A stretch of 64,000 bases of DNA from Escherichia coli (lineage in GTDB: Bacteria > Pseudomonadota > Gammaproteobacteria > Enterobacterales > Enterobacteriaceae), in NCBI RefSeq assembly GCF_024223415.1, contig NZ_CP100500.1. The stretch is one strand, 5' to 3'. Below the pieces are notes generated by a model, which saw only the letters and a program-made list of their open reading frames with translations, had not been told where the DNA came from and made no database searches. Both the position numbers and the translations under genes were made by a program. Shown here one piece after another: positions 1 through 64,000 of this stretch (positions are counted from its first letter, which is position 1; every line of letters begins with the position of its first letter).

Positions 1-1033
1 TACCTTCCGGCATCGACAGCGTTGGCGCTTGTTCCTGCATCATCAGGGCAAAGGCCGCTTTGCGATAATCCGGGTTAGTCATGGTGTCGGCAATGGTTTC
101 ATAGCCGCCGAGGTAACCGAGGTACGCCAGGAAAGAGTGGCTGCCGTTCAGCATACGCAGTTTCATCATTTCGAACGGCACAACGTCTGCAACGAACTGT
201 GCGCCCACTTTATCCCAGTCCGGACGACCATTAACGAAGTTATCTTCAATCACCCACTGACGGAACGGTTCGCAGGCAATGGCGCACGGGTCGTAAACAC
301 CCAGCTGGTCAGCAATTTCCTGTAAGGTTTCTGGCGTCGCCGCCGGAACGATGCGGTCAACCATGGTGCACGGGAAGGTGACGTTCTCTTCAATCCATGC
401 CGCCAGCTGCGGGTCACGCGCCTGAGCCAGCCCCAGTACCGCGACCTTCGCCACATGACCGTTTTCACGCACGTTATCGCAGGACATGACAGTAAATGCT
501 TTCAGCCCTTTTTCACGACGCAGACGCAAGGCTTCGACGATGTAACCAATCGCGGACTTCGGCGCAGTCGGGTTTTCCAGATCGTGCTTGATCAGCGGGT
601 TATTGAGATCCAGTTGACCGCTTGCCGCATCAGCGCAGTAGCCTTTTTCCGTGACCGTCAGGGAGACAATCGCCGTCTGCGGACGCGCCATCGCGTTGAG
701 AATACCTTCGCAACCGTCGATTTCCGGATGCAGCGCTTCTTTCATCGAACCGATAATTTTCAGCTCGGTGCTTTCTGCGCCTTTTTCCGCCACGGTGTAC
801 AGCAGTTGCTGTTTTTTCAGGTTTTCGATCAGCACGCGGTCGTTGCCTGGCATCAGGTTAACTTCGCAGATGCCCCAGTCGCTGTCGGTGCTTTCCAGCA
901 GATGATGGGTATACAGCGCCTGGTGCGCGCGGTGAAACGCCCCGCAACCGAGATGCACAATGCGTGATTCCAGACGAGAATGATCCCATGACGGGCGGGC
1001 AACCGGCAGATTGCTGTCAACAATAGTAGTCAT
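1..1033 (-). CDS. uxuB: D-mannonate oxidoreductase (fructuronate reductase), 3-prime end cut by window edge
   Basis: Minus-strand frame opens with ATG at 1031-1033 and translates MTTIVDSNLPVARPSWDHSRLESRIVHLGCGAFHRAHQ... It runs to the window edge without a stop, which is why it is absent from the ORF track. It lies directly downstream of uxuA in the same orientation, as in the uxuAB operon. Confidence 0.85.
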   Translation of the reverse strand, partial: MTTIVDSNLPVARPSWDHSRLESRIVHLGCGAFHRAHQALYTHHLLESTDSDWGICEVNLMPGNDRVLIENLKKQQLLYTVAEKGAESTELKIIGSMKEALHPEIDGCEGILNAMARPQTAIVSLTVTEKGYCADAASGQLDLNNPLIKHDLENPTAPKSAIGYIVEALRLRREKGLKAFTVMSCDNVRENGHVAKVAVLGLAQARDPQLAAWIEENVTFPCTMVDRIVPAATPETLQEIADQLGVYDPCAIACEPFRQWVIEDNFVNGRPDWDKVGAQFVADVVPFEMMKLRMLNGSHSFLAYLGYLGGYETIADTMTNPDYRKAAFALMMQEQAPTLSMPEG

Positions 1034-1113
1034 CGTAAACTCCAGAATCCGTCTTCAAAGAGTGACGGCAAGGAAGAAGGAACCGGCACGGCGCGCAGCC
1101 ATGCCGGTGGATA

Positions 1114-2298
1114 TTAACGGCTAAAGAAAGCGCGCTGGATCGCCAGTTCGACACCGCGAACTTCGGCCAGGCCTTTCAGACGACCAATTGCGGAGTAACC
1201 TGGGTTAGTTTTCTTCTTCAGGTCGTCCAGCATCTGATGACCGTGGTCCGGGCGCATCGGGATCAGGTCTTCTTTGCCTTCCGCTTTACGACGGTGTTCT
1301 TCTTCAACAATCGCTTTCACCACTTCGTACATATCAACGTCACCGTTCAGGTGCGCCGCTTCGTGGAAGGTTTTCGGGTTATCTTCACGCATGGTGGAAC
1401 GCAGATGGGTGAAGTAAATGCGCGGACCGAACTGCTTGATCATATCAACCAGATCGTTGTCAGCACGCACGCCGTAGGAACCGGTGCACATGGTGAAACC
1501 GTTCGCCATGCTATTTACGGTATCAACCATCCACTGCATATCTTCAATGGTAGAAACAATGCGCGGCAGGCCGAGGATTGGGCGCGGCGGATCGTCCGGG
1601 TGAACAGCCATACGCACGCCAACTTCTTCGGCAACCGGAATAATCGCCTTCAGGAAGACCGCAAAGTTTTCGCGCAGTTTGGCTTTGTCGATATCTTTGT
1701 ACAGCTCCAGGTGCTTACGGAACTGGTCGAGGGTGTACCCTTCTTCCGCGCCCGGCAGACCGGCAATGATGTTACGGGTCAGACGCGCTTTGTCTTCGTC
1801 GCTCATAGTGGCGAAGCGTTCAGCTGCCTGAGCAACTTCTTCTTCGGTGTAATCCGCTTCCGCGCCTGGACGTTTCAGGATATGCATTTCGAATGCAGCG
1901 AATTCGATCTGGTCGAAGCGCAGAGCTTTGGAGCCGTCTGGCAGCACGTATTCGAGGTCAGTACGGGTCCAGTCGAGCACCGGCATGAAGTTGTAGCACA
2001 CGGTGCGAATGCCGCACTGCGCCAGGTTGCGCAGAGTCTGCTGATAGTTAGCGATCCACTGCTCATAGTTGCCGGTATGGGTTTTGATATCTTCATGAAT
2101 TGGCACGCTTTCTACGACAGACCACACCAGGCCTGCGTCTTCAACGATCGCCTTGCGTTTGAGGATCTCTTCTACGGACCATACTTCGCCGTTCGGGATA
2201 TGGTGCAGCGCGGTAACCACGCCAGTTGCGCCCGCCTGACGGACATCAGCTAAAGAAACCGGATCGTTTGGGCCGTACCAGCGCCAGGTCTGTTCCAT
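1114..2298 (-). CDS. uxuA: mannonate dehydratase
   Basis: ORF 1114..2334 (-). Translation from the internal Met reads [40 protein letters not shown]..., the recognised UxuA N-terminus, so the start is placed at 2298 rather than 2334. Confidence 0.9.
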
Positions 2299-2460
2299 GA
2301 TTTTTCCTCTTTCACATAGTGGGTTCCACAGCAAAGAGACGCGGAACCCTGGAGTTGTTTAGGTATCCGGATGAACAACCAGACCGCAGCCGTGGCGTTG
2401 CATCGGATGAGATGGCGTATAAGTTCTACCTTTTGGTAAGACATGTCAACCCGAATTCTA

Positions 2461-2477
2461 AAATTGGTTAACCACAT
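2461..2477. promoter_or_regulatory. candidate UxuR/ExuR-type operator (AAATTGGTTAACCA palindrome) in the uxuA-gntP divergent region
   Basis: Sequence aaattggttaaccaca contains the palindromic core tggttaacca, about 165 bp upstream of the uxuA start. It resembles the hexuronate regulon operator recalled from the literature. Confidence 0.4.
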
Positions 2478-2637
2478 CACAAGAATTTCACTCTCCTGGT
2501 TGTTGCTGCAAATTGCAGCAAAGGGTAATCGATGGTTATTGATCAGAGGATGTGACATTCATCGCAACAATGGTTGACCAATTTACATAACATGTCGCCC
2601 AAAATAACAACGGTTCAACCAGGTAAGGTAAAACGTT

Positions 2638-3981
2638 ATGCATGTGCTTAACATTCTCTGGGTGGTATTCGGCATTGGTCTGATGCTGGTACTGAATTTG
2701 AAGTTCAAAATCAATTCAATGGTGGCTTTGTTGGTGGCGGCGCTGTCCGTCGGGATGCTGGCGGGCATGGATTTGATGTCGCTGCTGCACACCATGAAAG
2801 CGGGCTTCGGCAACACGCTGGGGGAACTGGCTATCATCGTGGTGTTCGGTGCGGTCATCGGTAAATTGATGGTCGACTCCGGCGCGGCTCACCAGATAGC
2901 GCATACGTTGCTGGCGCGTCTCGGTCTGCGCTATGTACAGCTGTCAGTGATTATCATCGGCCTGATTTTTGGTCTGGCGATGTTCTATGAAGTGGCCTTT
3001 ATCATGTTAGCGCCGCTGGTTATTGTTATTGCCGCCGAAGCTAAAATTCCGTTCCTGAAACTGGCGATCCCGGCAGTAGCAGCTGCCACTACCGCACATT
3101 CACTGTTCCCACCGCAGCCGGGTCCGGTGGCGCTGGTGAATGCTTATGGCGCAGATATGGGGATGGTTTATATCTATGGCGTACTGGTGACGATCCCAAG
3201 TGTAATCTGCGCAGGTCTGATCCTGCCGAAGTTCCTCGGCAATCTTGAGCGCCCAACGCCATCATTCCTGAAAGCAGATCAACCGGTAGATATGAACAAT
3301 CTGCCCTCTTTCGGCGTTTCGATTCTGGTGCCGCTGATCCCGGCGATCATTATGATCTCTACCACCATCGCCAATATCTGGCTGGTAAAAGATACCCCTG
3401 CCTGGGAAGTGGTTAACTTTATCGGTTCCTCGCCGATTGCAATGTTTATTGCGATGGTGGTTGCATTCGTACTCTTTGGCACCGCACGTGGTCATGACAT
3501 GCAATGGGTGATGAACGCTTTTGAAAGTGCGGTGAAAAGCATTGCAATGGTGATTCTGATCATCGGTGCGGGTGGCGTGCTGAAGCAAACTATCATCGAC
3601 ACCGGCATTGGCGACACCATCGGCATGTTGATGTCCCACGGCAATATCTCGCCCTACATTATGGCATGGCTGATCACTGTGCTAATTCGTCTGGCGACGG
3701 GTCAGGGTGTCGTTTCGGCGATGACCGCCGCCGGGATTATCAGTGCTGCAATCCTTGATCCAGCAACTGGTCAGCTGATTGGCGTGAATTCGGCGCTGCT
3801 GGTGCTGGCGACGGCTGCGGGTTCCAACACCCTCACCCACATTAATGATGCCTCATTCTGGCTGTTCAAAGGTTACTTTGACCTGTCAGTAAAAGACACG
3901 TTGAAAACCTGGGGACTGCTGGAGCTGGTCAACTCCGTGGTTGGGCTGATTATTGTGTTGATTATTAGCATGGTAGCGTAA
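2638..3981 (+). CDS. gntP: GntP-family gluconate/fructuronate permease
   Basis: 447-aa polytopic membrane protein ([19 protein letters not shown]...), divergent from uxuA as in E. coli. Confidence 0.85.
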
Positions 3982-4046
3982 AAGAACACCAGAGCCTGCC
4001 AATGGCAGGCTCAGTTCGGATTGTCGGCAAAGTGCGCTTTGTTTAT

Positions 4047-4083
4047 GCCAGATGCGACGCTGACGCGTCTTATCTGGCCTACA
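4047..4083. repeat. REP (repetitive extragenic palindromic) element
   Basis: gccagatgcgacgctgacgcgtcttatctggcctac, a typical REP palindrome, lies just downstream of gntP. Confidence 0.55.
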
Positions 4084-4155
4084 AAGGGCTAACGTGCAGG
4101 TTTTTAGCTTCAGGTAATATTTGCGTACCTGCATTAGCAATGCCCTGTGATTTCT

Positions 4156-5058
4156 TTATTGATAAACAAAAGTCACGCCAATAATCGATTGCACATTCCC
4201 TGCAGTCACCTGCCCTCCGGTACGTGCGTAATTTGCCGTTAATCCCAGACTTACCGCCGAAGTTCCTACTGCTCCTAACGATACCGTGTTATTCGCTGGA
4301 ATAATCGTACCGTTGCGCGTCAACTGTACGCCGACGCCCTGCGCTGGTGAAAACGACGCGGTATTGGTGAAAATCGAGTTGCCCGCATCTGCGGTTGTGC
4401 CGGAGAGGTAATACCCCAGGTTTTGGCTTTTCGCACAATAAACGGTAAGAGGAATTGGCACTGAACCAGGGTAGTCCGGCAGAGTAACAGTGACATCACG
4501 AGCAGAAACATCGCAGCCGCCAGTAGGCACCACCACATCATTATTGGCGTAAATATTCCACACAAACTGGAAATCATCGCTGTTATAGTTGTTGGTCTGT
4601 CGCAAAATAAGCACGGCAATTAATGAGCCAGCTTTAATCGCCACCCCGCCCGCACTGCTCACAGGCGTCAAATAAAGCGCCACCGGCCACGGCTTATCCG
4701 TTCTCGAATTATAAACAACCCGCGGCGTTTCGCTGGTGGTCGGAAATGGATAGCTACTGCCACTATATTTTACGGTCCCGGAAAAATTAGATAACACGCC
4801 GCCATAAGCCGAGCCTCGTTGCAGTGTGACATAGTCTGTAATGGTTTCCGGATAATCGTTATGGCAAAAGATTTGCGTCGAAAGATCTACGACCAGGTTT
4901 TGCCCCACATTCACGGCAGGCGCAAGGTTTACATAAACATTAGCGCTGCCACCGCCAATAGGGATAGCGGTACCATTGGCGGTTTTACAGGCGAATGACC
5001 AGGCATTTACCGACCAGCCCATCAGCAGTACAGCAAACAGGGTAATAACTCGTTTCAT
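4156..5058 (-). CDS. fimH: type 1 fimbrial adhesin (mannose-binding tip)
   Basis: 300-aa ORF with signal peptide, mature N-terminus FACKTANGTAIPIGGGSANVYVNL and C-terminal pilin domain ending GVTFVYQ. Confidence 0.95.
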   Translation of the reverse strand: MKRVITLFAVLLMGWSVNAWSFACKTANGTAIPIGGGSANVYVNLAPAVNVGQNLVVDLSTQIFCHNDYPETITDYVTLQRGSAYGGVLSNFSGTVKYSGSSYPFPTTSETPRVVYNSRTDKPWPVALYLTPVSSAGGVAIKAGSLIAVLILRQTNNYNSDDFQFVWNIYANNDVVVPTGGCDVSARDVTVTLPDYPGSVPIPLTVYCAKSQNLGYYLSGTTADAGNSIFTNTASFSPAQGVGVQLTRNGTIIPANNTVSLGAVGTSAVSLGLTANYARTGGQVTAGNVQSIIGVTFVYQ

Positions 5059-5077
5059 TACAATTATCTCTTCGGGT

Positions 5078-5581
5078 TCAGCTGTAGGTATAGGTGATGC
5101 TAATCACTGCCTGAATGGTTCCCTGAGTGGCTCCGCCATTTACCGTCAATGCTCTGACCTGTAACGGGAAGTGCGCTGATTGTGAGGAATCATCCACCTG
5201 AACTGTTTTGGTTGCGCCAGTATTCAATGTGTTGCCACTGTCATCCTGTAGCTCTAACTGGATGTTTTGCGCGGTCCCCTGGTTTTTATAATATCCGGTA
5301 CTGTCGGCTGCCCCGCTGAAGCTGGCAGTGACCCTCGACGTTCCCACCGGACAATTAGTCAACTCAAGCGCAACATCATGCCAGGCCGATGCCGCCCCGG
5401 CAGACATCAGACTGAAAGAATAAAGATCGCCGAGATCAACCATGGCATTGGTGGTGGAAACTGTGCACGGTTTGGCGACGACCTTACCGTTCACCGTGAT
5501 GGTGACATCGGCTGCCTGTATCGTCGCACTTGCGAGCGCCAATATTGCCGCCAATAAATACCCACGTTTGCGCCATTTCAT
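5078..5581 (-). CDS. fimG: type 1 fimbrial minor subunit
   Basis: ORF 5078..5587. The product MKWRKRGYLLAAILALASATIQA... is a pilin fold ending ISITYTYS and sits in the fimG position. The start is taken at the second Met. Confidence 0.9.
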   Translation of the reverse strand: MKWRKRGYLLAAILALASATIQAADVTITVNGKVVAKPCTVSTTNAMVDLGDLYSFSLMSAGAASAWHDVALELTNCPVGTSRVTASFSGAADSTGYYKNQGTAQNIQLELQDDSGNTLNTGATKTVQVDDSSQSAHFPLQVRALTVNGGATQGTIQAVISITYTYS

Positions 5582-5593
5582 GAGCATCTCCAG

Positions 5594-6124
5594 TTACTGA
5601 TATTCAAGAGTGAAGGTAGCCGTGGCATTGATATGCCCCGCAGTGACAGGCACCTGTGTCGCCATTAGCCGGGCGTAAAAATTCAACGTATTTGGTTTAC
5701 CCGGCGTCAGGGTCGTCCACGAAATCGCGGACGATGGAGCATTAAGGGGTATCTGATTTTGCTGCTCATTCAGAAGCTGTATTCCCAGTCCCGAAGCCGC
5801 TGACACCGTATTTTCAAGTGCAAGCAGGTTGGCATTGTGGCTATCTGCAACGCCGGTAAACCCAACCTTTACGGCAGAAACGGCGTTACCACAGGGTGAC
5901 AGCAAAATACGAAATGGAACGACAGGAGTCGTTGCGCCAATGTTGTTAAATTGCTTCGCCGCGTTTTCCATCAAATCAACAGTAAAATTGGTTGATTCAG
6001 CGGCCACACTACAGCCGTTATCTCTGACATAGCCGCGGATAGTAATCGTGCTATCCGCAGCCAAAGCGTGACTCACCGCCAGCCACAAAAAAGCGCACAG
6101 AAGATAAAAAGGTTTGTTTCTCAT
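5594..6124 (-). CDS. fimF: type 1 fimbrial minor subunit
   Basis: [22 protein letters not shown] signal peptide followed by a pilin domain, in the fimF position. Confidence 0.9.
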
Positions 6125-6133
6125 CACGCCCCC

Positions 6134-8770
6134 TTAACGACATTCAGCTGATAGCTGGGTTAATAACTGCTGCTGACTCTCTGGTGGCAGTTGATAATTG
6201 GCGACACAGTGAGCATTTTCCTCTTCTCCCCATTTCACCTGAACTTTTCCCGCTAGAGGCATTCCGCTGAGGTAAACCTGACCATTATCCGCAACAATGC
6301 CGCTACTCTGGCTACTCTCTGATGTCACCATCGCCCCAAACGGCAGCGGCTTATTATTGTGGGTTAGCGTCATGAGCAGTTTTATCCCAACGCGCGCTTT
6401 AAACTCTGCTCGCACGATCGCCCCACGAGTGGGAACAACGTTAGCGACCGCGTTATCTAAATCGACGTTATCAGCCAGGGTATTGGTATCCAGCGCCACT
6501 CTGTTTTCCCGATATTCGGTGGCATAAGGCAGCACGGCATAACCGCGCCAGTCGGTACGCACCCCCGTCTGGTTTTCGACTTTTGCATCTTTTGCGCCAG
6601 GCGCTTTAACAAGCACCACCGTATCGTTTAACGGCTGCCCCAGCGTTACGCCATTGGCATGAGCCAGTACCCCACCGCTGACTCCGTAATAGAGCTGCTT
6701 AATATCATCGCTATGGCTGTAACCGATATTGGCATTGCCGTAACCACCGCGATAATTCAGCGTGGCGTAGCCTGTACTTCCGCTATTACCATCGCCTCCC
6801 CCGGCATAGCCGGTTTGCACGCTATAACTGAGGTTGTTGTCTTCCAGCAACGTACCGTATACACCAGCCAGATTGGTCATCCGACCGTTGAGATCGTGTG
6901 ACATGCTGTAGCTGGCACTGGCATGTCGCCACTGAGATCTACTGTCAGAACGCAGCCAGTGGCTGAAAGGAATATTGACGTTAAGCGCTAACATCTGATC
7001 CCGTCCTTTTTGCCAGGCGTTTTTCGTCAGGCTATAGCTGAGCGTCCAGTTGATATCTTCGAACGCAGTATTTAAACCAGCCTGGAATTGCTCATCGACA
7101 TTACTCGTTCCCCAATAAGTTTGATGGCTACCACTCAAATACAGTGTTGATGTGCGCCCGAGTTGCTGAGTAACGGTGAGCTGTAATTTCCCGCGTTTGT
7201 TATAAGCGAGGTTGTAATAGTCGGTGAATTTCGGCTTAACCTGAATAACTCCATCCTGTGTTTCGATGTTGTAGCCATTCATTCGACTGTATGTTGTATC
7301 AGCGAAATTAAAATATCCGCTGGTCGAATAACGGTAACCCACTAACTGAATATTCGTGCCTGACTCATTGAGCGATTTGTTATAGAGAAAACGCACCGAT
7401 TGTCCGTCATGCTGACTGTCATCGGGAAGTGTGGAATTAGCCTGCGTCATATCCACAGACAGAGCGCCCAGTGCCCCCATGTTTTTCCCGATACCGAAAT
7501 TAAAAGCACGATAACGATCTGCCAGTTGCGTTCCACCATATATTGTCCAGCCAGCCGGAAGGCCGTGGAGTAATGTACTTTGGAAAAAGCGGGGTTTTTC
7601 CTGTTGCGCATTTCCACTACGGTATTCTCCTGCCGTAATGGAATAACGAGTATGCCCTTCACGTTGCAAAAGCGGGACTGACGAATAGGGTACGGTAAAA
7701 ATCTGCGTGCTGCCGTCAGCCTCTTTAATCGTTACCTGCAAGTCACCACTATTACCTGCGGCATAGATATCGTTGATGGTAAAAGGCCCCGGCGGCACCG
7801 TACTATTATAAATGTCATACCCATTTTGTTTAATAGTGACCTGTGCAGTACCACGAGCAATACCGTGGATCACCGGGGCAAATCCTCTTTGGCTATCGGG
7901 TAACATATTGTCATCTGAGGCCAATTGTGCGCCGCGAAAGTTAATACCATCGAAAATATCGCCCTGAGTATAACCATCACCCAGCGTCAGCCGGGAACGT
8001 AACGGTATTATGTCTCGCTCAAGCCAGGTATTGATATGCTGCCATTTATTTTTGCTACCTGATGATCTGTCGCTACTGTTATAACTCCAGGTGGTATTGT
8101 CGCGTAAACGCCACGCACCAATATTTAACCCACTCTGTAGGTTTAAATATGCATAATGGCTGTTACCCCCAATCCGATTCTGTACACTATTTCCGCTGAA
8201 ATTATAATTGAGCAATCCGGCATTAATACCGGGATCCCATAACTCAGGAGGAATATAACCACGCGCGCGATTACTCATAAATGCCTGAGGGATCGTCAGG
8301 TTGAGTCGCTGCTGACCAACATCCAGATGCGCAGTAGCGTCATGGATCATTGAGGTTAATGGCACGCAGGCATCATCCGCCAGCAGATTCATACCGGAGA
8401 CAGAAGCCGTATTCAGCCCCATACTGGCAAGTTGCGCGCGTGTCAGGCAGGGAACAATCCCTTGTTCGCTGTCGCCCGTATTAAATGTGACATCACGCGT
8501 TGCCATATAACCATTATTCAAATAGATATCGACACGATACGTCCCTGGCGGTAATTCTTGCCCATTTTCAAAACGCGATAAATCGGCCACAGCCTGGGGA
8601 TCATCCGCTAAAAAGCGCGGATTAAAATAGAGTTCGGCAGATGACAAAGGTGCCTGTGCGGCAAAAGCACAGGCGACAACGAGCCGGACAAAAAAACCAG
8701 CCAAACGATGCTTACGAATATGCAAGCATTGTGTGTTTCGCTGGTAAAGTCTTAAATTCAGATATGACAT
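6134..8770 (-). CDS. fimD: fimbrial outer-membrane usher
   Basis: 878-aa ORF with usher-type N-terminus and C-terminal Cys pair, in the fimD position. Confidence 0.95.
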   Translation of the reverse strand: MSYLNLRLYQRNTQCLHIRKHRLAGFFVRLVVACAFAAQAPLSSAELYFNPRFLADDPQAVADLSRFENGQELPPGTYRVDIYLNNGYMATRDVTFNTGDSEQGIVPCLTRAQLASMGLNTASVSGMNLLADDACVPLTSMIHDATAHLDVGQQRLNLTIPQAFMSNRARGYIPPELWDPGINAGLLNYNFSGNSVQNRIGGNSHYAYLNLQSGLNIGAWRLRDNTTWSYNSSDRSSGSKNKWQHINTWLERDIIPLRSRLTLGDGYTQGDIFDGINFRGAQLASDDNMLPDSQRGFAPVIHGIARGTAQVTIKQNGYDIYNSTVPPGPFTINDIYAAGNSGDLQVTIKEADGSTQIFTVPYSSVPLLQREGHTRYSITAGEYRSGNAQQEKPRFFQSTLLHGLPAGWTIYGGTQLADRYRAFNFGIGKNMGALGALSVDMTQANSTLPDDSQHDGQSVRFLYNKSLNESGTNIQLVGYRYSTSGYFNFADTTYSRMNGYNIETQDGVIQVKPKFTDYYNLAYNKRGKLQLTVTQQLGRTSTLYLSGSHQTYWGTSNVDEQFQAGLNTAFEDINWTLSYSLTKNAWQKGRDQMLALNVNIPFSHWLRSDSRSQWRHASASYSMSHDLNGRMTNLAGVYGTLLEDNNLSYSVQTGYAGGGDGNSGSTGYATLNYRGGYGNANIGYSHSDDIKQLYYGVSGGVLAHANGVTLGQPLNDTVVLVKAPGAKDAKVENQTGVRTDWRGYAVLPYATEYRENRVALDTNTLADNVDLDNAVANVVPTRGAIVRAEFKARVGIKLLMTLTHNNKPLPFGAMVTSESSQSSGIVADNGQVYLSGMPLAGKVQVKWGEEENAHCVANYQLPPESQQQLLTQLSAECR

Positions 8771-8836
8771 TATTCCTCCGGTTTAAAATCACCCGGCAGT
8801 CAATTCTTTTTATTCAGGCGAAAAATTCCCCCTGCG

Positions 8837-9562
8837 TTATTCCATTACGCCCGTCATTTTGGGGGTAAGTGCGCCATAATCATTTATTGTTCGGTAAGTA
8901 ATATTGCTTCCTGCATCAGAAGGCAATTTAACCGTGCTTTCGCCCATTGGAGGCACCAATGCATTTTCAAGAACCCGGGTTCCGGCATTCAACTCTGTTA
9001 CCGTCAGGTAATAGGGTGTCGGGTTAATCAGCGTCAGAGAATTCGCGCTACGACGAAATCTTAATTTTTCTGCGGCCTGATCGGGTGGCAACGCTAATTT
9101 AGCCGGACGATAGTACAGTTTAATGCGGCTGATAATTGCGAGCTGTAGCGTATTCTCAGTCAATTTTGATTTATCCATTGACGGAATCGCTTTAACGTTC
9201 ATCCAGAATAAACTTTCCCGGTCCTGTGGCAATTGGTTATTTGTTGCATCAAGAATACGCAAGGTATTCTCTTTTTTTCCCTTCATCGCAAACAGAGGAG
9301 GCGTCACGATAAAACGACCATCCTTTACACCATCGGCATTTTCCACCCATGATTGAATTAAATAGGTACTATTTTCATCATTATTTGTCACGGCAAGTTG
9401 CACTTGTTTTTGCCCTGCCGGATAAATTACGCGAGTCGCACCTAAGGCCACTCCCGCTTCAGCGCGTCCGGCAACCATCATTGCCATGAACATCAGGATA
9501 CCTGCCAGCAAGCAGAATATTATTTCCTGCGATTTCCTTACATTGACGTTTTTATTACTCAC
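8837..9562 (-). CDS. fimC: periplasmic fimbrial chaperone
   Basis: 241-aa ORF, PapD-like chaperone (…GVALGATRVIYPAGQKQVQLAVTNNDE…). Confidence 0.95.
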   Translation of the reverse strand: MSNKNVNVRKSQEIIFCLLAGILMFMAMMVAGRAEAGVALGATRVIYPAGQKQVQLAVTNNDENSTYLIQSWVENADGVKDGRFIVTPPLFAMKGKKENTLRILDATNNQLPQDRESLFWMNVKAIPSMDKSKLTENTLQLAIISRIKLYYRPAKLALPPDQAAEKLRFRRSANSLTLINPTPYYLTVTELNAGTRVLENALVPPMGESTVKLPSDAGSNITYRTINDYGALTPKMTGVME

Positions 9563-9598
9563 TGTCCTGTTCCTGTTATCACATTATCTGCTGAACAA

Positions 9599-10138
9599 TT
9601 ACTGATAGGTTAAAGAGAACCAGGCCTGGGCATTGGCGATGCCGCCAGTAACCCGACGCCCGGTAGCACGATATTTGGCGATGAAATGTAGCGAAGTAGA
9701 GCCTGAGTAAAGCCGTTTCCAGTTTGCTGGAGGACGATTAATCGGTACGAGGTTTCCTTCATCATCAAACAACGCTACGCCAATATTGGTGGCTATCCCT
9801 GGCCCCTCTCCCACGGAAAGCACATCCGGATTTTTACCATCCGCGACACCGTGAAACGCCACACCCACACGTTCACTCACCACCGTGCTACATTCCCGTA
9901 AATGAATAACAAAAGGCACCGGTGCGCTATCTTCCCCTACCGCATGAAACCGGTTACTGCTGATTTGCCCCATATTGACCGTCATTTGTTTATCACCGGC
10001 TTCAATCCGGCAAGTTTCCGCAATAATGACGCCCTGAAATTGCATATTTCCGCCGGGCAGCGTGGTATTCCATTTATTTCCGGCCAGAGCAAACATTGGC
10101 AGCAACGACGCTAATAGAAATAATCTCTTCCTTTTCAT
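9599..10138 (-). CDS. fimI: fimbrin-like protein FimI
   Basis: ORF 9599..10270. The start is taken at [19 protein letters not shown] (signal peptide); the C-terminus ends with a pilin-like ...AWFSLTYQ. Confidence 0.85.
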
Positions 10139-10202
10139 CGTTATTTTTATCGCACAAGGGTGGGCATCCCTGCCCGTAATGACGTCCCTGAACCTGGGTA
10201 GG

Positions 10203-10751
10203 TTATTGATACTGAACCTTGAAGGTCGCATCCGCATTAGCTGCGCCAGGGGTTGCGGCACCGGTTGCAAAATAACGCGCCTGGAACGGAATGGTGTTGG
10301 TTCCGTTATTCAGGGTTGTTTGTGCACTAAATGTCGCACCGTCCAGCGCCAGCGCAGCGCCCGTTCTGTCCAGGATCTGCACACCAACTTTTGTTGCGCT
10401 ACCCGCAGCTGAACTCTGCAAAGCTAATACGTTAGGATGAGTGCCATCAATTGCGGTACCAAGGAAGGCAATAGCTGCTTTGTCTGCAACAGTAGTGTCA
10501 CAATCGTTCAGTTGAATGTTAAAACCGACAGCAGAACTGGTTGCTCCTTCTTGTGCCAGCGATGCGGTACGAACCTGTCCTAACTGAACGGTTTGATCAA
10601 CAGAGCCTGCATCAACTGCGCAAGCGGCATTAACAATTTCCCCTTTAAAGTGAACGGTCCCACCATTTACCGTCGTAGTATCGGCCAGAGCCGCTGCGGA
10701 ACTGAGGGACAGAGCCGACAGAACAACGATTGCCAGAGTTTTAATTTTCAT
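10203..10751 (-). CDS. fimA: type 1 fimbrial major subunit
   Basis: Translation from the internal Met reads [23 protein letters not shown]...ATFKVQYQ, the major pilin. The ORF-track start at 10808 is an upstream extension. Confidence 0.95.
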
Positions 10752-10870
10752 GCTGCTTTCCTTTAAAAAAACTATTTCTAAATCGACATGGGCAGTCGTT
10801 CTGTACACTTTGTTTTGTCAACGAGTTTGACTGCCAACACTGCACAGTTTTCCCCCAAAAGATGAAACAT

Positions 10871-11184
10871 TTGGGGCCATTTTGACTCATAGAGGAAAGC
10901 ATCGCGCACAAACTTTTTCAGTTTATTTGTTGGCTTAATATTCTATTGTTATCTTTATTTATAGATTTTTATATTGAATGAGGTGGTTTTTGGAGAGAAG
11001 AATGAGGAAGATGCGTCGAGCCACAGAAACGTTAGCTTTACATATAGCGGAGGTGATGTGAAATTAATTTACAAGAGAAATAATTTACATATCAAACAGT
11101 TAGATGATTTTTGTCGTTTTTTAAGATTTTTATGCTTGAGAAAAAATACGTAACTTATTTATGATATGGACAGTTTGGCCCCAA
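10871..11184. promoter_or_regulatory. fimS: fimS invertible switch (314 bp) bounded by 9-bp inverted repeats ttggggcca (10871-10879) and tggccccaa (11176-11184)
   Basis: Two perfect 9-bp inverted repeats lie exactly 314 bp apart (outer edges) between fimE and fimA. Confidence 0.85.
11136..11165 (+). promoter_or_regulatory. sigma70-like promoter inside fimS (TTGAGA, 18-bp spacer, TATGAT) reading toward fimE, away from fimA
   Basis: TTGAGA at 11136-11141 and TATGAT at 11160-11165 on the plus strand; fimA is on the minus strand at lower coordinates. Confidence 0.55.
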
Positions 11185-11231
11185 TTGTCTTGTATTTATT
11201 TGTTTTTTAACTTTATTATCAATAAGTTAAA

Positions 11232-11828
11232 TCAAACCTCTTCTCTTTTTAATTTTTCGTTTATGAGATTATTTCTTTCCCATAATCCGGCAAAACGAGC
11301 AGCATTACTGGCGGTATAACGTACAGTATGGCGAATATTTCGATGCCCGAGATAATCCTGAATTAAACGAGTATCTGCACCACGCTCCGCCAGTTCATAA
11401 CCGCAAGCATGCCTTAACATATGAGGATGAGTCTGCGTTACGGTTCCAGCTTCAATACCGGCATCACGAATAATGCGATAGGCCTGCTGGCGAGAAAGCC
11501 GACTCCCGCGGCGAGAAATAAATATGGCGTCGGTCCGGTCAGCGCCTTTCCAGTTAGCACGTTCCTGGGTCCAGCGTTCCACGGCTTCACGCTCATCAAA
11601 ACGCAACGGGTGAACGGTAGAAAACCCGTTCTTCAGTCGGCGAATATTTATTCGACCTTCATTAAGGTCAAGATCCTGATAATGCAGATCAAGCAGTTCA
11701 CTAATACGCATCCCATGCCGATATGCCAACAGAATAAGACAATAATCTCTGGCTCCCGTTGCCCCGTAACAAACCGCCTGCATCATGGCCTGAACTTCTT
11801 TACCGGTAAGATAACGACGTTTACTCAC
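11232..11828 (-). CDS. fimE: tyrosine recombinase (ON-to-OFF fim switch recombinase)
   Basis: 198-aa ORF with recombinase motifs (…HPHMLRHACGYELAERGADTRLIQDYLGHRNIRHTVRYT…), immediately upstream of fimS. Confidence 0.95.
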   Translation of the reverse strand: MSKRRYLTGKEVQAMMQAVCYGATGARDYCLILLAYRHGMRISELLDLHYQDLDLNEGRINIRRLKNGFSTVHPLRFDEREAVERWTQERANWKGADRTDAIFISRRGSRLSRQQAYRIIRDAGIEAGTVTQTHPHMLRHACGYELAERGADTRLIQDYLGHRNIRHTVRYTASNAARFAGLWERNNLINEKLKREEV

Positions 11829-12305
11829 AATAGTAGTACTCCTAACTGAGATATATTTGAATGAATACCTATAGGAAACCTCAATAGGTCAAAATTAGCC
11901 CAATAGATAAAAAGATAACCACACACGACGTGATGTGGCTATCAGTCAATTACATTAAATATCATACAAAAATAAAATATCACTGATGTGATAACATCTA
12001 TTTTCATTGATTTGATTCAATATAACAATAGATTGCAGTGGATTAACTTCCAGTTGCTTAAAAAATAAAGAAAAAAGTGCGAAAACAGGAGAATTTAAGT
12101 GATGTGTAAATTTATGAATGATTTTGTTTATTTATTTTGAAGAACACAAACCATTGTATTTTGTATGGATATGGTTAACTTAATGTTTATTATGATAATT
12201 AAGAATTATACTTACAATAACATCAATTAATAAATGGTTAATCATTTTTGATATATCGTAAGAATAATGTAGTTTTTAACACCATCCCTGGTATCTCAAC
12301 TATCT

Positions 12306-12908
12306 CTATAAAACAGCGTGACGCTGTCGTCCTCTGGCTCTATCCCAGATGCCGTAAAAACGCCCTGCATTGCTGGCGGTATACCAGACAGTATGACGAA
12401 TATTGCGATGCCCAAGATAATCCTGGATAAGTCGCGTATCTATTCCCATATTCGCCAAAGCAAAACCACACGAATGGCGTAACATGTGCGGATGAATCTC
12501 CAGTGACAACCCGGCATTACCACCGGAAGTCGAGATAATATGGTAAAACTGTTGCCGAGAAAGCGGATTCCCCTTACGCGATAAAAATACCCACTCGCTC
12601 TCAGCATGCGGGTACGAAGTACGGATACTCAACCAGTTTTTTAAAGCCTGAACTTCTTTGTTCAATAGCGGGTGCGTTGTTGAAAAGCCTTTTTTTAATC
12701 GATGGATATATATACACTTTGCCTTAAGATCAATATCCGAAATCCTCAATCGACAAATTTCACTCGCCCGGAAACCATGAATAAAACAAAGCAAAGTCAG
12801 ACAATAATTACGTGCTGCATGAGGCCCGGTATTTGCTGCTTTAAGGAGTGATTCGATTTCACTATGGGTCAGGAAGTTCCTTTTTTTGTTATCAGCCTTA
12901 TTCTTCAT
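12306..12908 (-). CDS. fimB: tyrosine recombinase (bidirectional fim switch recombinase)
   Basis: ORF 12306..12938. The start is taken at MKNKADNKKRNFLTHSEIESLL. It is a paralog of fimE (…HPHMLRHSCGFALANMGIDTRLIQDYLGHRNIRHTVWYT…). Confidence 0.9.
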   Translation of the reverse strand: MKNKADNKKRNFLTHSEIESLLKAANTGPHAARNYCLTLLCFIHGFRASEICRLRISDIDLKAKCIYIHRLKKGFSTTHPLLNKEVQALKNWLSIRTSYPHAESEWVFLSRKGNPLSRQQFYHIISTSGGNAGLSLEIHPHMLRHSCGFALANMGIDTRLIQDYLGHRNIRHTVWYTASNAGRFYGIWDRARGRQRHAVL

Positions 12909-13923
12909 CGTTTTTCCCTTATAATTACAGACGCGCACTAGCTGTGCTGGGTTAGCAATAATCCAACATTTTTATCCTGATTATGTTTATAAAAGCGAAC
13001 GTTTGCTTAATAACTAACGTAAGTGGACCAGTTCTTCTGAGTGAACTTAAATGGGGTAGCAACAGTTAATTATAATAACGTTGCCATACAAACGCTATGC
13101 TCTTGCATGCTATGTACCTTTATATATTTATCAATCGGATACGAATCTAATAATAACCCTCATCATTAATGCAACTAATCTTATCTATATATCATGTGAT
13201 ATGTTCTGTAACAAGTAAAATCAACATAAAAAATTCAGCAAAATTTAATATTCGTTCAACTAGCCGTCTCACATATGACATTATTAGTCAACTCCATTTG
13301 CCACAAAATGGCTATTTCATGGAGCGCAGTAATTTCTTAGTGGCTATTATCATGCTAATTCTTAGGTCCCTAGCGATTATTCCTGGCTGGTTCGTCAGCT
13401 TACGCCATGAGATTGTTACATTCCTTTTTATCCTGGAGATATGGGGGAACGCAGGAGATGATTTTTTCATCTACATTCGTTGGTAAATATGGCTTTGGTC
13501 ACTACGACTTAAACCTTCCTCAATCACAGCCATTCGCCGGGCGATACGGCAAACAAACTAAGTGAAACATCATCCTGAAAACACCAACATCAACAAGCCT
13601 CTCCAGATCGACTTCAGAAGTGACCAGTTACAAGCCACAAACCAGGAAACATATTTCATGATGAGAATTATGCTCAGCCTGATGGCGGGTAAACACTGAT
13701 TTTCACCAAGCTCACTGAGTTAGCTTGCAAAGCTTCCCTTGTTTAGACTCTAAATAAATTTTTTATAAAACAAATAGTTAAAAGAAGATCTTTAGTTTTT
13801 GAAGACCACTGCAAGTGTTCGTCTGGCTTCACATGGCATCTTCCTCTTAGAAAAAGATCGACATATTTTGTGACACGAATTGCAAATCTGGTTTTGTTGT
13901 ATGGATTGCGTGATTTTTGATCT

Positions 13924-13938
13924 GGTATAACAGGTATA
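13924..13938. promoter_or_regulatory. GGTATA direct repeats (NanR-type operator) in the fimB-nanC intergenic region
   Basis: ggtataacaggtataa has GGTATA at 13924-13929 and 13933-13938, upstream of nanC. NanR is known to bind GGTATA repeats. Confidence 0.5.
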
Positions 13939-14361
13939 AAGGTGCACCAAGATAGTCAATGAGACAGGGCATCTCGCAATCTATGGCAAACATCACTTCA
14001 GTTCTTTCTCATCGGGTGATGAAAACGCACTTCAGTCTGAAAGGAATATGAAAATGAGATCAATAGACACTCTATTTTATGACTCTGGGTAAAATGAATT
14101 GAGTAAGTGATATAGCTTACGAACATTCAAATCAATTAAACATCAGAAGAGATTTTATACTCAGGTATTTAATCTGGCTCTCTGTTTATTTAAATAATGT
14201 GGAAAGAGAATTTTCACAGGAGACCTTATACAAAAAATATAAAATAAGCTACCCGTTGCCAAAGACACTATAAGCCTGGCAAAAAATATTACACAACATA
14301 AATGCTAATTGTTTATGCGGGCTTTGTATTGCTTTCTGTATCCTACAAATGAGTGAAATTT

Positions 14362-15078
14362 ATGAAAAAGGCTAAAATACTTTCTGGCGTATTATTACTG
14401 TGCTTTTCGTCACCATTAATTTCTCAGGCTGCGACACTGGACGTACGTGGTGGATATCGTAGTGGAAGCCACGCCTATGAGACTCGACTCAAAGTCAGTG
14501 AGGGATGGCAAAATGGATGGTGGGCAAGTATGGAAAGTAATACCTGGAATACCATTCATGATAATAAAAAGGAAAATGCCGCACTCAATGATGTTCAGGT
14601 TGAAGTTAATTACGCGATTAAACTTGATGATCAATGGACGGTGCGCCCGGGAATGTTAACGCATTTTAGCAGCAACGGCACACGCTACGGACCCTACGTA
14701 AAACTGTCCTGGGACGCGACAAAAGATCTTAATTTTGGCATTCGCTATCGTTACGACTGGAAAGCTTACCGACAACAAGACTTATCCGGTGATATGTCTC
14801 GTGATAACGTTCATCGTTGGGATGGATATGTCACTTACCATATTAATAGTGATTTCACCTTCGCATGGCAAACGACGCTATACAGCAAACAGAACGATTA
14901 TCGCTATGCAAACCATAAGAAATGGGCGACGGAAAATGCATTTGTTCTACAATACCATATGACGCCCGATATTACGCCATACATAGAATATGACTACCTG
15001 GACCGTCAGGGTGTTTACAACGGCAGAGATAATTTATCGGAAAACAGTTATCGCATTGGTGTGTCATTTAAACTGTAG
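14362..15078 (+). CDS. nanC: N-acetylneuraminic acid outer-membrane channel
   Basis: MKKAKILSGVLLLCFSSPLISQA signal peptide, KdgM-family beta-barrel ending RIGVSFKL. Confidence 0.9.
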   Translation: MKKAKILSGVLLLCFSSPLISQAATLDVRGGYRSGSHAYETRLKVSEGWQNGWWASMESNTWNTIHDNKKENAALNDVQVEVNYAIKLDDQWTVRPGMLTHFSSNGTRYGPYVKLSWDATKDLNFGIRYRYDWKAYRQQDLSGDMSRDNVHRWDGYVTYHINSDFTFAWQTTLYSKQNDYRYANHKKWATENAFVLQYHMTPDITPYIEYDYLDRQGVYNGRDNLSENSYRIGVSFKL

Positions 15079-15097
15079 TAGACAGGAGACAGTCACA

Positions 15098-16204
15098 ATG
15101 AATAAAACAATAACGGCGCTTGCTATCATGATGGCTTCATTTGCCGCAAACGCGTCTGTATTACCGGAAACTCCTGTGCCATTTAAAAGTGGTACCGGAG
15201 CAATTGATAACGACACTGTCTACATTGGTTTAGGTAGCGCAGGTACGGCATGGTACAAGCTGGATACACAGGCCAAAGATAAAAAATGGACAGCGTTAGC
15301 TGCATTCCCTGGCGGACCAAGAGATCAAGCAACCTCTGCATTTATTGATGGCAATCTGTATGTGTTTGGCGGCATTGGCAAAAACAGCGAGGGCTTGACT
15401 CAGGTATTTAATGACGTACACAAATACAACCCCAAAACCAATAGCTGGGTTAAATTGATGTCGCACGCGCCGATGGGCATGGCGGGCCATGTGACTTTTG
15501 TACACAACGGCAAGGCTTATGTTACTGGCGGTGTTAACCAGAATATCTTCAATGGCTATTTTGAAGATCTCAACGAGGCTGGAAAAGATTCAACCGCTAT
15601 AGATAAAATCAACGCTCACTATTTTGACAAAAAAGCAGAAGATTATTTCTTCAATAAGTTTCTGTTGTCTTTTGATCCCTCAACACAGCAATGGAGTTAC
15701 GCTGGCGAATCTCCCTGGTACGGAACGGCTGGTGCGGCGGTTGTGAATAAAGGTGATAAAACCTGGCTTATTAATGGCGAAGCCAAACCAGGATTGCGAA
15801 CGGATGCCGTATTTGAACTTGATTTCACCGGCAATAATTTAAAATGGAATAAGCTTGCTCCCGTCTCATCACCAGATGGCGTCGCTGGCGGTTTTGCGGG
15901 GATAAGCAATGATTCTCTTATATTTGCCGGAGGGGCCGGATTCAAAGGTTCACGAGAAAATTACCAGAACGGTAAGAACTATGCGCATGAAGGCCTGAAA
16001 AAATCATATAGCACTGATATTCATCTTTGGCATAACGGGAAATGGGATAAATCGGGTGAATTATCGCAAGGTCGGGCCTACGGAGTATCATTGCCCTGGA
16101 ATAATAGTCTATTGATTATTGGCGGTGAAACTGCAGGCGGCAAAGCGGTGACGGATTCAGTTTTGATCTCTGTGAAGGATAATAAAGTCACAGTACAAAA
16201 CTAA
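15098..16204 (+). CDS. nanM: N-acetylneuraminate mutarotase (Kelch-repeat)
   Basis: The start is taken at ATG 15098 (MNKTITALAIMMASFAANA signal peptide) with GGAG-like RBS upstream. The ORF-track start at 14990 overlaps nanC and is rejected. Confidence 0.9.
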   Translation: MNKTITALAIMMASFAANASVLPETPVPFKSGTGAIDNDTVYIGLGSAGTAWYKLDTQAKDKKWTALAAFPGGPRDQATSAFIDGNLYVFGGIGKNSEGLTQVFNDVHKYNPKTNSWVKLMSHAPMGMAGHVTFVHNGKAYVTGGVNQNIFNGYFEDLNEAGKDSTAIDKINAHYFDKKAEDYFFNKFLLSFDPSTQQWSYAGESPWYGTAGAAVVNKGDKTWLINGEAKPGLRTDAVFELDFTGNNLKWNKLAPVSSPDGVAGGFAGISNDSLIFAGGAGFKGSRENYQNGKNYAHEGLKKSYSTDIHLWHNGKWDKSGELSQGRAYGVSLPWNNSLLIIGGETAGGKAVTDSVLISVKDNKVTVQN

Positions 16205-16268
16205 CGCTTCAGGGCCCCAGTAAAGGGGCCCTGCTATCAATTTGTCATTTCAATTACGCGAAATTTAT

Positions 16269-17249
16269 ATGAACGCAATAATATCGCCTGATTATTACTA
16301 TGTTCTTACCGTTGCTGGTCAGTCTAATGCCATGGCGTATGGCGAAGGACTGCCATTACCGGACAGGGAAGATGCGCCTCATCCCAGAATTAAACAATTA
16401 GCGAGATTTGCGCATACGCATCCCGGAGGCCCGTCATGTCACTTTAACGACATTATTCCACTGACTCACTGCCCACACGATGTTCAGGATATGCAGGGTT
16501 ATCACCATCCTCTGGCAACGAATCATCAAACACAGTACGGCACCGTTGGCCAGGCACTGCATATTGCACGGAAATTACTGCCCTTTATTCCTGATAACGC
16601 AGGGGTTCTCATCGTTCCGTGTTGCCGTGGCGGATCGGCTTTTACCGCGGGCAGCGAAGGGACATATTCAGAACGGCACGGAGCCAGCCATGATGCTTGT
16701 CGTTGGGGAACGGATACTCCGCTATACCAGGATTTAGTCAGCAGAACGCGAGCCGCATTGGCAAAAAATCCGCAGAACAAATTCCTCGGCGTATGCTGGA
16801 TGCAAGGCGAATTTGACTTAATGACCAGTGACTACGCGTCACACCCTCAACACTTTAATCATATGGTTGAAGCCTTTCGTAGGGATCTAAAACAATACCA
16901 TTCTCAGCTTAATAATATTACTGATGCGCCCTGGTTTTGCGGCGATACCACCTGGTACTGGAAAGAAAATTTCCCTCATGCGTATGAAGCTATTTATGGC
17001 AATTACCAAAATAATGTTTTAGCCAATATTATTTTCGTCGACTTCCAGCAACAAGGTGAAAGAGGACTGACGAACGCGCCTGATGAAGACCCGGACGATT
17101 TAAGCACGGGATATTACGGTTCAGCGTACCGGTCACCGGAGAACTGGACGACGGCACTGAGAAGCAGCCATTTCAGCGCGGCAGCCCGTCGGGGGATTAT
17201 TTCTGACAGGTTTGTAGAAGCAATTTTGCAGTTTTGGCGCGAAAAGTGA
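16269..17249 (+). CDS. nanS: 9-O-acetyl-N-acetylneuraminate esterase
   Basis: ORF 16242..17249, probable start at MNAIISPDYYYVLTVAGQSNAMAYGEG, downstream of nanM. The exact start is uncertain. Confidence 0.85.
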   Translation: MNAIISPDYYYVLTVAGQSNAMAYGEGLPLPDREDAPHPRIKQLARFAHTHPGGPSCHFNDIIPLTHCPHDVQDMQGYHHPLATNHQTQYGTVGQALHIARKLLPFIPDNAGVLIVPCCRGGSAFTAGSEGTYSERHGASHDACRWGTDTPLYQDLVSRTRAALAKNPQNKFLGVCWMQGEFDLMTSDYASHPQHFNHMVEAFRRDLKQYHSQLNNITDAPWFCGDTTWYWKENFPHAYEAIYGNYQNNVLANIIFVDFQQQGERGLTNAPDEDPDDLSTGYYGSAYRSPENWTTALRSSHFSAAARRGIISDRFVEAILQFWREK

Positions 17250-17302
17250 GCGTTCATTAATTTGATTTATTCGCATCCATCAACGCTTTTAACTCCTCCG
17301 GC

Positions 17303-17978
17303 GTGCGGCACTATAACGACTTCCACAACAAGGAGCCATTTTCTTATACCACTTTCAGTGACCATCCGCTTATGCCACCACCCTCTACGCAACTGTTTGC
17401 AGAGCACCTTCCCACCGAGTGGATACAGCACTTCCTGACGCTTTCTGCTCATGCGACCGTTCGTCGTCTTAACCTGAGCGTGGATGGCGAAGCGGGGATG
17501 AACCTGCTGGCGCCCGCAGCGCTGTCACCCAGGCGCGTCAGCGCGTGGGGGCCGCCCCGGTGGAATGGCTCTTCCGCCAGACCGCACAGACATGGGGCGC
17601 GGAACGTTACCTGAAGGATGACTGGCACGGCCTGCAACTTTTTGCCATTGATGGCGCACAGTTCAGGACACCTGATGAACCCGAGCTGCGTGAATATTAT
17701 GGCTCTGCCAACACATCCACTGAGCGGCAGAGCGCCTACCCCGTCATGCGTCTGGTGGCGTTAATGAATCTGGGAATCACATTCTACTGAATGCCATGAC
17801 CGCGCCTACCAGCGGAGCGATACGGCGTGAGGCAACAAAAGCGGCGTCAGAGATCAGCTTTAAGTTCGCGTTCCAGTTTATCGTGACAGAAATGATAGTG
17901 CTGGGAAACACGGCGTCACCGGGGACTATCCCGAAACGACTGGAGCATCTGCGGGGGCTCTGGAAGTGGTGTTCATAA
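17303..17978 (+). pseudogene. IS4-family transposase remnant (fragmented across three frames, internally deleted)
   Basis: Fragments …WLFRQTAQTWGAERYLKDDWHGLQLFAIDGAQFRTPDEPE… and …ASPGTIPKRLEHL… resemble N- and C-terminal parts of IS4-type transposase as recalled. No intact ORF or terminal inverted repeats were identified. Confidence 0.55.
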
Positions 17979-18702
17979 CAAAACGCCCCCGACCATCAAG
18001 GGCGAGGGCGGTTAAGATATCAAAAACCCGTTATCCTGTGAAACACAGTGCCGCCCCGATTAAGTGAACGGCATTGTGTTTCTGAGGGACCTTAATTTTC
18101 CCTGATTCTCTGACGTTCCTTACCATTGATATTTCCTTCATTCCTCACCAGAGAAATAAAAAATCACTATACTCATCAAAATATGAGATTACCTTTATTC
18201 AGGTGATCACCTTACTATTTTTTACGGAAAATAAATTATGAATAACAAGAAATCACTGACAAACCACCTGTAAAATGTCAATCATTTTAGTTCAATTGCC
18301 TTTGTCATGATTATCTTTTTATCGTCCTGACGATACTATTAACAATTGCAATTTTTATACCCCTCCTGAACAAATAGAAAAGAACTAATATATTCGTTTA
18401 TAATTCTGGTAATCCTGGCATCATACGTTTAAAACTTAAGATATTTATTTTATCATCATCATGGTTCCAGAGACTATTGGTCAGCTGGAAATGCCAGCCT
18501 TTTCGTGCCAGCTATATTTGTCCAGTGTGTCACCCCATCCAAAAATCATCCACATCCTGACGTTACGTTAGATATAGAGAAAACAGGTTGTACTGTGCAA
18601 TATGCAAACCGCATAAGCGAATATAATTTCTAAGTTGATATTGTCTGGCTGTTGGGAGCTAAGCAATATAAATATCGCCAGTTGCCAGAACGGTTATATA
18701 GA

Positions 18703-18732
18703 CCAGGAGCGTTTCGGCTCCTGGCCTGTTTT
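18703..18732. terminator. GC-rich hairpin (ccaggagc-loop-gctcctgg) immediately downstream of the UvrD-like gene
   Basis: Perfect 8-bp stem, T-run on the plus strand and A/T-rich tail on the minus strand. Possible bidirectional terminator closing the four-gene operon. Confidence 0.4.
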
Positions 18733-18742
18733 GGACATATTA

Positions 18743-20857
18743 TCAGTCAGCCACTAATAGCGGACTAGGGACACCAGATGATGAAACAAACAGCCCTTTT
18801 ACGGCACGGGTTGCAGCCACATGCAGTAACGCGCGCTCATTAAATAATGCATCACGCTGTTCAACGGGATCATCGGATGCTAATGCTTTTATTTCCGGCA
18901 CAACGCCTTCGTTAATCCCCACCAGGAACACATACTGGAACTCAAGCCCTTTAATACGGTGCATCGTTGCAACCCGCACGCCAGGGCGTGCATCGCTGTC
19001 ACCGCTATCATTGCCTAAATTAAATGTCTCAATTCCGGCGTCATTCAGTGCTGATGCGTAGCGGTCACAAGCATGTTTAGTACGCGCAGTAATGCAGATA
19101 TCCTGAGAACGAACCTGATTCGCCAGCAATGCCTGAATTTGCTTGACGAGCGTTGCAGCCTCTTCTTTGAAATCTGCCGCATGCGTAATCATGGGCTTTT
19201 CCCCGTGCAGTAATGACAAATAATCATTACTGGTATCCGCTTCGCCATCGAGGTTATCAACCTTCACACCAGTTAACAGCCCAACAGCAAATTGACGCGT
19301 CTCTTCTGTGGTCCGATAGTTAATCTTCAATTTTTTACTGCGACGACCACGGACGTTAATACCACACTGACCAAGAACGACCTTATTGCGATAAATACGC
19401 TGATGCCCATCCCCGACAATAAACAGATCGTTGGGCGACTCGGGAACCAGGCTGCGAATAAGAGTAAATGCCGGGGCACCGATATCTTGAGCTTCATCGA
19501 CCACAATACTGCTATAAGGTAGTTGGACCTGCTTTTCTTTAAACAGAACAATAGCCTCATGCATGGCATCGCCCATTTCGCGCAGTTTGGCACGCGCCAT
19601 TTGTGCTCTGAATTCTTCAAAGACTGGCCAGATTTTCGCCCGTTGAATACGGGATAACGCTGTACCACGTCCAACCCGGCTGACTTTGAGGTATTCCTCC
19701 CGGGTGTAAACCGCATTTGGCTGGACAACGCGTTGCCACTCTTCAGCATAGAAATTATCAGGTAGCCCCAGTTCGGCAGGTGCCTGCTGCAAGGCATAGT
19801 TCCAGCATTTGCGTCGCCCTTCATCGCTGTCGTATACCACGCGGAAATCATAACCGTGGCGTTTTAGTTGGTCGCTCATCCAGGCATCAATGTTAACGAC
19901 GTCAATACGCGCCATCTCTTCTCGCGTACACAACCGCTGGAGATTAGCGCGAATATCTGCCGCCAGGTTACGCGTAAAGGTCGTGAAAAGTACCTTCTTA
20001 CCGGGTTTATCTGCCAGACGCTGAGATAACCACCGCGCACGGTGCATCGCAACAACCGTTTTCCCTGTACCTGCACCGCCCAGTACTCGTACCGGACCAT
20101 TAGCGGGCGACTCCACCAGTTTTCGCTGGCTCGGATGCAGAAATACACGCCATTTTTCTAAAGGCGCATTAAGCATCTGCAACAGCTCCTGTTCATTTTC
20201 AACGACATGGAAGCGACGTTTACTTCGTTCAATCGCCTCCATAAAGTCGTTGGTATCAACAGGCTCATCACGATGATCGTTAAACTCTTCCAGCACTTCC
20301 TGGTAATCCAGCCCTTCTGCCAGCCAGTGCAGAGGTTCCCAGGCTTCTGCTGGCATTATGCTTTCAAGTTGGTTAAGCCCGGCTTCATCGGTAAGCGCCA
20401 TCACCTGATCAATAAAGACAGGCGGCACGCCCAGGGCCAGAATCTGTTCCGCGCTGTAAGCCGCGAAGAGTTTCGGTTTATCAACCACCGCTTCCGGTGC
20501 CGGTTTGATATAGCTAATATCAATAACCTGAATCGCGCCGGTAACTGGGTGAATCGAACAATCATGCCGCCGCGCCCAGTCGTATGCTTCGTCGTGTTTA
20601 TCCACCCACATCAGCATATACAGGGCACCCTGTTCAGGTTTCAGAACAATGCCGCGATAAGTTTGATCGATTCGCACCGAATGGACATTTTTACTGCGCG
20701 CATCGTGGATCTTTTCATAGTTAAGTCCATTACTGGTCGGGTCCTGACGGAATTTGGAGATGAATTCCTGCACCTTTTTTTGCTGTGCTTTTGGGATCCG
20801 CGCGAATGCGCCCAGAAAACCATCAGAAAGTGCCACCTTGGGCGTTTGCACCGTCAT
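18743..20857 (-). CDS. UvrD/PcrA-like superfamily-1 helicase with ~250-aa N-terminal extension (last gene of four-gene defence operon)
   Basis: Walker A VLGGAGTGKTVVAMHR, Walker B IVVDEAQDI, C-terminal motif VATMHRIKGLEFQYVFLVG. The start ATG overlaps the stop of the upstream 2113-aa gene (ATGA). Confidence 0.75.
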   Translation of the reverse strand: MTVQTPKVALSDGFLGAFARIPKAQQKKVQEFISKFRQDPTSNGLNYEKIHDARSKNVHSVRIDQTYRGIVLKPEQGALYMLMWVDKHDEAYDWARRHDCSIHPVTGAIQVIDISYIKPAPEAVVDKPKLFAAYSAEQILALGVPPVFIDQVMALTDEAGLNQLESIMPAEAWEPLHWLAEGLDYQEVLEEFNDHRDEPVDTNDFMEAIERSKRRFHVVENEQELLQMLNAPLEKWRVFLHPSQRKLVESPANGPVRVLGGAGTGKTVVAMHRARWLSQRLADKPGKKVLFTTFTRNLAADIRANLQRLCTREEMARIDVVNIDAWMSDQLKRHGYDFRVVYDSDEGRRKCWNYALQQAPAELGLPDNFYAEEWQRVVQPNAVYTREEYLKVSRVGRGTALSRIQRAKIWPVFEEFRAQMARAKLREMGDAMHEAIVLFKEKQVQLPYSSIVVDEAQDIGAPAFTLIRSLVPESPNDLFIVGDGHQRIYRNKVVLGQCGINVRGRRSKKLKINYRTTEETRQFAVGLLTGVKVDNLDGEADTSNDYLSLLHGEKPMITHAADFKEEAATLVKQIQALLANQVRSQDICITARTKHACDRYASALNDAGIETFNLGNDSGDSDARPGVRVATMHRIKGLEFQYVFLVGINEGVVPEIKALASDDPVEQRDALFNERALLHVAATRAVKGLFVSSSGVPSPLLVAD

Positions 20858-23800
20858 TTGTCACCTCCGGACAGATGTTGCAATGTATTTTCGTCAATTG
20901 GCCCGAATGCAACGTGCCAACCTCTGGTTGTGAATAATGGAATAAATTCTTGATTATCAATAATCAATGCCCATTTTTGTGATGGCCAGGCGAGATCGGC
21001 TTCCGCAATAATTTCACCTTCATCATTTTGCAATTCGTAGCCGAGAGTCGGCGCAGAGAGAGAATGAGACTGAAGCAACGCGATCTCTTCAGCGCTTAAT
21101 AAGCCAAACTCAATAATCTCAGCCCAACTCTCATCAGTCTCTGGTACTGCCTCTGGCGTTGCCGAAACTTTAGTGTCAACGCTTTCCTGCGGTAAATGCA
21201 CGGCTTTACGGCTGGTAAAGGTCATATCCGGCAGGAACTGTAACAGGTTTACCAGTCGCCAGAAGCCATTGAGTCCCGCTTCATAACCGTCATCCTGCGT
21301 ATAGCGATCGTCAAAACAGATATGCAAACGCAGCCAGCTGCGCATTTGTGCGACGCTGGTCGTCGGTTTAATGGCTTGTTGTGGCAACACCGAAGCCAGC
21401 TCAATAAATTGCTGCGATGAGTTACAGCTATCGAGTAAACCACCAAAGACAAACGGTTCGTCTGGCAAAAGCTCTGCTAGCCGCCAGGCTGGCGCGTTTT
21501 CCTGCATTTCATAGGCATACTTTTGTTTCGTTCCCGCGTCCTGTGACTTCTTCACATCCAACCACACCCAGGCATGTGCAGCAGCCATTCTCTGCCATAA
21601 CTGCGTTCTTCCGCCCGGATCGGCGAGATAATCCAGCAGCAGTGCAAAACTGTTGCGTTCCCGGAACGACGCTTCAAGGGCCGCAAAGTTGGTATCGTGA
21701 AACAGGTTATAAAACTTAGGCTGTTTCATATCCGGGTTATGCCCAAGTCCCAGGACATCCTGAACATGTTTAAGCCCAGGCTCTTTGAGATCGGCCCACG
21801 TGACTGTCCACACCCAGAAATTACCGCTATCCCGAATCGCCTGGCGTTTTTGCACATCCTCTGCGACGCTATTTTTGTGGAACGCAAAGCCATCAAGGAA
21901 AATAGCCACCGGTTTAATGACATCAGACTGCATAAGCGGATATAGCACGTAATCCGGGCGACAAGGGATCCCCACCGCCTCTTTAGCGCCTAAATCCACC
22001 TGAGCTTTAAGATGCCAGCTCATCATCGGTTCGCTGCGGGTGTTAATAATCCACCCAGCGCCCTGATGCGCGTAACTGCGACTGACAATCAGGTTTTTAT
22101 TTTCTTGCAGGCAGCTAATAAACCGTTTTTCCAGCTCACTGCCCATCATGGCTTCGAGGGAAATGTTTTTGATGGAATCAATTACCCGTATCGAATCTCT
22201 TGCCTGCAAAATTTTCGCCAGCAAGAGACGCGCCTGATCGCGGGAGACATACTTCATGCGCCCACGGTCACGGTAAGCGTAAACGCAACGATAACAACCA
22301 TCTTTATGCGTATCATTGTTGCAACTGCATTCCACTATTGCCTGATAGGCCAGTTCAAGTAATTTCAGCAAATTGTCGGGAGTGCGCATCAGCTCTTTAA
22401 GAGAACCAGTTCCCCCCGGGACGGTATCGTAAATCACCAGATACTGCCTCCAGGATTCGCCTTCATTTTCCGGCTCGCGGTACACAACGCCTTTCAGGTG
22501 ATCGACATTCCCCTTGAAGTAATGTTTAAGGCCGAGCTGGATCGCCGCCCCAAGAGAAGCCTCCACGACACGGTCATTACTGTAACTGCTTACCGGGAGC
22601 AGAATACGCAACGCTTCTGACTCCAGCTGGCGATAGAGATAGAGATAATCTTCGAACTTCGCCTTTTCCGGTTCCGTGCGATATTTGCAGCTCAAATCAT
22701 GACGTGGTTCATGATCGCGAGGACGCTGCACCATGCCGCACCCGAGGCAAACTTTAAACCCGGTTCGCTTCTTCGCTTCTCCGGCAATCATCAACTCATT
22801 GGCATCATCCGCCATTTTGCCGAAGTTGATATCCCGCAGGGTGACTTTGCTTAAAAATTCAAAACCAAACGGAACTTCGCCTTCCTCAATCGCGTATGCC
22901 GCCGATACATCTTCTTTTTCGAAACTAACCAATAGCTGACGCTGGAAGAAAGCAGGTTCACGGCTGTCGCTATCGTCGCTGATCTGGCTATCACGTGCGC
23001 TGGCGCGGGCATAAACCTGGCGAAGTTTCAGCAGCGTGGTTTTTTGTCCGGCATCGGCCCACCCCGGTGTGCCACATTTCGGGCAATATTTATGCTGGTC
23101 GCCCGTCTGGTCGATATTTTCGCTGTAGTTACAGTGGCTACAGATACGCCAGTTCTCCGGCTCAGAGACCTTCAGGTCTATCTGCTCAATTTCAACTTTA
23201 TGCCCACCGGCATAGAAATTATTCAGCGGAGCCAGCTCAGCCAGCGCCGTTGATGCCGGGCGTTCATATTCGAAAGTGGTGTTTTGATATTCACGCGCTT
23301 CCCCGCCTTCTTTACGCCGCCAGAGCACAGAACGTAACGTAATACCGGCTTCCGGGAAGGCGTAGTTAGGCAGCAGACCTTCATCCGTGAGGAAATTCAG
23401 CGTTTGCTTATTGTTGATTTGATTGACCAGCGCCATCAGCGCCTGCCGTTCTGAAGTCAGTTCGCGCATATCGCTGTCAAAGTTTTGATCGCGCGGCGCG
23501 TTCTCCAGTTTATCGATGCTGCGCTTGAGTTTATCGATGCGTGAGCGCAAAGATTTGCGATCTTCCACCAGCAGTTTTAACGCTTCTTCGATACGCTGCA
23601 CCAGCGAACGTTGCCCTGGCGCGCCCTGAAGATAAGACAACAGCTGTTGGCGAGTTTCTGCGGCAAGATCGGGGAAGATCGCCGTAAATTGTGCAGCAAT
23701 CTCCGCATGATGCTGTTCGATATATCGCAGTAAGTTATACGGAAAACCCGATTTACGCCCGAACTCCAGCTCATCCAGCATCTGTTTGACGTTTTTACAG

Positions 23801-26800
23801 ATAGCGGATTCTGGTACACCGGTTTTCACCCAGTTATCCATACAAAAAGCTGCCAGCTGGCGTTCGAGAATAGCCGTTGCATTGAGGAAGACGCCAGGAG
23901 CCTGCACCTGGCCCTGCATCATCTCCAGCGGTTCTTCAAAGAAAAACTGATCGTGCGGGTTCCCTTCTGCCACGGTAATGTTTAACGCGTTACCATCTTT
24001 ACGACCGGCGCGACCAATACGCTGCAAGTAGTTGGCCTGAGCAGGTGGGACAGAACAGAGTAAAACGGTGGAAAGATCGCCAACGTCAATACCCATCTCC
24101 AGCGTCGGTGTTGCCGACAACAGGTTGATATTCCACGGTTGGTTGCCGCGGTAGAACGATTTTTCGGTGGCTTCGCGATCTTCACGGCTAAGCAGCCCCG
24201 TGTGTTCTGCGCCCTGTACGCGCGCGATGTCCATGTTCTCCCAACGCCAGGTCGCCGTATTGTCGACTTCCTGGTAACGACCTTCACAACGTAAAGAGAG
24301 ACAAGGCGCATTACGCCACTGCCAGCCTTGATCGGCCGGAGCCCGGACAACCTCACGGCAACATGAACAATTAAGCTGAACGACGTCACGGCTCACCACC
24401 AGCGCCGAAGGCACCAGTCCCCAGGCTTCACGCCCTTTGGTGTCAAAATCTTTTACTACTCCGGCTATTTTCAACGCCGTAAACAGGCGTCGTAACACTG
24501 TTTCCGCAACGCTACTGATAAACAGATTATTGCCGTTACTCAGCGTGCGATTGATCCAATGCTGATACCAACTGGGGTTAGACTTCGCGCCAATCAGGCG
24601 ATGGAAACCATTAATTTTTTCAAACGACGCATAAGCCGGTTTACGCGTTTTCGGACCGATAGAAGGCATATAGCGCGAGGTACGCTCTTTTTGCGTCATC
24701 ATAAAGGTCGTGCCATCACGGCGATAACTTTCGAACGCCGGATGCATAACGGCCCCGGCCTGGCGTTGATACCAGATAACCCCCAGCGCCAGGTGCGCGA
24801 CCTGCTCGACGCTCACACCGGACATCTCATCACCCAGCTCTTCACAAAGCTGTTGATGCAGGGCGGTAATTGCCGGATTAAAGCGTTCTTTATCCACTCC
24901 GGCAACGGCATAACCGGTGGCTTCCAGCGTACGTCCGATACGCGCGCGCAGGGTGAATTCGCTGTACACCTCCCAGTCGAGGCGCAGGGAAACCAGCTCC
25001 GGCAGATCGGAGTTCTCCGCCAGTTTGCCTTCATTTTTCAGCATCTGATAATCATTCAGCCACTGCATATTTGGTGCGATGAAGTTCGCTGCAAAATGAG
25101 CATCGTCCGGTGAACGTTCACGCGTTTGTTGGCAAACACGCGCCGCGAACGCATCCAGCGGTAATGTCTCTTTTTCGCCAAGAACACTGGCGATTTGCCC
25201 ACGAATCATCAGCGGCCAGGTACGGGCAGTAAAGAAGCTGGCACGATGCGCGGCGTCTTGTACCGAGTCAGAAAACGTAATCAGCTTTTTATGTTCGTTG
25301 AACTGGCTGCCATAAAGCTGGTGAATCATCACCGCCGACAAACTGGCAGCCCGTGACCCCAGGATCGAAATCCCCTGTTTGCTGTTGCAGTACGGGCATT
25401 CATTAGCAAACTCCAGCTCGTCCTTACGCTCTTTGAGCATATCCGGGATCAGTACCTGCAACAGTTCCGTATGACCGCAATGTCCACACTGGACGCTGGA
25501 CTGTCGGTTCAGTTTCAGACAGGTAGGACACAGTTTCTGGTGTGCGCCACTGACCGCTTTTTCGTTGTTATCCGGGAAAGCAAGGACGATGGAGCGTCCT
25601 TTTTCAAAGAACTGGCGATAAATGCCGTCGAGGTCTGTTTCCAGCTGAACGCTTTGCCCATGACGCAGGCTGGCCCAGCCAGTTGCGTGGCAGTCACGGC
25701 AGTGGATAACCGGCAAATAGTGTTCGCGATCTTCCACCGCCACATCATCGGCAAACACCAGTCGGGGCGTTTTCGCCACGCTGGCGACCAGACGACGCAT
25801 CTCACGAAGCCACAACTGGGAGCGCAGTTGCACAAACGGCAGCACCGGACGCGCTTTCTTCGCCTGGAGACGTTTTTGCCGATCGTGTTCCGTTTCCGGT
25901 ACTTCGAGACGTGCCTGTGCGATCAGCGCCAGAATGCTTTGCAGCACGCGTCGGGCATGGTCGGCGCTTTCTGCCAGCATGACCTGGAGATTTTCCAGAC
26001 ACTCTCGTTCAGAGAGGATCCCGCCTTGCAGATCATGGAGTAAGACATGCATCACGCTGTGGCGGCGTAACAGTGACCCCAGCGCAATACGCTTTTCACG
26101 CCCGTCGTCGCTCTCCAGATCGTCCGGGAGTTGCAAGTCGCTGTCGGGGAACCACAAAGGGATTTGCCCGTTAAGATACGCTACCGGGGTAGCGTAACTC
26201 TGCGGGTCCAGGGCCGAAGCGACCTCCGGCCCCGGATACTGACTGTACGCAATGGCGTAATCCTGCAAGTACTCCGCTGCCGTGTAGCGATCTTCGCGAA
26301 TAACGGCGTCATCGGTAAACGGCTGGTCAAAGATTGTTTTTGCGTAATCGAGCAGTTGCCCCAGCTCGTCGCCGACGGTAGCTGATGTCCCGACGCAGGC
26401 GAATCGTTGGTTATCTACACCTATGTGATGCTTCAGACGTCGCACCAGACAGGCCAGATCCGACCCTTGCGCGCCATCAAACGTATGCAATTCATCCACG
26501 ACCAGGTAACGCAATGAACCGGGCTGGTTGTAACGCCAGAGCGGCTGATCGCCAGGGCGCATCAGCAGGTAGTCGAGCATTTTGTAGTTGGTCAACAGGA
26601 TGTCCGGCGGGCTTTCGCGCAGCGTGTGCTTGCAGGTAATGACCTTTTCTGCCGACATTTTTTTGCTGGGTTCGATTTCGCTGTCGCCGACAAACAGGCC
26701 GACGGTCACCTTGCCATGCAGTTGTGTATCGCTGGCGATGGTTTTGGCGAAACGGCTGGCCTGATCGGTTGCCAGGGCGTTCATCGGGTAGATGATAATC

Positions 26801-27195
26801 GCTTTAACCCCGGCTTGTGACGCGCCCGCGCAGTGGTTGAGCAGCGGGAACATAAAGCATTCTGTTTTACCGGAGCCGGTACCGGTAGCAACCAGCGTCG
26901 GCTGTGGCGCGTCGCTTCCCAGACGCTGAAATGCCCGGGCCTGATGCGCGTGCGGCGGGAACGGCAGCGTCAGATTAGGGAAGAAATTCAGCGGTAAGTC
27001 ACTTTTACGAAACGGCAACTGGGCGGAAAGGTATGGTCCTTTCAGCAGCGTTTCGGGCTGGGCCAGAAATTGCTCCAGCATTGAGACATTATCGTTATTC
27101 TCACCGTTAAACAGCGGACTGTTTAGCGGGAACGCCGCCCGTAAAAAGGCGGCAACGCTGTCGGCGACCTGCCGACTGACAACGGATGGCAGCAT
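20854..27195 (-). CDS. 2113-aa DEAD/DEAH-box helicase with Cys-rich DUF1998-like region (DrmA+DrmB-like or DruE-like giant helicase)
   Basis: Motif I ATGTGSGKTECF, motif II VVDELHTFDG, motif VI QRIGRAGRKDG about 800 residues later, then CxxC clusters (CSHCNYS…CPKCG, CLGCG, CSCNND…CYRCV). C-terminal PDYVLYP…IFLDGFAFH patch might be a nuclease-like fold. Confidence 0.7.
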   Translation of the reverse strand: MLPSVVSRQVADSVAAFLRAAFPLNSPLFNGENNDNVSMLEQFLAQPETLLKGPYLSAQLPFRKSDLPLNFFPNLTLPFPPHAHQARAFQRLGSDAPQPTLVATGTGSGKTECFMFPLLNHCAGASQAGVKAIIIYPMNALATDQASRFAKTIASDTQLHGKVTVGLFVGDSEIEPSKKMSAEKVITCKHTLRESPPDILLTNYKMLDYLLMRPGDQPLWRYNQPGSLRYLVVDELHTFDGAQGSDLACLVRRLKHHIGVDNQRFACVGTSATVGDELGQLLDYAKTIFDQPFTDDAVIREDRYTAAEYLQDYAIAYSQYPGPEVASALDPQSYATPVAYLNGQIPLWFPDSDLQLPDDLESDDGREKRIALGSLLRRHSVMHVLLHDLQGGILSERECLENLQVMLAESADHARRVLQSILALIAQARLEVPETEHDRQKRLQAKKARPVLPFVQLRSQLWLREMRRLVASVAKTPRLVFADDVAVEDREHYLPVIHCRDCHATGWASLRHGQSVQLETDLDGIYRQFFEKGRSIVLAFPDNNEKAVSGAHQKLCPTCLKLNRQSSVQCGHCGHTELLQVLIPDMLKERKDELEFANECPYCNSKQGISILGSRAASLSAVMIHQLYGSQFNEHKKLITFSDSVQDAAHRASFFTARTWPLMIRGQIASVLGEKETLPLDAFAARVCQQTRERSPDDAHFAANFIAPNMQWLNDYQMLKNEGKLAENSDLPELVSLRLDWEVYSEFTLRARIGRTLEATGYAVAGVDKERFNPAITALHQQLCEELGDEMSGVSVEQVAHLALGVIWYQRQAGAVMHPAFESYRRDGTTFMMTQKERTSRYMPSIGPKTRKPAYASFEKINGFHRLIGAKSNPSWYQHWINRTLSNGNNLFISSVAETVLRRLFTALKIAGVVKDFDTKGREAWGLVPSALVVSRDVVQLNCSCCREVVRAPADQGWQWRNAPCLSLRCEGRYQEVDNTATWRWENMDIARVQGAEHTGLLSREDREATEKSFYRGNQPWNINLLSATPTLEMGIDVGDLSTVLLCSVPPAQANYLQRIGRAGRKDGNALNITVAEGNPHDQFFFEEPLEMMQGQVQAPGVFLNATAILERQLAAFCMDNWVKTGVPESAICKNVKQMLDELEFGRKSGFPYNLLRYIEQHHAEIAAQFTAIFPDLAAETRQQLLSYLQGAPGQRSLVQRIEEALKLLVEDRKSLRSRIDKLKRSIDKLENAPRDQNFDSDMRELTSERQALMALVNQINNKQTLNFLTDEGLLPNYAFPEAGITLRSVLWRRKEGGEAREYQNTTFEYERPASTALAELAPLNNFYAGGHKVEIEQIDLKVSEPENWRICSHCNYSENIDQTGDQHKYCPKCGTPGWADAGQKTTLLKLRQVYARASARDSQISDDSDSREPAFFQRQLLVSFEKEDVSAAYAIEEGEVPFGFEFLSKVTLRDINFGKMADDANELMIAGEAKKRTGFKVCLGCGMVQRPRDHEPRHDLSCKYRTEPEKAKFEDYLYLYRQLESEALRILLPVSSYSNDRVVEASLGAAIQLGLKHYFKGNVDHLKGVVYREPENEGESWRQYLVIYDTVPGGTGSLKELMRTPDNLLKLLELAYQAIVECSCNNDTHKDGCYRCVYAYRDRGRMKYVSRDQARLLLAKILQARDSIRVIDSIKNISLEAMMGSELEKRFISCLQENKNLIVSRSYAHQGAGWIINTRSEPMMSWHLKAQVDLGAKEAVGIPCRPDYVLYPLMQSDVIKPVAIFLDGFAFHKNSVAEDVQKRQAIRDSGNFWVWTVTWADLKEPGLKHVQDVLGLGHNPDMKQPKFYNLFHDTNFAALEASFRERNSFALLLDYLADPGGRTQLWQRMAAAHAWVWLDVKKSQDAGTKQKYAYEMQENAPAWRLAELLPDEPFVFGGLLDSCNSSQQFIELASVLPQQAIKPTTSVAQMRSWLRLHICFDDRYTQDDGYEAGLNGFWRLVNLLQFLPDMTFTSRKAVHLPQESVDTKVSATPEAVPETDESWAEIIEFGLLSAEEIALLQSHSLSAPTLGYELQNDEGEIIAEADLAWPSQKWALIIDNQEFIPLFTTRGWHVAFGPIDENTLQHLSGGDK

Positions 27196-30100
27196 CAGGC
27201 GTTCTCCTTATCTTGTGCAAAGAACGCCCAGGCCACTTTGTAGTCGTCTTCGCGATCTGGCTTGATAAACGGAGCCTGCCAGGTGACGGTGCGGCGCTCG
27301 CCTTCGTCGCTGCGGGTATAGTCATCAAAGGTGACGCTGACGGTACCGGTTTTCAGATGTTTGACATCATCCCAGCCGATGGCTTGATCGGTGCAGTCAC
27401 CGCCGGTCCACTCCGGGCTGTCGACGTTAAAGACAAAGCTGTTTTTCAGATCAGCTTTACGGGCGGTACGCGGCAGACCGACGCCCACCAGCCCTTTGCT
27501 TGGGGTAAAGATGATGCGGCCGTTTTGGTCGTACCAGGTGTCCGCTTCGTACTGGCGCATCACCGGGAACTGTACACGGTAAATGGTAAGCAGCTCTTCG
27601 AGAGTTAACCCCAGCGCCTGTGCCACCAGCACGTCGATTTCCACCAGCGCCTGACGACGACTGTAGTCGGAGCGTAAGGCGCAGTTACGCTGCCACTCTG
27701 GGGTCAGATTGGTGAAGAAATCTTGTGGCAGCAGCGGGAGATCGCGGCTCCAACGCTGGGTGTTGAAGTCTGGGGTGTAGCAGGATTGCCAGAGATCGGC
27801 GTAATCTTTCGTTAACACATTCAAAGCTAATGCTCTTGAGTTTGCACTCATTAGCTCAACATAAGGGAAGCCACGCAATGTTGATTCATAAACATCCGCC
27901 CGTCCTGTTGTTTTCAAATAAAAATCAGCCACTATTGAATGGCAAAATGCAGAGAAACTTAGCAGGTTTATTGGCTCTCTAAATGTTGTTGAGAGTACAG
28001 GGTGTATATGAGCAACGTGCTTTGGAACTATGCTGGATATCATCGAGCGTTCTGATGATGCCCCAAACATTCTCCGATTAACAAAACGATAATAATCCGT
28101 CACCTTCCTCGGCTCGTCTTCATCCTGCTCTTTCCACGAAACCCGTGGGGTGCGCTTTGCATACTCCTGTGCATCACATGCCGGAATGTAGTTAGTTCGC
28201 GGCAGGTAATCGTCGGGCAGGGTTAATAAATCAAGGCAATCATAATGGCTATTTGCCTCACAGAGAGCTCTTGGTGTCTTATTGAAAGGATTACCCACGA
28301 AGAAATGGGGACCAGACAATACCCATTGAGAAGCATCTTTTGGATACATTGTTTTACGCTCGATAGTGCCATCAATTTGCTGATTTGTTTCATGCCACAT
28401 TTCCAGAGAAAAATACTGGCCTTGCAAATCGCCTAATCGCTTCGGCTGATTGGCAAATTTTTCCAATACCGCGACAAGTTGCTCTGCGTGCAAAGCGGGA
28501 AGACGAGCCTGTAATGCTGGCGTGTCGGGTTCATCATACAAACGAGCAAATAAAGCTAGCTGCTCTTTCGTGACACGAATAAGCCTGGATTTATGACCTT
28601 TAGTATTCCATCGGCTATAGTAAACATCTTTTATATAACCTTCTTCCTTAATGCCACCAACCAATCCATCACCTGAATGCTCAAAACTCTCATCAAGAGT
28701 TGAAGGAATAAAAAGATTATTAATATTAATAAACTCCACGTCGTTCGATTTGGTCATAGAGTAAACATGTGTCCCAAATTTCATTCGACCGTGATCATTT
28801 GTTCCAACAAATAGAGAAAACTCATTTTGATATTGGCAATGTAGACGTAACCTTGGATAGATCTCTTCTCTGAAGAGCCCTCCCTTAGGATCGTCATATA
28901 CCCCCTCTGGGTGAACAAATCCTGCCACGCCTTTCTCTGCCCCCAGACGCCAGGCCTGAGGCAGGAAGCATTTATACAAGTTGGTCTGCACCCCGCGCAG
29001 TACCGGGTAGTTTTGCTGCGCATTGAGGAAGTTTTGCATCCCTTCACAGCCTTCATACTCGCTGCGCCAGGCCGCTTCCAGCGCCGGGATCTGGTTAAAG
29101 GTATCAATACGCAACGTTGCCAGCTTCGATGCACTCAGCTTACGCAGCACAAATTCCGGCTCGTAATCACCCAGCACGCCCGCTTCCTGCCATTCCACTT
29201 TCAGCCACGGCGGGTTTCCGAGCATCAGGTCAAAACCGCCGCGCTCGGCAAACAGGTCGCAGAACTCCAGATCCCAGTGGAAGAAACGGTGCTGCTTTCT
29301 CAGGGCATCGACAATCGCCAGACGCGGCAAATGGCGGAACAGCACATCGGTTTTCAGACGACCAGCAACGGAAAACAGCGAAGACTCTTCTCGCAGCAGG
29401 CCTTCTTCGGCAAACAGATCGCCAGTAGTGCGCTCCGCAACTTCAGTGACTTTTTCCGTAATCACAATCCCGTCGAGCAGGGTTTCAATCTCAAACAACC
29501 AGGTACCGCGATCCGGTAACTCATCGGCTTTGTCGATCGGCCAGAACCACAGCGCGCACCAGTAGTCCATCACCCAACGCAGCTTCTGGTAGGCGCTGTT
29601 ATCTTCAAGACGACCGCTAAAGGTTTCATCTTTACTGCTCAGCGAAGAACGCGTCTGCTCGCTGTTTTCTGCCGGCCACACCGGGTAGCTGTCGGCGGTT
29701 TTCAGACGTTCTGCTTTAAGTTGCTGGCGATAGGTGTTCCACAGTGCTTCCACCTTTTCGCTGATACGCTGCACATCAGCAATCTCATGCCCGGCAAAGC
29801 TTTTAATAAACTCTTTGCGCCAGCTGTCCAGCGCTTTGAAGTCATCCGGATAACGCTGCTTAACAGTTTTATCGCTGTAGTTAGCCATACCGCCGTCGGG
29901 CAGCAGGAAGTGGAAAATCTGCGTCTCTTCACGCGGCGTGTTCATCGCCAGTTCGACCGGCTCGCTGTTAAGCCAGCTAGGATCTTTGGCTTTTTTGTAG
30001 GTCAGTTCGCTCTTGTTGAACACCTGACGGCGCGCGCCCACCAGCGAGTTACCGCAGTGCAGCTGGTAACCAAACCACGGTACAAAGGCATCGCCACTGA

Positions 30101-32126
30101 TGGCGTTCAGCCACAGCGACACTTCCGCCAGCTCCACCGCCACCGGGTTTAAGTCCACGCCGAAAACATTGTTATCGGCAATGTACATTTTCACCCGCTG
30201 TAACTCCTGGGTGTAACGATCCTGCGGAATACGGCGACCTTCCGCCTGCTGCTTGTGGAACAGATACGCTTCCGCCAGCTGGTTGATGGCTTCGTTAAGG
30301 AACGCCGCGCTGCCCATCGCCGGTTCGCACACAGTGAGGTTTAAGATGGCGTCGGCTTTGGCGTGCGGATCGCTAATGGGATCAATCTGCTCCTTAAACA
30401 GTTCTTTCAGGGCATATTTAACCAGTGAGCGGGTCAGCACTTCCGGGGTGTAATAAGAGGCAGATTTCTCACGGTCGCGCCCGGCCATACGGTAGATAAA
30501 GCTGCCTTTGCGGTGAATGCGCAGACTGCCGTCTTTCTCGTAGACCTTCTCGTCTTCGTGGTATTTGCCAATCTCATCCTTACTGACGAAGTAACCTGTC
30601 TCCAGCTCGTTAAACTCTTCCCCGGCTTTCTTCACCTCGTAGAGATCTTCGCTGGCGAAGAATCCACGATAGGAGAGCAGCGCCTCATACACCGCACCCA
30701 ACTGGTTGATACCCAACTGGCGATAAGAAATACGTCCGCGGCGGTTAAAGCGCCCTTTGGCCGGGCGGCTTAACGACATCGCCTGGATAATCTGTTGCAG
30801 GGTTTCGTTACGGAATACCACGCGGTTAAGAATGCGCGTGTTGTTGGCATCAAACAGATGACTTTCCAGACGCGGGACGCTGAACTGATGACTATGGATG
30901 GTGATCCGGTCGCCGCTCTCCAGGTCACTCTGCATTTTCACGCCGCCGTTGTAGCCTTCGCGCACCAGTTTAAACAGCATATTCAGGCTGTCGTGGAAGT
31001 AGCGCCCGTTGCGATCTTCTTCGCTGGTCAGCGGGATCATCTCCAGATCGCGCAACGTTTCCAGACTGTAACCTTGCAGATAGGTTTTGGCTGTCATTGG
31101 CGCATAACCCAGCTCCGGGCGCGCTTCAATGTAGAACAGGAACAGCAGGCGGTACATGTAACGCAGACATTCGCGGCTCAGTTCATCCGGGTCCACCGCA
31201 CGGTTACCGGTATAGTTTGCCAGGCCACGGTCGATCAGATAATGCATCGCTTCGTTGCCCAGCAACTCAATGCTTTCGCGCAGGGCATATTTCAGATCTT
31301 CCGAAACACCAAACGCATGTTTGTGCGAATTGTCATCCAGCGAGTCAAGATAAGGTGCCCCACTGCCCGGCAGCAGAGAATCTTTATGTAACAACACCGC
31401 AGTCGCTTTCAGCGTATCCGTTTCACGACGGCTTAAAATCTCTTCAAAATCAAAACGTAGCAGACGGTTTTGCGCCCACTTAGTACGGTCCAGCAGCAAT
31501 AGCTGACGGTTACCGAGCAGCAGCACAAAACGCGGCGGTTCATTTTGGGTGAAGACCGCCGTAGAGAGCAGATCCTGCCAGCTGCGATATTCACCGTTGG
31601 CTTTTTTGCGCAGGCTGTCGCGCTTATGTTTGTCGGTATCCGCCGGGAATTGCGCGGTCAGTAAGGAGAGCGCCAGCGGATCCAGCGTTCCTTCTTCCTG
31701 ATCGTGTGCTTCAACAATCCACAGCCACGGGCTACCGTCAGTGCTGTTGTAACGCGCCAGTACCGGCAGCGGTGTATCGTCATCCAGCATTTGGATCTGT
31801 GGCGTAATTTCGTAGCCCAGCGCCTTTAACAATGGCTGCCAGCGATTACGTTGATCGGCCAGACGCTGCGGGATCTGACGCTGTTTTTCGTGCTCGGCAA
31901 GTTTGCGGAAAAACTCAGTCGCCAGACTGTTAAACTGGTTCCACGGAGCGCGGTATCCCGGCTCCACGTCTTTGCCCTGTTCACGAGCGGCACGCTCCGC
32001 TTCACGCGCTGCATTTTCCTTGGCTATCCAGGGTTCCAGCACATCGCGGATATCACTGGTGAAAACCTCACCCAAATAGTGGTTAGAGTAAAATTCGTTT
32101 TCGTTATTAATACCGACCAGCGCCAT
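27195..32126 (-). CDS. 1643-aa N6-adenine DNA methyltransferase (gamma-class; DrmMI/PglX-like)
   Basis: SAM-binding motif I …CEPAMGSAAFL… and catalytic motif IV …LGNPPWLKVEW… (NPPW). Its stop overlaps the start of the 2113-aa gene. Confidence 0.8.
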   Translation of the reverse strand: MALVGINNENEFYSNHYLGEVFTSDIRDVLEPWIAKENAAREAERAAREQGKDVEPGYRAPWNQFNSLATEFFRKLAEHEKQRQIPQRLADQRNRWQPLLKALGYEITPQIQMLDDDTPLPVLARYNSTDGSPWLWIVEAHDQEEGTLDPLALSLLTAQFPADTDKHKRDSLRKKANGEYRSWQDLLSTAVFTQNEPPRFVLLLGNRQLLLLDRTKWAQNRLLRFDFEEILSRRETDTLKATAVLLHKDSLLPGSGAPYLDSLDDNSHKHAFGVSEDLKYALRESIELLGNEAMHYLIDRGLANYTGNRAVDPDELSRECLRYMYRLLFLFYIEARPELGYAPMTAKTYLQGYSLETLRDLEMIPLTSEEDRNGRYFHDSLNMLFKLVREGYNGGVKMQSDLESGDRITIHSHQFSVPRLESHLFDANNTRILNRVVFRNETLQQIIQAMSLSRPAKGRFNRRGRISYRQLGINQLGAVYEALLSYRGFFASEDLYEVKKAGEEFNELETGYFVSKDEIGKYHEDEKVYEKDGSLRIHRKGSFIYRMAGRDREKSASYYTPEVLTRSLVKYALKELFKEQIDPISDPHAKADAILNLTVCEPAMGSAAFLNEAINQLAEAYLFHKQQAEGRRIPQDRYTQELQRVKMYIADNNVFGVDLNPVAVELAEVSLWLNAISGDAFVPWFGYQLHCGNSLVGARRQVFNKSELTYKKAKDPSWLNSEPVELAMNTPREETQIFHFLLPDGGMANYSDKTVKQRYPDDFKALDSWRKEFIKSFAGHEIADVQRISEKVEALWNTYRQQLKAERLKTADSYPVWPAENSEQTRSSLSSKDETFSGRLEDNSAYQKLRWVMDYWCALWFWPIDKADELPDRGTWLFEIETLLDGIVITEKVTEVAERTTGDLFAEEGLLREESSLFSVAGRLKTDVLFRHLPRLAIVDALRKQHRFFHWDLEFCDLFAERGGFDLMLGNPPWLKVEWQEAGVLGDYEPEFVLRKLSASKLATLRIDTFNQIPALEAAWRSEYEGCEGMQNFLNAQQNYPVLRGVQTNLYKCFLPQAWRLGAEKGVAGFVHPEGVYDDPKGGLFREEIYPRLRLHCQYQNEFSLFVGTNDHGRMKFGTHVYSMTKSNDVEFININNLFIPSTLDESFEHSGDGLVGGIKEEGYIKDVYYSRWNTKGHKSRLIRVTKEQLALFARLYDEPDTPALQARLPALHAEQLVAVLEKFANQPKRLGDLQGQYFSLEMWHETNQQIDGTIERKTMYPKDASQWVLSGPHFFVGNPFNKTPRALCEANSHYDCLDLLTLPDDYLPRTNYIPACDAQEYAKRTPRVSWKEQDEDEPRKVTDYYRFVNRRMFGASSERSMISSIVPKHVAHIHPVLSTTFREPINLLSFSAFCHSIVADFYLKTTGRADVYESTLRGFPYVELMSANSRALALNVLTKDYADLWQSCYTPDFNTQRWSRDLPLLPQDFFTNLTPEWQRNCALRSDYSRRQALVEIDVLVAQALGLTLEELLTIYRVQFPVMRQYEADTWYDQNGRIIFTPSKGLVGVGLPRTARKADLKNSFVFNVDSPEWTGGDCTDQAIGWDDVKHLKTGTVSVTFDDYTRSDEGERRTVTWQAPFIKPDREDDYKVAWAFFAQDKENA

Positions 32127-32128
32127 GA

Positions 32129-34987
32129 TTAACCCTCCGCTCCGGTGATAACAGCAATTACCTGAATGTAGGGTTCTTTTTCAGTCGTCATGGTGTCCTC
32201 AATCCATTCGATATAGCTGTCAAAATTGTGTTCGATTTCGCGTTGTCTCTGCTCTTTACGGCTCTGCTTGACTGACAATTGCTGTTTGTTATCGGCAAAA
32301 TCCAGCTCAAGTTGGCTCAACTGCCGCCCACGCAAAACGTCCAGCTTTTGCAGATGCTCATTCAGTTGCTGGTTAATGTGCGTTTCAAACGCATTCCGAT
32401 CATGGATGAATACCTCCCGGGCATGAGCAATAGCCGCTTCAAGTAAATCCTGCTGGCGTTGGTGATTACGATCTTTACCGCCGCTGTTAGTCAGCTTGTT
32501 ACTCAACTGCGGATGACGTTGTAAAAACTCAGCGAATGGCTGACTGCCGATTAGCGATTCACGGTTAAAGCTCACCACTATCCACGGGTTCACCATCGGA
32601 TGTGATTTACGGTTCGGGAATAACCCGGAAAGAATGAAGTGATCTTCATCGGGTTCAAGCAGGTATGGCAGACGGATAACTGGTGCCTGATGACGACCAA
32701 AAGCCGAAGAGATTTTATCGTCCAGCCACTGCACTACCGGGTTGATTTGCCAGAGATACTGCACATCGGGCCAGGCATGTTGCTCACCGCGAGCGCGCGC
32801 AATCGCGTCGGTGATGACGGTTTTATCCTGACTTAAATAGAGCTGCCAGTTCTCCGGGGCAATTTCAGGCGGTAGCTGGTTGAAGCGGCGGCGTAACTCC
32901 TCCGGAGCCACCAGCGACAAGGTATTATCAGGCAAGGTTTCATACTGGATAGTTTGACCACTGGCTTTCAGGTAACCCAATGCTCTTTCGCAGTACGCCT
33001 GTTCGCTGGCAAACAAGCTGGTGTCTGCTTCGGTGACCATTGAGGCATCGCTGGAAACCGCACTGCATATTTCGCCAAACAGATCGTGTTCGGCGCTTTC
33101 CGAGACGTTGCTGTTCAGCAGTTGATCAAACAGGCTGGCACCATCATCCTGCATCATGAACTCTGCAACCTGCTCTTCTTCCTCTTCCTGGGTAAATTTG
33201 CCGGTAAACTCCGAACTGTCCCCAATGTTCTTCTGCGCCTGTTCGTCTTTGTTGATCAACACTTCCAGTACGCGCATATCGCCATTGATCTGTGGTTCGC
33301 TGGCCTCAGTAAGCAGATAGCGGATTTGAGGCTGATGTTTTTGCCCATAGCGGTCAATACGCCCGTTACGTTGCTGGAATACCATCAACGACCACGGAAT
33401 ATCAAAGTGAATCATTTTGTGGCTAAGGTGATGCAGGTTGATCCCTTCAGATGCCACATCCGAACAAACCAGAAGACGCAACGGCGACTGCGTTTTACCA
33501 AAGGCTTCTACGGTTTCCATCAATACCGTATCGCCCTGATCGCCGCGCAGCGTGGCGATCTGGTCATCTTTCAATTTCAGATCCGCTCGCAGTTGCTGTT
33601 CGAGGAACTCCAGCGTTTTAATACTTTCGGTGAAGATCACCAGGCGATCTTCCGTGTTATTGGCTTTCCAGGCGAGGTCTTTTCGGATGGTGTCGAGCAG
33701 CAACTGGTATTTGCTAAACTGGCTGGCATCAATATTATTCAGCGCCAACAGCAATGACTCCAGTTCGTTGATCTGGCTCTGGCTATTATGATCTTTACGG
33801 CTCTCAAGACGCTTCAGACGATTCGCCACGACGCTGGCACACGCCATCGGGCTGGAAAATAGCGCTTTTTCGAGGGTTATCTTGAACAGACGACCTTTGT
33901 TAGACTGGGCCTGTTCATCGTCATCATCACGGAACTGGCTCTCAACCAGACGACGGTATGCTTCTTCTTCGGCACCGGATGCCAGGCGAGTCAATTTGAC
34001 AATATTGCGCTCGGGAAACTCGCCGGACATCTGATCTTTCACGTCTTTTTTGAAGCGACGGACAACCAGATTTTTATCGGCAAAGTCGGCGTATTCATAC
34101 TCTTTCGGGTTGGCGATCGCCGTCGGGTCAAGCATGTTCATCAGGCTGGCAAAACTTTCAGCCTTACCATCATGCGGCGTTGCTGAAAGCATAATCAGCG
34201 TATCGCTACGCCCGGCGAGCAGTTTTGCCAGTTTACTGCGTAACGAACTGGTTCCACGTTCTGCGACGTTATGGGCCTCATCAATGACAATAATATCCCA
34301 CCAGGCATTTTCCAGATGGTGACGATATTCAATGTCTTGTTTCAGCGTATCGATGGAGATAATGGTCTTGTCAAAATAGTGGAACGGGTTGTGGTTGGTT
34401 GGGATGCGGTTACGCACCTTTTGTAAACCAGCAGAATCCAGGCGGGTCAATGGGATCGCAAAACGGCTCCAGAACTCCTTCTGGAATTGTGTCAGCATCG
34501 ATTTGACCGCCAGAACCAGAATACGTTTTCCGCGCCCACGACGGATCAGCTCCGAAACCAGAATACCCGCTTCCAGTGTTTTACCCAGACCGACAGCGTC
34601 GGCAATGAGTATCCGCTGACGCGGTTGTGCCAGCGCCATCCGCGTAGGATCGAGCTGAAACGGCATGGAATCCATCGCCGCCAGATGACCAAAATGGACT
34701 TTACTGTCTGTCGGTACGCGTTGGCGTAACTGACTTTCGATATACAACTGCGCCGCTTGATAATTGGCGGATTCATCTTCCACCAAATGCGTTTTTGCGG
34801 GATCCAGGATCTCTACTTTTTGTTCCAGTTTGGTCAGAAATAACCCTTCTTTACCGCGCACAAGCTCTGAAATACCATCGCAGGTCAGCAAATACCCACC
34901 ATCACCACTGTCATCCGCCCGGCGAATACGCCATTCGGCATCACGAATAACCACCCGCATACCAGGTGCATAATTTTGCTTATTCAT
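32129..34987 (-). CDS. 952-aa SNF2-family helicase (DrmD-like), first gene of operon
   Basis: SNF2 Walker A LIADAVGLGKTLEAG, DEAH box IIVIDEAHNV, motif III LMLSATPHDG, C-terminal helicase motif …FQQRNGRIDRYGQ. It ends 2 nt before the methyltransferase start. Confidence 0.85.
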   Translation of the reverse strand: MNKQNYAPGMRVVIRDAEWRIRRADDSGDGGYLLTCDGISELVRGKEGLFLTKLEQKVEILDPAKTHLVEDESANYQAAQLYIESQLRQRVPTDSKVHFGHLAAMDSMPFQLDPTRMALAQPRQRILIADAVGLGKTLEAGILVSELIRRGRGKRILVLAVKSMLTQFQKEFWSRFAIPLTRLDSAGLQKVRNRIPTNHNPFHYFDKTIISIDTLKQDIEYRHHLENAWWDIIVIDEAHNVAERGTSSLRSKLAKLLAGRSDTLIMLSATPHDGKAESFASLMNMLDPTAIANPKEYEYADFADKNLVVRRFKKDVKDQMSGEFPERNIVKLTRLASGAEEEAYRRLVESQFRDDDDEQAQSNKGRLFKITLEKALFSSPMACASVVANRLKRLESRKDHNSQSQINELESLLLALNNIDASQFSKYQLLLDTIRKDLAWKANNTEDRLVIFTESIKTLEFLEQQLRADLKLKDDQIATLRGDQGDTVLMETVEAFGKTQSPLRLLVCSDVASEGINLHHLSHKMIHFDIPWSLMVFQQRNGRIDRYGQKHQPQIRYLLTEASEPQINGDMRVLEVLINKDEQAQKNIGDSSEFTGKFTQEEEEEQVAEFMMQDDGASLFDQLLNSNVSESAEHDLFGEICSAVSSDASMVTEADTSLFASEQAYCERALGYLKASGQTIQYETLPDNTLSLVAPEELRRRFNQLPPEIAPENWQLYLSQDKTVITDAIARARGEQHAWPDVQYLWQINPVVQWLDDKISSAFGRHQAPVIRLPYLLEPDEDHFILSGLFPNRKSHPMVNPWIVVSFNRESLIGSQPFAEFLQRHPQLSNKLTNSGGKDRNHQRQQDLLEAAIAHAREVFIHDRNAFETHINQQLNEHLQKLDVLRGRQLSQLELDFADNKQQLSVKQSRKEQRQREIEHNFDSYIEWIEDTMTTEKEPYIQVIAVITGAEG

Positions 34988-35058
34988 CGGTTTTTCTGTC
35001 TATTTGGGGCAGTGGCGGTAACGTCATCCTGAAAAATGTGGCGCGGCACACTGCGATA

Positions 35059-35093
35059 AAAAAGAGGGCCTTAAAGATATCATGAAGGCCCCC
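35059..35093 (-). terminator. candidate rho-independent terminator between the Druantia-like operon and the SNF2-led operon
   Basis: On the minus strand: gggcctt-(12 nt loop)-aaggccc followed by tctttttt. Confidence 0.4.
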
Positions 35094-35210
35094 GGCAAAG
35101 TGACAAAATGGGAGGGAATGCGCATAAATTGCGCATGATTTTCAAACAAAAATTATTAAAAAGTGAGCTGGGTCAACTCCCCTGGAAGATATCCCCAGGG
35201 AAGCAATTAT

Positions 35211-38200
35211 TTATCCAGCGATAATATAACTCCTAAGGTCATTACCCGGGGCAACAGCTCGCGCTCGCGTGTTTGCCAGCCGTTCAACTTGCTGCGGTAC
35301 TCGCAGGGCAAAATCAAAGAAGGTATCTTCAATACAGCGCCAGTAGCTAAGCCCCATGTCGAGCAGGACATAATGCTGACTGCCATCGCTGAAGGTGACT
35401 GTCAGTTCTCGTCCATGCTCCGTACTCTGGTTATCCCCCGTTAACCAGCTAATTGCTCCCGGCCACGCAGGCCCCAGATATCCTTCTTCAAGTAAAGTGG
35501 TCACAACCTGCTGACGATCTTCCTCATTAAGCCACGCGTTATAGAGAGCGTCGTGTTGGCGAGAGTTGTAATCCAATTTTTTGACGCAAACAGTGAGGCT
35601 GGCGCGTTCCGCCATTCCCTGTTCAACCAGCTCGGTTAAGATTTCACCTAACAAACGCGCCGTGAATGGGCTATTAAGATAACGATCGCTGTACTCAACA
35701 TGCGTTATCTCTTTGTGGCGGGTAAATGCCTGCTTCCAGCCAGCGTGCTGTTGCGTGACTAACGACCAGAAACGCGAACCAAAACCTTCCAGCGGCCCGT
35801 CCAGTTGTTCACAGAGATTGATGCGCACCGCCCCGGTGGGTAAGGCGGGCAGTAAATCTTCTGCACTTAAGGTCTGACCCGAGAAGTTTTTTCCGGACGT
35901 TCCTTTAAGTGTCACTACTGGTGAAGACGCACTTTGTCCCCATAATTCACCAGGGGCAACGGTAGCGCTGTCGTCTGCGGCCCACTGTTGGCTTTGCCCT
36001 TCGCGAGTCACCTGCGCAAGCCAGCGCCCCTTTCCTTGCATGAGTTGCGCAGTGGCAATGGATTTCACTTGTAAGCGTCCTCCCGGCATCGCCGCCAACG
36101 CGGAAAGCTGATGTCTGGAGCTATCAGTTAAGTTTTCCAGCGGCGTGGCCACCAGCAACTCAACATTCCCACCGGAGGAGGCAAACTGGAGCAACTCTTT
36201 AAATAATGGCCATTGGGCAAAGTCCCACTGTTCCTGCGGCCCCGCAAGAACCAGCGAGCAGGAGTCATAAATCTCGCTGTTCAGGCATTGCGCAATACGT
36301 AAACTCAGAGGGTTAGTTTCAACCCGGCTACCATCGCCGAAGTACTGATATTCTGGCGCGAGGTTAAGTCGCTGCAACCGTACATTGGTAAGCAGGGTTA
36401 ATGCATGGTGACGATCTAATCTGTTGACATAATGCTGACTGTCGTAGCTGAGCAAGCAGTGGTGACAAAATTTATCGCAACTGCAATCGAGCAATTTTCT
36501 GGCGTAATTAAAGACATCAGCCCAATGGTCGATCAATTGCACTGCATAACCTGCACCACCCGCATTATTGTCGTATATGAAGATGGAATATCCGGTATAG
36601 CCATTGATATCGCGCGCTTGCTGCGTCGTCACGCCCAGCTCAGTATTTTCGATACCCAATTTATGCGCTAACCCTTCACGCAAAGCGACCGCAAGGGAAC
36701 GCGCGGCAACCTCATCACGGATCAACAGGCCATTATCATCATTGAGTTGCAGCTCAACCATATCTGTACGACTGCTATATCCCAACCACAGATCTTTATG
36801 CACATGACCGTGGCACAATTTATTGCTCCCCTGACGATCGTTACTGCCCCCTCGCAACAGGTAATGCGTATTTTCCCGCTCTGGGTTCTTTAGATTTTCA
36901 GGGGTACGCTGGGGTTGAGTTTGAGATTCTGCCCGACCACATGAGAGGCAAATTGCGTAGCCGTGCCCAAATTCCCCTTCACTGAAGTGGAACAATTCCC
37001 CACTATGGCTAAAACGGTAACGTCCTAGCCCAGCATCGGGTAAAGAAACCCACACCGAAGACGGTACAAGAACACGTGGATCTTTCCAAGGAAGTTGTGC
37101 AGGCATGGATACATCATTATGTGCCTGATAACGAATATCTGTCGCAAAACCAACAGGCTGTAAATAACGCTTCACATCAAGTTGCTGTATATCCGCTTTG
37201 CAGTGACTACATTCGACAGGACGGGTAGTACTGGTTGCCCCCGCACCACATTTACGGCAATGCCAGAACCACGGAATGTGATGATCGCCTGACAGCTCCT
37301 GCCCGCTGGCAAGTACCTTGCCAAGCATAATGCCCGAGGAACGATATACTTTTCCGCCCAATACCACATCTGCACCAGGCGCATACTCGCGTAATGCTGT
37401 AGGTAGATCACGGCTGGGCAATTTTTCAATACGACGAGAAAAGCTTTCTCCCCCTTCATTAGGGTCAGCCTGAGTAGCTTTTATTGCACGACGTTTTTCC
37501 AGCTCATCTGCCGTCAGATAATTGAAATTGACGACGCCAACCGGGAAACCATGCCCCGGCAGGAACGCTTCACTAATGAGTTTAGAAAACAGATATGCAC
37601 CGCGATAATCACGAAGCTGATAAGCGATGGCTTTACCTGCTGGCGTTTCTTCCCACGCGCTGTTATCCGCCTTCAACGCTTCGATATTTTCCAACAGTAT
37701 CGCAAGTTGGCTTCTCCAGCGGATATCAACCTGCTGCATCATTGCTTGTGTGCGGGTCAAGAGCTGGGTTGCCGTCAATGACTTCAGGACGGTTCCCTGA
37801 GTAAGGCGTTTAAGTTTATCCGCCAGCTCATCGGCCTGGTGATTTAACCAATGAAGAAAACGAAGACACTGGCTCTCATCACCTTCAAAGAACCATTTGC
37901 AACTCAGTTTTGTCGCATCAGGTACTTCAGCTCGTAAAAACAGACCTAAAACCAGGGCATTAACATGTCGTTGAACAATACTACTGCTCCCAAAACGAAC
38001 CCGTGGCGCACTGGCAGTAGTGTTGAACGCCCAGAGGGGGTCTTTGAATACCTCCATTCCATGCGCCGTGTTTTTACATAACGTAATGGCAGCAGATGCA
38101 CTCTCTCCACGACGCCCCGCGCGACCTGCACGCTGCAAATAATTTGCCGGCGCTGGAGGAACGTTGTTCATTGCCACCAAACTCATACCACCAATATCCA

Positions 38201-38693
38201 CCCCCATCTCCATGGTCGTGGAACAGTTCAGCACATTAACTTTGCCTGACTTAAATTGTTTTTCATTAAACTGGTTCTGCTCAGGCGTTCTCTGCGCAGA
38301 GTGTTCCTCCAGACGATACCAGCTATCTTTCAGGGCCAGTCGGTCGCTGCGAGTAGACCATAATCCTTCCTCGCGGGCATGTTGAATCAGCGCATTACTT
38401 TCCAGCCACTCCAGACGTTCTTCTCGGGCGATTTCTCCACCACCAGACAAACGCCAGTGACGTACAGGAAGCTCAGGCATTTCAATCAACACTGCTTTTT
38501 CAGGTGCAATTTCTTTGCTACCCGGCAAATACGGAGAGTATCCCAGCAACGTGACGTCTAACGCACGTCGAGTATAGGGGCAACGCCACACTTGCTTTGG
38601 ACTGTAAAATTCAGCCTGTTGTTTAATATCCAGCTGATAACCCGACTCAAACTGACGTAAGCAGGGTCGAATTGCATCCCAGACCTCAATCAT
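35211..38693 (-). CDS. C-terminal segment (1160 aa) of a DruE-like giant helicase; frame open upstream to the A7 tract at 38830-38836
   Basis: Helicase motif VI …ANYLQRAGRAGRRGE… near its N-terminus (matching the C-terminal lobe of the upstream ORF), then Cys clusters (CRKCGAG…CSHCKAD, CLSCGRAES, CSCDKFCHHC). Architecture parallels the 2113-aa protein. Confidence 0.7.
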   Translation of the reverse strand: MIEVWDAIRPCLRQFESGYQLDIKQQAEFYSPKQVWRCPYTRRALDVTLLGYSPYLPGSKEIAPEKAVLIEMPELPVRHWRLSGGGEIAREERLEWLESNALIQHAREEGLWSTRSDRLALKDSWYRLEEHSAQRTPEQNQFNEKQFKSGKVNVLNCSTTMEMGVDIGGMSLVAMNNVPPAPANYLQRAGRAGRRGESASAAITLCKNTAHGMEVFKDPLWAFNTTASAPRVRFGSSSIVQRHVNALVLGLFLRAEVPDATKLSCKWFFEGDESQCLRFLHWLNHQADELADKLKRLTQGTVLKSLTATQLLTRTQAMMQQVDIRWRSQLAILLENIEALKADNSAWEETPAGKAIAYQLRDYRGAYLFSKLISEAFLPGHGFPVGVVNFNYLTADELEKRRAIKATQADPNEGGESFSRRIEKLPSRDLPTALREYAPGADVVLGGKVYRSSGIMLGKVLASGQELSGDHHIPWFWHCRKCGAGATSTTRPVECSHCKADIQQLDVKRYLQPVGFATDIRYQAHNDVSMPAQLPWKDPRVLVPSSVWVSLPDAGLGRYRFSHSGELFHFSEGEFGHGYAICLSCGRAESQTQPQRTPENLKNPERENTHYLLRGGSNDRQGSNKLCHGHVHKDLWLGYSSRTDMVELQLNDDNGLLIRDEVAARSLAVALREGLAHKLGIENTELGVTTQQARDINGYTGYSIFIYDNNAGGAGYAVQLIDHWADVFNYARKLLDCSCDKFCHHCLLSYDSQHYVNRLDRHHALTLLTNVRLQRLNLAPEYQYFGDGSRVETNPLSLRIAQCLNSEIYDSCSLVLAGPQEQWDFAQWPLFKELLQFASSGGNVELLVATPLENLTDSSRHQLSALAAMPGGRLQVKSIATAQLMQGKGRWLAQVTREGQSQQWAADDSATVAPGELWGQSASSPVVTLKGTSGKNFSGQTLSAEDLLPALPTGAVRINLCEQLDGPLEGFGSRFWSLVTQQHAGWKQAFTRHKEITHVEYSDRYLNSPFTARLLGEILTELVEQGMAERASLTVCVKKLDYNSRQHDALYNAWLNEEDRQQVVTTLLEEGYLGPAWPGAISWLTGDNQSTEHGRELTVTFSDGSQHYVLLDMGLSYWRCIEDTFFDFALRVPQQVERLANTRARAVAPGNDLRSYIIAG

Positions 38694-38755
38694 TAAGTGG
38701 TTAACTAACGATTTCCAGTGAGCCTGCTCAGGTTGTATTGCCGGAAAGACTGCGA

Positions 38756-41533
38756 TTAATAGCTTAATGACCCGGTTATAATGGCGATCGCGTATTTGTG
38801 GCCAAAGTTGATCACGTTTCTGCCCTTTGTTTTTTTATCTGGCCCCTGGAGCATTTTTACCGGGAAACGTGCCCCCATCCAGCGAGGGTATTGCTCGTTT
38901 TCGTAAAAAACGGCACTGTTTTCACGGATAAAGAAATCAAGAGTAATCTTCAATAAATTACGCCATTCCGCTAATTGCTTATCGGGATCGGGTAATAATG
39001 TCTTCCAGTCCTGCGGGCAGGTTGTAACTTTATCAATAAATGGATAGTGAATGGCTACCAGACCCAGACTTTCGAGGGTCCAGGCATTTTTAGGGCGGCG
39101 ACCAAACTCGCTGTATAAACAAAAATCTGCAAACTGTTGTTTAGTAAGATCAAGCCCAGACAATTCTTTAAAACTGCCTCTCATTCTATCGGCAAGGTCC
39201 ACACTGCCAACCAGCTGTTCAGACAGCGTTTGCCATGACATGGTTTTCTTCTGCTGATTGCCAGAGTTAACCTGAAGTATTTGCATCGCTTCAGCATGCT
39301 CCGGGCTTAAGGAACTCACCATCGGCTCAATAATTTTAAGTGACTGAATGTCCGCCGGGCTAAGCTCCTCATTCGCAGCCATCGCTTTTTTCAGCGCGTC
39401 GATGGAATTTTTTAAAGGGAGGACAGAAAACTGGCTAATAACTTTCTCTAACAGTGCACAGTGTGCCGGGCTGAGTTTTGCTGAAGGCTCTGTAATATTT
39501 GCCAGCTCCTGGTAACAAAGAGCTCGCAACGTCGCTTTATCGGCATCCTGCTGTAAGCGGGCTGAAATGCGAGCGGTACCCTGACGCGAATCCGTAAAGG
39601 TGAGCAAGCGTCGACCATTAAACGGTCCTAACTGCTCTTCTCTTGTTTGCGGTAATGGAGAAAACTCCAGCAGAGTAGGAATAATTTCATTTAAAAAAAA
39701 GGGCGCGCCGAGCCGAAGCGGACGGAATAAAGGATTATTTTTCCGTTGAGTGTCACCACAGCAAACACAAGCAAAGGAGTTATTGCGCCCCTCACCTCGA
39801 GATTCCGGTCTTAACAGGTTTATTTCATAGTGCTTTTGCGCTTCACTATCAATTTTCCCCGCCGTCGTTTCTTCCAGTGAAATGATATATTTTTCACCAT
39901 CGCTCGCAATCAGACGATCAAATTGAGAGTTATTGTCTAATTCGTCGTTGTCTTCATCTTCAGAATAAACATCTACATCAAGAGCAAACTCATCCACTTC
40001 GGCAGCGGCTGGTTGCGCTACCAACCAGTTCGTTCCATCACCGCGCATCTCCTCTTTGGCAGACAAATAAGCTGAACCACACCCGGAGCAACGTAAAACT
40101 TCAAATACCGGCGCTCCACAGTCACAATATTGGCGCTGCTCAAACCATACCTGACCAAATGGCCAGTCACTCTGATTTAATTCATGTGCTTTATGTGAGC
40201 ATTGTTTGTTTGAACATGCCCATAGACCCGCCAGTGTTCTGATAAACCCATGCATACGTAATGGCGTAAAAGCCAGTTCACCTTCTCGCGATCTTGCCAT
40301 TAGATCGAGGAGTTGCAGTAGCTCACGGTGATTAATATCTGGCCAGGTTCTTCTGGCAACATTGAGCAACTCACTCAAACGTACTGCCTGCCGTCCGGGA
40401 TGAGTTAACGCCTGACGCAATTGCTGGGCCACACGGTAATGACAAAGCTGTTGGTAAAGATCCTGAGGGCTCAGGGATTTAAGAGAAGTTAAAGATGTGG
40501 GGTATTCATGACGAATCAGCGACTCCGATACCCGCGGTATTTGTCGATAACCGCGAACCACTTTGACATCACGTTCTGTAACGCCCGCGAGATCAGCGAC
40601 AAATTTAGCAAGCTCCTTATTACCTTCAGGAGAGTCTTCACCAATAGTGGCAGAGGTCGCGATAATCTGCACAGGTTTATCTGTGCCGGGTCCAACATTG
40701 AAAGCCTGCATAACACGACGTAAAAGCAGCGCTAACTCAGCAGCCTGAGAACCAATATAACTATGGGCTTCATCCAGGACGATATACTTTAACATCCCCT
40801 GAGACTTTTCGATGATTGGGGCATCTTTACGACGAATCAGCATATATTCCAGCATGGTGGTATTCGTCACCATGATGGAAGGTGGTGCTTCATAAATGGC
40901 TTCCCGACTCAAAGCTTGTTCAGGTACTTTCAACTGATCTTCCTGAACTTCGTATTTGGTATGCCGGGTTTCGCCATTATATAGCGCGAAGCGTATTTTC
41001 CCCTTAAATCCGCGCGTCCATTCGCGAAGCCGCTCCTGTTGGCTGTTAATTAATGCATTTAACGGATACAAGAAAATAGCTTGTGTCCCTGTTAGTGACT
41101 GGCGGGTCGATTTTTGCTGACGAATAAGATCTTCCAGAACCGGTACCATAAAGCATTCTGTTTTCCCGGATCCCGTACCGCTGCTCACTAACAAGGATTT
41201 TTTGTCTTCCAGAATCGTTCGCCACGCAGTAAGTTGATGACGAAATGGCACTGGCGCTTTGCTCAATGCATCAACCAGCGGGCTGGAGATCAGCTTGTCC
41301 CGCAAATCCTCCATTGTTTCATCCGCAGGCATCCAGCCGAATGTACTTTCGAATACCGGGTCTGCAAGCAGTGACCCCTCCTGACCGGGAGGCTGAAAAT
41401 ATTGTGATTCCAGATAATGAGTCAACGACTTGCTCCGCAATGCCAACTGACTTACCACCGACCTCACCGCACGCTGATGAAGCTGATTTAGAAGTGGCGC
41501 ATAATGCAGTTGCTGAACGTCCATCAATGACAT
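38756..41533 (-). CDS. N-terminal segment (925 aa) of a DruE-like giant helicase; ends 2 codons... stop shortly after an A7 tract
   Basis: Motif I VSSGTGSGKTECFMVPVL, motif II VLDEAHSYIG, internal Cys clusters as in the 2113-aa paralog. It is in a different frame from the downstream 1160-aa ORF by exactly one nucleotide. Confidence 0.7.
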   Translation of the reverse strand: MSLMDVQQLHYAPLLNQLHQRAVRSVVSQLALRSKSLTHYLESQYFQPPGQEGSLLADPVFESTFGWMPADETMEDLRDKLISSPLVDALSKAPVPFRHQLTAWRTILEDKKSLLVSSGTGSGKTECFMVPVLEDLIRQQKSTRQSLTGTQAIFLYPLNALINSQQERLREWTRGFKGKIRFALYNGETRHTKYEVQEDQLKVPEQALSREAIYEAPPSIMVTNTTMLEYMLIRRKDAPIIEKSQGMLKYIVLDEAHSYIGSQAAELALLLRRVMQAFNVGPGTDKPVQIIATSATIGEDSPEGNKELAKFVADLAGVTERDVKVVRGYRQIPRVSESLIRHEYPTSLTSLKSLSPQDLYQQLCHYRVAQQLRQALTHPGRQAVRLSELLNVARRTWPDINHRELLQLLDLMARSREGELAFTPLRMHGFIRTLAGLWACSNKQCSHKAHELNQSDWPFGQVWFEQRQYCDCGAPVFEVLRCSGCGSAYLSAKEEMRGDGTNWLVAQPAAAEVDEFALDVDVYSEDEDNDELDNNSQFDRLIASDGEKYIISLEETTAGKIDSEAQKHYEINLLRPESRGEGRNNSFACVCCGDTQRKNNPLFRPLRLGAPFFLNEIIPTLLEFSPLPQTREEQLGPFNGRRLLTFTDSRQGTARISARLQQDADKATLRALCYQELANITEPSAKLSPAHCALLEKVISQFSVLPLKNSIDALKKAMAANEELSPADIQSLKIIEPMVSSLSPEHAEAMQILQVNSGNQQKKTMSWQTLSEQLVGSVDLADRMRGSFKELSGLDLTKQQFADFCLYSEFGRRPKNAWTLESLGLVAIHYPFIDKVTTCPQDWKTLLPDPDKQLAEWRNLLKITLDFFIRENSAVFYENEQYPRWMGARFPVKMLQGPDKKTKGRNVINFGHKYAIAIITGSLSY

Positions 41534-44500
41534 ACTCCTGCTTGTTCAAAATAATATTGATAGATTACACCTAATTGCTGTGGGGCTTGCTGATAGTGAA
41601 ATTCAAAAAGCGCAGACAGTTGATGTATCAGGTTATTATCTTTTTGGGTTAACAGCGCTGCGACTAACATCAAATTAAAACGTTTTTCAAGCCGTGAGTG
41701 ATATTTATCTTCAATCCAAAGCTTATTAAAAACAGATTTTAACTCTGGAGTAATAGCACTAGACCAAAGTTCTTTAGGGAAGATACTGATACGCCCAAAG
41801 CTGTCGGGGTTCCTTAATAGCATCTGTTTAGCTTCATTAAACTGCTCACGACTAACAGTTGGCAATACATCACAACCGGTTGGTAGGCTCTCACTATATG
41901 TAAGTAACATATTCGCAATCGGAGCCAGCCGACGATCGATATGTGCACGATGGTTCATAAAAGCAATAAAGGGTTGCAATATATGTAATGCTAATGTTTT
42001 ATCGTTAATCTGTTTCTCCAGATAAGTCCAACATTTTTGGAAAACATCTTTCCAGATTGAAACGGGAATCCATCCCCATGAAAAGGGTAATTCTTCCTGT
42101 ATATCATAAATCGTATCGCTATCACCAGAAAGACATGATGATATTAACAATTGAACAACCACGCGGTAATTACTCGAAATACCTCTGAACAAGTCCAGAT
42201 CCAGCAAGGATAAGCCATTATTCATTTTGTATTTCTTAATATACTCTGTTAATAAACAGCAATAATTTTGCAATGGGTTGTTATCTATTTCAAAAATTAG
42301 CTCATTAAAATTTTTTTTGCGCTGTTCTGGGTCTGCTTCGCATAGAGCATTTAGTAATAAATCATTTGTCTGCAATACAGGTAGCATCCATTTAATTACT
42401 GGTGCAATGCGAGCTGTACCATCAAGTTTTCCCACAATTAACCATGGACTATCCTGAACATTCAGAGCTGAAAGATCATAAGCAAACTCATCTTTTTTTA
42501 ACAATGATATGTGTAAGCCAGGATTCTTAAGAGAAATAGCATCAACAACCAGTTCGTCTATTCTATTTGCAGGAAAAACAACAGAATTTTTTATATCAAC
42601 CAGTAACCCTTGATCGTGTTCAATAAAACTACCATCGTAGCGTTTAATATTGAGTGTTGCTTTATCCTTTCCAAATCTGTCAGAGTAAAAATCAACACAT
42701 AATGTACTATTGCTGTTCCATGCACATGCCAGCATAGCATTTAGCAAATTATAGTTCTCATAAAGTGAAATTTGTTGTAATTTGTCATTGCGTCCTGATA
42801 AAAGAGGAAGGTCGGCATGTAAATAGCGGAATTTTTCAGCTACTGGATTTTCATCCAATAACTCGATATTAAGATATCCTCTTCCAGCACATGATATGGT
42901 TAATAACTCAGCATCTATTCCATGCAAATGTGCTATAGATGCCACACCATCAAAATGAACAGAACCATCATTAGTTACAAATCGGCCACCGCTAACCGGC
43001 TTAGGTAATAATAGTTTAAGATTAGAACCATCTTTCCAGGAGACCCGTAAATCAACGGTATTTTCCAGCATCAGCGATGAATTATAATAAATAGCACACT
43101 CGTTTTGTGAATAATCGGACTTAAGTGTTACTTTTTCATTGTTTAAATATTTATCAATTCTAGTATCCGTTATACCAGAAAGCATAATAATGCCTTGCTG
43201 AGCACTCTCAGGTATAATATTAATATCGAAGTCTGCTGGTAAAACTACAACTTTACCGCTAAATAAAACCTCATCATTAACTATTCGCCGGACTTCTATC
43301 TGTCCTTTTGGCATTTCTGATGCGACAGAATACCAGGCATTGTTACCTGAACGAATGGAACGCCAAAAAAGTTCTTTCTCCGGTACAATGCCATATTGCA
43401 GATCCTTTTTCCAACCGATCTTCGGCCAGGCTCGATGGACAGGATAATCCGATTTAACCAGTTCAACTTCTGTCGATTTAATATAATATTCAATCGCAGA
43501 ATCATAAAGTTGCTGGGTGCGAATTGTACAAACTGCACCATCATGTAAAACAACGCTAAATACTCCACTTATTTTAGTTAAGCTGCGTTCACTGTTTTTC
43601 AGCAACCTTGGGATATCAAACTCACCTTCTCCACTAATATCTAAATGGCTATTTTTCGGTAGCGAAATAAACAGAGCATTTAGCCTGGAACTCACAGACC
43701 CCATACCAACAAGTTTTAGCTGCGATTCACTCTCATTCATCGCTTCAAAAACCCAGGGAAGTTCTTCAGTAAGTTCATAACCGCCTTTTGGAATTGTGTG
43801 ACCTAACAGAATTGGACCTTCATGAAGCGACAATGAGATTTCGGCCATTGCATCTGCACCAGAGAGTTTTTGCATCGCAATAGGTAATAACTCGACCCGC
43901 CAATCTTGCTGCTCATAACGGCTTAGCATTGCCAACCTTGCCCCGCCATTTTTCCATTTTCCTGAAATGATGAGTCGGGTCTGCTCCGGCTGAATATGGC
44001 ATTCAAACAAAGAGGTTAACTGTTCTGTACGCATTGTGGCCGGGAATCGGAACCGGGCATCGCAATACCAACTGTCATCAACATCGACCCAGATTCTTTC
44101 AACCTGAAGACTACTTGCACTGCGTATTTCAGAAGATTGAGATAGTAATCGCCTTACAATCTCTGCAGCATTCGCTTCGGGGAGAACGAGTGGAAGTTTA
44201 AGATGCCAGTCTGGAGAGAGCTTACGTAATGCAGAAACGGGATCACTGCTTTGAGGAGGATGCTCACTAAGTAATCGGCAGAGAGTCTCGCAGAATTCAC
44301 CGGCTATTTCATAGACCAGTTCGTTTTGCATTGTGACAGGAATCGTATCGCCTAATTCTTGTGCAATTTTAGCGGCAGGATATTGAGATGATTGCCCACG
44401 AAGCGCCTGATATATCCTTCTGAAATAGGTAATCAAATAACCGCTCTCATTTTCAATCATGCGGATAGGCAAACCACCTTCACAAGCCAGTGTATGCAGA

Positions 44501-44883
44501 TAACCCGAAGCTTGTCCCAGGTTTCTTATCTTTCTTTTCCAGTAGCGAATGCCATCATTAACCAGCTTCTGTCGATGAACATACGGAACTTTCCAGTTAA
44601 TAGAATCTAAAATTGTGTCCCATTTAGGGTGTCCGACCGTATGAGTCCGGCGGATAAACTCTGCGGCATATATGCTAAATAGAACATCGCTATAGGAAAT
44701 GAATATCGTTCTTGGATAACTACGGGGGGCATATGTACGCAGTAGTTCTGCCAAACTTTCGTACTCTGTATCAGTACAACGGTAAGCATATAACGCCCGT
44801 CCATCAGCTCCGGATAATGAACGGCGACTAAAAAACATGTTAAGCCATTGCAAAAGTGGGTTAACTGGAGTTTTCACAAGCAA
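41524..44883 (-). CDS. 1119-aa protein of unknown function (DruH-like partner of the giant helicase)
   Basis: Large ORF with no motif recognisable by eye. Its stop overlaps the start of the 925-aa helicase ORF by ~10 nt, implying co-translation. Position and size fit the partner gene of Druantia type III. Confidence 0.5.
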   Translation of the reverse strand: MLVKTPVNPLLQWLNMFFSRRSLSGADGRALYAYRCTDTEYESLAELLRTYAPRSYPRTIFISYSDVLFSIYAAEFIRRTHTVGHPKWDTILDSINWKVPYVHRQKLVNDGIRYWKRKIRNLGQASGYLHTLACEGGLPIRMIENESGYLITYFRRIYQALRGQSSQYPAAKIAQELGDTIPVTMQNELVYEIAGEFCETLCRLLSEHPPQSSDPVSALRKLSPDWHLKLPLVLPEANAAEIVRRLLSQSSEIRSASSLQVERIWVDVDDSWYCDARFRFPATMRTEQLTSLFECHIQPEQTRLIISGKWKNGGARLAMLSRYEQQDWRVELLPIAMQKLSGADAMAEISLSLHEGPILLGHTIPKGGYELTEELPWVFEAMNESESQLKLVGMGSVSSRLNALFISLPKNSHLDISGEGEFDIPRLLKNSERSLTKISGVFSVVLHDGAVCTIRTQQLYDSAIEYYIKSTEVELVKSDYPVHRAWPKIGWKKDLQYGIVPEKELFWRSIRSGNNAWYSVASEMPKGQIEVRRIVNDEVLFSGKVVVLPADFDINIIPESAQQGIIMLSGITDTRIDKYLNNEKVTLKSDYSQNECAIYYNSSLMLENTVDLRVSWKDGSNLKLLLPKPVSGGRFVTNDGSVHFDGVASIAHLHGIDAELLTISCAGRGYLNIELLDENPVAEKFRYLHADLPLLSGRNDKLQQISLYENYNLLNAMLACAWNSNSTLCVDFYSDRFGKDKATLNIKRYDGSFIEHDQGLLVDIKNSVVFPANRIDELVVDAISLKNPGLHISLLKKDEFAYDLSALNVQDSPWLIVGKLDGTARIAPVIKWMLPVLQTNDLLLNALCEADPEQRKKNFNELIFEIDNNPLQNYCCLLTEYIKKYKMNNGLSLLDLDLFRGISSNYRVVVQLLISSCLSGDSDTIYDIQEELPFSWGWIPVSIWKDVFQKCWTYLEKQINDKTLALHILQPFIAFMNHRAHIDRRLAPIANMLLTYSESLPTGCDVLPTVSREQFNEAKQMLLRNPDSFGRISIFPKELWSSAITPELKSVFNKLWIEDKYHSRLEKRFNLMLVAALLTQKDNNLIHQLSALFEFHYQQAPQQLGVIYQYYFEQAGVCH

Positions 44884-45094
44884 CCTGCCTTCCTTTGATA
44901 CAATTCGTAACAGGTTACTATCATCATAAAAAAGCTCAACCCGATGAACTCGCTAAAAATGAGACAAATCATTTATATCTCGAAAAAACTTGTTACAATC
45001 ATGAGCGCTACACCGAACTTAACCATATAAATTATGTGTGTTTTGTTTATTTTTTAAACGATTACAACTATCCATTATTTACACAGGTATCAAA

Positions 45095-46747
45095 ATGTTA
45101 GCGCAGCTTTTTGAGCAGTTGTTTCAATCGATAGACTCTACACTGATCACCAATATTTTCATCTGGGCTGTTATATTCGTATTTTTATCAGCGTGGTGGT
45201 GTGACAAAAAAAATATACATAGTAAGTTTAGAGAATATGCTCCAACCTTAATGGGGGCATTAGGTATTCTGGGTACTTTCATTGGTATTATTATTGGTTT
45301 ACTCAATTTTAATACCGAAAGTATTGATACCAGCATCCCCGTATTATTAGGTGGCCTAAAAACAGCATTCATTACAAGCATTGTAGGTATGTTTTTTGCC
45401 ATTTTATTTAATGGAATGGATGCTTTCTTTTTTGCCAATAAACGAAGTGCGTTAGCAGAAAATAACCCTGAATCTGTTACACCTGAACATATCTATCATG
45501 AATTAAAAGAGCAGAACCAGACTCTGACTAAATTAGTCTCGGGTATTAACGGTGATAGTGAAGGTTCTCTTATTGCTCAAATAAAATTACTACGTACTGA
45601 GATTAGCGATTCCTCGCAGGCACAATTAGCTAATCACACTCATTTCAGTAATAAGCTTTGGGAACAACTTGAACAATTTGCAGATCTAATGGCAAAAGGT
45701 GCTACAGAACAAATTATTGATGCTTTGCGACAAGTCATTATTGATTTTAATCAAAATTTAACTGAACAGTTTGGTGAAAACTTTAAAGCTCTTGATGCCT
45801 CTGTAAAAAAACTTGTTGAGTGGCAGGGAAATTATAAAACGCAAATTGAGCAGATGTCAGAACAATATCAACAAAGTGTCGAGTCCCTGGTTGAAACAAA
45901 AACTGCGGTTGCAGGGATTTGGGAAGAATGTAAAGAAATTCCTCTGGCTATGTCTGAACTGCGTGAAGTGCTTCAGGTGAACCAACATCAAATCAGCGAA
46001 CTCTCCCGCCATTTAGAAACCTTTGTCGCCATCCGCGATAAAGCTACAACCGTATTACCTGAAATACAGAACAAAATGGCTGAAGTGGGTGAACTGCTGA
46101 AATCCGGAGCTGCAAATGTTAGTGCATCTCTTGAGCAAACCAGCCAGCAAATACTTCTTAATGCAGATTCAATGCGCGTTGCCCTGGATGAAGGTACCGA
46201 AGGATTCAGACAATCGGTTACCCAAACACAACAAGCATTTGCCTCGATGGCACATGATGTCAGCAATTCCTCCGAAACCTTAACCAGCACGTTAGGTGAA
46301 ACAATTACTGAAATGAAACAAAGTGGTGAAGAATTCCTGAAATCACTAGAGTCGCACTCGAAAGAATTGCATAGAAATATGGAACAAAATACGACGAATG
46401 TGATTGATATGTTCAGTAAGACTGGTGAAAAGATTAACCATCAACTATCCAGTAATGCCGATAATATGTTTGATTCAATCCAGACATCATTTGATAAGGC
46501 AAGTGCAGGGCTGACTTCTCAAGTCAGAGAATCAATTGAAAAATTTGCTCTATCCATCAACGAGCAGTTACATGCTTTTGAGCAAGCAACTGAACGTGAA
46601 ATGAACCGTGAAATCCAATCATTAGGTAATGCTCTGCTTTCAATCAGCAAAGGTTTTGTCGGTAACTATGAAAAACTTATTAAAGATTACCAAATAGTTA
46701 TGGGGCAGTTACAAACATTAATTTCTGCTAATAAACATCGCGGGTAA
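45095..46747 (+). CDS. zorA: Zorya ZorA-like (MotA/ExbB-like membrane domain with long coiled-coil tail)
   Basis: N-terminal TM helices (…LMGALGILGTFIGIIIGLLNF…, …FITSIVGMFFAILFNG…) then ~400 aa of heptad-rich low-complexity sequence. The start is taken at ATG 45095 (AGG RBS); the ORF track uses an upstream GTG at 45038. Confidence 0.75.
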   Translation: MLAQLFEQLFQSIDSTLITNIFIWAVIFVFLSAWWCDKKNIHSKFREYAPTLMGALGILGTFIGIIIGLLNFNTESIDTSIPVLLGGLKTAFITSIVGMFFAILFNGMDAFFFANKRSALAENNPESVTPEHIYHELKEQNQTLTKLVSGINGDSEGSLIAQIKLLRTEISDSSQAQLANHTHFSNKLWEQLEQFADLMAKGATEQIIDALRQVIIDFNQNLTEQFGENFKALDASVKKLVEWQGNYKTQIEQMSEQYQQSVESLVETKTAVAGIWEECKEIPLAMSELREVLQVNQHQISELSRHLETFVAIRDKATTVLPEIQNKMAEVGELLKSGAANVSASLEQTSQQILLNADSMRVALDEGTEGFRQSVTQTQQAFASMAHDVSNSSETLTSTLGETITEMKQSGEEFLKSLESHSKELHRNMEQNTTNVIDMFSKTGEKINHQLSSNADNMFDSIQTSFDKASAGLTSQVRESIEKFALSINEQLHAFEQATEREMNREIQSLGNALLSISKGFVGNYEKLIKDYQIVMGQLQTLISANKHRG

Positions 46748-46753
46748 TCGATC

Positions 46754-47461
46754 ATGGATAAGATTATAGGGAAACAATTACCTAAAAAAGATCAAGATAA
46801 TGAACATTGGGTATCCATGTCAGACCTAATGGCAGGGCTGATGATGGTTTTTATGTTCATATCTATTGCTTATATGCACTACGTACGTATTGAAAAAGAA
46901 AAAATTAAAGAAGTTGCCGTAGCCTACGAGAATGCTCAGTTACAGCTTTATAATGCTCTGGATATTGAGTTTGCAAAGGATTTACAAGACTGGGATGCAG
47001 AGATCGATAAACAGACTCTGGAGGTTCGATTTAAATCACCGGATGTTTTATTTGGCTTAGGAAGCACAGAGCTAAAACCAAAGTTTAAACTCATTCTTGA
47101 CGACTTCTTTCCTCGCTACCTAAAAGTTCTAGATAATTATCAGGAACATATTACTGAAGTCCGCATTGAAGGTCACACAAGTACTGACTGGACAGGAACA
47201 ACGAATCCTGATATTGCTTATTTTAATAATATGGCACTATCGCAAGGTCGTACACGTGCAGTATTACAATACGTTTATGACATAAAAAATATCGCGACAC
47301 ACCAACAATGGGTTAAAAGTAAATTTGCCGCAGTAGGTTATTCATCTGCACATCCCATTCTTGATAAAACCGGCAAGGAGGATCCTAATCGCTCTCGTCG
47401 TGTCACCTTCAAAGTTGTAACAAATGCCGAGTTGCAGATTAGAAAGATTATTCAGGAGTAA
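46754..47461 (+). CDS. zorB: Zorya ZorB-like (MotB-like membrane anchor with OmpA-type peptidoglycan-binding domain)
   Basis: N-terminal TM (…LMAGLMMVFMFISIAYM…) and OmpA-like motif …RIEGHTSTDW…NMALSQGRTRAV…NRSRRVTFKV. Confidence 0.75.
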   Translation: MDKIIGKQLPKKDQDNEHWVSMSDLMAGLMMVFMFISIAYMHYVRIEKEKIKEVAVAYENAQLQLYNALDIEFAKDLQDWDAEIDKQTLEVRFKSPDVLFGLGSTELKPKFKLILDDFFPRYLKVLDNYQEHITEVRIEGHTSTDWTGTTNPDIAYFNNMALSQGRTRAVLQYVYDIKNIATHQQWVKSKFAAVGYSSAHPILDKTGKEDPNRSRRVTFKVVTNAELQIRKIIQE

Positions 47462-47464
47462 GAG

Positions 47465-48568
47465 ATGAAATTATCTATCGACCTTTCAGAACTTATTCAA
47501 TTAGGGAAGAAAATGTTACCAGAAGGAGTCGATTTTTTTCTGGATGAATCCCCTATTGACTTTGATCCTATAGATATTGAGTTATCCACGGGTAAAGAAG
47601 TTAGTATCGAAGATCTTGACCCTGGTAGCGGGCTTATCTCTTATCATGGCCGCCAGGTTCTTTTATATATTCGGGACCATTCAGGGCGTTATGATGCGGC
47701 TATCGTAGATGGCGAAAAAGGAAAACGTTTTCATATTGCCTGGTGCAGAACTCTTGATGAAATGCGCCATAAAAATCGATTTGAAAGGTATCATGCAACT
47801 AACCGCATAGATGGTTTATTCGAAATTGATGATGGTTCAGGTCGGAGCCAGGATGTTGATTTACGGGTATGTATGAATTGCCTCGAACGACTTAATTATA
47901 AAGGAAGTATTGATAAACAACGAAAAAGAGAGATTTTTAAATCATTCTCATTAAATGAGTTTTTTTCAGATTATAGTACCTGTTTTCGTCATATGCCTAA
48001 GGGTATCTATGACAAAACAAATAGTGGGTATGTCGAAAACTGGAAGGAAATATCTAAAGAAATACGAGAAAAGGCCAATTATGTTTGTAATGATTGTGGC
48101 GTGAATTTATCAACCGCCAAAAACTTGTGCCATGTCCATCATAAAAATGGCATCAAATATGATAATCACCATGAAAACCTTCTTGTTCTGTGCAAGGATT
48201 GCCATCGAAAACAGCCCCTCCACGAAGGTATATTCGTTACCCAAGCTGAGATGGCTATCATTCAACGTTTACGTTCCCAACAAGGGCTATTAAAAGCAGA
48301 ATCCTGGAATAAAATATATGACCTGACTGATCCATCAGTGCATGGTGATATTAATATGATGCAACATAAAGGCTTTCAACCTCCTGTTCCTGGGTTAGAT
48401 CTTCAAAACTCAGAACATGAAATTATTGCAACCGTAGAAGCTGCATGGCCAGGCCTTAAAATTGCAGTTAACCTTACTCCCGCCGAAGTCGAAGGATGGA
48501 GAATATATACCGTGGGTGAGCTGGTTAAAGAAATACAAACCGGAGCCTTTACGCCAGCAACTTTGTAA
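47465..48568 (+). CDS. zorE: Zorya type II effector ZorE-like HNH endonuclease
   Basis: HNH motif CNDCGVNLSTAKNLCHVHHKNGIKYDNHHENLLVLCKDCH. It follows zorB by 3 nt. Confidence 0.7.
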   Translation: MKLSIDLSELIQLGKKMLPEGVDFFLDESPIDFDPIDIELSTGKEVSIEDLDPGSGLISYHGRQVLLYIRDHSGRYDAAIVDGEKGKRFHIAWCRTLDEMRHKNRFERYHATNRIDGLFEIDDGSGRSQDVDLRVCMNCLERLNYKGSIDKQRKREIFKSFSLNEFFSDYSTCFRHMPKGIYDKTNSGYVENWKEISKEIREKANYVCNDCGVNLSTAKNLCHVHHKNGIKYDNHHENLLVLCKDCHRKQPLHEGIFVTQAEMAIIQRLRSQQGLLKAESWNKIYDLTDPSVHGDINMMQHKGFQPPVPGLDLQNSEHEIIATVEAAWPGLKIAVNLTPAEVEGWRIYTVGELVKEIQTGAFTPATL

Positions 48569-48579
48569 ATTCTAACACT

Positions 48580-48603
48580 CCGTGAAAGTTAAGACTTTCA
48601 CGG
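48580..48603 (+). terminator. 10-bp perfect hairpin (ccgtgaaagt-taag-actttcacgg) after zorE
   Basis: Perfect stem-loop immediately downstream of the zorE stop. No clear U-run follows, so terminator function is uncertain. Confidence 0.35.
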
Positions 48604-48753
48604 AAGATAAATAAAACTTCCCTGATTTGTGACTCAAATTACAAAAGTAGTTTATGGCATAACTTGTCTATCTTTATGGTGTAATAGGTATAAAGGTATA
48701 TGCTATGGTTCGCCTCATACTTAAAACTTCCCTCATACGGGTGAAGGTTAAAG

Positions 48754-49032
48754 CTTTGTAGACAGGAGACAGTCACAATGAATAAAACAATAAATTGATG
48801 TCGCACGCGCCGATGGGCATGGCGGGTAATGTAACTTTTGTACACAACGGCAAGGCTTATGTTACTGGCGGTGTTAACCAGAACATCTTCAATGGCTATT
48901 TTGAAGATCTCAACGATGCTGGAGAATATTTAGCAGCTATAGACAAGATCAATGCCTATTATTTCGACAAAAAAGCAGAAGATTATTTCTTCAATAAGTT
49001 TTTGTTGTCTTTTGATCCCTCAACACAGCAAT
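48754..49032 (+). pseudogene. diverged nanM remnant (first ~37 bp of nanM fused to an internal ~240-bp nanM segment), preceded by a nanC-promoter-like GGTATA repeat at 48687-48700
   Basis: 48754-48790 matches 15079-15115 (gtagacaggagacagtcacaatgaataaaacaataa). 48791-49032 matches 15460-15700 at roughly 90 percent identity by eye. Same orientation as the intact nanM. Confidence 0.8.
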
Positions 49033-49107
49033 GGATCTTCACTTGCAGGCTTGAACAGCAGAAAATTTGCGAGCATGATCGCAATTATTTCACTGCCAGG
49101 GATATCA

Positions 49108-49980
49108 ATGGCTTCCAGTAAATCGCTACAGCAGGCAATTGCCAACATAAAAATCTGGCACAAGGGTGAACAGCGCGCGCCGCATAAGCCATTGTTATTG
49201 CTATACGTATTAGCGGGATACCTGAATGGACATCCACGCCTTTTCGATTATGGATCGGAAATCTACGAACCTCTGCACAGTTTACTGGAACGTTTTGGGC
49301 CACAGCGTTCACAGTACCGACCTGATATGCCGTTCTGGCGATTACAAGGCGACGGATTCTGGCAATTACACAATGCCGAGCTTTGCTCAACAGCAGGGAG
49401 CAGCCGACAACCGCCAGTGAAGGAACTGAACGAATACCACGTTGCAGGCGGTTTCGATGAACAGCACTACGCCCTGGTAACCGGCAATAAAAAACTCATC
49501 AATACTCTGGCGCAACAGATACTCGAAGCGCACTTCACCGAGAGTATTCAGGAAGAAATTGCTGACGAGCTGGGTTTTGATCTCCAGCAAATCCGTAAAC
49601 AGCGCGACCCGTTATTTCGCAAAAATGTATTACGCGCTTATAACTACCAGTGCGCGATATGTGGCTTTAATATGCGCCACGACGACACCACCGTCGCGCT
49701 GGAAGCGGCGCATATAAAATGGAAACAGCACGGCGGTCCTTGTGAAATTCCTAATGGCCTGGCGCTTTGCGCAATTCACCATAAAGCCTTTGATAAAGGA
49801 TCGATTGGCCTGGATGAAAATATGCGGGTACTGGTCTCGGATGCGGTAAACGGCGGAGGGATCGTTGAGAGATTATTCTGGGATTTTGACGGGAAAACTA
49901 TTGCGTTGCCGCAGGTGCGTAAAAATTACCCTTATGAGGGGTTTGTGGAGTGGCATCGGGAAGAGGTTTTTAGGGGGTGA
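49108..49980 (+). CDS. HNH endonuclease with unidentified N-terminal domain (candidate modification-dependent restriction enzyme)
   Basis: C-terminal HNH motif YQCAICGFNMRHDDTTVALEAAHIKWKQHGGPCEIPNGLALCAIHHKAFD. The start is taken at ATG 49108 (MASSKSLQQAIANIKIW) with AGGGA RBS, because the ORF-track start at 48952 lies in the nanM remnant. Confidence 0.6.
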   Translation: MASSKSLQQAIANIKIWHKGEQRAPHKPLLLLYVLAGYLNGHPRLFDYGSEIYEPLHSLLERFGPQRSQYRPDMPFWRLQGDGFWQLHNAELCSTAGSSRQPPVKELNEYHVAGGFDEQHYALVTGNKKLINTLAQQILEAHFTESIQEEIADELGFDLQQIRKQRDPLFRKNVLRAYNYQCAICGFNMRHDDTTVALEAAHIKWKQHGGPCEIPNGLALCAIHHKAFDKGSIGLDENMRVLVSDAVNGGGIVERLFWDFDGKTIALPQVRKNYPYEGFVEWHREEVFRG

Positions 49981-50024
49981 GGTTGATAACTATCGCAGTA
50001 TGTTCAATATTGCTGACATAATCA

Positions 50025-50204
50025 GTGCAGGATCTTGCCGCTAGTTTACAACTCGCCTTCGATAGCGGCGCAAAACGTGTTCTGTTGCCGATATCCTCGG
50101 CTATGGATATTCCAACAGTTCCGGCAGAGTTGTTTACCAAGTTTCAGGTAAGTTTTTACTCAGAACCGGTTGATGTGGTTTATAAGGCGCTGGATGTGAA
50201 TTAA
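50025..50204 (+). pseudogene. possible 3-prime remnant of a Lon-like protease gene (BrxL-like C-terminus)
   Basis: Short frame encoding …GAKRVLLPISSAMDIPTVPAELFTKFQVSFYSEPVDVVYKALDVN*, which resembles the extreme C-terminus of Lon-family proteases from memory. No upstream coding sequence remains. Confidence 0.3.
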
Positions 50205-50537
50205 CACATTCCTCAGCTTATTTACAAAAGGATTATTCCCATTTGATATAATATCAGTGCCAATTTACTTTTTTCAATGGAATATATCTCGGCTAAATAA
50301 CAATAAAACTTATCGCTAATTGATTAAATAAACAATTTTCTAATTCATTTCACCACCTTTGATATAGAAATTGATGGTGTTGTCGCTGCCATTGCTTATG
50401 GTGATGATAAAATCCACGTTTCTGGATCGTTGCGTAGAAAATCATCACTACCTTGATATTTTGATGCGATATGATCATACCGTTCCGTAGTACCAATTTC
50501 AATTTCAGGCTAAACCCCAACATTAAAAAAATTAGAG

Positions 50538-50579
50538 TTATTCACTGATTATATTATCAATAATATAATCAGTGAATAA
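50538..50579. repeat. 42-bp near-perfect AT-rich palindrome (20-bp arms, 2-nt centre)
   Basis: ttattcactgattatattat-ca-ataatataatcagtgaataa; all 20 arm positions pair. It lies ~25 bp downstream of the stop of the 682-aa minus-strand ORF. Confidence 0.8.
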
Positions 50580-50602
50580 CATGGACTATATAATAAATTG
50601 CT

Positions 50603-52651
50603 CTAATCATTTCCCTTACGAATATATGGGCCAAAAGCCCAAGAATCATAATAAGGGTGATGGACTAGTTTTTCATTAAATCGAACACTATAAGTTAATT
50701 TTTTTATATTTTTACGTACAGCATTAATACTGGGCAAAGAGGAAAGATAATCTATAAACTTATCGATAGTGATTTCCCCTTCGCAACACTCAAACCCATC
50801 AATGATATTTTTCGCCATTTTTCCATTTTCATTTGTTTGATATATCACTCCAGGTATTCGTTGAAAAAAACTAGATAATGCATATTTGTCCGCTACATAT
50901 GTATCATCCACATGATATTTCCCACCGAGCATAGTTGTAGTAACAATAAGCTTATACACACCTTTGGGTTGCCATGTTGATGGTAGTTCGAATTCTTTAA
51001 TGATCACATCAAGATGATTAAGATAATGTTCAGAAATTCGATTTATTTGTTGAAAATAAGAACGCATAAATTTATTATTATGATCATGTATTAATGAGCT
51101 ATCTCCAACGATGTTACACATTTGCTGATAGTATTTACCATAATATATTGGTTGACCATTTGATTTTAGTTCTGTAAAAATCAAACAATCATCCAGGAGA
51201 ATCACGCAATCGCACTGATAATTAGCATGAGCATCAATTGGAGAAGCTTTAATCCCCGCATCACGAACTTGTTTTATAAATTGTTGCTCATGAAATCGCC
51301 CTTTACTTGCTTGAGAAATTTTTTTGGAACCAAATAATGACATTAGAGAGCGAGTCACTGAGCTATTTGCTATTAATGCAGGCATTAAGCATAAACCGTC
51401 CATACAGGGAATAAATGGGCAATCATTAAGATCATGTGATTTTGAATTGAAGGTAAAATAATCTATCAGTTTTTTTGCTGCATCTGCTGCAATCCCCTTA
51501 CGTTGAAAGAATGATAACCAACTCTCACGGCTTTTTATGATCAGCCAGCGATCCAACTGTAGGGGTATAGGTTTTGTCGATGAAAATCTTTTGCTCATTT
51601 CTTCTTTAGATAACTCGACTAAACATTGATAAGCGTGCACCCAATTAAATAATGATATATTCCCATATTCTTCATGAAGGTCATCAGGAGACATATTTTC
51701 CAACTCGCTTAGATGAAATGAGCTAAAAACGCCATCAGAATTTAAGTAAGATGGCATATGATCCTTTACCCAACTATTTAGATGAAAATGTTTGTTACTA
51801 AATTCATGAACTTCGCTATATAGATGTGACGCTCTCATCATTAGTCTATTTCTTGCAATCTCATAATCTCGGTATAAACAAAAACTATCAACCTCAAGAG
51901 AGTAAATGTTATTATCCAATTTTGTAAATACTGCACTACTTAGTCTGAAAAAGTCTCTTACTCTGCTTAATGAGTCAAAAACATTCCACTCATTAAGGTA
52001 CCCTCCCATTGAAAGCAAGGTTTGTTTATTCACACAAGAAGTTAGTTTCAATGGCTCATGAGTCCGTAAATAAGAAAATATTCTTCCGGTGTAATTGGCT
52101 ACCTCATCAAATGCCCTATCGATAACTCGAAAATATTCGATATCAGGTTCAGCATGAATATTAATATTTTCAGAAACGATAAATAATGGAAAAATCCTCT
52201 TCATTTTTTTAGGATCATTGACCACAACCAAGGATGATAATGATGATAAAAACATCTCACAAAACATGATGAGATTAAGTATTAATGCATGTGATTTTTT
52301 TGTATTTTTACGCCAAATACCAGCACATTTTGTAGCCGCAAAGAAAGAATTATTTATATCATGCATAATTTTACATTGACTCTCGAACTCAGAAATTAGT
52401 TCAATGTTATCAGGAAATGAGTTTACTAGCTCATTAATACATTTTTTGAATGTATTGTTATACTCAACTTCAGTCTGAACTGAAAATCTATTATAATAGA
52501 TGGAAGATATTCTCAGCACATCCAAGGCGATATCTATACTAATATCATCTCTTTTTATGTACTCACAAAAAAAAGAACAAAACTGTTTCGGGTCGTTAGC
52601 AAGATTACTAATTCTAGTGGTATCATAAACTTTTTCCATTTTTCCATACAT
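50603..52651 (-). CDS. 682-aa hypothetical protein, very AT-rich, possible C-terminal PD-(D/E)xK-like patch
   Basis: Long uninterrupted ORF in the most AT-rich stretch of the window, adjacent to leuX. No recognisable P-loop. C-terminal segment …YQCDCVILLDDCLIFTELK… has the hydrophobic-D…E-x-K spacing of PD-(D/E)xK nucleases (weak, by eye). Confidence 0.6.
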   Translation of the reverse strand: MYGKMEKVYDTTRISNLANDPKQFCSFFCEYIKRDDISIDIALDVLRISSIYYNRFSVQTEVEYNNTFKKCINELVNSFPDNIELISEFESQCKIMHDINNSFFAATKCAGIWRKNTKKSHALILNLIMFCEMFLSSLSSLVVVNDPKKMKRIFPLFIVSENINIHAEPDIEYFRVIDRAFDEVANYTGRIFSYLRTHEPLKLTSCVNKQTLLSMGGYLNEWNVFDSLSRVRDFFRLSSAVFTKLDNNIYSLEVDSFCLYRDYEIARNRLMMRASHLYSEVHEFSNKHFHLNSWVKDHMPSYLNSDGVFSSFHLSELENMSPDDLHEEYGNISLFNWVHAYQCLVELSKEEMSKRFSSTKPIPLQLDRWLIIKSRESWLSFFQRKGIAADAAKKLIDYFTFNSKSHDLNDCPFIPCMDGLCLMPALIANSSVTRSLMSLFGSKKISQASKGRFHEQQFIKQVRDAGIKASPIDAHANYQCDCVILLDDCLIFTELKSNGQPIYYGKYYQQMCNIVGDSSLIHDHNNKFMRSYFQQINRISEHYLNHLDVIIKEFELPSTWQPKGVYKLIVTTTMLGGKYHVDDTYVADKYALSSFFQRIPGVIYQTNENGKMAKNIIDGFECCEGEITIDKFIDYLSSLPSINAVRKNIKKLTYSVRFNEKLVHHPYYDSWAFGPYIRKGND

Positions 52652-53328
52652 CCTATTGTCTAAATTACTATAAAACTAGCCACTTAACTAATAATTATAA
52701 ATTTCATCTTTTACACCTTGCATTTTTATAACCAATGAAATCTACGACAAGCAACTGATGGATAATCCGATATTGGTCGCATTTAATGGCATGGTAGCAA
52801 AGTTTTCATCACATACCTCCTTTGCACCAGAATAAACGCCAGAGATCTGAAATTGCGAGTACACTACAGAAATTGTACTGCCGGTCCCATCAGCATAAAA
52901 CCATAGTTACACAGGTAATCATCATTATTCGCCAAGATAATAAATATTATTCGGTAGAATAGCGTTCTCAGGTGGTCAGTATAATTGTCTTCAACAAGAT
53001 GTCTGCGCATCTCGTCTGCTAGCCCTACATAACTGCTCTCGACCGAAACTATTTATTGAATGTTCACCAAGGTGGGCGTGGAGACAAAATGACGTCTTTT
53101 GATATTAGCTACCTGAGCCACATGGTCAAAACGTTCAAGTAGCATAGCGAAACCACCCTGCCCACGTAATGTGGACGATGCAGCTTCCAGCCAGAGCAAA
53201 CTTGGGACCATCGACTACAAAATGAAGAATACTGAACTGCTTTTCTGGCAGGCCTATATACTGCACGGATATGGGTGATTTCAGACACAAAAAAAGCCGC
53301 CCTTGAGCGACTCGATTTGCATACGGTG

Positions 53329-53413
53329 TGGTGCCGAAGGCCGGACTCGAACCGGCACGTATTTCTACGGTTGATTTTGAATCAACTGCGTCTACCGATT
53401 TCGCCACTTCGGC
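53329..53413 (-). tRNA. leuX: tRNA-Leu (anticodon CAA)
   Basis: Reverse complement reads GCCGAAGTGGCGAAATCGGTAGACGCAGTTGATTCAAAATCAACCGTAGAAATACGTGCCGGTTCGAGTCCGGCCTTCGGCACCA, with anticodon loop TTCAAAA and a T-run downstream. Confidence 0.95.
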
Positions 53414-53608
53414 ACTGAAGAGGTATGCGGAAAACGTTGTGGATTATACCTGTCGCACGCCACCATGCAAGCGCCAGCTTGCTCGCACCTCGCTAAGTGC
53501 TGAAATTTTCAGCATTGCATACAGCGATGTGTAACCTTTGTCACACTCCAGGCACCCCGCCCTGCCATGCTCTACACTTCCCAGACAACACCAGAGAAGG
53601 ACCAAAAA

Positions 53609-54628
53609 ATGTCGATGATAAAAAGCTATGCCGCAAAAGAAGCAGGCGGCGAACTGGAAGTTTATGAGTACGCTCCCGGTGAGCTGAAGCCACAAGATGT
53701 TGAAGTGCAGGTGGATTACTGCGGGATCTGCCATTCCGATCTGTCGATGATCGATAACGAATGGGGATTTTCACAATATCCGCTGGTTGCCGGGCATGAG
53801 GTGATTGGGCGCGTGGTGGCACTCGGGAGCGCCGCGCAGGATAAAGGTTTGCAGGTCGGTCAGCGTGTCGGGATTGGCTGGACGGCGCGTAGCTGTGGTC
53901 ACTGCGACGCCTGTATTAGCGGTAATCAGATCAACTGCGAGCAAGGTGCGGTGCCGACGATTATGAATCGCGGTGGCTTTGCCGAGAAGTTGCGTGCGGA
54001 CTGGCAATGGGTGATTCCACTGCCAGAAAATATTGATATCGAGTCCGCCGGGCCGCTGTTGTGCGGCGGTATCACGGTCTTTAAACCACTGTTGATGCAC
54101 CATATCACTGCTACCAGCCGCGTTGGGGTAATTGGTATTGGCGGGCTGGGGCATATCGCTATAAAACTTCTGCACGCAATGGGATGCGAGGTGACAGCCT
54201 TTAGTTCTAATCCGGCGAAAGAGCAGGAAGTGCTGGCGATGGGTGCCGATAAAGTGGTGAATAGCCGCGATCCGCAGGCACTGAAAGCACTGGCGGGGCA
54301 GTTTGATCTCATTATCAACACCGTCAACGTCAGCCTCGACTGGCAGCCCTATTTTGAGGCGCTGACCTATGGCGGTAATTTCCATACGGTCGGTGCGGTT
54401 CTCACGCCGCTGTCTGTTCCGGCCTTTACGTTAATTGCGGGCGATCGCAGCGTCTCTGGTTCTGCTACCGGCACGCCTTATGAGTTGCGTAAGCTGATGC
54501 GCTTTGCCGCCCGCAGCAAGGTTGCGCCGACTACCGAACTGTTCCCGATGTCGAAAATTAACGACGCCATCCAGCATGTGCGCGACGGTAAGGCGCGTTA
54601 CCGCGTGGTGTTGAAAGCCGATTTTTGA
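53609..54628 (+). CDS. ahr: NADPH-dependent aldehyde reductase (zinc-type alcohol dehydrogenase)
   Basis: The start is taken at [21 protein letters not shown]. Zn-ADH motifs GHEVIGRV and CGHCDAC are present, followed by a GxGxxG NAD(P)-binding motif. Confidence 0.9.
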
Positions 54629-54631
54629 AAA

Positions 54632-55195
54632 TCATTCGCAGCGCTGATCTGAGGCGCTGCCCTCTTTCGCACGTATTCTGTTTTGTCGTATCGCCAGCAC
54701 AGCCTGCCGACATTGTTCGGTGACATTGGCAATATCATGGTTGATATCAATGCGCACAATATCCTGTTCATCTGCTTGTGGACGCTCCAGTGCCTCAAAC
54801 TGACTTTTTAGTAACGCTACCGGCATAAAATGCCCAGCCCGACGCTGCATTCGCGCGAGAATAGTTTCATAGTCGCCATCTAACCAGAGGAAATGAACAT
54901 GGGGGCTACCCTTGCGTAAAATATCACGATACTGTTTTTTTAATGACGAACAGACAATAAATCCTGTTTCATTCTTTTTATAAAGACTGTATGAAGCATC
55001 ATTTAAGCGTTCCAGCCAGGGAAGTCGATCTTCATCAGATAATGGAATACCCTGCGACATTTTATCTATATTTTTGGCTGGATGAAGATCGTCACCATCA
55101 ATAAATTTAGCAGATAATAACGCGGCAACCTTGCTACCAATTAATGTTTTACCACTCCCTGAAACGCCCATCAAAATAAAGCTTTCACCCGCCAT
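54632..55195 (-). CDS. idnK: gluconokinase (thermosensitive, idonate pathway)
   Basis: 187-aa protein with P-loop MAGESFILMGVSGSGKTLIGS, divergent from idnD. Confidence 0.9.
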   Translation of the reverse strand: MAGESFILMGVSGSGKTLIGSKVAALLSAKFIDGDDLHPAKNIDKMSQGIPLSDEDRLPWLERLNDASYSLYKKNETGFIVCSSLKKQYRDILRKGSPHVHFLWLDGDYETILARMQRRAGHFMPVALLKSQFEALERPQADEQDIVRIDINHDIANVTEQCRQAVLAIRQNRIRAKEGSASDQRCE

Positions 55196-55295
55196 TTAAA
55201 ATCTCCTGAATCATCTTACCTGCTGCGATACTACGCCTGGCGGCATAATAATTTCACGTTTTTTTATTTCTGCTGATAAGAATTACAAGGCACAT

Positions 55296-55326
55296 CACGT
55301 TATGCGTAACATAGTAATGTAACAAT
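55296..55326. promoter_or_regulatory. candidate GntR/IdnR-type operator(s) in the idnK-idnD divergent promoter region
   Basis: acgttatgcgtaacat followed by agtaatgtaacaat: imperfect TGTTAC/GTAACA-type palindromes between the divergent idn genes. Confidence 0.35.
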
Positions 55327-55411
55327 TTTCTGACGTGATCTTCATCACAAATAATGACAATTAAAACCGCTTAAATGCTTCCGAGGTGTCTACCTGACCA
55401 GTGAGGAATTT

Positions 55412-56443
55412 ATGCAAGTGAAAACACAGTCCTGCGTTGTTGCGGGCAAGAAAACTGTTGCCGTTACCGAGCAGACGATAGATTGGAATAATAATGGAAC
55501 ATTAGTACAAATAACCCGAGGTGGAATTTGCGGTTCCGATTTACATTATTATCAGGAAGGAAAAGTAGGTAATTTCATGATAAAGGCACCGATGGTGTTA
55601 GGTCATGAAGTTATCGGTAAAGTTATTCATAGCGACTCATCAGAATTACATGAAGGGCAAACGGTAGCCATTAATCCGTCTAAACCGTGCGGTCACTGCA
55701 AATACTGCATTGAACATAACGAGAATCAGTGTACAGATATGCGTTTTTTTGGCAGTGCCATGTATTTCCCTCATGTTGATGGTGGTTTTACCCGTTATAA
55801 AATGGTCGAAACGTCGCAATGTGTCCCTTATCCGGCCAAAGCTGACGAAAAGGTTATGGCTTTTGCCGAACCTTTAGCCGTCGCGATTCATGCCGCACAT
55901 CAGGCCGGCGAGTTACAGGGCAAGCGAGTATTTATTTCCGGTGTTGGACCCATTGGCTGCCTGATTGTCAGTGCAGTGAAAACACTGGGGGCCGCGGAAA
56001 TTGTCTGTGCTGATGTGAGTCCCCGTTCCCTTTCGCTGGGCAAAGAGATGGGGGCGGATGTGCTCGTAAACCCACAAAACGACGACATGGATCACTGGAA
56101 AGCGGAAAAAGGCTATTTCGATGTCAGCTTTGAAGTGTCCGGTCATCCTTCATCAGTGAATACCTGTCTGGAGGTCACTCGTGCACGCGGCGTAATGGTG
56201 CAGGTAGGTATGGGAGGCGCGATGGCAGAATTCCCAATGATGACGTTGATTGGTAAGGAGATTTCACTCAGAGGCTCTTTCCGTTTTACCAGCGAATTTA
56301 ATACCGCAGTGTCATGGCTGGCGAATGGCGTTATCAATCCACTGCCTTTACTGAGTGCTGAATATCCCTTCACTGACCTGGAAGAGGCGCTACGTTTCGC
56401 CGGTGATAAAACCCAGGCAGCAAAAGTCCAGCTTGTTTTCTAA
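55412..56443 (+). CDS. idnD: L-idonate 5-dehydrogenase
   Basis: 343-aa Zn-dependent MDR dehydrogenase (GGICGSDLHYY, GHEVIGKV, CGHCKYC). Confidence 0.9.
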   Translation: MQVKTQSCVVAGKKTVAVTEQTIDWNNNGTLVQITRGGICGSDLHYYQEGKVGNFMIKAPMVLGHEVIGKVIHSDSSELHEGQTVAINPSKPCGHCKYCIEHNENQCTDMRFFGSAMYFPHVDGGFTRYKMVETSQCVPYPAKADEKVMAFAEPLAVAIHAAHQAGELQGKRVFISGVGPIGCLIVSAVKTLGAAEIVCADVSPRSLSLGKEMGADVLVNPQNDDMDHWKAEKGYFDVSFEVSGHPSSVNTCLEVTRARGVMVQVGMGGAMAEFPMMTLIGKEISLRGSFRFTSEFNTAVSWLANGVINPLPLLSAEYPFTDLEEALRFAGDKTQAAKVQLVF

Positions 56444-56466
56444 GAGATAAATAAAGGAATAATACA

Positions 56467-57231
56467 ATGAACGATCTATTTTCACTGGCAGGAAAAAATA
56501 TCTTGATTACCGGTTCAGCACAGGGCATTGGCTTTTTACTGGCAAGCGGCCTGGGTAAATATGGCGCACAAATAATTATTAATGATATTACTGCCGAACG
56601 CGCAGAACTTGCTGTAGAAAAACTCCACCAGGAGGGTATTCAGGCCGTTGCCGCACCTTTTAATGTTACTCATAAACATGAAATTGATGCCGCCGTTGAA
56701 CATATCGAAAAGGACATCGGCCCCATTGATGTGCTGGTGAATAACGCCGGTATCCAGCGCCGTCATCCTTTTACTGAGTTCCCTGAACAAGAGTGGAATG
56801 ATGTGATCGCAGTAAACCAGACCGCCGTGTTCCTGGTATCGCAAGCGGTAACTCGTCACATGGTTGAACGCAAGGCAGGTAAAGTTATTAATATTTGCTC
56901 GATGCAAAGCGAACTGGGACGTGACACCATCACCCCTTATGCCGCATCGAAAGGGGCGGTAAAAATGCTCACCCGCGGCATGTGCGTCGAGCTGGCGCGC
57001 CACAATATTCAGGTCAACGGTATTGCGCCGGGCTATTTCAAAACAGAAATGACTAAAGCACTGGTTGAGGACGAAGCCTTCACCGCCTGGTTGTGCAAAC
57101 GGACCCCCGCCGCACGCTGGGGAGATCCGCAGGAACTGATTGGTGCTGCGGTGTTCCTTTCTTCAAAAGCCTCTGATTTCGTAAACGGCCACCTGTTGTT
57201 TGTTGATGGCGGCATGTTAGTGGCTGTTTAA
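56467..57231 (+). CDS. idnO: 5-keto-D-gluconate 5-reductase (SDR family)
   Basis: 254-aa short-chain dehydrogenase (TGSAQGIG cofactor motif, YAASKGAVK catalytic motif). Confidence 0.9.
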   Translation: MNDLFSLAGKNILITGSAQGIGFLLASGLGKYGAQIIINDITAERAELAVEKLHQEGIQAVAAPFNVTHKHEIDAAVEHIEKDIGPIDVLVNNAGIQRRHPFTEFPEQEWNDVIAVNQTAVFLVSQAVTRHMVERKAGKVINICSMQSELGRDTITPYAASKGAVKMLTRGMCVELARHNIQVNGIAPGYFKTEMTKALVEDEAFTAWLCKRTPAARWGDPQELIGAAVFLSSKASDFVNGHLLFVDGGMLVAV

Positions 57232-57292
57232 CAGCCCCCCTACGTGCAGCGCGAAAGCGCTGCTTTTCTGGCACTAATAAGAGATAAAGACT

Positions 57293-58612
57293 ATGCCATT
57301 AATCATTATTGCGGCAGGCGTCGCGCTGCTTCTTATCCTGATGATCGGCTTTAAAGTTAACGGCTTTATTGCCCTCGTTCTGGTAGCTGCCGTCGTCGGA
57401 TTTGCCGAAGGGATGGATGCACAGGCCGTCCTGCACTCTATACAAAATGGTATCGGCAGCACGCTCGGCGGGCTGGCAATGATCCTCGGTTTCGGGGCCA
57501 TGTTAGGCAAGCTGATTTCTGATACGGGTGCGGCACAACGTATCGCCACTACGCTGATTGCTACTTTTGGTAAAAAACGCGTGCAATGGGCGCTAGTGAT
57601 CACCGGTCTGGTTGTGGGCCTCGCCATGTTTTTTGAAGTGGGTTTTGTCCTGCTGTTGCCGTTGGTATTTACCATCGTAGCATCATCAGGATTACCCCTG
57701 TTGTATGTTGGCGTACCAATGGTAGCAGCGCTCTCTGTAACCCACTGTTTTCTGCCGCCACATTCAGGGCCTACTGCCATCGCGACTATCTTTGAGGCTA
57801 ATCTCGGAACGACTTTACTGTATGGATTTATCATTACCATTCCGACAGTTATTGTCGCAGGACCGCTGTTTTCTAAACTGCTAACTCGCTTTGAGAAAGC
57901 ACCACCGGAAGGCTTATTTAATCCTCATCTGTTTAGCGAAGAGGAGATGCCCTCCTTCTGGAACAGTATTTTCGCTGCCGTGATCCCGGTCATCCTGATG
58001 GCTATCGCCGCCGTTTGTGAAATTACGTTACCGAAAACTAACACCGTGCGCCTCTTCTTTGAATTTGTCGGTAACCCTGCCGTTGCGCTGTTTATTGCCA
58101 TTGTTATTGCGATTTTCACACTGGGCCGACGTAATGGACGCACCATCGAGCAAATCATGGATATCATTGGGGATTCTATAGGCGCTATCGCGATGATTGT
58201 GTTTATTATCGCTGGCGGCGGCGCGTTTAAGCAGGTATTAGTAGATAGCGGTGTCGGGCACTATATTTCACACTTAATGACCGGAACTACACTTTCGCCG
58301 TTATTGATGTGCTGGACTGTTGCGGCGCTGTTGCGTATCGCTCTGGGCTCTGCCACCGTCGCGGCCATTACCACCGCGGGTGTGGTGTTGCCGATTATCA
58401 ACGTTACCCATGCCGATCCCGCTTTAATGGTACTGGCAACCGGTGCGGGCAGCGTGATCGCGTCACACGTAAACGACCCTGGCTTCTGGCTATTTAAAGG
58501 GTATTTTAATCTGACGGTTGGTGAAACGTTGCGTACCTGGACGGTGATGGAAACCCTTATTTCTATTATGGGTTTGCTGGGCGTGTTAGCCATTAACGCC
58601 GTATTGCACTGA
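57293..58612 (+). CDS. idnT: L-idonate/5-ketogluconate/gluconate transporter (GntP family)
   Basis: 439-aa polytopic membrane protein, paralogous to the gntP product at 2638-3981. Confidence 0.9.
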   Translation: MPLIIIAAGVALLLILMIGFKVNGFIALVLVAAVVGFAEGMDAQAVLHSIQNGIGSTLGGLAMILGFGAMLGKLISDTGAAQRIATTLIATFGKKRVQWALVITGLVVGLAMFFEVGFVLLLPLVFTIVASSGLPLLYVGVPMVAALSVTHCFLPPHSGPTAIATIFEANLGTTLLYGFIITIPTVIVAGPLFSKLLTRFEKAPPEGLFNPHLFSEEEMPSFWNSIFAAVIPVILMAIAAVCEITLPKTNTVRLFFEFVGNPAVALFIAIVIAIFTLGRRNGRTIEQIMDIIGDSIGAIAMIVFIIAGGGAFKQVLVDSGVGHYISHLMTGTTLSPLLMCWTVAALLRIALGSATVAAITTAGVVLPIINVTHADPALMVLATGAGSVIASHVNDPGFWLFKGYFNLTVGETLRTWTVMETLISIMGLLGVLAINAVLH

Positions 58613-58678
58613 AAGAATAAAATATTGTGATGTAGTTTCGGGGGAAGATTGAAGATTCCCCCGACGTTGGGAGAAGTT

Positions 58679-59677
58679 ATGCGCAATCACAGAATTTCTT
58701 TACAGGATATCGCTACGCTGGCTGGCGTAACAAAAATGACCGTGAGTCGTTATATCCGCTCGCCGAAAAAGGTGGCAAAGGAAACAGGCGAGCGCATCGC
58801 CAAAATTATGGAAGAGATCAATTATATCCCTAATCGCGCTCCCGGCATGTTGTTGAATGCACAAAGTTATACCCTCGGTATCTTGATTCCGTCATTTCAA
58901 AATCAACTCTTCGCTGACATTCTCGCGGGAATAGAATCCGTCACCTCTGAGCATAATTATCAGACCCTTATTGCTAATTACAATTACGATCGCGATTCCG
59001 AAGAAGAGTCGGTGATTAACCTGCTCTCTTATAACATTGACGGGATTATACTTTCGGAAAAATATCACACCATCAGGACGGTGAAATTTCTGCGTTCAGC
59101 CACCATTCCGGTCGTGGAATTGATGGATGTACAGGGAGAACGGCTGGATATGGAGGTCGGTTTTGATAATCGGCAGGCCGCTTTTGACATGGTGTGTACC
59201 ATGCTGGAGAAGCGAGTCAGGCACAAAATTCTGTATCTCGGTTCCAAAGATGACACCCGCGATGAACAGCGTTATCAGGGGTATTGCGATGCGATGATGC
59301 TGCATAATCTTTCCCCATTACGCATGAATCCACGCGCCATCTCATCCATTCATTTAGGAATGCAGTTAATGCGTGATGCCCTTAGCGCAAACCCGGATTT
59401 AGACGGTGTATTTTGCACCAATGACGATATTGCGATGGGTGCGCTTCTGCTGTGCCGCGAGCGAAACCTCGCCGTGCCAGAACAAATTTCCATTGCGGGT
59501 TTTCATGGGCTGGAGATTGGCAGGCAAATGATCCCAAGCCTCGCCAGCGTAATTACTCCCCGTTTTGATATTGGTCGGATGGCCGCCCAAATGTTGCTGA
59601 GCAAAATTAAAAATAACGATCACAACCACAACACTGTTGACCTCGGGTATCAGATTTATCACGGCAACACGCTTTAG
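58679..59677 (+). CDS. idnR: LacI-family transcriptional regulator of the idn operon
   Basis: The start is taken at [27 protein letters not shown] (helix-turn-helix), followed by a periplasmic-binding-protein-like domain. Confidence 0.85.
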
Positions 59678-59754
59678 GTTATTTTCTCTTCATTACACGT
59701 ATTCTCTTTGCCGGACGTTGCCTATACTCCAGGCAGGAAACTGGAGGAAATCTC

Positions 59755-61257
59755 ATGAGCGAACCCCTGTTAATTGCCCGCACGCCGGACACAGAACTGT
59801 TTTTACTGCCGGGAATGGCTAACCGTCACGGGCTGATTACTGGCGCAACGGGGACGGGTAAAACTGTCACGTTGCAAAAACTGGCAGAGTCATTGTCGGA
59901 AATCGGCGTGCCGGTGTTTATGGCTGATGTGAAAGGCGATCTGACCGGCGTCGCGCAGGCAGGAACGGCGTCGGAAAAACTGCTCGCAAGGCTTAAAAAT
60001 ATCGGCGTCAATGATTGGCAACCGCATGCCAATCCGGTGGTGGTGTGGGATATCTTTGGCGAGAAAGGCCATCCGGTGCGGGCGACGGTTTCGGATCTGG
60101 GGCCGCTGTTGCTGGCGCGGCTGTTGAATCTCAACGATGTGCAATCTGGCGTGCTGAATATCATTTTCCGCATTGCTGACGATCAGGGGCTGTTACTGCT
60201 CGACTTTAAAGATCTGCGGGCAATTACCCAGTACATCGGCGATAACGCCAAATCTTTCCAGAATCAGTACGGAAATATCAGTAGCGCATCGGTTGGTGCC
60301 ATCCAGCGCGGGCTGTTGTCGCTGGAACAGCAAGGCGCAGCACACTTCTTTGGTGAGCCGATGCTGGATATCAAAGACTGGATGCGCACCGATGCCAACG
60401 GTAAAGGCGTTATCAATATCCTCAGCGCCGAGAAACTTTATCAGATGCCGAAACTGTACGCCGCCAGCCTGTTGTGGATGCTCTCGGAGTTGTATGAACA
60501 ATTGCCGGAAGCGGGCGATCTGGAGAAACCAAAACTGGTGTTTTTCTTCGACGAAGCACATCTGCTGTTTAACGATGCACCGCAGGTACTGCTGGATAAG
60601 ATTGAGCAGGTGATAAGGCTTATTCGCTCAAAAGGCGTGGGCGTCTGGTTCGTTTCGCAAAACCCGTCTGATATTCCAGATAATGTGCTCGGCCAGCTCG
60701 GTAATCGCGTTCAACACGCTTTGCGTGCTTTTACGCCCAAAGATCAGAAAGCGGTAAAAGCTGCGGCGCAAACCATGCGGGCCAATCCAGCGTTTGATAC
60801 CGAAAAGGCGATTCAGGAACTGGGCACTGGCGAGGCGTTAATCTCGTTTCTCGATGCGAAAGGAAGCCCTTCTGTGGTGGAGCGTGCGATGGTGATCGCG
60901 CCTTGTTCGCGGATGGGGCCGGTGACGGAAGATGAGCGTAATGGCTTGATTAATCACTCTCCGGTGTATGGCAAGTACGAGGATGACGTGGACCGGGAAT
61001 CCGCCTATGAGATGTTGCAAAAAGGCTTTCAGGCCAGTACCGAGCAGCAAAATAATCCCCCCGCGAAAGGGAAAGAGGTAGCGGTAGATGACGGCATTCT
61101 TGGTGGATTGAAGGATATTTTGTTCGGCACTACCGGACCACGCGGCGGGAAGAAAGATGGTGTTGTGCAAACAATGGCGAAAAGCGCCGCCCGCCAGGTG
61201 ACGAATCAGATTGTGCGTGGAATGTTGGGGAGTTTGCTGGGGGGGAGAAAAAGGTAA
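59755..61257 (+). CDS. yjgR: DUF853-type P-loop NTPase (HerA-like ATPase)
   Basis: 500-aa protein with Walker [13 protein letters not shown] and Walker B-like [11 protein letters not shown]. Confidence 0.85.
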
Positions 61258-61277
61258 GCCAGGTGCGATTTGTCTTT

Positions 61278-61313
61278 GCCTGATGCGACGCTGGCGCGTC
61301 TTATCATGCCTAC
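61278..61313. repeat. REP element
   Basis: gcctgatgcgacgctggcgcgtcttatcatgcctac between yjgR and lptG. Confidence 0.55.
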
Positions 61314-61417
61314 ACCACTGCAATATATTGGATTTTCATAATTTTTCAGGAATGAACGAAGCACACTTTGCTAACAATAATAAAGGGAGCTTTCGCTCCC
61401 TTTATTCGTTCATTCGG

Positions 61418-62500
61418 TTACGATTTTCTCATTAACAGCCACAGGCTGATTAAGAAGAAGCTGGCGCTTGGCAACAGTGCGCCGATGATCGGCGGGATGC
61501 CATAAACCAACGTCAGCGGGCCGAAGATCTGGTCCAGTACGTAGAAGACAAAACCGAAGCTAATACCGGTGACCACACGCACACCCATCGGTACGCTACG
61601 CAGTGGGCCAAAGATGAACGACAGCGCCATCAGCATCATCACCGCCACGGATAGCGGCTGGAAGATTTTGCTCCACATGTTGAGCTGATAACGTCCGGCA
61701 TCCTGACCGCTCGACTTCAGATACTTCACATAGTTGTGCAAACCGCTGATAGAGAGTGCATCCGGGTCCAGCGCCACCACGCCCAGTTTGTCAGGCGTGA
61801 GGTTGGTTTTCCAGGTGCCGCTCACCGTCTGCGAACCGGTGATCTGTTTCGGATTGGTCAGATCAGATTCATCAACCTGCGACAGACGCCAGACTTTATG
61901 TTCCGGGTCAAACTTCGCGGTAGCGGCATAGCGTACGGATTGCAGACGACGATTCTCGTTAAAGGCATAAATACTGATGCCACCTAACTCTTCGTCACCT
62001 TTAACCCGCTCAATGTAGACGAAGTTGTTGCCATCTTTCGCCCATAAGCCTTGCTGGGTAGAGAGCAACGAGCCGCCGTACATCGCCTGCGCACGGTAGT
62101 TACGCGCCATCTGCTCGCCCTGCGGCGCGACCCATTCGCCAATCGCCATCGTCAGCAAGACCAGCGGAATGGCGGTTTTCATCACCGACAGCGCAACCTG
62201 CATACGGGTGAAACCAGAAGCCTGCATCACCACCAGTTCGCTGCGCTGCGCCAGCATCCCAAGACCAAGCAACGCCCCAAGCAGAGCCGCCATCGGGAAG
62301 AAGATCTGCACATCTTTCGGCACGCTCAGCAAGGTATACATTCCTGCGCCTAACGCGTCGTAACTCCCCTGCCCGGCTTTTTTCAGCTGATCGACAAACT
62401 TGATAATGCCCGACAGCGACACCAGCATGAACAGCGTCATCATGATGGTGGTGAAAATAGTTTTACCGATATAGCGGTCAAGTACGCCAAAAGGTTGCAT
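61418..62500 (-). CDS. lptG: LPS export ABC transporter permease
   Basis: The start is taken at MQPFGVLDRYIGK with a 1-nt overlap with the lptF stop. Six-TM permease with periplasmic beta-jellyroll region. Confidence 0.9.
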   Translation of the reverse strand: MQPFGVLDRYIGKTIFTTIMMTLFMLVSLSGIIKFVDQLKKAGQGSYDALGAGMYTLLSVPKDVQIFFPMAALLGALLGLGMLAQRSELVVMQASGFTRMQVALSVMKTAIPLVLLTMAIGEWVAPQGEQMARNYRAQAMYGGSLLSTQQGLWAKDGNNFVYIERVKGDEELGGISIYAFNENRRLQSVRYAATAKFDPEHKVWRLSQVDESDLTNPKQITGSQTVSGTWKTNLTPDKLGVVALDPDALSISGLHNYVKYLKSSGQDAGRYQLNMWSKIFQPLSVAVMMLMALSFIFGPLRSVPMGVRVVTGISFGFVFYVLDQIFGPLTLVYGIPPIIGALLPSASFFLISLWLLMRKS

Positions 62501-63600
62501 CACACCGCTCCTTTACGCGAAAAACTGGCGCGCAGGCGGCGGACCGGCACGGTGTCCCAAAGGTTGAGAACAATCGCCAAAGCCAGATAAATCAGGTTAA
62601 CGGTCCACATCCACAGCGTCGGGTCCAGCTTACCTTTACCGCCGTTCGATTTCAGGGAGGTCTGGATCAGGAAGAAAAGTAGATACAGCAGCATGGCTGG
62701 CAGCATCGACAGTACGCGTCCCTGACGTGGGTTAACCACGCTCAGCGGTACGACCATAAGTGCCATCATAAACACGGTGAATACCAACGTGATACGCCAG
62801 TTCAGTTCTGCGCGAGCACGATCGGTGTCAGTGTTCCACAATGTGCGCATGTCCATCTGGTCGGTATCGTTCGGGTCGAGCGCCACCGCCTGGTGACCAA
62901 TGATCGCCTGATAATCCTGGAAATCCGTAATGCGGAAATCACGTAACAGTGCAGTGCCTTCGAAGCGCGTTCCCTGGTTGAGAGTGACGACCTGGGAGCC
63001 GTCGCGCAGCTGGGTTAAATGTCCGGAATCGGCCACCACCACAGAAGGACGTGCATTACCTTTTGGTCGAATTTGCGCGAGGAACACATCTTTGAAATCG
63101 CTGCCGTCAACGCTTTCGATGAACAGCACCGAGCTGCCATTAGTCGCTTGCTGGAATTGCCCTTGCGCCAGCGCCGCCATGCCAGGGTTCGCTTTCGCTT
63201 CTGCTAACACTTCATCCTGATGACGCGATGACCACGGTCCCGCCCACATCACGTTAACCGCCGCGACGATTGCCGTGAATACCGCAAGGATCATTGCCGC
63301 TTTCACCAGAACCGCTTTGCTCAGGCCGCAGGCATGCATTACCGTAATTTCACTTTCGGTATACAGTTTGCCCAGCGTCATCAGCAGCCCGAGGAACAGG
63401 CTTAATGGCAGGATAAGCTGCGCCATTTCCGGCACGCCCAACCCGAGAAGGGAGAGCACCAGATTCGCCGGAATATCGCCGTCAACCGCTGCGCCGAGGA
63501 TCCTCACTAACTTTTGACAGAAGAAGATCAAAAGCAAGATGAAGAGTATCGCCAGCTGGCTTTTGAGCGTCTCCCGCACCAGATATCTTATGATTATCAC
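62500..63600 (-). CDS. lptF: LPS export ABC transporter permease
   Basis: 366-aa protein MIIIRYLVRETLKSQLAILFILLLIFF…, paralog of lptG and upstream of it. Confidence 0.9.
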   Translation of the reverse strand: MIIIRYLVRETLKSQLAILFILLLIFFCQKLVRILGAAVDGDIPANLVLSLLGLGVPEMAQLILPLSLFLGLLMTLGKLYTESEITVMHACGLSKAVLVKAAMILAVFTAIVAAVNVMWAGPWSSRHQDEVLAEAKANPGMAALAQGQFQQATNGSSVLFIESVDGSDFKDVFLAQIRPKGNARPSVVVADSGHLTQLRDGSQVVTLNQGTRFEGTALLRDFRITDFQDYQAIIGHQAVALDPNDTDQMDMRTLWNTDTDRARAELNWRITLVFTVFMMALMVVPLSVVNPRQGRVLSMLPAMLLYLLFFLIQTSLKSNGGKGKLDPTLWMWTVNLIYLALAIVLNLWDTVPVRRLRASFSRKGAV

Positions 63601-63863
63601 TTTAAATACGCCCGTAAAAACTCGTCTTTTGCAGGATTTTAGCTTGTTTCATGGCTTAAACGTCATTTATTCTCTTGAGTCGTCGAAATCGTCGCTAAGA
63701 TAATTATACTCAACGGATTCACCTCTCAGATTTTGTTCTGACGTGCCAATGCCGTAATAACGTTAAGATTAACACGAAGTCATCGCAACAGCGGACATGA
63801 GTTACGAAAGCTTGCAATTCTATCTGTAGCCACCGCCGTTGTCTTTAAGATTCAGGAGCGTAG

Positions 63864-64000
<137 letters not shown>

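Follow-up and report, generated by a model that had tools for sequence, protein, structure and literature searches.

The armD gene that closes an ARMADA type II anti-phage operon in Escherichia coli encodes a RelE/YoeB-fold domain joined to an SF1A helicase core without subdomain 2B

The gene at positions 18743–20857 (minus strand) of the window, by which we mean the whole 64,000-nt stretch of Escherichia coli DNA analyzed here, is armD, which stands fourth and last in an anti-phage operon of ARMADA type II. The gene, the system, and the domain composition are already known from work of September 2025 in E. coli, with genetic validation, and as a discovery armD here adds little; ARMADA type II (armABCD) was named and tested in two preprints of that month (10.1101/2025.09.15.676423; 10.1101/2025.09.22.677730). 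We consider it highly probable that the gene is jointly explained by its identity as armD of ARMADA type II, by a three-part anatomy, and by a proposed mechanism in which its product acts with ArmABC. What is understood least about the system lies in armD, whose product combines a catalytic-looking, invariant RelE/YoeB-fold site with a 2B-less SF1A motor, although ARMADA reportedly does not arrest the cell. Databases still call the gene no more than 'UvrD-helicase domain-containing protein', and in PADLOC v2.0.0 the neighboring genes are assigned to models for type IIG, DISARM, or Druantia, which is why scans keep re-finding the locus as unexplained.

All four genes lie on the minus strand in the order armA-armB-armC-armD, with spacings of +2, −1, and −4 nt. 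armA (32129–34987) encodes a 952-residue SNF2/BrxHII/DrmD-like helicase (PADLOC DrmD, 1.4e-99; 10.1101/2025.09.15.676423) and is intact in the window, its length being equal to that of an intact plasmid copy. armB (27195–32126) encodes a 1643-residue PglX/DrmMI-like N6-adenine DNA methyltransferase (10.1101/2025.09.15.676423), which is matched by the PADLOC models REase_MTase_IIG (5e-289) and DrmMI (5.6e-57) and named 'class I SAM-dependent DNA methyltransferase' in RefSeq, and the gene overlaps the armC start by 1 nt. armC (20854–27195) encodes a 2113-residue YprA-like DEAD/DEAH helicase with DUF1998 and C-terminal nuclease-like domains (PADLOC, NCBIfam; 10.1101/2025.09.15.676423), and its PADLOC matches, to the DruE1, DruE2, DruE3, and DrmA models, are all partial. 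The order published for ARMADA type II is a BrxHII-like SNF2 helicase, a PglX-like methyltransferase, a YprA-like helicase, and a UvrD-like helicase (10.1101/2025.09.15.676423), and both gene order and gene sizes here match the published cassette. In the ORF listing and PADLOC results armD is co-directional with armC and directly downstream of it, and its product has a UvrD-family core in which both Walker motifs, A and B, are present, as well as an N-terminal RelE-like domain.

ArmD here is 99.6% identical to the O157:H7 ortholog, and K266 and D454 bear the very numbers of the two residues that were mutated in published ArmD. The published proteins of NCTC 12900, ATCC 8739, and EDL933 (Bell et al., Li et al.) share its position, length, and RelE-like plus UvrD-family architecture; we found no difference of substance, and the present sequence is simply another armD allele. 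By PADLOC, the cassette lacks the separate DrmB and PLD-type DrmC of the canonical DISARM class 1 set, and its giant helicase gives only partial DruE/DrmA matches, short of the Druantia set. ARMADA has been placed in a class distinct from both DISARM and Druantia (10.1101/2025.09.15.676423). The initial annotation, made from the sequence, had assigned the gene to a co-expressed SNF2–methyltransferase–giant-helicase system and had held that such a helicase is not a component of canonical DISARM or Druantia; both claims are borne out, the first by conserved coupling and published armD deletions and the second by the identity of the cassette as ARMADA type II.

The armD coding sequence, established from the ORF listing and by direct sequence reading, encodes 704 residues from an ATG start to a TGA stop that is followed by an in-frame TAA; the RefSeq CDS WP_000218182.1, annotated in a 100%-identical copy, is the same. 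Across the armC/armD junction the minus strand reads GGAGGTGACAAATGACGGTG. The armC TGA occupies 20856–20854 and the armD ATG occupies 20857–20855, so that ATGA (20854–20857) is common to both, as had been claimed initially for the start of this gene and the stop of the 2113-residue gene. A Shine–Dalgarno-like GGAGGTG (20862–20868, minus strand), a putative initiation signal within the 3' end of armC, places GGAGG 6 nt upstream of the armD ATG. For the O157:H7 ortholog, an earlier annotation (P0125) placed the start at codon 8, a GTG; we favor the ATG because of the Shine–Dalgarno-like sequence and because the stop/start overlap is conserved in other species. A G+C-rich hairpin found by pattern scan (18703–18724), 19 nt beyond the armD stop, may mark the end of the operon transcript, and its role for a minus-strand operon is uncertain because it is followed by a T-run solely in the plus-strand direction. 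Two ORFs overlapping armD, a nested one of 174 aa (19327–19851, minus strand) and one of 248 aa on the plus strand (20207–20953), were rejected as genes and taken to be non-coding shadows of the long armD frame.

Residues 241–693 of ArmD (18779–20137, minus strand) are a complete SF1A core of the UvrD/PcrA/Rep type, with subdomains 1A, 1B, and 2A and without subdomain 2B. Pfam assigned UvrD-helicase to residues 241–490 (E 4.8e-23) and UvrD_C to residues 509–615 and 620–693. All SF1 helicase motifs (Q, I, Ia, and II–VI) are present and are invariant in 47 homologs; they include the Walker A sequence GGAGTGKT (motif I, residues 260–267 with K266; 20057–20080), which is invariant in homologs, and the Walker B sequence DEAQD (motif II, residues 454–458; 19484–19498), in which D454, E455, Q457, and D458 are invariant. 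Sequence matches of the core in the PDB were UvrD1, PcrA, UvrD, and Rep, and a Foldseek search with the full-length model returned DrUvrD, PcrA, EcUvrD, and Rep at E values of 1e-23 to 1e-19, with a TM of about 0.5 across the whole query for the UvrD/PcrA/Rep matches. Together with Pfam and NCBIfam, these matches confirm the original description of the product as a UvrD-like SF1 helicase. The NCBIfam matches to the PcrA, Rep, and UvrD models were partial and fell below the equivalog cut-offs (99.7 versus 911.2 bits for PcrA, 91.8 versus 951 for Rep, 82–90 versus 965–1144 for UvrD, and 70 versus 543 for helicase IV). ArmD has no counterpart of UvrD_C model positions 102–280 or of PcrA residues about 398–557, and just ~20 residues join the helix at 594–606 to the strand at 627–631, where 2B would be. 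Rep without 2B is an activated monomeric helicase; ArmD, which likewise has no 2B, may therefore be constitutively competent.

The region ahead of this core had been described as ~250 residues without a recognizable motif. Its length is closer to 240 residues, and sequence searches were indeed empty, but its structure places residues 7–113 (20519–20839, minus strand) in the RelE/YoeB fold, followed by a linker and helical region that is conserved across the ArmD family (residues 114–240; 20138–20518, minus strand). Thus, the domain search of residues 1–250 that had been proposed supported the interpretation by way of structure. For residues 1–240 Pfam gave nothing better than E 0.1, phmmer of the N-terminal region against the PDB gave just a chance rubredoxin match (E 2), and hmmsearch with a 108-sequence profile against the PDB matched the start of the helicase and nothing in the N-terminal domain. 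The domain has the β-α-α arrangement, antiparallel sheet, and C-terminal helix of the RelE fold, and its best structural matches are the RNases YoeB, YafQ, RelE, and Cami1, ahead of ParE. Within the ArmD family E48, R62, R68, and H88 are invariant, D64 and D89 are nearly invariant, and Y92 is present in 88/108 sequences (81%); the invariance of the first four spans homologs that are just 42–53% identical. Neither of two hhalign alignments of the 108-sequence profile, one with a single YoeB sequence and one with a single RelE sequence, reached significance (E 0.26 and 0.76, respectively), and they serve for alignment register only; the YoeB alignment sets E48, R62, and R68 opposite YoeB E46, R59, and R65. 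We take the catalytic residues of YoeB to be E46, R65, H83, and Y84.

Within the scope of annotated genes and ORFs of at least 100 aa, no cognate antitoxin was found either at the armC/armD junction or within the ~670 nt past armD, at the end of which the next annotated feature is a transposase pseudogene. Besides having no antitoxin partner, ArmD differs from the RelE, YoeB, and YafQ toxins and from Cami1 (CARF-RelE, type III CRISPR) in having two extra strands (residues 98–113) and a fused helical region after the RelE fold, and its similarity to these proteins is undetectable by HMMER. RelE-family toxins normally arrest growth. In contrast, ARMADA protection is reported to be non-abortive, with neither cell death nor metabolic shutdown (10.1101/2025.09.15.676423), which fits either a nuclease that is restrained or acts locally or a role without catalysis.

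The genetic evidence for a role in defense comes from published work on near-identical systems. Deletion of any one of armA, armB, armC, or armD abolished protection against HK022; the K266A substitution in the Walker A motif of ArmD abolished defense, whereas D454N in the Walker B motif caused partial loss, and the published ArmD mutants are confined to these ATPase motifs (10.1101/2025.09.15.676423). EDL933 lacking armD lysed on infection with Bas18, less severely than strains lacking armA, armB, or armC (10.1101/2025.09.22.677730). Deletion of the gene had been suggested as a check, and in these two independent studies it abolished or reduced defense; the requirement is known from the 99%-identical systems of NCTC 12900 and EDL933 rather than from the present strain.

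In the mechanism that we propose, host DNA would be marked by ArmB, and unmarked invading DNA would be recognized and translocated on by ArmA and ArmC. ArmD, which would be made in step with ArmC, probably works in complex with it and would act as an ATP-driven motor, with a predicted 3'-5' polarity on ssDNA, that needs no 2B-mediated activation. It might load at nicks or ends cut by the Vsr-type nuclease of ArmC and then unwind phage DNA so that it can be destroyed. The N-terminal domain, which to judge from aligned residues appears to keep the YoeB-type catalytic positions E48, R68, and H88 together with R62 and Y92, would most likely act as a local RNase, cutting for instance nascent transcripts of the phage or the RNA strand of hybrids that the motor encounters; global shutdown of host translation is less likely.

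GajB of Gabija had been cited at the outset as an SF1 UvrD-like helicase from another defense system, and correctly so: like ArmD, it is an SF1A UvrD-family ATPase serving as a component of an anti-phage system. Of the PADLOC models, GajB matches ArmD best (E 2.5e-36), and the HHpred match of ArmD reported in a preprint was also to GajB (8IUD_A, E 6.1e-32; 10.1101/2025.09.15.676423). However, GajB has a 2B subdomain (PMC10781630) and no RelE-like N-terminus, and its partner is the OLD-family nuclease GajA, whereas ArmD is without 2B; no GajA-like gene (OLD-family ATPase-Toprim) occurs among the annotated neighbors of armD, and those scanned by PADLOC match ARMADA- or Druantia-type models. GajB chains were absent from the PDB sequence matches of ArmD at E up to 1e-3 and from its top 50 Foldseek matches, which comprised UvrD, PcrA, Rep, AddA, AdnB, HelD, and RecB. 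We therefore rejected 'GajB-like' as a more specific description than 'UvrD-like', as it means merely a UvrD-family helicase in a defense context. Compared to UvrD, PcrA, and Rep, ArmD lacks 2B, carries an extra N-terminal region of 240 residues, scores at about a tenth of the NCBIfam equivalog cut-offs, and is encoded by an accessory, mobile gene rather than a core gene.

We also surveyed 80 ArmD loci from other species, covering 10-kb flanks and a single scan of capped size for ArmA and ArmB. ArmC lay immediately upstream of ArmD in 63 of these loci, which answers in favor of the interpretation the question of co-occurrence that the initial annotation had raised. Among the 65 ArmC/ArmD junctions measured, 33 had a stop/start overlap (exactly 4 nt in 22) and 22 more had a gap of 0–30 nt, for a total of 55; thus, a start codon overlapping the armC stop is an arrangement conserved across phyla. 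The four-gene order is kept on cyanobacterial and alphaproteobacterial plasmids at 39–46% identity. ARMADA II has been described as having a strict four-gene order (10.1101/2025.09.15.676423), but ArmB was absent from the region of at least 2.5 kb upstream of ArmC in 18 of the 41 loci that could be assessed. One natural two-gene locus is from Pseudomonadales. A Zorya II operon precedes ArmC in two of the loci without ArmB, giving a zorABE-armCD order in Enterovibrio and Aliidiomarina, and an SNF2-type helicase in three; the others had unrelated defense genes, with no further recurrent alternative partner upstream of ArmC. The ArmB-less loci are interspersed with four-gene loci in a neighbor-joining tree of ArmD, and we rejected the idea that they form a separate clade or subtype. 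These results suggest that ArmC-ArmD, rather than the four-gene set, is the conserved unit, in which case a different protein pair merits biochemistry and defense without the methyltransferase becomes a question. A bolder proposal, which we regard as possible but rather unlikely, is that ArmC-ArmD forms an autonomous, methylation-independent core with interchangeable front ends and that ArmD contains an active YoeB-like nuclease licensed by the 2B-less motor. The front ends would then be ArmA-ArmB, Zorya II zorABE, and others, with ArmD also found after TmtA in place of ArmC, and such a nuclease would be a new use of a RelE-family toxin in direct, non-abortive immunity.

Three alternatives to this account of ArmD differ widely in probability. 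The one with most in its favor, plausible although on balance doubtful, holds that the RelE-like domain is a pseudo-toxin that lost RNase activity or never had it and serves as a nucleic-acid-binding or docking adaptor, for example to ArmC, leaving ArmD as a motor only. To our knowledge, ParE-type members of the RelE fold are not RNases; yet the RNase members YoeB, YafQ, RelE, and Cami1 outrank ParE as structural matches. Sequence similarity to RelE and YoeB is undetectable by HMMER and not significant by hhalign, no antitoxin-like small gene adjoins armD, and a more distant Pseudomonas paralog has a histidine at the position equivalent to E48, all of which would suit an inactive domain, as would direct, non-abortive defense without the metabolic shutdown expected of free RelE/YoeB toxins (10.1101/2025.09.15.676423). 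However, invariance of E48, R62, R68, and H88 and near-invariance of D64, D89, and Y92 at 42–53% identity is what a catalytic site would be expected to show and counts against a pseudo-toxin, and the non-significant hhalign alignment would bring these residues into register with the catalytic ones of YoeB.

It is very unlikely that ArmD is instead a self-contained toxin-helicase, abortive or toxin-antitoxin-like, that merely adjoins ARMADA and is independent of ArmA, ArmB, and ArmC. Published deletions have largely refuted this idea, as single deletions of armA, armB, armC, and armD abolish the same phenotype (10.1101/2025.09.15.676423), so that ArmD is not protective alone and the others are not protective without it. 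The overlap with the armC stop, conserved across phyla, also argues against independence, as does the finding that the ArmD gene is always last in a co-directional operon beside a large helicase/nuclease gene and never alone with an antitoxin. On the other side, clustering of defense genes in islands can arise without shared function, ArmD homologs occur without ArmC in 7/80 loci (some of them downstream of Tiamat TmtA or of DrmA-DrmB), and paralogs at 31–34% identity are found behind either a restriction enzyme-methyltransferase pair or a BrxL-like gene, indicating that use of the module is not confined to ARMADA. The initial annotation had named a flanking housekeeping helicase as an example of what would refute its view. 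That the gene is such a helicase, for housekeeping or for repair, paralogous to UvrD, Rep, or helicase IV and beside the island by chance, has a negligible probability. Although the core is nearest to UvrD, PcrA, and Rep in fold and sequence, and RefSeq names are just 'UvrD-helicase domain-containing protein' or 'ATP-dependent helicase', every NCBIfam equivalog score is far under its cut-off (for PcrA, 99.7 versus 911). Distribution and genetics already exclude it: armD is present in only 533/5426 complete E. coli genomes, sits here in a leuX-associated island, travels with armABC on IncY and other plasmids, and has phage-specific deletion phenotypes (10.1101/2025.09.15.676423; 10.1101/2025.09.22.677730).

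Upstream of the ARMADA cassette, PADLOC identified a separate Druantia III system (DruH and DruE; 35211–44883), whose druE carries an apparent frameshift in this sequence, at a T-run at position 38829. Synergy between ARMADA and Druantia has been described for strains in the ARMADA preprints (10.1101/2025.09.15.676423; 10.1101/2025.09.22.677730), and the present strain may have lost it, provided that the frameshift is genuine. Compared to NCTC10444, the window is 99.97% identical over its first 53 kb, with two single-base indels, and diverges beyond leuX.

The gene at 18743–20857 (minus strand) encodes a 704-residue protein, with an ATG start and a TGA stop followed by TAA, and directly follows the ORF for the 2113-residue ArmC (20854–27195) on the same strand. 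At the junction, read directly from the minus strand as GGAGGTGACAAATGACGG, the armC TGA and the armD ATG are combined as ATGA, and GGAGG lies 6 nt ahead of this ATG. A Pfam search of the protein matched UvrD-helicase at residues 241–490 and UvrD_C at 509–615 and 620–693, with no match in residues 1–240; the P-loop GGAGTGKT occupies 260–267 and DEAQD 454–458. The ORF list, the sequence and Pfam thus confirm the UvrD-like helicase and its ATGA overlap with the giant-helicase gene, as described in the initial annotation.

Two preprints cover exactly this four-gene cassette (10.1101/2025.09.15.676423; 10.1101/2025.09.22.677730). Bell et al. describe ARMADA type II as a BrxHII-like SNF2 protein (ArmA), a PglX-like methyltransferase (ArmB), a YprA-like helicase (ArmC) and ArmD; K266A in ArmD abolished protection, D454N partly reduced it, protection occurred without cell death or metabolic shutdown, and the ArmD domains were assigned by HHpred in Table S2 (GajB 8IUD_A, 6.1e-32; RelE3 3BPQ_D, 0.0085) (10.1101/2025.09.15.676423). 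Deletion of armA, armB, armC or armD from EHEC EDL933 caused Bas18 sensitivity in each case, with armD the mildest (Li et al., 10.1101/2025.09.22.677730). The window protein carries K266 and D454 at the exact residue numbers of the published mutants, and the O157:H7 ortholog is identical to it at 694/697 positions; thus, the gene is ArmD of ARMADA type II and is already known. The remaining interest lies in its RelE-like domain, its missing 2B subdomain and the hint of ArmC–ArmD as a conserved core.

A search with ArmD residues 1–250 returned 284 relatives, the best 120 of which mostly had 96–100% query coverage and 42–53% identity, a few being named RelE by JGI. An AlphaFold2 model of the N-terminal region, built from an alignment of 108 sequences (pLDDT 90.7, pTM 0.86), contains a beta-alpha-alpha-beta4-alpha unit at residues 7–97, two further strands to 113 and, after a linker, eight helices at 136–236. 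In a Foldseek search of this model against the PDB, 48 of the top 50 matches were RelE-superfamily toxins (RelE, YoeB, YafQ, ParE, HigB) or the RelE-like effector Cami1; the top-ranking RelE and YoeB chains had target-normalised TM scores of 0.7–0.79. The earlier statement that the ~250 N-terminal residues contain no recognisable motif therefore holds for sequence, where Pfam is silent, but not for structure, and the predicted RelE/YoeB fold is a solid assignment. E48, R62, R68 and H88 are invariant among the 108 sequences, D64 and D89 are conserved in ≥90%, and Y92 is present in 88/108; the same pattern appeared when 47 full-length homologs were aligned separately. An hhalign comparison with a YoeB sequence was non-significant (E 0.26) and placed E48, R62 and R68 opposite YoeB E46, R59 and R65; H88 would take the place of YoeB H83, after the last strand. 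Catalytic competence of the domain is plausible, its main rival being a role as a non-catalytic adaptor. On one metagenome contig (L008:3498–12120), ArmD is split in two, a 313-residue N-terminal protein comprising the RelE-like and helical parts and a 393-residue helicase, directly after an ArmC homolog, and on another (L007:10001–10939) a solitary 312-residue N-terminal module lies amid housekeeping genes; these cases may reflect frameshifts or decay, or may hint at a separately existing module.

A full-length model of ArmD (47 homologs; pLDDT 88.2, pTM 0.84) best matched D. radiodurans and E. coli UvrD, PcrA and Rep in the PDB (E 1e-23 to 1e-19), followed by AddA, AdnB, HelD and RecB; GajB was absent both from the top 50 PDB structure matches of this model and from the phmmer matches of ArmD to PDB sequences. 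The 2B subdomain, present in UvrD, Rep, PcrA and GajB (PMC10781630), is missing in ArmD. Pfam UvrD_C positions 102–280 and PcrA residues ~398–557 have no counterpart, and helix 594–606 is joined to strand 627–631 by only ~20 residues, indicating that ArmD lacks 2B. All SF1 motifs are invariant among the 47 homologs. Loss of 2B relieves autoinhibition in Rep, and by analogy ArmD would need no 2B-mediated activation.

Beyond E. coli, plasmids of Pseudanabaena, Microvirga and Haematobacter retain the four-gene order with 39–46% ArmD identity, and the 4-nt ArmC/ArmD overlap is found in 2/3 of them. In a scan that took a single genome for each species, at least 586 genomes carried the N-terminal module, and the best 80 loci were classified, with 10-kb flanks, after tblastn with the window proteins. 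ArmB–ArmC–ArmD was present at 23 loci and ArmC–ArmD with a flank insufficient to judge at 22; at 18 loci, ArmC–ArmD had ≥2.5 kb of visible upstream sequence lacking ArmB, calls that rest on the 10-kb flanks, such that ArmA or ArmB could be elsewhere in those genomes. Seven loci had ArmD without ArmC, and 10 contigs were too short for classification. Among 65 ArmC/ArmD junctions, 33 overlap (22 by 4 nt), 22 have gaps of 0–30 nt, 8 of 31–200 nt, and 2 are longer. ArmC is thus the constant partner of ArmD, which is encoded in translational register with it across phyla. This co-occurrence, together with the published armD deletion and mutants (Bell et al.; Li et al.), upholds the initial reading of the gene as part of the system rather than a flanking helicase.

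The ArmB-less loci are mixed among four-gene loci on the ArmD tree, and the genes upstream of their ArmC are other defence genes. In Enterovibrio sp. ZSDZ42 (L012:1–12121) and Aliidiomarina indica (L023:2–12124), a co-directional zorA–zorB–zorE set (Zorya II) precedes armC–armD, with zorE–armC gaps of 185 and 16 nt, respectively, and no armA or armB between zorE and armC; in E. coli, by contrast, Zorya II and ARMADA are mere neighbours on opposite strands. Other upstream neighbours include HEC-01, PsyrTA, a PDC-M68 (LmuB-like) gene, a DpdE/ZorD-like SNF2 helicase, and HipA-like and Hsp70-like genes, and several are unmatched. No ArmB homolog was found in ≥2.5 kb upstream of armC–armD, within 10-kb flanks, at L017, L018, L021, L030, L036, L049, L058, L060, L065, L069, L072, L077, L082, L084, L085 and L087. 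These arrangements suggest a conserved two-gene ArmC–ArmD core. At loci lacking ArmC, ArmD comes after a Tiamat TmtA gene, itself preceded by zorABE (Vibrio albus), closes a co-directional array that starts with DrmA–DrmB, directly after a NERD-type helicase gene (Vibrio ezurae), or precedes another YprA-like helicase (a Holophagaceae MAG, L016). The preprint main text describes ARMADA II as having "a strict gene order" and leaves ArmB-less and ArmC-less arrangements unmentioned (10.1101/2025.09.15.676423).

Distant ArmD paralogs, with 31–34% identity over residues 10–685, RelE-like part included, occur in other operons. One ends a "BPTD_3080 restriction endonuclease"–methyltransferase–helicase operon with a 1-nt overlap on a Pseudomonas avellanae plasmid (L090:6022–14082), keeping counterparts of R62, R68, H88 and Y92 with His replacing E48; another is flanked by a BrxL-like gene and a 1717-residue RecQ-family helicase on a Thermus oshimai plasmid (L089:12469–21167). 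The RelE–UvrD module thus serves several defence-type operons. A C-terminal module of ~70 residues (P-x-G-[YF]-[DE]...E-[IV]-[IV]-A...W-P-x-x-K...GW) is common to ArmC (~2030–2113; window 20857–21100), the ZorE C-terminus (48300–48565) and Tiamat TmtA-like proteins; outside the window, it lies at L015:9500–9802 and L018:3250–3532. The PADLOC ZorE2 model matches ArmC 2021–2096 (5.9e-9), and among the examined loci, whichever of ArmC or TmtA is encoded immediately upstream of armD carries this module at its end.

ArmD, including its Walker A lysine, is needed for defence (10.1101/2025.09.15.676423). Its architecture is a RelE/YoeB fold followed by a helical region and then a 2B-less SF1A core. 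In the proposed mechanism, ArmB would mark self DNA, ArmA and ArmC would locate unmarked DNA and translocate along it, and the Vsr-type nuclease of ArmC would nick it. ArmD, co-produced with ArmC and its probable binding partner, would load on the resulting single strand and unwind 3'–5'. RNA cutting by its RelE-like domain would be local, not global, and a toxin fold would then be compatible with non-abortive defence.

The 2.4-kb armD region is 100% identical in E. coli NCTC10444 and present at ≥95% identity in 533/5426 complete E. coli genomes; 22 of the copies are plasmid-borne. Its island adjoins fim and nan genes and is bounded by tRNA-Leu(CAA) at 53329–53413. Upstream of armD on the minus strand lie armC (partial DruE and DrmA matches), armB (1643 residues; DrmMI and type IIG models) and armA (952-residue SNF2 helicase; DrmD, 1.4e-99), with cassette spacings of +2, −1 and −4 nt, and then, beyond a 223-nt gap, the Druantia III pair DruE and DruH, also on the minus strand; the Zorya II operon is on the opposite strand. 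On an IncY plasmid, this four-gene set occurs with no Druantia. Tools older than ARMADA mislabel the cassette as DISARM-like, Druantia-like or type IIG: PADLOC v2.0.0 labels ArmA as DrmD, ArmC as partial DruE, and ArmB (27195–32126) best as "Type IIG restriction enzyme-methyltransferase" (5e-289, full length).

On E. coli and Klebsiella plasmids (H87–H103), ArmD is 99.0–99.7% identical to the window protein and ArmB only 86.6–93.4%, consistent with a methyltransferase target-recognition part that diversifies while the helicase stays fixed. The G+C content is 38–39% for druH and the Zorya II genes (41524–48568) and 49–55% for the ARMADA genes (20000–35000), a mosaic that suggests different origins of the co-localised systems. 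Between Zorya II and the tRNA, ORFs 48952–49980 (plus; RefSeq "phosphorothioated DNA-binding restriction endonuclease") and 50603–52651 (minus; 682-residue hypothetical protein, 34% G+C) are possibly further defence genes.

The window and NCTC10444 are 99.97% identical as far as leuX. At 38829, in druE, the window has one base fewer in a homopolymer run (T-run, plus strand), splitting this Druantia III helicase gene into ORFs 35211–38693 and 38756–41533 (minus; 925 and 1160 residues), whereas NCTC10444 DruE is a single 2104-residue RefSeq CDS; the split may stem from a sequencing error; otherwise, Druantia III is inactivated beside an intact ARMADA II. Conversely, at 34386 NCTC10444 is one G short and its armA bears a RefSeq frameshift flag, whereas armA in the window is intact at 952 residues, the length of the plasmid copy.

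Follow-up and report, generated by a model that had tools for sequence, protein, structure and literature searches.

Gene content of the locus

The window analysed here is a 64,000-nt stretch of Escherichia coli DNA (assembly GCF_024223415.1, contig NZ_CP100500.1). According to the list of its open reading frames, seven large minus-strand genes, all co-directional, occupy positions 18743-44883, and their families were assigned with PADLOC, Pfam and NCBIfam profiles (Table 1). The defence block is flanked by the fim/nanC-nanM region and by tRNA-Leu(CAA). Over 38 kb the window is 99.97% identical to the chromosome of E. coli NCTC10444, where RefSeq annotates the same genes.

Table 1. Genes and features of the defence block
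Feature	Coordinates	Strand	Supporting evidence
armD, UvrD/GajB-like SF1 helicase, 704 aa, ~240-aa N-terminal extension	18743..20857	-	Pfam UvrD-helicase and UvrD_C; PADLOC GajB 123 bits
armC, YprA-family DEAD/DEAH helicase-nuclease, 2113 aa	20854..27195	-	Pfam DEAD 84-278, Helicase_C 993-1066, MZB 1549-1638
ArmC aa 1679-1807, Vsr-like PD-(D/E)xK nuclease domain	21775..22161	-	invariant D, DG..H, D, R
ArmC aa 2020-2109, terminal small Vsr-like domain	20869..21138	-	homologous to the ZorE C-terminal extension
armB, PglX/DrmMI-like N6-adenine DNA methyltransferase (type IIG-like), 1643 aa	27195..32126	-	PADLOC REase_MTase_IIG 960 bits, DrmMI 191 bits; Pfam Eco57I
armA, SNF2 (BrxHII/DrmD-like) helicase, 952 aa, intact	32129..34987	-	PADLOC DrmD 333 bits; NCBIfam DISARM_DrmD 350 bits (cut-off 610)
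druE C-terminal ORF, 1160 aa, DruE aa 945-2104 (rest of RecA2, OB-CON-MZB, two PLD-like domains)	35211..38693	-	PADLOC DruE3 1150 bits, profile 907-2051 of 2055; GenBank SRA02880.1
Frameshift poly-A tract, A7 (normally A8), after DruE codon 898	38830..38836	-	alignment to NCTC10444
druE N-terminal ORF, 922 aa (annotated start 41524) or 925 aa (ATG 41533)	38756..41524	-	PADLOC DruE3 981 bits, profile 4-865; GenBank SRA02879.1
druH (YjiT/STY4851 family), 1119 aa	41524..44883	-	PADLOC DruH3 2549 bits; NCBIfam YjiT_fam 984 bits (cut-off 150)
zorA2-zorB2-zorE, Zorya type II, divergent from druH	45095..48568	+	PADLOC ZorA2 1001, ZorB2 346, ZorE2 586 bits; RefSeq annotation
ZorE aa 277-367, extension homologous to the ArmC terminus	48293-48565	+	ArmC-ZorE comparisons

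Identity of the two helicase systems

ARMADA, the 'disARM-related Antiviral Defense Array', was defined by Bell et al. in 2025 (PMC12458937), and its type II has a strict gene order: SNF2 helicase, PglX-like methyltransferase, YprA-like helicase (ArmC) and GajB-like helicase (ArmD) (PMC12458937). The same order was found in the window, where four co-directional ORFs that abut or overlap encode a BrxHII/SNF2 helicase, a PglX-like methyltransferase, a YprA-like helicase and a GajB/UvrD-like helicase. ArmC combines the YprA-family DEAD and Helicase_C domains with the OB-CON-DUF1998/MZB region and is closest to the Druantia helicases; at its C-terminus it carries a Vsr-type PD-(D/E)xK nuclease followed by degenerate domains. 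The residues mutated in the published work occupy identical positions in the four proteins (ArmA K136/D236, ArmB G605/N971 (NPPW), ArmC K110 in Walker A and D234 in Walker B, ArmD K266/D454). The RelE-like N-terminal domain that Bell et al. reported for ArmD gave no Pfam match in the ~240-aa N-terminal extension. The armC gene is present in 525 of 5426 complete E. coli genomes, with 97-100% identity.

In the published systems all four ARMADA II genes are required and protection is conferred without abortive infection (PMC12458937); defence depends on the ATPase motifs of ArmA, ArmC and ArmD and on the NPPW motif of ArmB. Phage resistance has been demonstrated for loci nearly identical to the one described here (PMC12458937; 10.1101/2025.09.22.677730).

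In the neighbouring operon, druH lies directly upstream of druE and overlaps its start by 1 nt. DruH and both DruE fragments match the PADLOC profiles DruH3 and DruE3 end to end. The intact DruE allele is essentially the same protein as that of the solved structure PDB 9tu7 (4882 bits), and the published mutated residues are in place both in DruE (K121, D251, E252 and R1139) and in the ZorE of the adjacent Zorya operon (H226 and K231). A full-length DruE, of ~2100 aa with helicase, MZB and two PLD-like domains, is not encoded in one piece: all its parts are present and the frame is broken at 38830-38836. The Druantia type III locus would be, as its sequence stands, a degraded (or mis-sequenced) member of its type rather than a non-member. 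The druE gene was found in 540 of the 5426 complete genomes, and these counts for druE and armC agree with the published co-occurrence of the two systems.

[quoted passage not shown] The literature on the systems of this island comprises PMC12458937, 10.1101/2025.09.22.677730, PMC13192584, 10.64898/2026.05.13.724313 and 10.64898/2026.05.13.724758, and the paired ArmC/DruE systems are already described there, the pair having been published in 2025-2026.

A one-base frameshift in druE

The original prediction described the second helicase as a split protein of 925 and 1160 aa. Both ORFs do lie at 38756-41533 and 35211-38693, but they belong to a single druE broken by a 1-nt deletion. In a base-by-base comparison, the window has T7 (plus strand) at 38830-38836 where NCTC10444 has T8. 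The N-terminal ORF, which comprises RecA1 and the BrxA-like and Zn-barrel/MarR-like insertions, is identical to intact DruE up to aa 898 and then continues for 24 codons out of frame, and the 1160-aa ORF is a 100% identical suffix of intact DruE from residue 945. The break is located within the RecA2 insertions, between motif IV (aa 641) and motifs V-VI (aa ~1100-1139), and residues 899-944 are absent from both fragments. Among them are K900 and R914, which touch duplex DNA in the cryo-EM structure (2026 DruE preprint).

The tract was examined in the 523 complete E. coli genomes in which this segment is present. It is A8 in 522 of them and A7 in one, O55:H7 RM12579, an older assembly in which RefSeq flags the gene as 'frameshifted'. 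An A9 tract occurs in none of the 523, and the A9 allele (904 aa) is present in draft assemblies (P0269, five contigs). The split proteins SRA02879.1 and SRA02880.1 are neighbouring GenBank entries on one 536-kb contig, and in public data split DruE proteins are found on just one or two contigs. The RefSeq record of NCTC10444 has the reciprocal pattern, in which druE is intact and armA is frameshifted, with the indel at window position 34386. Phase variation at the A8 tract was also considered and rejected, as the A7 and A9 counts among the complete genomes are too low for a switch. The sequences of 943-952 aa that appear as 'truncated' DruE within its protein cluster are in fact ArmA, placed there by a clustering artefact, and do not represent further truncations of DruE.

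Judged by sequence, the split DruE is a frameshift allele and not an architecture: a single missing A accounts for the annotation of Druantia III as two genes. The druE copy would be either a pseudogene or the result of a homopolymer sequencing error, with roughly equal likelihood given the reciprocal armA/druE pattern of the closest RefSeq record. Under the error reading the genome would encode DruE whole, at 2104 aa; what is at issue is the condition of the gene and not the identity of the systems, and we place the probability of this reading slightly below one half. The indel sits in an 8-nt homopolymer; A8 is almost universal among the complete genomes, and the other A7 record is an older assembly; the split proteins are confined to one or two public contigs; and the near-identical NCTC10444, with its intact druE and a different 1-nt indel in armA, fits long-read homopolymer errors. 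Against this, independent -1 alleles (in two lineages) and +1 alleles (P0269, five contigs) at the same tract fit real slippage, and loss of defence genes is common.

A functional two-gene split of DruE, comparable to DrmA and DrmB of DISARM, is in our view very improbable. A helicase apart from OB-CON-DUF1998 does occur sporadically in other lineages (Bell et al., PMC12458937), and an ATG is available at 38693 in the downstream frame. However, the break falls inside the RecA2 insertions and not at the helicase/DUF1998 boundary, and it removes residues 899-944, with the DNA-contacting K900 and R914, from both products. The N-terminal fragment would also end in 24 out-of-frame residues, the allele is found in at most 0.2% of genomes, and RefSeq labels the same allele 'frameshifted'.

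With the frameshift allele at the A8 tract, Druantia III should be inactive as written, and the functional systems of the island should be ARMADA II and Zorya II only, unless the deletion is a sequencing error. A defence-system census or a prediction of phage susceptibility for this strain hinges on whether the missing A is real.

Homology of ArmC and DruE

Both giant helicases contain the motifs listed in the original prediction, at equivalent positions: GTGSGKTECF (ArmC 105, DruE 116), DELH at ArmC 234 and DEAH at DruE 251, and QRIGRAGR at ArmC 1058 and QRAGRAGR at DruE 1131. One motif needed correction, since ArmC reads ITFSDS (at 639) and not LTFSDS; the corresponding motif of DruE is LTFTDS (at 641). 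CxxC pairs are numerous in both proteins, and both match Pfam MZB/DUF1998.

The resemblance extends beyond generic helicase motifs, so that the two related giant helicases recognised in the original prediction are real. BLASTP aligned ArmC and DruE with 34% identity over 211 aa (5e-30) and 23% over 722 aa (2e-26), the longer alignment spanning RecA2 to the zinc-binding domain. When family alignments of 23 ArmC-type and 20 DruE-type proteins were compared with hhalign, a single alignment of 1395 columns was obtained (ArmC 76-1673 to DruE 103-1692, E 6.6e-77). It takes in the insertion block of ~700 residues that separates the RecA folds as well as the OB-CON-DUF1998 zinc-binding canopy, and only the last ~440 residues are left unaligned. 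There the nuclease modules are unrelated, being Vsr-like PD-(D/E)xK in ArmC and PLD in DruE. The C-terminal 444 aa of ArmC gave no Pfam or PDB match with sequence profiles. A profile comparison of the first and last of its C-terminal domains detected no similarity and so did not show the two 'Vsr-like' domains to be a duplication. On sequence grounds, ArmC and DruE are true paralogues, YprA-family (DUF1998/MZB) helicase-nucleases with common accessory domains. The BrxA-like, Zn-barrel and MarR-like insertions were probably in place in their common ancestor, and the different nucleases would have been gained later.

The original prediction had placed DISARM-like and Druantia-like operons side by side. 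The Druantia part stands, with DruH and DruE, and beside it lies the DISARM-related ARMADA II (SNF2, PglX/DrmMI-like methyltransferase, helicase and UvrD); DISARM proper does not fit, as the helicase is fused and ArmA falls below the DrmD cut-off. A DrmA-DrmB fusion within a class 1 DISARM is accordingly a most improbable reading of the 2113-aa protein. It would agree with the neighbouring SNF2 and methyltransferase genes, which match the DrmD and DrmMI profiles, and the locus is reportedly labelled 'DISARM I-related' by DefenseFinder. On the other side, the operon encodes one fused protein instead of separate DrmA and DrmB, it lacks a PLD gene corresponding to DrmC, ArmA scores 350 bits on the NCBIfam equivalog DISARM_DrmD with its cut-off of 610, and the additional UvrD gene is foreign to DISARM. 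In PADLOC, ArmC scores 348 bits on DruE3 and 324 bits on DruE1, as against 49.5 bits on DrmA. Its best PDB match is DruE 9tu7 (167 bits, 3.7e-48), followed by 9wae (a 1970-aa helicase) and then YprA/MrfA, and DrmA is absent among its PDB matches at E <= 0.001.

The proteins are clearly diverged, as had been predicted, with ~23% identity at the protein level. The suggested exchange of modules between them was not supported, since blastn similarity is limited to 40 nt at Walker A and the nucleases at the two C-termini are unrelated; on the same blastn result, gene conversion of armC and druE was rejected. That the two genes are linked by a recent duplication, by gene conversion or by a swap of domains in the island is almost certainly wrong, because, although the genes are adjacent on the same strand and share an identical 10-aa Walker A segment, the 40-nt match is just 87.5% identical, no block of elevated identity appears in the 1395 columns, the C-terminal modules are non-homologous, and the identity ladders of armC and druE run in parallel down to ~50% in Vibrionaceae. 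These parallel ladders point to long, separate co-inheritance of both genes.

A terminal domain common to ArmC and ZorE

We also observed homology between the final ~90 aa of ArmC and the extension at the C-terminus of ZorE, its neighbour in the island. The PADLOC ZorE2 profile matches ArmC 2021-2096, and the two segments were aligned by BLASTP (39% identity over 57 aa, E 8e-8), by hhalign (probability 97%, E 4.8e-11) and by hmmsearch (44.7 bits). The same pairing of ArmC and ZorE termini is found in Enterovibrio. A separate structural model of the terminal domain (pLDDT 84) matches small Vsr-like/PD-(D/E)xK nucleases. In an exhaustive search with this domain, the best 150 of 1532 matches comprised ArmC at full length, what are most likely fragments of ArmC, and a single protein with NERD and P-loop domains; genuine ZorE sequences rank below these best 150.

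The ZorE extension is present in 90% of Druantia-associated ZorE proteins and was described by Wu et al. in 2026 without a family assignment (PMC13192584). As Wu et al. do not mention ArmC (PMC13192584) and Bell et al. do not mention ZorE (PMC12458937), and none of the three papers in which ArmC or ZorE appears describes it, the link between the two proteins seems unreported and would be new. The end domain of ArmC and the ZorE extension may form one module that couples Zorya II to ARMADA II, for instance if both bind the same DNA intermediate or the same partner; we regard this as a tentative idea with perhaps one chance in four. If it is true, the 'synergy-competent' subset of ZorE would track ArmC at least as much as DruE. 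The specific new points of our analysis are the one-base druE frameshift and this common terminal domain, of which the latter is the only element with some novelty, and it offers a small testable lead on the wiring of the island's three systems.

Synergy of the systems and a proposed mechanism

The possibility of functional cross-talk between the two helicase systems, raised in the original prediction, is right and already known, because the synergy of ARMADA and Druantia has been experimentally demonstrated by others (PMC12458937; 10.1101/2025.09.22.677730). ARMADA II and Druantia III synergise in ATCC 8739 (Bell et al., PMC12458937) and likewise in EHEC EDL933 (Li et al., 10.1101/2025.09.22.677730), and against many phages their joint protection exceeds additivity. 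Li et al. explicitly called DruE and ArmC related YprA-family helicase/nucleases with different C-terminal nucleases (10.1101/2025.09.22.677730). Even at ~50% identity, in Enterovibrio, we found armC and druE on one contig. ARMADA helicases are the closest relatives of the Druantia helicases, bridging Druantia and DISARM, in systems that travel and work together. This relationship, which had needed a dedicated phylogenomic study to establish, was read off the raw sequence alone in the original prediction.

For a near-identical E. coli protein, the 2026 preprints describe DruE as a dimeric helicase-nuclease of 3'-to-5' polarity on DNA. Its loading site is the ssDNA/duplex junction; once loaded on exposed ssDNA, it unwinds the DNA and degrades it via the PLD domain. 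DruH is described in the 2026 preprints as a nuclease/sensor. The polarity of the DNA that activates DruE is disputed in the published studies, which favour either 3'-tailed substrates or 5' overhangs generated by DruH.

By analogy, from the homology of ArmC with DruE and MrfA and from the genetics, ArmC would work like DruE. It appears to have the whole translocation apparatus of DruE and MrfA and probably tracks on phage ssDNA or replication intermediates. As a translocase, it could thread phage ssDNA that has become exposed beneath the OB-CON-zinc 'canopy' and so deliver its own fused nuclease, while methylation by ArmB, or remodelling by ArmA/ArmD, may supply the discrimination of self from non-self. 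The synergy with Druantia could be based on shared DNA intermediates or on physical contact between ArmC and DruE, both being possible.

Comparison with known systems

The ARMADA II operon shares gene order, protein lengths and the positions of the tested catalytic residues with the ARMADA II of E. coli NCTC 12900, ATCC 8739 and EDL933 OI-172, and it has the same genomic partners as in the published E. coli strains, Druantia III and Zorya II. No difference of substance was found; armA is intact in the window, whereas it is frameshifted in the closest RefSeq record. The Druantia III genes correspond to the E. coli cluster whose DruE is that of 9tu7, from which the window differs by the -1 frameshift in druE after codon 898.

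With class 1 DISARM (DrmD, DrmMI, DrmA, DrmB and DrmC), ARMADA II has in common an SNF2 helicase, an adenine methyltransferase of the PglX type and a YprA-family helicase with a DUF1998 module. In contrast to DISARM, the helicase and DUF1998 are fused in ARMADA II, the nuclease is a fused Vsr-like domain and not a separate PLD protein, a UvrD-like gene is added, and ArmC resembles DruE far more than it does DrmA.

The DNA-repair helicase MrfA/YprA (PDB 6znp) shares the core RecA1-RecA2-OB-CON-Zn(DUF1998) with ArmC and DruE, which score against it almost equally (74 and 72 bits, respectively). Unlike the two defence proteins, MrfA has 751 aa, without the ~700-aa insertion block and without fused nucleases.

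Organization and reading frames of druE and armA

The druE and armA genes were found to be separated by 223 nt, and a terminator-like hairpin directly past the druE stop codon and a sigma-70-like promoter were predicted between them on the basis of consensus matches. The putative hairpin and promoter are consistent with the location of druE and armA in separate transcription units.

In the RefSeq record of the close strain NCTC10444, armA was frameshifted (CC vs CCC; window 34386, corresponding to L001 19176 in NCTC10444) and druE was intact, which is the reverse of the lesion pattern in the window. Either the reciprocal lesions are really present in these two close strains, or long-read indel errors are involved. 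A +1 (A9) allele of the druE poly-A tract (window 38830-38836) was noticed in draft E. coli assemblies; its 904-aa product (protein entry P0269, five contigs) ends with DKKKQRAET, and this allele was present in 0 complete E. coli genomes. The 90%-identity cluster of DruE (P0001) in our protein collection also contained ArmA sequences of 943-952 aa (e.g. P0284 and P0286); their inclusion is a clustering artefact, which could distort the counts of truncated DruE.

Coordinates of the features described
Feature	Sequence	Position	Strand	Remark
nanM direct repeats	window	15451-15695 and 48791-49035
ArmC terminal domain	window	20869-21138	-	small Vsr-like PD-(D/E)xK
Promoter, druE-armA gap	window	35079-35106	-	sigma-70-like; consensus match only
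Hairpin past druE stop	window	35165-35179	-	terminator-like; consensus match only
ZorE C-terminal extension	window	48293-48565	+	small Vsr-like PD-(D/E)xK
Phosphorothioate-binding HNH endonuclease gene	window	48952-49980
682-aa ORF	window	50603-52651	-	RefSeq: hypothetical
tRNA-Leu(CAA) (leuX)	window	53329-53413	-
Enterovibrio loci	JAJUBC010000007.1	L004 1-18548 and L005 6674-26402

Island borders

The ARMADA-Druantia-Zorya block is flanked on both sides by a 245-nt internal piece of nanM, in direct orientation and with 92.7% identity between the copies, the second of which is annotated as a nanM fragment. The 682-aa ORF between the HNH endonuclease gene and tRNA-Leu had no match in Pfam or PADLOC. 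The similarity to NCTC10444 stops within leuX, at 53352; beyond it NCTC10444 carries a CP4-like element (CbtA/YeeU, RadC, antirestriction), and the window has a different continuation.

Relationships between ARMADA and Zorya

The last ~90 aa of ArmC are homologous to the C-terminal extension of ZorE. This terminal domain was absent from all other island proteins, and the link is unreported in papers on this defence island.

In Enterovibrio sp. ZSDZ42, ARMADA, Druantia and Zorya are all present, but arranged differently from the window: DruH-DruE-ArmA-ArmB is followed by a gene for a 981-aa UvrD-like protein, two small ORFs, ZorABE and finally ArmC-ArmD. Since ZorABE lies between ArmA-ArmB and ArmC-ArmD, Zorya II is nested within the ARMADA operon, and this interrupted arrangement contradicts the "strict gene order" published for type II ARMADA (PMC12458937).

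What the first reader, a model, noticed from the sequence alone, without database searches (positions are those of the whole stretch)
34988..35210. Only ~70 bp between a candidate terminator and the SNF2 gene start; promoter of the four-gene operon unclear
The Druantia-like operon ends at 35211 and a plausible minus-strand terminator sits at 35059-35093, leaving very little room for a promoter before the SNF2 ATG (34987), which also has a weak RBS. The downstream operon may depend on read-through or on a promoter overlapping the terminator.
Basis: inference. Interest (0 to 1): 0.3.

Follow-up and report, generated by a model that had tools for sequence, protein, structure and literature searches.

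The report
ARMADA II promoter under a terminator hairpin

Summary
The window is E. coli O-island 172. On the minus strand lie druH-druE (Druantia III), a 223-bp spacer (35210-34988) and armABCD (ARMADA II). There is a 9-bp hairpin at 35093-35064 (-15 kcal/mol) followed by T6. Seventy nt separate it from the armA ATG, with no usable promoter between. armA has no Shine-Dalgarno pairing.

The interpretation needs revising. The spacer is more conserved than armA synonymous sites (about 0.72 against 0.53 identity) and always sits in front of armA, whatever lies upstream.

Three features are kept down to 80% ArmA identity, including Pantoea and Aeromonas where the upstream gene is divergent:
- an extended -10 element (TGnTATCTT, 35082-35074, in the hairpin loop);
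- the run CCTCTTTTTTATCGCAGTG, at the predicted start site near 35067;
- a leader stem-loop (35054-35009).

The hairpin itself exists only in the E. coli lineage. A second hairpin right after the druE stop (35204-35176) keeps its pairing with three different stem sequences and is the better druHE 3'-end signal.

Copies that lost armA decay in the 3' half; a copy with no upstream operon decays in the 5' half (P = 3e-6). No transcription start site data could be reached. This is a known kind of feature of modest interest.

The parts
35211..35213 (-). druE stop codon (TAA); end of the Druantia III operon
35176..35204 (-). Hairpin 1: a 12-bp stem with loop AUAUC, dG -18 to -21 kcal/mol; 3'-end or terminator hairpin of the upstream operon
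   Evidence: Folds. The upper stem has three different sequences in three lineages (CCCUGGGG/UUCCAGGG, CCCCCAC/GUGGGGG, CCCCCUGCC/GGCAGGGGG) with pairing kept: 4 pairs changed on both sides. Present wherever a co-directional gene lies upstream; absent in Pantoea, where the upstream gene is divergent.
35144..35179 (-). Small hairpin GAGUUG-ACC-CAGCUC (35179-35165) plus a T-rich tail (T5 at 35162-35158, then AATAATTTTTGTTT). Together with hairpin 1 this is terminator-like site T1.
   Evidence: Flagged. The tandem hairpins before the T run give dG -18.1. The T tract is not kept in the Serratia/Yersinia/Pectobacterium lineage.
35150..35176 (-). P1, an upstream promoter-like site: TTGACC (35176-71), 15 nt, TAATTT (35155-50); start would be near 35143
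   Evidence: PWM score 8.75. Kept in 27 of 29 type 1 and type 2 versions, as TTGACC-16-TATCGT in type 2. Not kept in Yersinia/Pectobacterium (GTGACG, no -10), Pantoea or L042.
35118..35136 (-). Hairpin AUGCGCA-AUUUA-UGCGCAU; found in type 1 and type 2 only
   Evidence: Its changes are C-to-U changes opposite G, which keep RNA pairing but break DNA symmetry. Absent in the Serratia/Yersinia lineage.
35101..35106 (-). TTGTCA, a -35-like hexamer. With CATGAT (35084-79) at 16 nt it makes the best sigma-70 match in the spacer; E. coli type only.
   Evidence: 9 of 12 matches; PWM 8.86. Weak (TTATCC or TTTATC) in type 2.
35074..35082 (-).
   Evidence: TGn(T/G)AnnnT is present in every armA-linked version in all lineages (TGTTATCTT, TGATACTCT, TGGTACTCT, TGAGACTCT). 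It is lost only in the armA-less 1218KP type.
35058..35093 (-).
   Evidence: dG -15.1 in the E. coli type and the L016/L027 mosaic. dG 0 to -1.9 in 15 type 2 versions. No hairpin in the Serratia, Yersinia, Pectobacterium, Pantoea or Aeromonas lineages or in L056.
35066..35068 (-). Predicted armABCD transcription start, 6-8 nt after the -10; inference only, not mapped
   Evidence: Position relative to 35074. Corresponds to about 5422584-86 in EDL933 CP008957.1.
35046..35067 (-). Block CCTCTTTTTTATCGCAGTGTGC. Invariant in E. coli types 1 and 2; the core CTTTTTTATCGCAGTG is kept to Aeromonas.
   Evidence: It was my metagenome search pattern, so within that set it is ascertained. The protein-found loci L050-L056 are independent of it.
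35009..35054 (-). Leader stem-loop: outer helix GCAGUGUG / C(G)CCACUGC
   Evidence: RNAalifold and pair counts show G-C to A-U and U-G to U-A changes. Each of six lineages folds alone into a stem-loop starting at GCAGUG with a different interior, dG -13.6 to -18.7.
34988..35008 (-). A-rich, unpaired stretch before the ATG with no Shine-Dalgarno sequence (…CAAAUAGACAGAAAAACCG)
   Evidence: Duplex dG +0.2. ACAGACAGAAAAACCGATG is invariant in types 1, 2 and 4. Unpaired in all folds.
32129..34987 (-). armA (SNF2/BrxHII-like helicase), first gene of armABCD
34983..35129 (-). Published candidate small gene XECs454 (Sakai): evidence of sense-strand RNA and ribosome footprints over the leader, but not a conserved protein
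   Evidence: The peptide from PMC5597208 matches this frame; RPKM 129 in LB. Between lineages, 1 synonymous against 21 non-synonymous codon differences.

Best explanation
The spacer has two functional halves.

The 5' half (35210 to about 35111) closes the upstream operon. A strong hairpin lies right after the druE stop. In E. coli it is followed by a small hairpin and a T-rich tract.

The 3' half (about 35110 to 34988) is ARMADA II's own promoter and leader. It holds an extended -10 promoter (TGATATCTT, 35082-35074). In E. coli this is helped by a -35-like TTGTCA paired with CATGAT. The start would lie near 35067. The mRNA would begin with CCUCUUUUUUAUC, fold into a stem-loop (35054-35009) and reach an armA start codon with no Shine-Dalgarno sequence through about 20 unpaired A-rich bases.

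Its loop is the -10, and its 3' arm and T run are the start site and first transcribed bases. Only in the E. coli O-island 172 lineage is the stretch 5' of the -10 complementary to the start-site region. There, polymerase arriving from upstream (druHE read-through, or the promoter-like site P1 at 35176-35150) would meet an intrinsic terminator. Transcripts begun at the core promoter lack the 5' arm and cannot be stopped by it. The hairpin therefore insulates armABCD from upstream transcription instead of leaving it without a promoter.

Shown: the conservation, the structures, the linkage to armA, and the pattern of decay. Inferred: that the -10 is used, where the start site lies, and that either hairpin terminates transcription.
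For: [quoted passage not shown]

Selection: armA four-fold-site identity between the E. coli type and type 2 is 0.53. The spacer is 0.72-0.75 identical after removing my search-pattern columns (P = 1e-6 to 1e-9).

Linkage: the spacer directly precedes armA in all intact loci, while the upstream gene varies. It is DruE at 100 to 39% aa identity, an unknown 1569+743-aa pair, an IS3 element, or a divergent gene.

Core promoter and leader: these are kept in six lineages down to 80% ArmA identity. The extended -10 is lost only where armA is lost.

Reciprocal decay: L042 has armA intact and no upstream operon; its 12 private changes all lie in 35181-35132. L003 has lost armA and kept the upstream operon; its 9 private changes all lie in 35110-35022. 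Fisher P = 3.4e-6.

Hairpin T2: dG -15.1 in the E. coli type and the L016/L027 mosaic, about 0 in the others.

Hairpin 1: compensatory changes in three lineages.

Published data: armABCD cloned alone with native promoters is active (PMC12458937). ARMADA II alone gives the strongest protection in EDL933. Sense-strand RNA over 35129-34983 in Sakai has RPKM 129 (PMC5597208).
Against: No transcription start or 3'-end mapping could be reached. The EDL933 Cappable-seq tables held here are cut before 5.42 Mb.

An extended -10 consensus match alone is expected about 0.2 times in 223 nt; only its conservation supports it. The predicted start is a pyrimidine, which is less usual.

The block around the -10 and T run could be conserved for another reason, such as a protein or RNA site.

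The RNA-seq signal reported from 35129 lies upstream of the predicted start. Some sense RNA therefore comes from further up (P1 or read-through), and P1 could be the main promoter in E. coli.

The hairpin's 12-nt loop is long for an efficient intrinsic terminator. Hairpin 1 is 14 nt from its T tract, and that tract is missing in one lineage.

The boundaries of the cloned ARMADA fragment are unknown because the primer table was not reached.

The lineages represent few independent events.
Confidence: 0.55

Rival explanations
1. Leader attenuator. The main promoter is the upstream site P1 (TTGACC 35176-71, start near 35143). The reader's hairpin lies inside a 155-nt 5' UTR and stops most transcripts early. 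This keeps armABCD low and releases an RNA of about 85 nt.
For: P1 is kept in 27 of 29 type 1 and type 2 versions and is the only site the scanner flags in Siccibacter. The hairpin at 35136-35118 changes only in ways that keep RNA pairing. Sakai sense RNA is reported from at least 35129.
Against: P1 and the 35136-35118 hairpin are absent in Yersinia, Pectobacterium, Pantoea, Aeromonas and L042, where armA and the downstream leader are intact. The attenuator hairpin itself is missing in type 2. No antiterminator or sensing element was found.
Confidence: 0.2
2. The 35093-35059 hairpin is the Druantia III terminator and armABCD has no promoter of its own. It is expressed by read-through from druHE.
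For: The hairpin plus T6 is a textbook intrinsic terminator by sequence. The genes are co-directional, and the two systems co-occur in 528 of 5426 E. coli genomes.
Against: armA with the same leader follows unrelated or divergent genes. armABCD alone is active when cloned. The hairpin is absent from sister lineages that also carry druE. druE is frameshifted in this very window.
Confidence: 0.08
3. Independent small regulatory RNA. P1 to T2 (about 35143-35058) is a trans-acting sRNA gene with a 5' hairpin, a C-rich single-stranded motif (UUCCCUCCC, 35118-35110) and a terminator.
For: A full-length but sub-threshold Rfam match to mmgR/suhB (RF00519; 25.1 bits against a gathering score of 41) aligns exactly these three features. 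RNA is detected over the region.
Against: It is below the family threshold; the E-value of 0.0022 applies only to a 236-nt search. The terminator and the motif are not kept in type 2. There are no ECs5261 or spacer hybrids in the RNase E CLASH tables, and no entry at these coordinates in the Hfq study's supplementary files.
Confidence: 0.07
4. Translated leader. The spacer encodes a small protein (XECs454, 49 aa), or uORFs whose termination at the armA ATG drives armA translation by coupling.
For: Ribosome footprints are reported (RPKM 66, 79% coverage). Two GTG-started uORFs (from 35051 and 35049) end at TAA 34982-80 and at the ATGA overlap in all 22 type 1 and type 2 versions. armA has no Shine-Dalgarno sequence.
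Against: In the XECs454 frame there is 1 synonymous against 21 non-synonymous codon differences, and the authors' own classifier calls it 'pseudo'. The uORF starts have no Shine-Dalgarno sequence and lie in the stem of the leader helix. The peptide sequences are not conserved.
Confidence: 0.07

Closest known systems
Intercistronic intrinsic terminator with an overlapping or adjacent internal promoter (for example the rpsU-dnaG-rpoD operon of E. coli; from my own knowledge)
   Same: A GC-rich hairpin plus T run between co-directional transcription units, with a promoter for the downstream genes close by.
   Different: Here the -10 lies in the hairpin loop and the predicted start in its 3' arm. 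The hairpin is present in one lineage only, while the promoter block is old. Nothing has been mapped.
5'-leader transcription attenuators (trp, pyrBI leaders; from my own knowledge)
   Same: A terminator-like hairpin upstream of the first gene of an operon, and small ORFs in the leader.
   Different: No alternative antiterminator pairing or conserved leader peptide was found. The hairpin is absent in sister lineages.
mmgR / suhB sRNA family (Rfam RF00519)
   Same: The order 5' hairpin, then UCCCUCCC-type motif, then terminator.
   Different: 25.1 bits against a gathering score of 41. That family is alphaproteobacterial. The features are not conserved in the type 2 spacer. It is a resemblance of layout only.
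WYL-domain (BrxR-type) regulator genes in front of defence operons
   Same: They occupy the position directly upstream of armA in a distant ARMADA II locus (L049, WYL domain E = 6e-11, stop overlapping the armA ATG).
   Different: The enterobacterial loci have no regulator gene there, only the 223-bp non-coding spacer.
XECs454, a candidate small gene of E. coli O157:H7 Sakai (Hücker et al. 2017, PMC5597208)
   Same: Same coordinates and strand as the armA leader (window 35129-34983).
   Different: My comparison shows no protein-level constraint. The signal is better read as the armA 5' UTR or upstream-derived RNA.

Membership tests
   9 bp with 6 G-C pairs, dG -15.1, T6 directly after the stem
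   The loop is 12 nt; the scanner with a loop limit of 8 did not call it
   dG 0 to -1.9 in 15 type 2 versions; no hairpin in four further lineages
   No Term-seq data could be reached
Intrinsic terminator or 3'-end hairpin: hairpin 1 region, 35204-35144 | Stem kept through compensatory changes, placed just after the stop codon | tested here: met
   Starts 7 nt after the stop codon. Three stem versions; 4 pairs changed on both sides
Intrinsic terminator or 3'-end hairpin: hairpin 1 region, 35204-35144 | T tract directly after the stem | tested here: inconclusive
   T5 follows a second, weak hairpin (dG -4.3) 14 nt after hairpin 1 in E. coli. The tract is missing in the Serratia/Yersinia lineage
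Sigma-70 promoter of the extended -10 class: 35082-35074 | TG at -15/-14, A at -11 and T at -7 of the hexamer | tested here: met
   TGATATCTT; the same pattern is found in all armA-linked versions of six lineages
Sigma-70 promoter of the extended -10 class: 35082-35074 | Needed in contexts that have no upstream co-directional transcription | tested here: met
   Kept in Pantoea and Aeromonas, where the upstream gene is divergent
Sigma-70 promoter of the extended -10 class: 35082-35074 | Mapped transcription start and promoter activity | not testable with these tools
   The TSS tables held here are cut short. Indirect support only: armABCD is active when cloned alone
mmgR/suhB sRNA (RF00519) | Covariance-model score at or above the gathering threshold | tested here: not met
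   25.1 bits against 41
ARMADA type II defence system (context) | Gene order: SNF2/BrxHII-like helicase, PglX-like methyltransferase, YprA-like helicase, UvrD/GajB-like helicase | tested here: met
   PADLOC and NCBIfam domain hits and gene order. Identical proteins in EDL933, named armABCD z5899-z5902
Druantia type III (context) | DruH plus DruE | tested here: met
   DruH3 E = 0; DruE3 matched in two pieces. DruE is split here by a 1-nt deletion
Protein-coding small gene (XECs454) | Purifying selection on the amino-acid sequence | tested here: not met
   1 synonymous against 21 non-synonymous differing codons

The most novel reading that the evidence does not exclude
The invariant run CCUCUUUUUUAUCGCAGUG, placed exactly at the predicted start site, may be a control device and not just a promoter-proximal sequence. 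Together with the conserved leader stem-loop and the armA start that lacks a Shine-Dalgarno sequence, it could set or switch ARMADA II expression. One route would be polymerase slippage at the T run that depends on nucleotide pools; another would be a host RNA-binding protein. In E. coli the added hairpin would make the switch also respond to transcription coming from Druantia III, which acts in synergy with ARMADA II.
Probability: 0.08. Interest if true: 0.7.

Novelty: new member of a known kind. Interest (0 to 1): 0.33.

Why it matters
ARMADA II was only described in 2025. In EHEC it is the dominant anti-phage system and acts in synergy with the neighbouring Druantia III. How its expression is set is unknown.

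This analysis makes three concrete points. ARMADA II most likely carries its own promoter and a conserved 5' leader. A definite start site near window 35067 is predicted. In E. coli the two systems appear to be transcriptionally insulated from each other. Deletion and cloning experiments should take this into account: removing druHE together with the spacer's 3' half would also silence ARMADA II.

The work also re-reads the published candidate gene XECs454 as a leader RNA.

Tried and rejected
- I first guessed that the spacer encodes the EHEC sRNA Esr41. That sRNA lies in O-island 43/48, so the guess was rejected.

- I looked for mapped start sites. The EDL933 Cappable-seq tables (PMC10469882) are stored only up to about 0.5-2 Mb. 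The Sakai dRNA-seq paper has no held supplements. The two supplementary files held for the Hfq crosslinking study have nothing at these coordinates. The RNase E CLASH tables have no ECs5261 entries. The EDL933 ncRNA study has no Z5898-Z5900 entries.

- L043 seemed to be a natural deletion of the spacer's 5' part. It is most likely a chimeric assembly, with a Firmicute-like gene joined abruptly to E. coli sequence, and I set it aside.

- XECs454 as a protein is rejected on substitution pattern.

- Membership in the mmgR family is rejected on score.

- A long-range pairing, 35149-43 with 35002-34996, was proposed by RNAalifold. It has only one-sided changes and would need a start upstream of 35149, so I did not rely on it.

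- By eye I found no convincing sigma-54, sigma-32, CRP, LexA or Fur sites. That is my reading only, not a tool result.

- A scan of viral contigs for the core block found nothing.

- P1 was my leading promoter candidate until the 80-88% lineages showed it is not kept.

Full report
**What the region is.** The window comes from E. coli O-island 172. On the minus strand PADLOC profiles identify:
- DruH (41524-44883);
- DruE, in two pieces (38756-41533 and 35211-38693);
- an SNF2/DrmD-like helicase (32129-34987);
- a type IIG-like methyltransferase (27195-32126);
- a DruE/YprA-like helicase (20854-27195).

A UvrD-like helicase (18743-20857) follows; it was identified by NCBIfam matches. The 801 nt around the finding occur in 528 of 5426 complete E. 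coli genomes, including O157:H7 and O145:H28. RefSeq annotation and two 2025 preprints name the systems Zorya II, Druantia III (druHE) and ARMADA II (armABCD, z5899-z5902). The finding therefore concerns the 223-bp druE-armA spacer, 35210-34988.

**Checking the observation.**
- TAA lies at 35213-35211.
- A hairpin has arms at 35093-85 and 35072-64 (9 bp, 12-nt loop, dG -15.1 kcal/mol), followed by T6 at 35063-58.
- Seventy nt separate the T run from the ATG at 34987. The only promoter-like match there would start inside the gene.
- armA lacks any Shine-Dalgarno pairing (dG +0.2, against -9.3 to -10.8 for armB, armC and armD).

A scan of the whole window found 23 terminator-like sites in 128 kb.

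**The spacer is a conserved unit tied to armA.** DNA pattern scans of one genome per species and of metagenomes gave 43 further loci with 29 distinct versions. Protein comparison of the flanks shows the spacer directly 5' of ArmA (93-100% aa) wherever the downstream side is intact. The upstream neighbour, by contrast, varies. It is DruE at 100, about 90, about 80, 59 or 39% identity, an unknown 1569+743-aa gene pair, or an IS3 element.

Between the E. coli type and 'type 2' (Siccibacter, Enterobacter, Citrobacter), armA four-fold degenerate sites are only 53% identical. The spacer is 72-75% identical even after removing my search-pattern columns (P = 1e-6 to 1e-9). The spacer is therefore under purifying selection.

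The hairpin has dG -15 in the E. coli type and in one mosaic (L016/L027). All 15 type 2 versions have dG 0 to -1.9 at the same place. Yet the loop sequence and the T run are unchanged there. What is conserved at this position is sequence, not the stem.

**More distant lineages decide what that sequence is.** ArmA homologues at 80-88% identity were located on their contigs.
- Serratia, Yersinia and Pectobacterium have druE, then a spacer of again exactly 223 nt, then armA.
- In Pantoea and Aeromonas the upstream gene is divergent, so armA must have its own promoter there.

Four features are kept in all of these lineages.
- An extended -10 pattern, TG-n-(T/G)AnnnT, corresponding to window 35082-35074 (TGATATCTT), inside the hairpin loop.
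- The run C(C)TCTTTTTTATCGCAGTG, which begins 8-10 nt later.
- A stem-loop whose outer helix starts at GCAGUG. Its interior differs by lineage. Each version folds alone at -13.6 to -18.7 kcal/mol, and a G-C to A-U exchange is seen.
- About 20-25 unpaired A-rich bases leading to an ATG with no Shine-Dalgarno sequence.

The extended -10 is present in every armA-linked version and is destroyed (G35081C, C35084T) only in the E. coli 1218KP type, which has lost armA. The predicted start, 6-8 nt after the -10, is 35068-35066.

**What is not kept.** Several features drop out in the more distant lineages.
- The upstream promoter-like site P1 (TTGACC 35176-71, 15 nt, TAATTT) is conserved in 27 of 29 type 1 and type 2 versions. 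It becomes GTGACG with no -10 in Yersinia and Pectobacterium, and it is absent in Pantoea and L042.
- The hairpin at 35136-35118 is not kept.
- The T tract after hairpin 1 is not kept.

Hairpin 1 itself (35204-35176, dG -18 to -21) keeps its pairing with three different upper-stem sequences. It is found wherever a co-directional gene lies upstream, and not in Pantoea.

**A reciprocal natural experiment.** I counted changes private to one version at columns otherwise invariant. armA-linked versions have 0-3 such changes.
- L042 has IS3 and an integrase upstream, with armA and armB intact. It has 12 private changes, all between 35181 and 35132. Its 3' part is 99% identical to its nearest relative, its 5' part only 65%.
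- The 1218KP type has kept the upstream operon, but armA has been replaced by transposase remnants. It has 9 private changes, all between 35110 and 35022.

The split is significant (Fisher P = 3.4e-6). The 5' half therefore matters to the upstream operon and the 3' half matters to armA.

**Published experiments that bear on it.**
- armABCD from an O157:H7 strain, cloned alone 'under its native promoters' on a single-copy BAC, protects BL21-AI (PMC12458937). The fragment boundaries could not be read.
- A Sakai RNA-seq and Ribo-seq study lists a candidate gene XECs454 whose peptide maps to window 35129-34983, on the armA strand. Transcript RPKM is 129 in LB, with ribosome footprints at 66 (PMC5597208). 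The frame shows 1 synonymous against 21 non-synonymous differences between lineages. It is leader RNA, not a conserved protein. Its 5' extent shows that some sense RNA also arises upstream of the predicted core start.

**Best reading.** druHE ends at hairpin 1 (plus the T-rich tract in E. coli). armABCD is transcribed from its own extended -10 promoter, with a structured leader that lacks a Shine-Dalgarno sequence. In the E. coli lineage the 20 nt upstream of the -10 have become complementary to the start-site region. This creates a terminator for polymerase coming from upstream. Promoter-initiated RNA escapes it because that RNA lacks the 5' arm. The same 20-nt patch also supplies the -35-like TTGTCA.

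I give this reading 0.55. The main rival, at 0.2, is P1 as the promoter with the hairpin acting as a leader attenuator. Pure read-through, an independent sRNA (a layout like mmgR but only 25.1 bits against 41) and a translated leader are each below 0.1.

**Limits.** No start or end of any RNA was mapped here. The lineages represent few independent events. The core block was partly my search pattern, although the protein-found loci are independent of it. Why the T run at the start site is invariant remains unexplained.

Noticed in passing
window 38830-38836 (minus strand), affecting 35211-41533: druE is split into 925-aa and 1160-aa ORFs by the loss of one A in an A8 run (A7 here; A8 and an intact 2104-aa gene in strain ESDR8). 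This could be a real frameshift, phase variation or a homopolymer sequencing error.
   Followed up: partly
L003:5007-11944; also L004, L006, L009, L015, L022, L024, L026, L046: An unknown gene pair (1569 aa and 743 aa, overlapping by 4 nt) takes the place of druHE directly upstream of the same spacer and armA in Enterobacter, Citrobacter and some E. coli. It has no match in PADLOC, Pfam or NCBIfam, and is a candidate undescribed defence system.
   Followed up: partly
window 27195-32126 against L001, L002, L047: ArmB (the methyltransferase) is only 89% identical between this window and EDL933, while ArmA is 100% identical. Across all loci ArmB ranges from 80 to 93%. This suggests that the specificity-determining part is diversifying.
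   Followed up: no
L049:41-1003 and L053:2582-3004: In a distant ARMADA II locus (ArmA 48% identical) a WYL-domain gene ends on the armA ATG (ATGA overlap). In Shewanella indica (84%) a 140-aa gene of unknown function does the same. Other lineages therefore place a gene, possibly a regulator, where enterobacteria have the non-coding spacer.
   Followed up: partly
L043:1-725: The metagenome contig QZMH01005423.1 joins a low-GC flavoprotein gene, with its own terminator, promoter and start codon, to the E. coli spacer at window position 35150. This is probably a chimeric assembly.
   Followed up: partly
window 34952-34968 (minus strand): A 6-bp hairpin, CACCUGG(U)AUGCGGGUG, in armA codons 7-12 was flagged in each of the four loci scanned (the E. 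coli type and three type 2 loci). The only variable base in the first 45 coding nt of types 1 and 2 lies in its loop.
   Followed up: no
window 35051-34980 and 35049-34984 (minus strand): Two GTG-started uORFs (23 and 21 codons) are open in all 22 type 1 and type 2 versions. They end at TAA, 5 nt past the armA ATG, and at TGA overlapping it (ATGA). Their peptide sequences are not conserved.
   Followed up: partly
window 35143-35149 with 34996-35002 (minus strand): UUGUUUG and UAGACAG are complementary and nearly invariant. RNAalifold pairs them. The pairing could form only in RNA that starts upstream of 35149.
   Followed up: no
window 35186-35193 and 35074-35081 (minus strand): The octamer GATATCTT occurs in the loops of both spacer hairpins in the E. 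coli type only. A repeat of this size within 223 nt is not unlikely by chance.
   Followed up: no
L003:12100-12900: In E. coli 1218KP and in three metagenome contigs that carry the same version, the spacer is cut about 15 nt before the armA ATG by transposase remnants and armABCD is gone. L015 is cut exactly at the ATG.
   Followed up: partly

What the first reader, a model, noticed from the sequence alone, without database searches (positions are those of the whole stretch)
35211..44883. Druantia type III-like module (1119-aa protein plus DruE-like giant helicase)
The architecture fits Druantia type III as I recall it: an ~1100-aa protein of unknown function followed by a ~2000-aa DEAD/DEAH plus DUF1998 helicase (DruE). 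The upstream ORF overlaps the helicase start by ~10 nt. The 1119-aa partner has no recognisable motifs, so the assignment rests on size, order and the helicase partner. Note also an intact T8 tract at 39693-39700 and an intact A8 tract at 42311-42318 inside these ORFs, which are further potential slippage sites.
Basis: partly seen in the sequence, partly recalled or inferred. Interest (0 to 1): 0.5.

Follow-up and report, generated by a model that had tools for sequence, protein, structure and literature searches.

The report
Known Druantia III defence, helicase frameshifted
This is the well-studied two-gene Druantia type III anti-phage system of E. coli (druH plus the giant helicase-nuclease druE), sitting in its usual island between Zorya II and ARMADA II, but in this strain druE is broken by a one-base deletion, so it is an ordinary, already described system that is most likely switched off here.

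Summary
The 1119-aa ORF (41524-44883, minus strand) is DruH: it matches the PADLOC DruH3 model full length (2549 bits), NCBIfam YjiT_fam (984 bits), and PDB 9tud "DruH". The "giant helicase" is DruE, but in two ORFs (38756-41533 and 35211-38693). Together these cover DruE3 profile positions 4-865 and 907-2051 of 2055.

The split is a one-base deletion in an A8 tract (A7 at 38830-38836, coding strand). Adding one A gives a 2104-aa protein identical to that of E. coli NCTC10444 and 99.5% identical to EDL933 DruE, whose deletion abolishes defence.

The A7 allele also occurs in an NCBI record and in assemblies of several independent sequencing runs. So it is a real, inherited mutation, not an assembly error. 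It separates RecA1 from RecA2, the Zn-binding (DUF1998/MZB) domain and the PLD domains. Published truncations longer than this N-terminal fragment fail to complement.

The locus is the published OI-172-type island (Zorya II, Druantia III, ARMADA II) at tRNA-Leu. The tract shows A7 and A9 alleles in other strains, but 522 of the 523 complete genomes carrying this stretch do not have A7. That fits sporadic slippage, not a regulated switch.

Verdict: already known; low interest.

The parts
41524..44883 (-). druH (DruH, 1119 aa, TTG start). YjiT-family protein, intact.
   Evidence: ORF. PADLOC DruH3 PDLC00041 at 2549 bits, full length. NCBIfam NF038336 at 984 bits. PDB 9tud 'DruH' at 2575 bits. 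No classic Pfam-A hit. 99.7% identical to EDL933 DruH, with a private S580L substitution.
35211..41524 (-). druE, whole pseudogene. With one base restored it is 6315 nt and encodes 2104 aa. A YprA-like SF2 helicase-nuclease.
   Evidence: The repaired translation is 2104 aa with no internal stop. It is identical to NCTC10444 WP_113850912.1 and 99.5% identical to EDL933 DruE. PDB 9tu7 at 4882 bits.
38756..41533 (-). druE 5' ORF. 925 aa from ATG 41533, or 922 aa from the RefSeq-type start at 41524. Native residues 1-898, then 24 out-of-frame residues and a TAA stop. Contains RecA1 (Pfam DEAD at window 40640-41242).
   Evidence: DruE3 profile positions 4-865. The exact 922-aa product is NCBI SRA02879.1.
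38830..38836 (-). Frameshift site. A7 here, A8 in intact alleles. Codons GAT AAA AAA AAC (D-K-K-N, residues 896-899) become GAT AAA AAA ACA.
   Evidence: Pairwise comparison with NCTC10444. Alignment with NCTC10444, 23CRST011 and RM12579. PDB wild type 'PDKKNKGQ' against window 'PDKKTKGR'.
35211..38693 (-). druE 3' ORF, 1160 aa as listed from ATG 38693 (native residue 945). The native frame is already open from the A tract. Contains the RecA2 motifs (Helicase_C at 38106-38321) and the MZB/DUF1998 Zn module (36453-36692). By identity to the solved protein it also contains two C-terminal PLD-like domains.
   Evidence: DruE3 profile positions 907-2051. The exact product is NCBI SRA02880.1. PLD domains are taken from the papers read, not from a Pfam hit.
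41522..41540 (-). druH-druE junction. AGGAG, then 10 nt, then ATG 41524 overlapping the druH TGA by one base (TGATG). This suggests translational coupling.
   Evidence: Sequence. RefSeq gene models.
39693..39700 (-). Intact T8 tract (coding strand) inside the druE 5' part.
   Evidence: It is T7, with the gene annotated 'frameshifted', in E. coli strain 150.
42311..42318 (-). Intact A8 tract (coding strand) inside druH.
   Evidence: 361 of 505 genomes match the 91-nt stretch around it at >=99%. No tract-length variant was demonstrated.
44884..45094 (.). Divergent intergenic region between druH and zorA2. Presumed to hold the promoters of both operons.
   Evidence: Gene models. Promoter-like matches only. 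Divergent transcription is stated for EDL933 in the paper read. This is inferred, not shown here.
45038..48568 (+). Context: Zorya type II (zorA2, zorB2, zorE), a published synergy partner of Druantia III.
   Evidence: PADLOC ZorA2 1000 bits, ZorB2 346 bits, ZorE2 586 bits. RefSeq names.
18743..34987 (-). Context: ARMADA type II, co-directional downstream of druE. armA 32129-34987, armB 27195-32126, armC 20854-27195, armD 18743-20857.
   Evidence: PADLOC: DrmD-like 333 bits; type IIG MTase 960 bits and DrmMI 191 bits; DruE-like 348 bits; GajB-like 124 bits. The architecture matches the ARMADA II description in the paper read.

Best explanation
**What it is.** The region is the canonical E. coli Druantia type III (III-A) anti-phage operon druH-druE. 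It lies in the published Zorya II / Druantia III / ARMADA II island next to tRNA-Leu(CAA).

**How intact alleles work (published work on near-identical proteins).**
- DruE is a dimeric YprA/MrfA-like SF2 helicase. It loads on exposed single-stranded DNA or 3'-tailed and forked DNA and unwinds 3'-to-5'. It carries C-terminal PLD-like nuclease domains.
- DruH is a multi-Ig-domain protein. Different groups report it as a phage sensor, as an ssDNA binder inhibited by ATP, or as a 3'-5' exonuclease that prepares substrates for DruE.
- Together they clear phage DNA replication or recombination intermediates without killing the cell.
- Both genes are required.

**State in this window (shown).** druE carries a genuine, lineage-inherited one-base deletion, A8 to A7 at 38830-38836. 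Translation ends after native residue 898 plus 24 foreign residues. This cuts RecA1 away from RecA2, the OB and Zn-binding (DUF1998/MZB) modules and the PLD domains.

**Consequence (inferred).** Druantia III is therefore non-functional, or at best very weakly expressed through rare slippage. druH, Zorya II and ARMADA II remain intact. The Druantia contribution to defence, and its synergy with the two neighbouring systems, is lost in this lineage.
For: **Identity**
- DruH and DruE3 PADLOC models cover the proteins end to end.
- NCBIfam YjiT_fam matches at 984 bits.
- Pfam finds DEAD in the 5' ORF and Helicase_C plus MZB in the 3' ORF.
- PDB 9tud 'DruH' and 9tu7-9tuc match.
- 546 of 5426 complete E. 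coli genomes hold the locus at >=95% identity, with the same neighbours.
- RefSeq annotation of NCTC10444 shows zorE-zorB2-zorA2 / druH-druE / four ARMADA genes.
- Repaired DruE is identical to the NCTC10444 protein and 99.5% identical to EDL933 DruE. DruH is 99.7% identical to EDL933 DruH.
- The catalytic residues K121, D251, E252, R1135 and R1139 named in PMC13192584 are present.

**Frameshift**
- A7 against A8 in three comparisons.
- The identical truncated proteins are NCBI SRA02879.1 and SRA02880.1.
- The same allele is in Logan assemblies of several SRA runs. One contig is 100% identical over 8769 bp. Another differs by 2 SNPs yet keeps A7.

**Loss of function**
- EDL933 delta-druE and delta-druH both lose protection against Bas26 (10.1101/2025.09.22.677730).
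- DruE 1-1171, 1-1502 and 1570-2104 fail to complement, and 1-1171 lacks DNA binding and ATPase activity (10.64898/2026.05.13.724758).

**Mechanism of intact alleles**.
Against: - No expression or phage data exist for this strain.
- The sequencing platform of the supporting runs is unknown. A systematic homopolymer error is therefore not strictly excluded.
- Everything else in druE is pristine: there is no second lesion, and the repaired protein is identical to that of NCTC10444. The inactivation is thus very recent, or the gene may still be used through low-level -1 slippage on the A run.
- The 3' fragment keeps an in-frame ATG (38693). Split-protein complementation has not been tested.
- The published mechanisms for DruH disagree with each other (sensor, ATP-gated ssDNA binder, 3'-5' exonuclease). 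One group finds the PLD domains dispensable.
Confidence: 0.85

Rival explanations
1. The frameshift is a homopolymer sequencing or assembly error. The strain has an intact, fully functional Druantia III.
For: - The lesion is a single base in an 8-nt homopolymer.
- The rest of the gene is flawless.
- The near-identical NCTC10444 assembly itself differs from the window by two other single-base indels, one inside the tRNA-Leu gene and one that frameshifts armA. At least one of these assemblies therefore contains indel errors.
- The only complete genome sharing A7 is an older assembly, RM12579.
Against: The same A7 allele and the same truncated proteins occur in an NCBI record and in independent Logan assemblies of at least five sequencing runs. 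One of these is a slightly diverged isolate, with 2 SNPs in 8.8 kb.
Confidence: 0.07
2. The A tract is a contingency (phase-variation) site. Slippage between A7, A8 and A9 switches Druantia III off and on in the population. Alternatively, transcriptional or -1 ribosomal slippage on AAA AAA A gives a low constitutive level of full-length DruE.
For: - The same tract carries A7 in two unrelated backgrounds: this lineage and O55:H7 RM12579.
- It carries A9 in another set of E. coli contigs. P0004 ends ...PDKKKQRAET and is seen on 5 contigs.
- A second tract is T7 in strain 150.
- From general knowledge, not tested here: a -1 shift of tRNA-Lys on the A run would recreate exactly the wild-type K-K-N reading.
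Against: - 522 of the 523 complete genomes carrying this stretch are not A7, and none is A9.
- An 8-nt tract is short for efficient slippage in E. coli.
- KKN encoded as AAA AAA AAC is what E. coli codon preference gives by default, so the tract needs no special explanation.
- There is no sign of tract-length heterogeneity within a lineage.
Confidence: 0.06
3. The two druE fragments are both made and reassemble into an active split helicase. This would be analogous to DISARM, where DrmA and DrmB are separate proteins.
For: The 3' ORF has an in-frame ATG at 38693 (native residue 945). YprA-family helicases are naturally split in some systems, as noted in the Figure 3 legend of PMC12458937.
Against: - The break lies inside the helicase core, between the RecA1 and RecA2 motifs. 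It is not at the natural helicase/DUF1998 boundary.
- About 46 native residues (899-944) would be missing.
- No Shine-Dalgarno sequence precedes ATG 38693.
- Published fragments alone do not complement.
Confidence: 0.02

Closest known systems
Druantia type III-A of E. coli EDL933 (Z5897/Z5898, O-island 172), ATCC 8739 and ECOR19. 'Cluster 11' of Wu et al. 2026. PDB 9tud (DruH) and 9tu7-9tuc (DruE).
   Same: - Same two genes in the same order, with the same 1-nt overlap.
- Same neighbours: Zorya II divergent upstream and ARMADA II co-directional downstream.
- DruH is 99.7% identical, and repaired DruE is 99.5% identical, to the EDL933 proteins.
- All helicase catalytic residues that were checked are present.
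   Different: - druE is interrupted by the A8-to-A7 frameshift at residues 897-899.
- DruH carries a private S580L substitution.
- Here the island abuts tRNA-Leu(CAA) directly. It lacks the CP4-like element that NCTC10444 has at that tRNA.
Pseudomonas aeruginosa type III Druantia (PaDruH/PaDruE; Loeff, Chanez and Jinek 2026) and Mycolicibacterium smegmatis DruH-DruE (PMC13316683).
   Same: Same family and architecture: a multi-Ig DruH, and a DruE with RecA1/RecA2, DUF1998, OB and PLD domains.
   Different: These are distant orthologues. The PADLOC DruH models other than the E. coli-type ones score only 70-206 bits here. The biochemical details reported for them, such as DruH 3'-5' exonuclease activity, may not transfer exactly.
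DISARM class 1 (DrmA helicase, DrmB DUF1998, DrmC PLD) and ARMADA II ArmC.
   Same: DruE resembles a DrmA-DrmB-DrmC fusion built on a YprA-like helicase. ArmC in the same window is a paralogous giant helicase (DruE3 model 348 bits).
   Different: - Druantia III has no methyltransferase and no SNF2 partner.
- DrmA models score at most 26 bits on DruE.
- DruH has no DISARM counterpart.

Membership tests
Druantia type III | Signature giant helicase DruE of the type III clade: a YprA-like SF2 helicase with DEAH, Helicase_C and the DUF1998/MZB Zn module. | tested here: met
   - PADLOC DruE3 PDLC00037 scores 981 + 1150 bits, covering positions 4-865 and 907-2051 of 2055. The DruE1, DruE2 and DruE4 models score much lower.
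- Pfam finds DEAD, Helicase_C and MZB.
- PDB 9tu7 scores 4882 bits.
Druantia type III | Type-specific partner DruH (YjiT/STY4851 family, ~1100 aa). | tested here: met
   PADLOC DruH3 at 2549 bits, full length. NCBIfam NF038336 at 984 bits against a cut-off of 150. PDB 9tud 'DruH'.
Druantia type III | druH immediately upstream of druE on the same strand, as one operon, with no DruA-D (type I) or DruM/F/G (type II) genes. | tested here: met
   The genes are adjacent and overlap. All neighbours tested belong to ARMADA II, Zorya II or a phosphorothioate-dependent restriction enzyme. None gave a DruA-D or DruM/F/G hit.
Druantia type III | Two C-terminal PLD-like nuclease domains in DruE (type III-A). 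| tested here: inconclusive
   No Pfam PLD hit was found in the 3' ORF. The domains are inferred from 99.5% identity to proteins in which they were seen by cryo-EM. An H-x-R motif is present at 2037-2039.
Druantia type III | Both genes intact (a complete system as called by PADLOC or DefenseFinder). | tested here: not met
   druE is split by a -1 frameshift at 38830-38836. The locus is therefore a Druantia III system with a pseudogenised druE.
Druantia type III | Protects against phage, and requires both DruH and DruE. | not testable with these tools
   This is shown for near-identical alleles in EDL933 and ATCC 8739. It cannot be tested for this frameshifted allele.
OI-172-type island (Zorya II - Druantia III - ARMADA II array on a tRNA-associated element) | zorABE divergent from druHE, with armABCD co-directional downstream, integrated at a tRNA-Leu or tRNA-Phe gene. 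| tested here: met
   Gene order and family hits. tRNA-Leu(CAA) at 53329-53413. Published description (Figure 5 legend).

The most novel reading that the evidence does not exclude
The three 8-nt A/T tracts in druHE, above all the A8 at DruE residues 897-899, might act as recurrent and reversible off/on switches for Druantia III in E. coli populations. Lineages could then shed and regain a costly or autoimmune helicase-nuclease while keeping Zorya II and ARMADA II. The evidence consists of independent A7 alleles (this lineage and RM12579), an A9 allele, and a T7 allele at a second tract.
Probability: 0.06. Interest if true: 0.45.

Novelty: already known. Interest (0 to 1): 0.14.

Why it matters
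There is little new here. The locus is the same Druantia III system, 99.5-99.7% identical at the protein level, whose structures, biochemistry and synergy with Zorya II and ARMADA II were published in 2024-2026.

The practical point concerns annotation and phenotype. Tools that call systems from protein hits will either miss this copy or report it as complete. In fact this lineage has most likely lost the Druantia arm of a three-system synergistic island. That matters for predicting phage susceptibility, for example to Bas26-like or recombination-dependent phages.

The strain is also a natural druE-null that could be used to study ARMADA II and Zorya II without Druantia.

Tried and rejected
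- **Pfam-A on DruH.** It gave nothing significant. This reflects the library copy used, not the protein: precomputed Pfam hits YjiT_N and YjiT_2nd exist.
- **Pfam on the 3' ORF.** It gave no PLD hit, so the PLD domains rest on the literature and on identity to the solved protein.
- **Sequencing artefact.** I considered this first. The lesion is in a homopolymer, and the nearest genome, NCTC10444, has indels of its own. I rejected it as the main reading after the exact truncated proteins and the A7 allele turned up in an NCBI record and several independent run assemblies.
- **Phase variation.** Short-window searches across 5426 complete genomes found A7 in 1 of the 523 genomes carrying this stretch and A9 in none. 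One T7 was found at the second tract. The third tract gave nothing clear. These frequencies fit sporadic slippage.
- **Other defence families for DruH or DruE** (DISARM DrmA/B, Dpd, BREX helicases, Cas3). Only weak partial hits to the shared helicase core appeared.
- **Cluster members P0020 and P0022** (952 and 943 aa). They looked like further druE fragments but are ArmA sequences.
- **Promoter and terminator scan.** It was uninformative.
Full report
**1. What is in the sequence**

On the minus strand there are three consecutive ORFs:
- 41524-44883: 1119 aa, TTG start.
- 38756-41533: 925 aa.
- 35211-38693: 1160 aa.

The start used by RefSeq and by the published residue numbering is ATG 41524. 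It overlaps the upstream TGA by one base (TGATG) and lies 10 nt after an AGGAG.

The two 8-nt homopolymers are at the stated coordinates. On the coding strand they read T8 (39693-39700) and A8 (42311-42318).

**2. Identity of the proteins**

The 1119-aa protein is DruH:
- Ten PADLOC DruH3 models hit it. The best covers 1-1117 of 1117 at 2549 bits.
- NCBIfam NF038336 (YjiT_fam, "STY4851/ECs_5259 family") scores 984 bits against a cut-off of 150.
- The PDB chain 9tud_A, deposited as "DruH" and also 1119 aa, matches at 2575 bits.
- Pfam-A as run here finds nothing. Precomputed Pfam entries YjiT_N and YjiT_2nd are attached to the same protein in public contigs.

The two helicase ORFs are the two halves of DruE:
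- They match the type III model PDLC00037 at 981 and 1150 bits, over profile positions 4-865 and 907-2051 of 2055. Models for DruE types I, II and IV score far lower.
- Pfam places DEAD in the first ORF, and Helicase_C plus MZB (the MrfA Zn-binding domain, formerly DUF1998) in the second.
- The intact homologue from the nearest genome matches PDB 9tu7-9tuc at 4882 bits.

**3. The frameshift**

Comparison with E. coli NCTC10444 covers 36 kb, with 10 substitutions and 3 single-base indels. It shows one A missing from an A8 run, leaving A7 at window 38830-38836 on the coding strand.
- The same result comes from alignment with strain 23CRST011.
- It also comes from the PDB sequence: wild type ...LQGPDKKNKGQ, window ...LQGPDKKTKGR, then 21 more foreign residues and TAA.

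Restoring one A gives a 2104-aa protein with no stop.
- It is identical to NCTC10444 WP_113850912.1.
- It differs at 10 of 2104 positions from EDL933 DruE.
- DruH differs from EDL933 DruH at 3 of 1119 positions. One of these, S580L, is private to the window.
- K121, D251, E252, R1135 and R1139, the ATP-site residues described in PMC13192584, are all present.

**4. Is the frameshift real?**

I first suspected an assembly error, because NCTC10444 and the window also differ by single-base indels in the tRNA-Leu gene and in armA. The evidence goes the other way:
- The exact 922-aa and 1160-aa products exist in NCBI as SRA02879.1 and SRA02880.1, on a 536-kb contig.
- The same gene pair is found in Logan assemblies of several independent sequencing runs.
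- One of those contigs is 100% identical to the window over 8769 bp. Another differs by two substitutions and still has A7.

The deletion is thus inherited within a small lineage.

**5. How common is it?**

- The locus is present in 546 of 5426 complete E. coli genomes.
- In a 91-nt window around the tract, only one of 523 genomes shares A7. That is O55:H7 RM12579, where the gene is annotated "frameshifted".
- None has A9. An A9 allele does exist in draft assemblies: P0004, 904 aa, ending ...PDKKKQRAET, seen on 5 contigs.
- The T8 tract at 39693-39700 is T7 in strain 150, which is again annotated "frameshifted".
- The A8 tract in druH showed no demonstrable length variant.

The frequencies look like sporadic slippage, not a regulated switch. 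Lys-Lys-Asn written as AAA AAA AAC is simply the preferred E. coli codon choice (own knowledge).

**6. How the system works (from the literature, for near-identical or orthologous proteins)**

DruE:
- It is a YprA/MrfA-like SF2 helicase with inserted domains, an OB fold, a Zn-binding DUF1998/MZB module and two C-terminal PLD-like domains, of which one is predicted to be active.
- It forms dimers and loads on exposed ssDNA, 3' overhangs and forks.
- It unwinds 3'-to-5'. In two studies it degrades long DNA in an ATP-dependent manner.

DruH:
- It is a multi-Ig-domain protein flanked by helical domains.
- One group reports a likely phage sensor with dimer-dependent nicking activity and a baseplate-J-like fold.
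- Another reports an ssDNA binder inhibited by physiological ATP.
- A third reports a 3'-5' exonuclease that trims 3' ends and recruits DruE.

Points of agreement and disagreement:
- Defence is direct and non-abortive.
- Both genes are needed.
- One group finds the PLD domains dispensable for defence (DruE 1-1723 complements). Another finds PLD active-site mutants dead in the Pseudomonas system.

**7. Consequence of the frameshift here (inference)**

- The break after residue 898 leaves an N-terminal fragment with RecA1 only. RecA2, the MZB domain and the PLD domains are in the other frame.
- Fragments longer than this one (1-1171 and 1-1502) and the C-terminal fragment 1570-2104 fail to complement an EDL933 druE deletion. 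DruE 1-1171 has neither DNA affinity nor ATPase activity.
- No ribosome-binding site precedes the internal ATG 38693.

I conclude that Druantia III is off in this lineage. A residual possibility is trace full-length protein through -1 slippage of tRNA-Lys on the A run, or through transcriptional slippage. This rests on general knowledge and is untested.

**8. Context**

- Upstream and divergent lies Zorya II (zorA2, zorB2, zorE, 45038-48568).
- Downstream and co-directional lies the four-gene ARMADA II system (armA-D, 18743-34987).
- tRNA-Leu(CAA) is at 53329-53413.
- This is the O-island-172 array described in 426 E. coli genomes. It shows Druantia-ARMADA and Druantia-Zorya synergy. It is reported to ride on elements integrated at tRNA-Phe or tRNA-Leu.

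**9. Verdict**

- The interpretation as Druantia type III is supported by every membership test except "both genes intact".
- The system is already known in detail. The only specific feature of this copy is a recent, real, inactivating homopolymer frameshift in druE.
- Interest is low.

Noticed in passing
window 18743-34987 (- strand): A complete ARMADA type II system sits directly downstream of druE: armA (SNF2), armB (1643-aa methyltransferase), armC (2113-aa DruE-like helicase with an HNH-like C-terminus) and armD (UvrD/GajB-like). armA is intact in the window. In the otherwise near-identical NCTC10444 RefSeq record it is annotated 'frameshifted', because one C is missing at the position matching window 34388.
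   Followed up: partly
window 45038-48568 (+ strand): An intact Zorya type II operon (zorA2, zorB2, zorE) is divergent from druH. It is the published synergy partner of Druantia III. That synergy would be lost if druE is dead.
   Followed up: partly
window 50603-52651 (- strand): A 682-aa ORF lies in a low-GC stretch (about 34%), between the phosphorothioate-dependent restriction enzyme and tRNA-Leu. It has no hit in Pfam, NCBIfam or PADLOC. RefSeq calls it 'hypothetical protein'. Given its position in a defence island, it is a candidate uncharacterised defence gene.
   Followed up: partly
window 49108-49980 (+ strand; the ORF is listed from 48952): A phosphorothioated-DNA-binding restriction endonuclease (NCBIfam NF045808, 438 bits; HNH). 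It is a fourth defence gene in the island.
   Followed up: partly
window 15078-15113 and 15451-15695, against 48758-48793 and 48791-49035: A truncated second copy of nanM/yjhT (N-acetylneuraminate epimerase) forms a direct repeat with the intact gene at 14990-16204. The two pieces are a 36-bp match at 100% and a 245-bp match at 92.7%. [quoted passage not shown] It may be a scar of how the array was inserted or recombined.
   Followed up: partly
window 53329-53413 (- strand) and L001 9766: tRNA-Leu(CAA) borders the island. The NCTC10444 assembly lacks one G inside this tRNA gene, which is probably an error in that assembly. It also carries a CP4-like element (antirestriction, radC, yeeU/cbtA) beyond the tRNA. 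The window instead runs straight into ahr and idnD core genes. The window strain is therefore related to NCTC10444 but is not the same strain.
   Followed up: partly
window 43145 (druH codon 580): DruH carries Leu at residue 580 where NCTC10444, EDL933 and 23CRST011 all have Ser (TCA to TTA). This falls in the Ig-like region reported to be under positive selection. The effect is unknown.
   Followed up: no
L002 4577-10891 and other RefSeq records: Newer PGAP annotations name DruE 'motility-regulating DEAH-box RNA helicase', after an older EDL933 report. The 2026 Himpich et al. preprint found no effect of a druE deletion on fliC transcript or motility. The product name is probably misleading.
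   Followed up: partly
window 17370-18070 approx. (L001 45034-45729): A frameshifted transposase remnant lies just beyond armD, at the distal edge of the defence array. This fits the reading that the array is cargo of a decayed mobile element.
   Followed up: no
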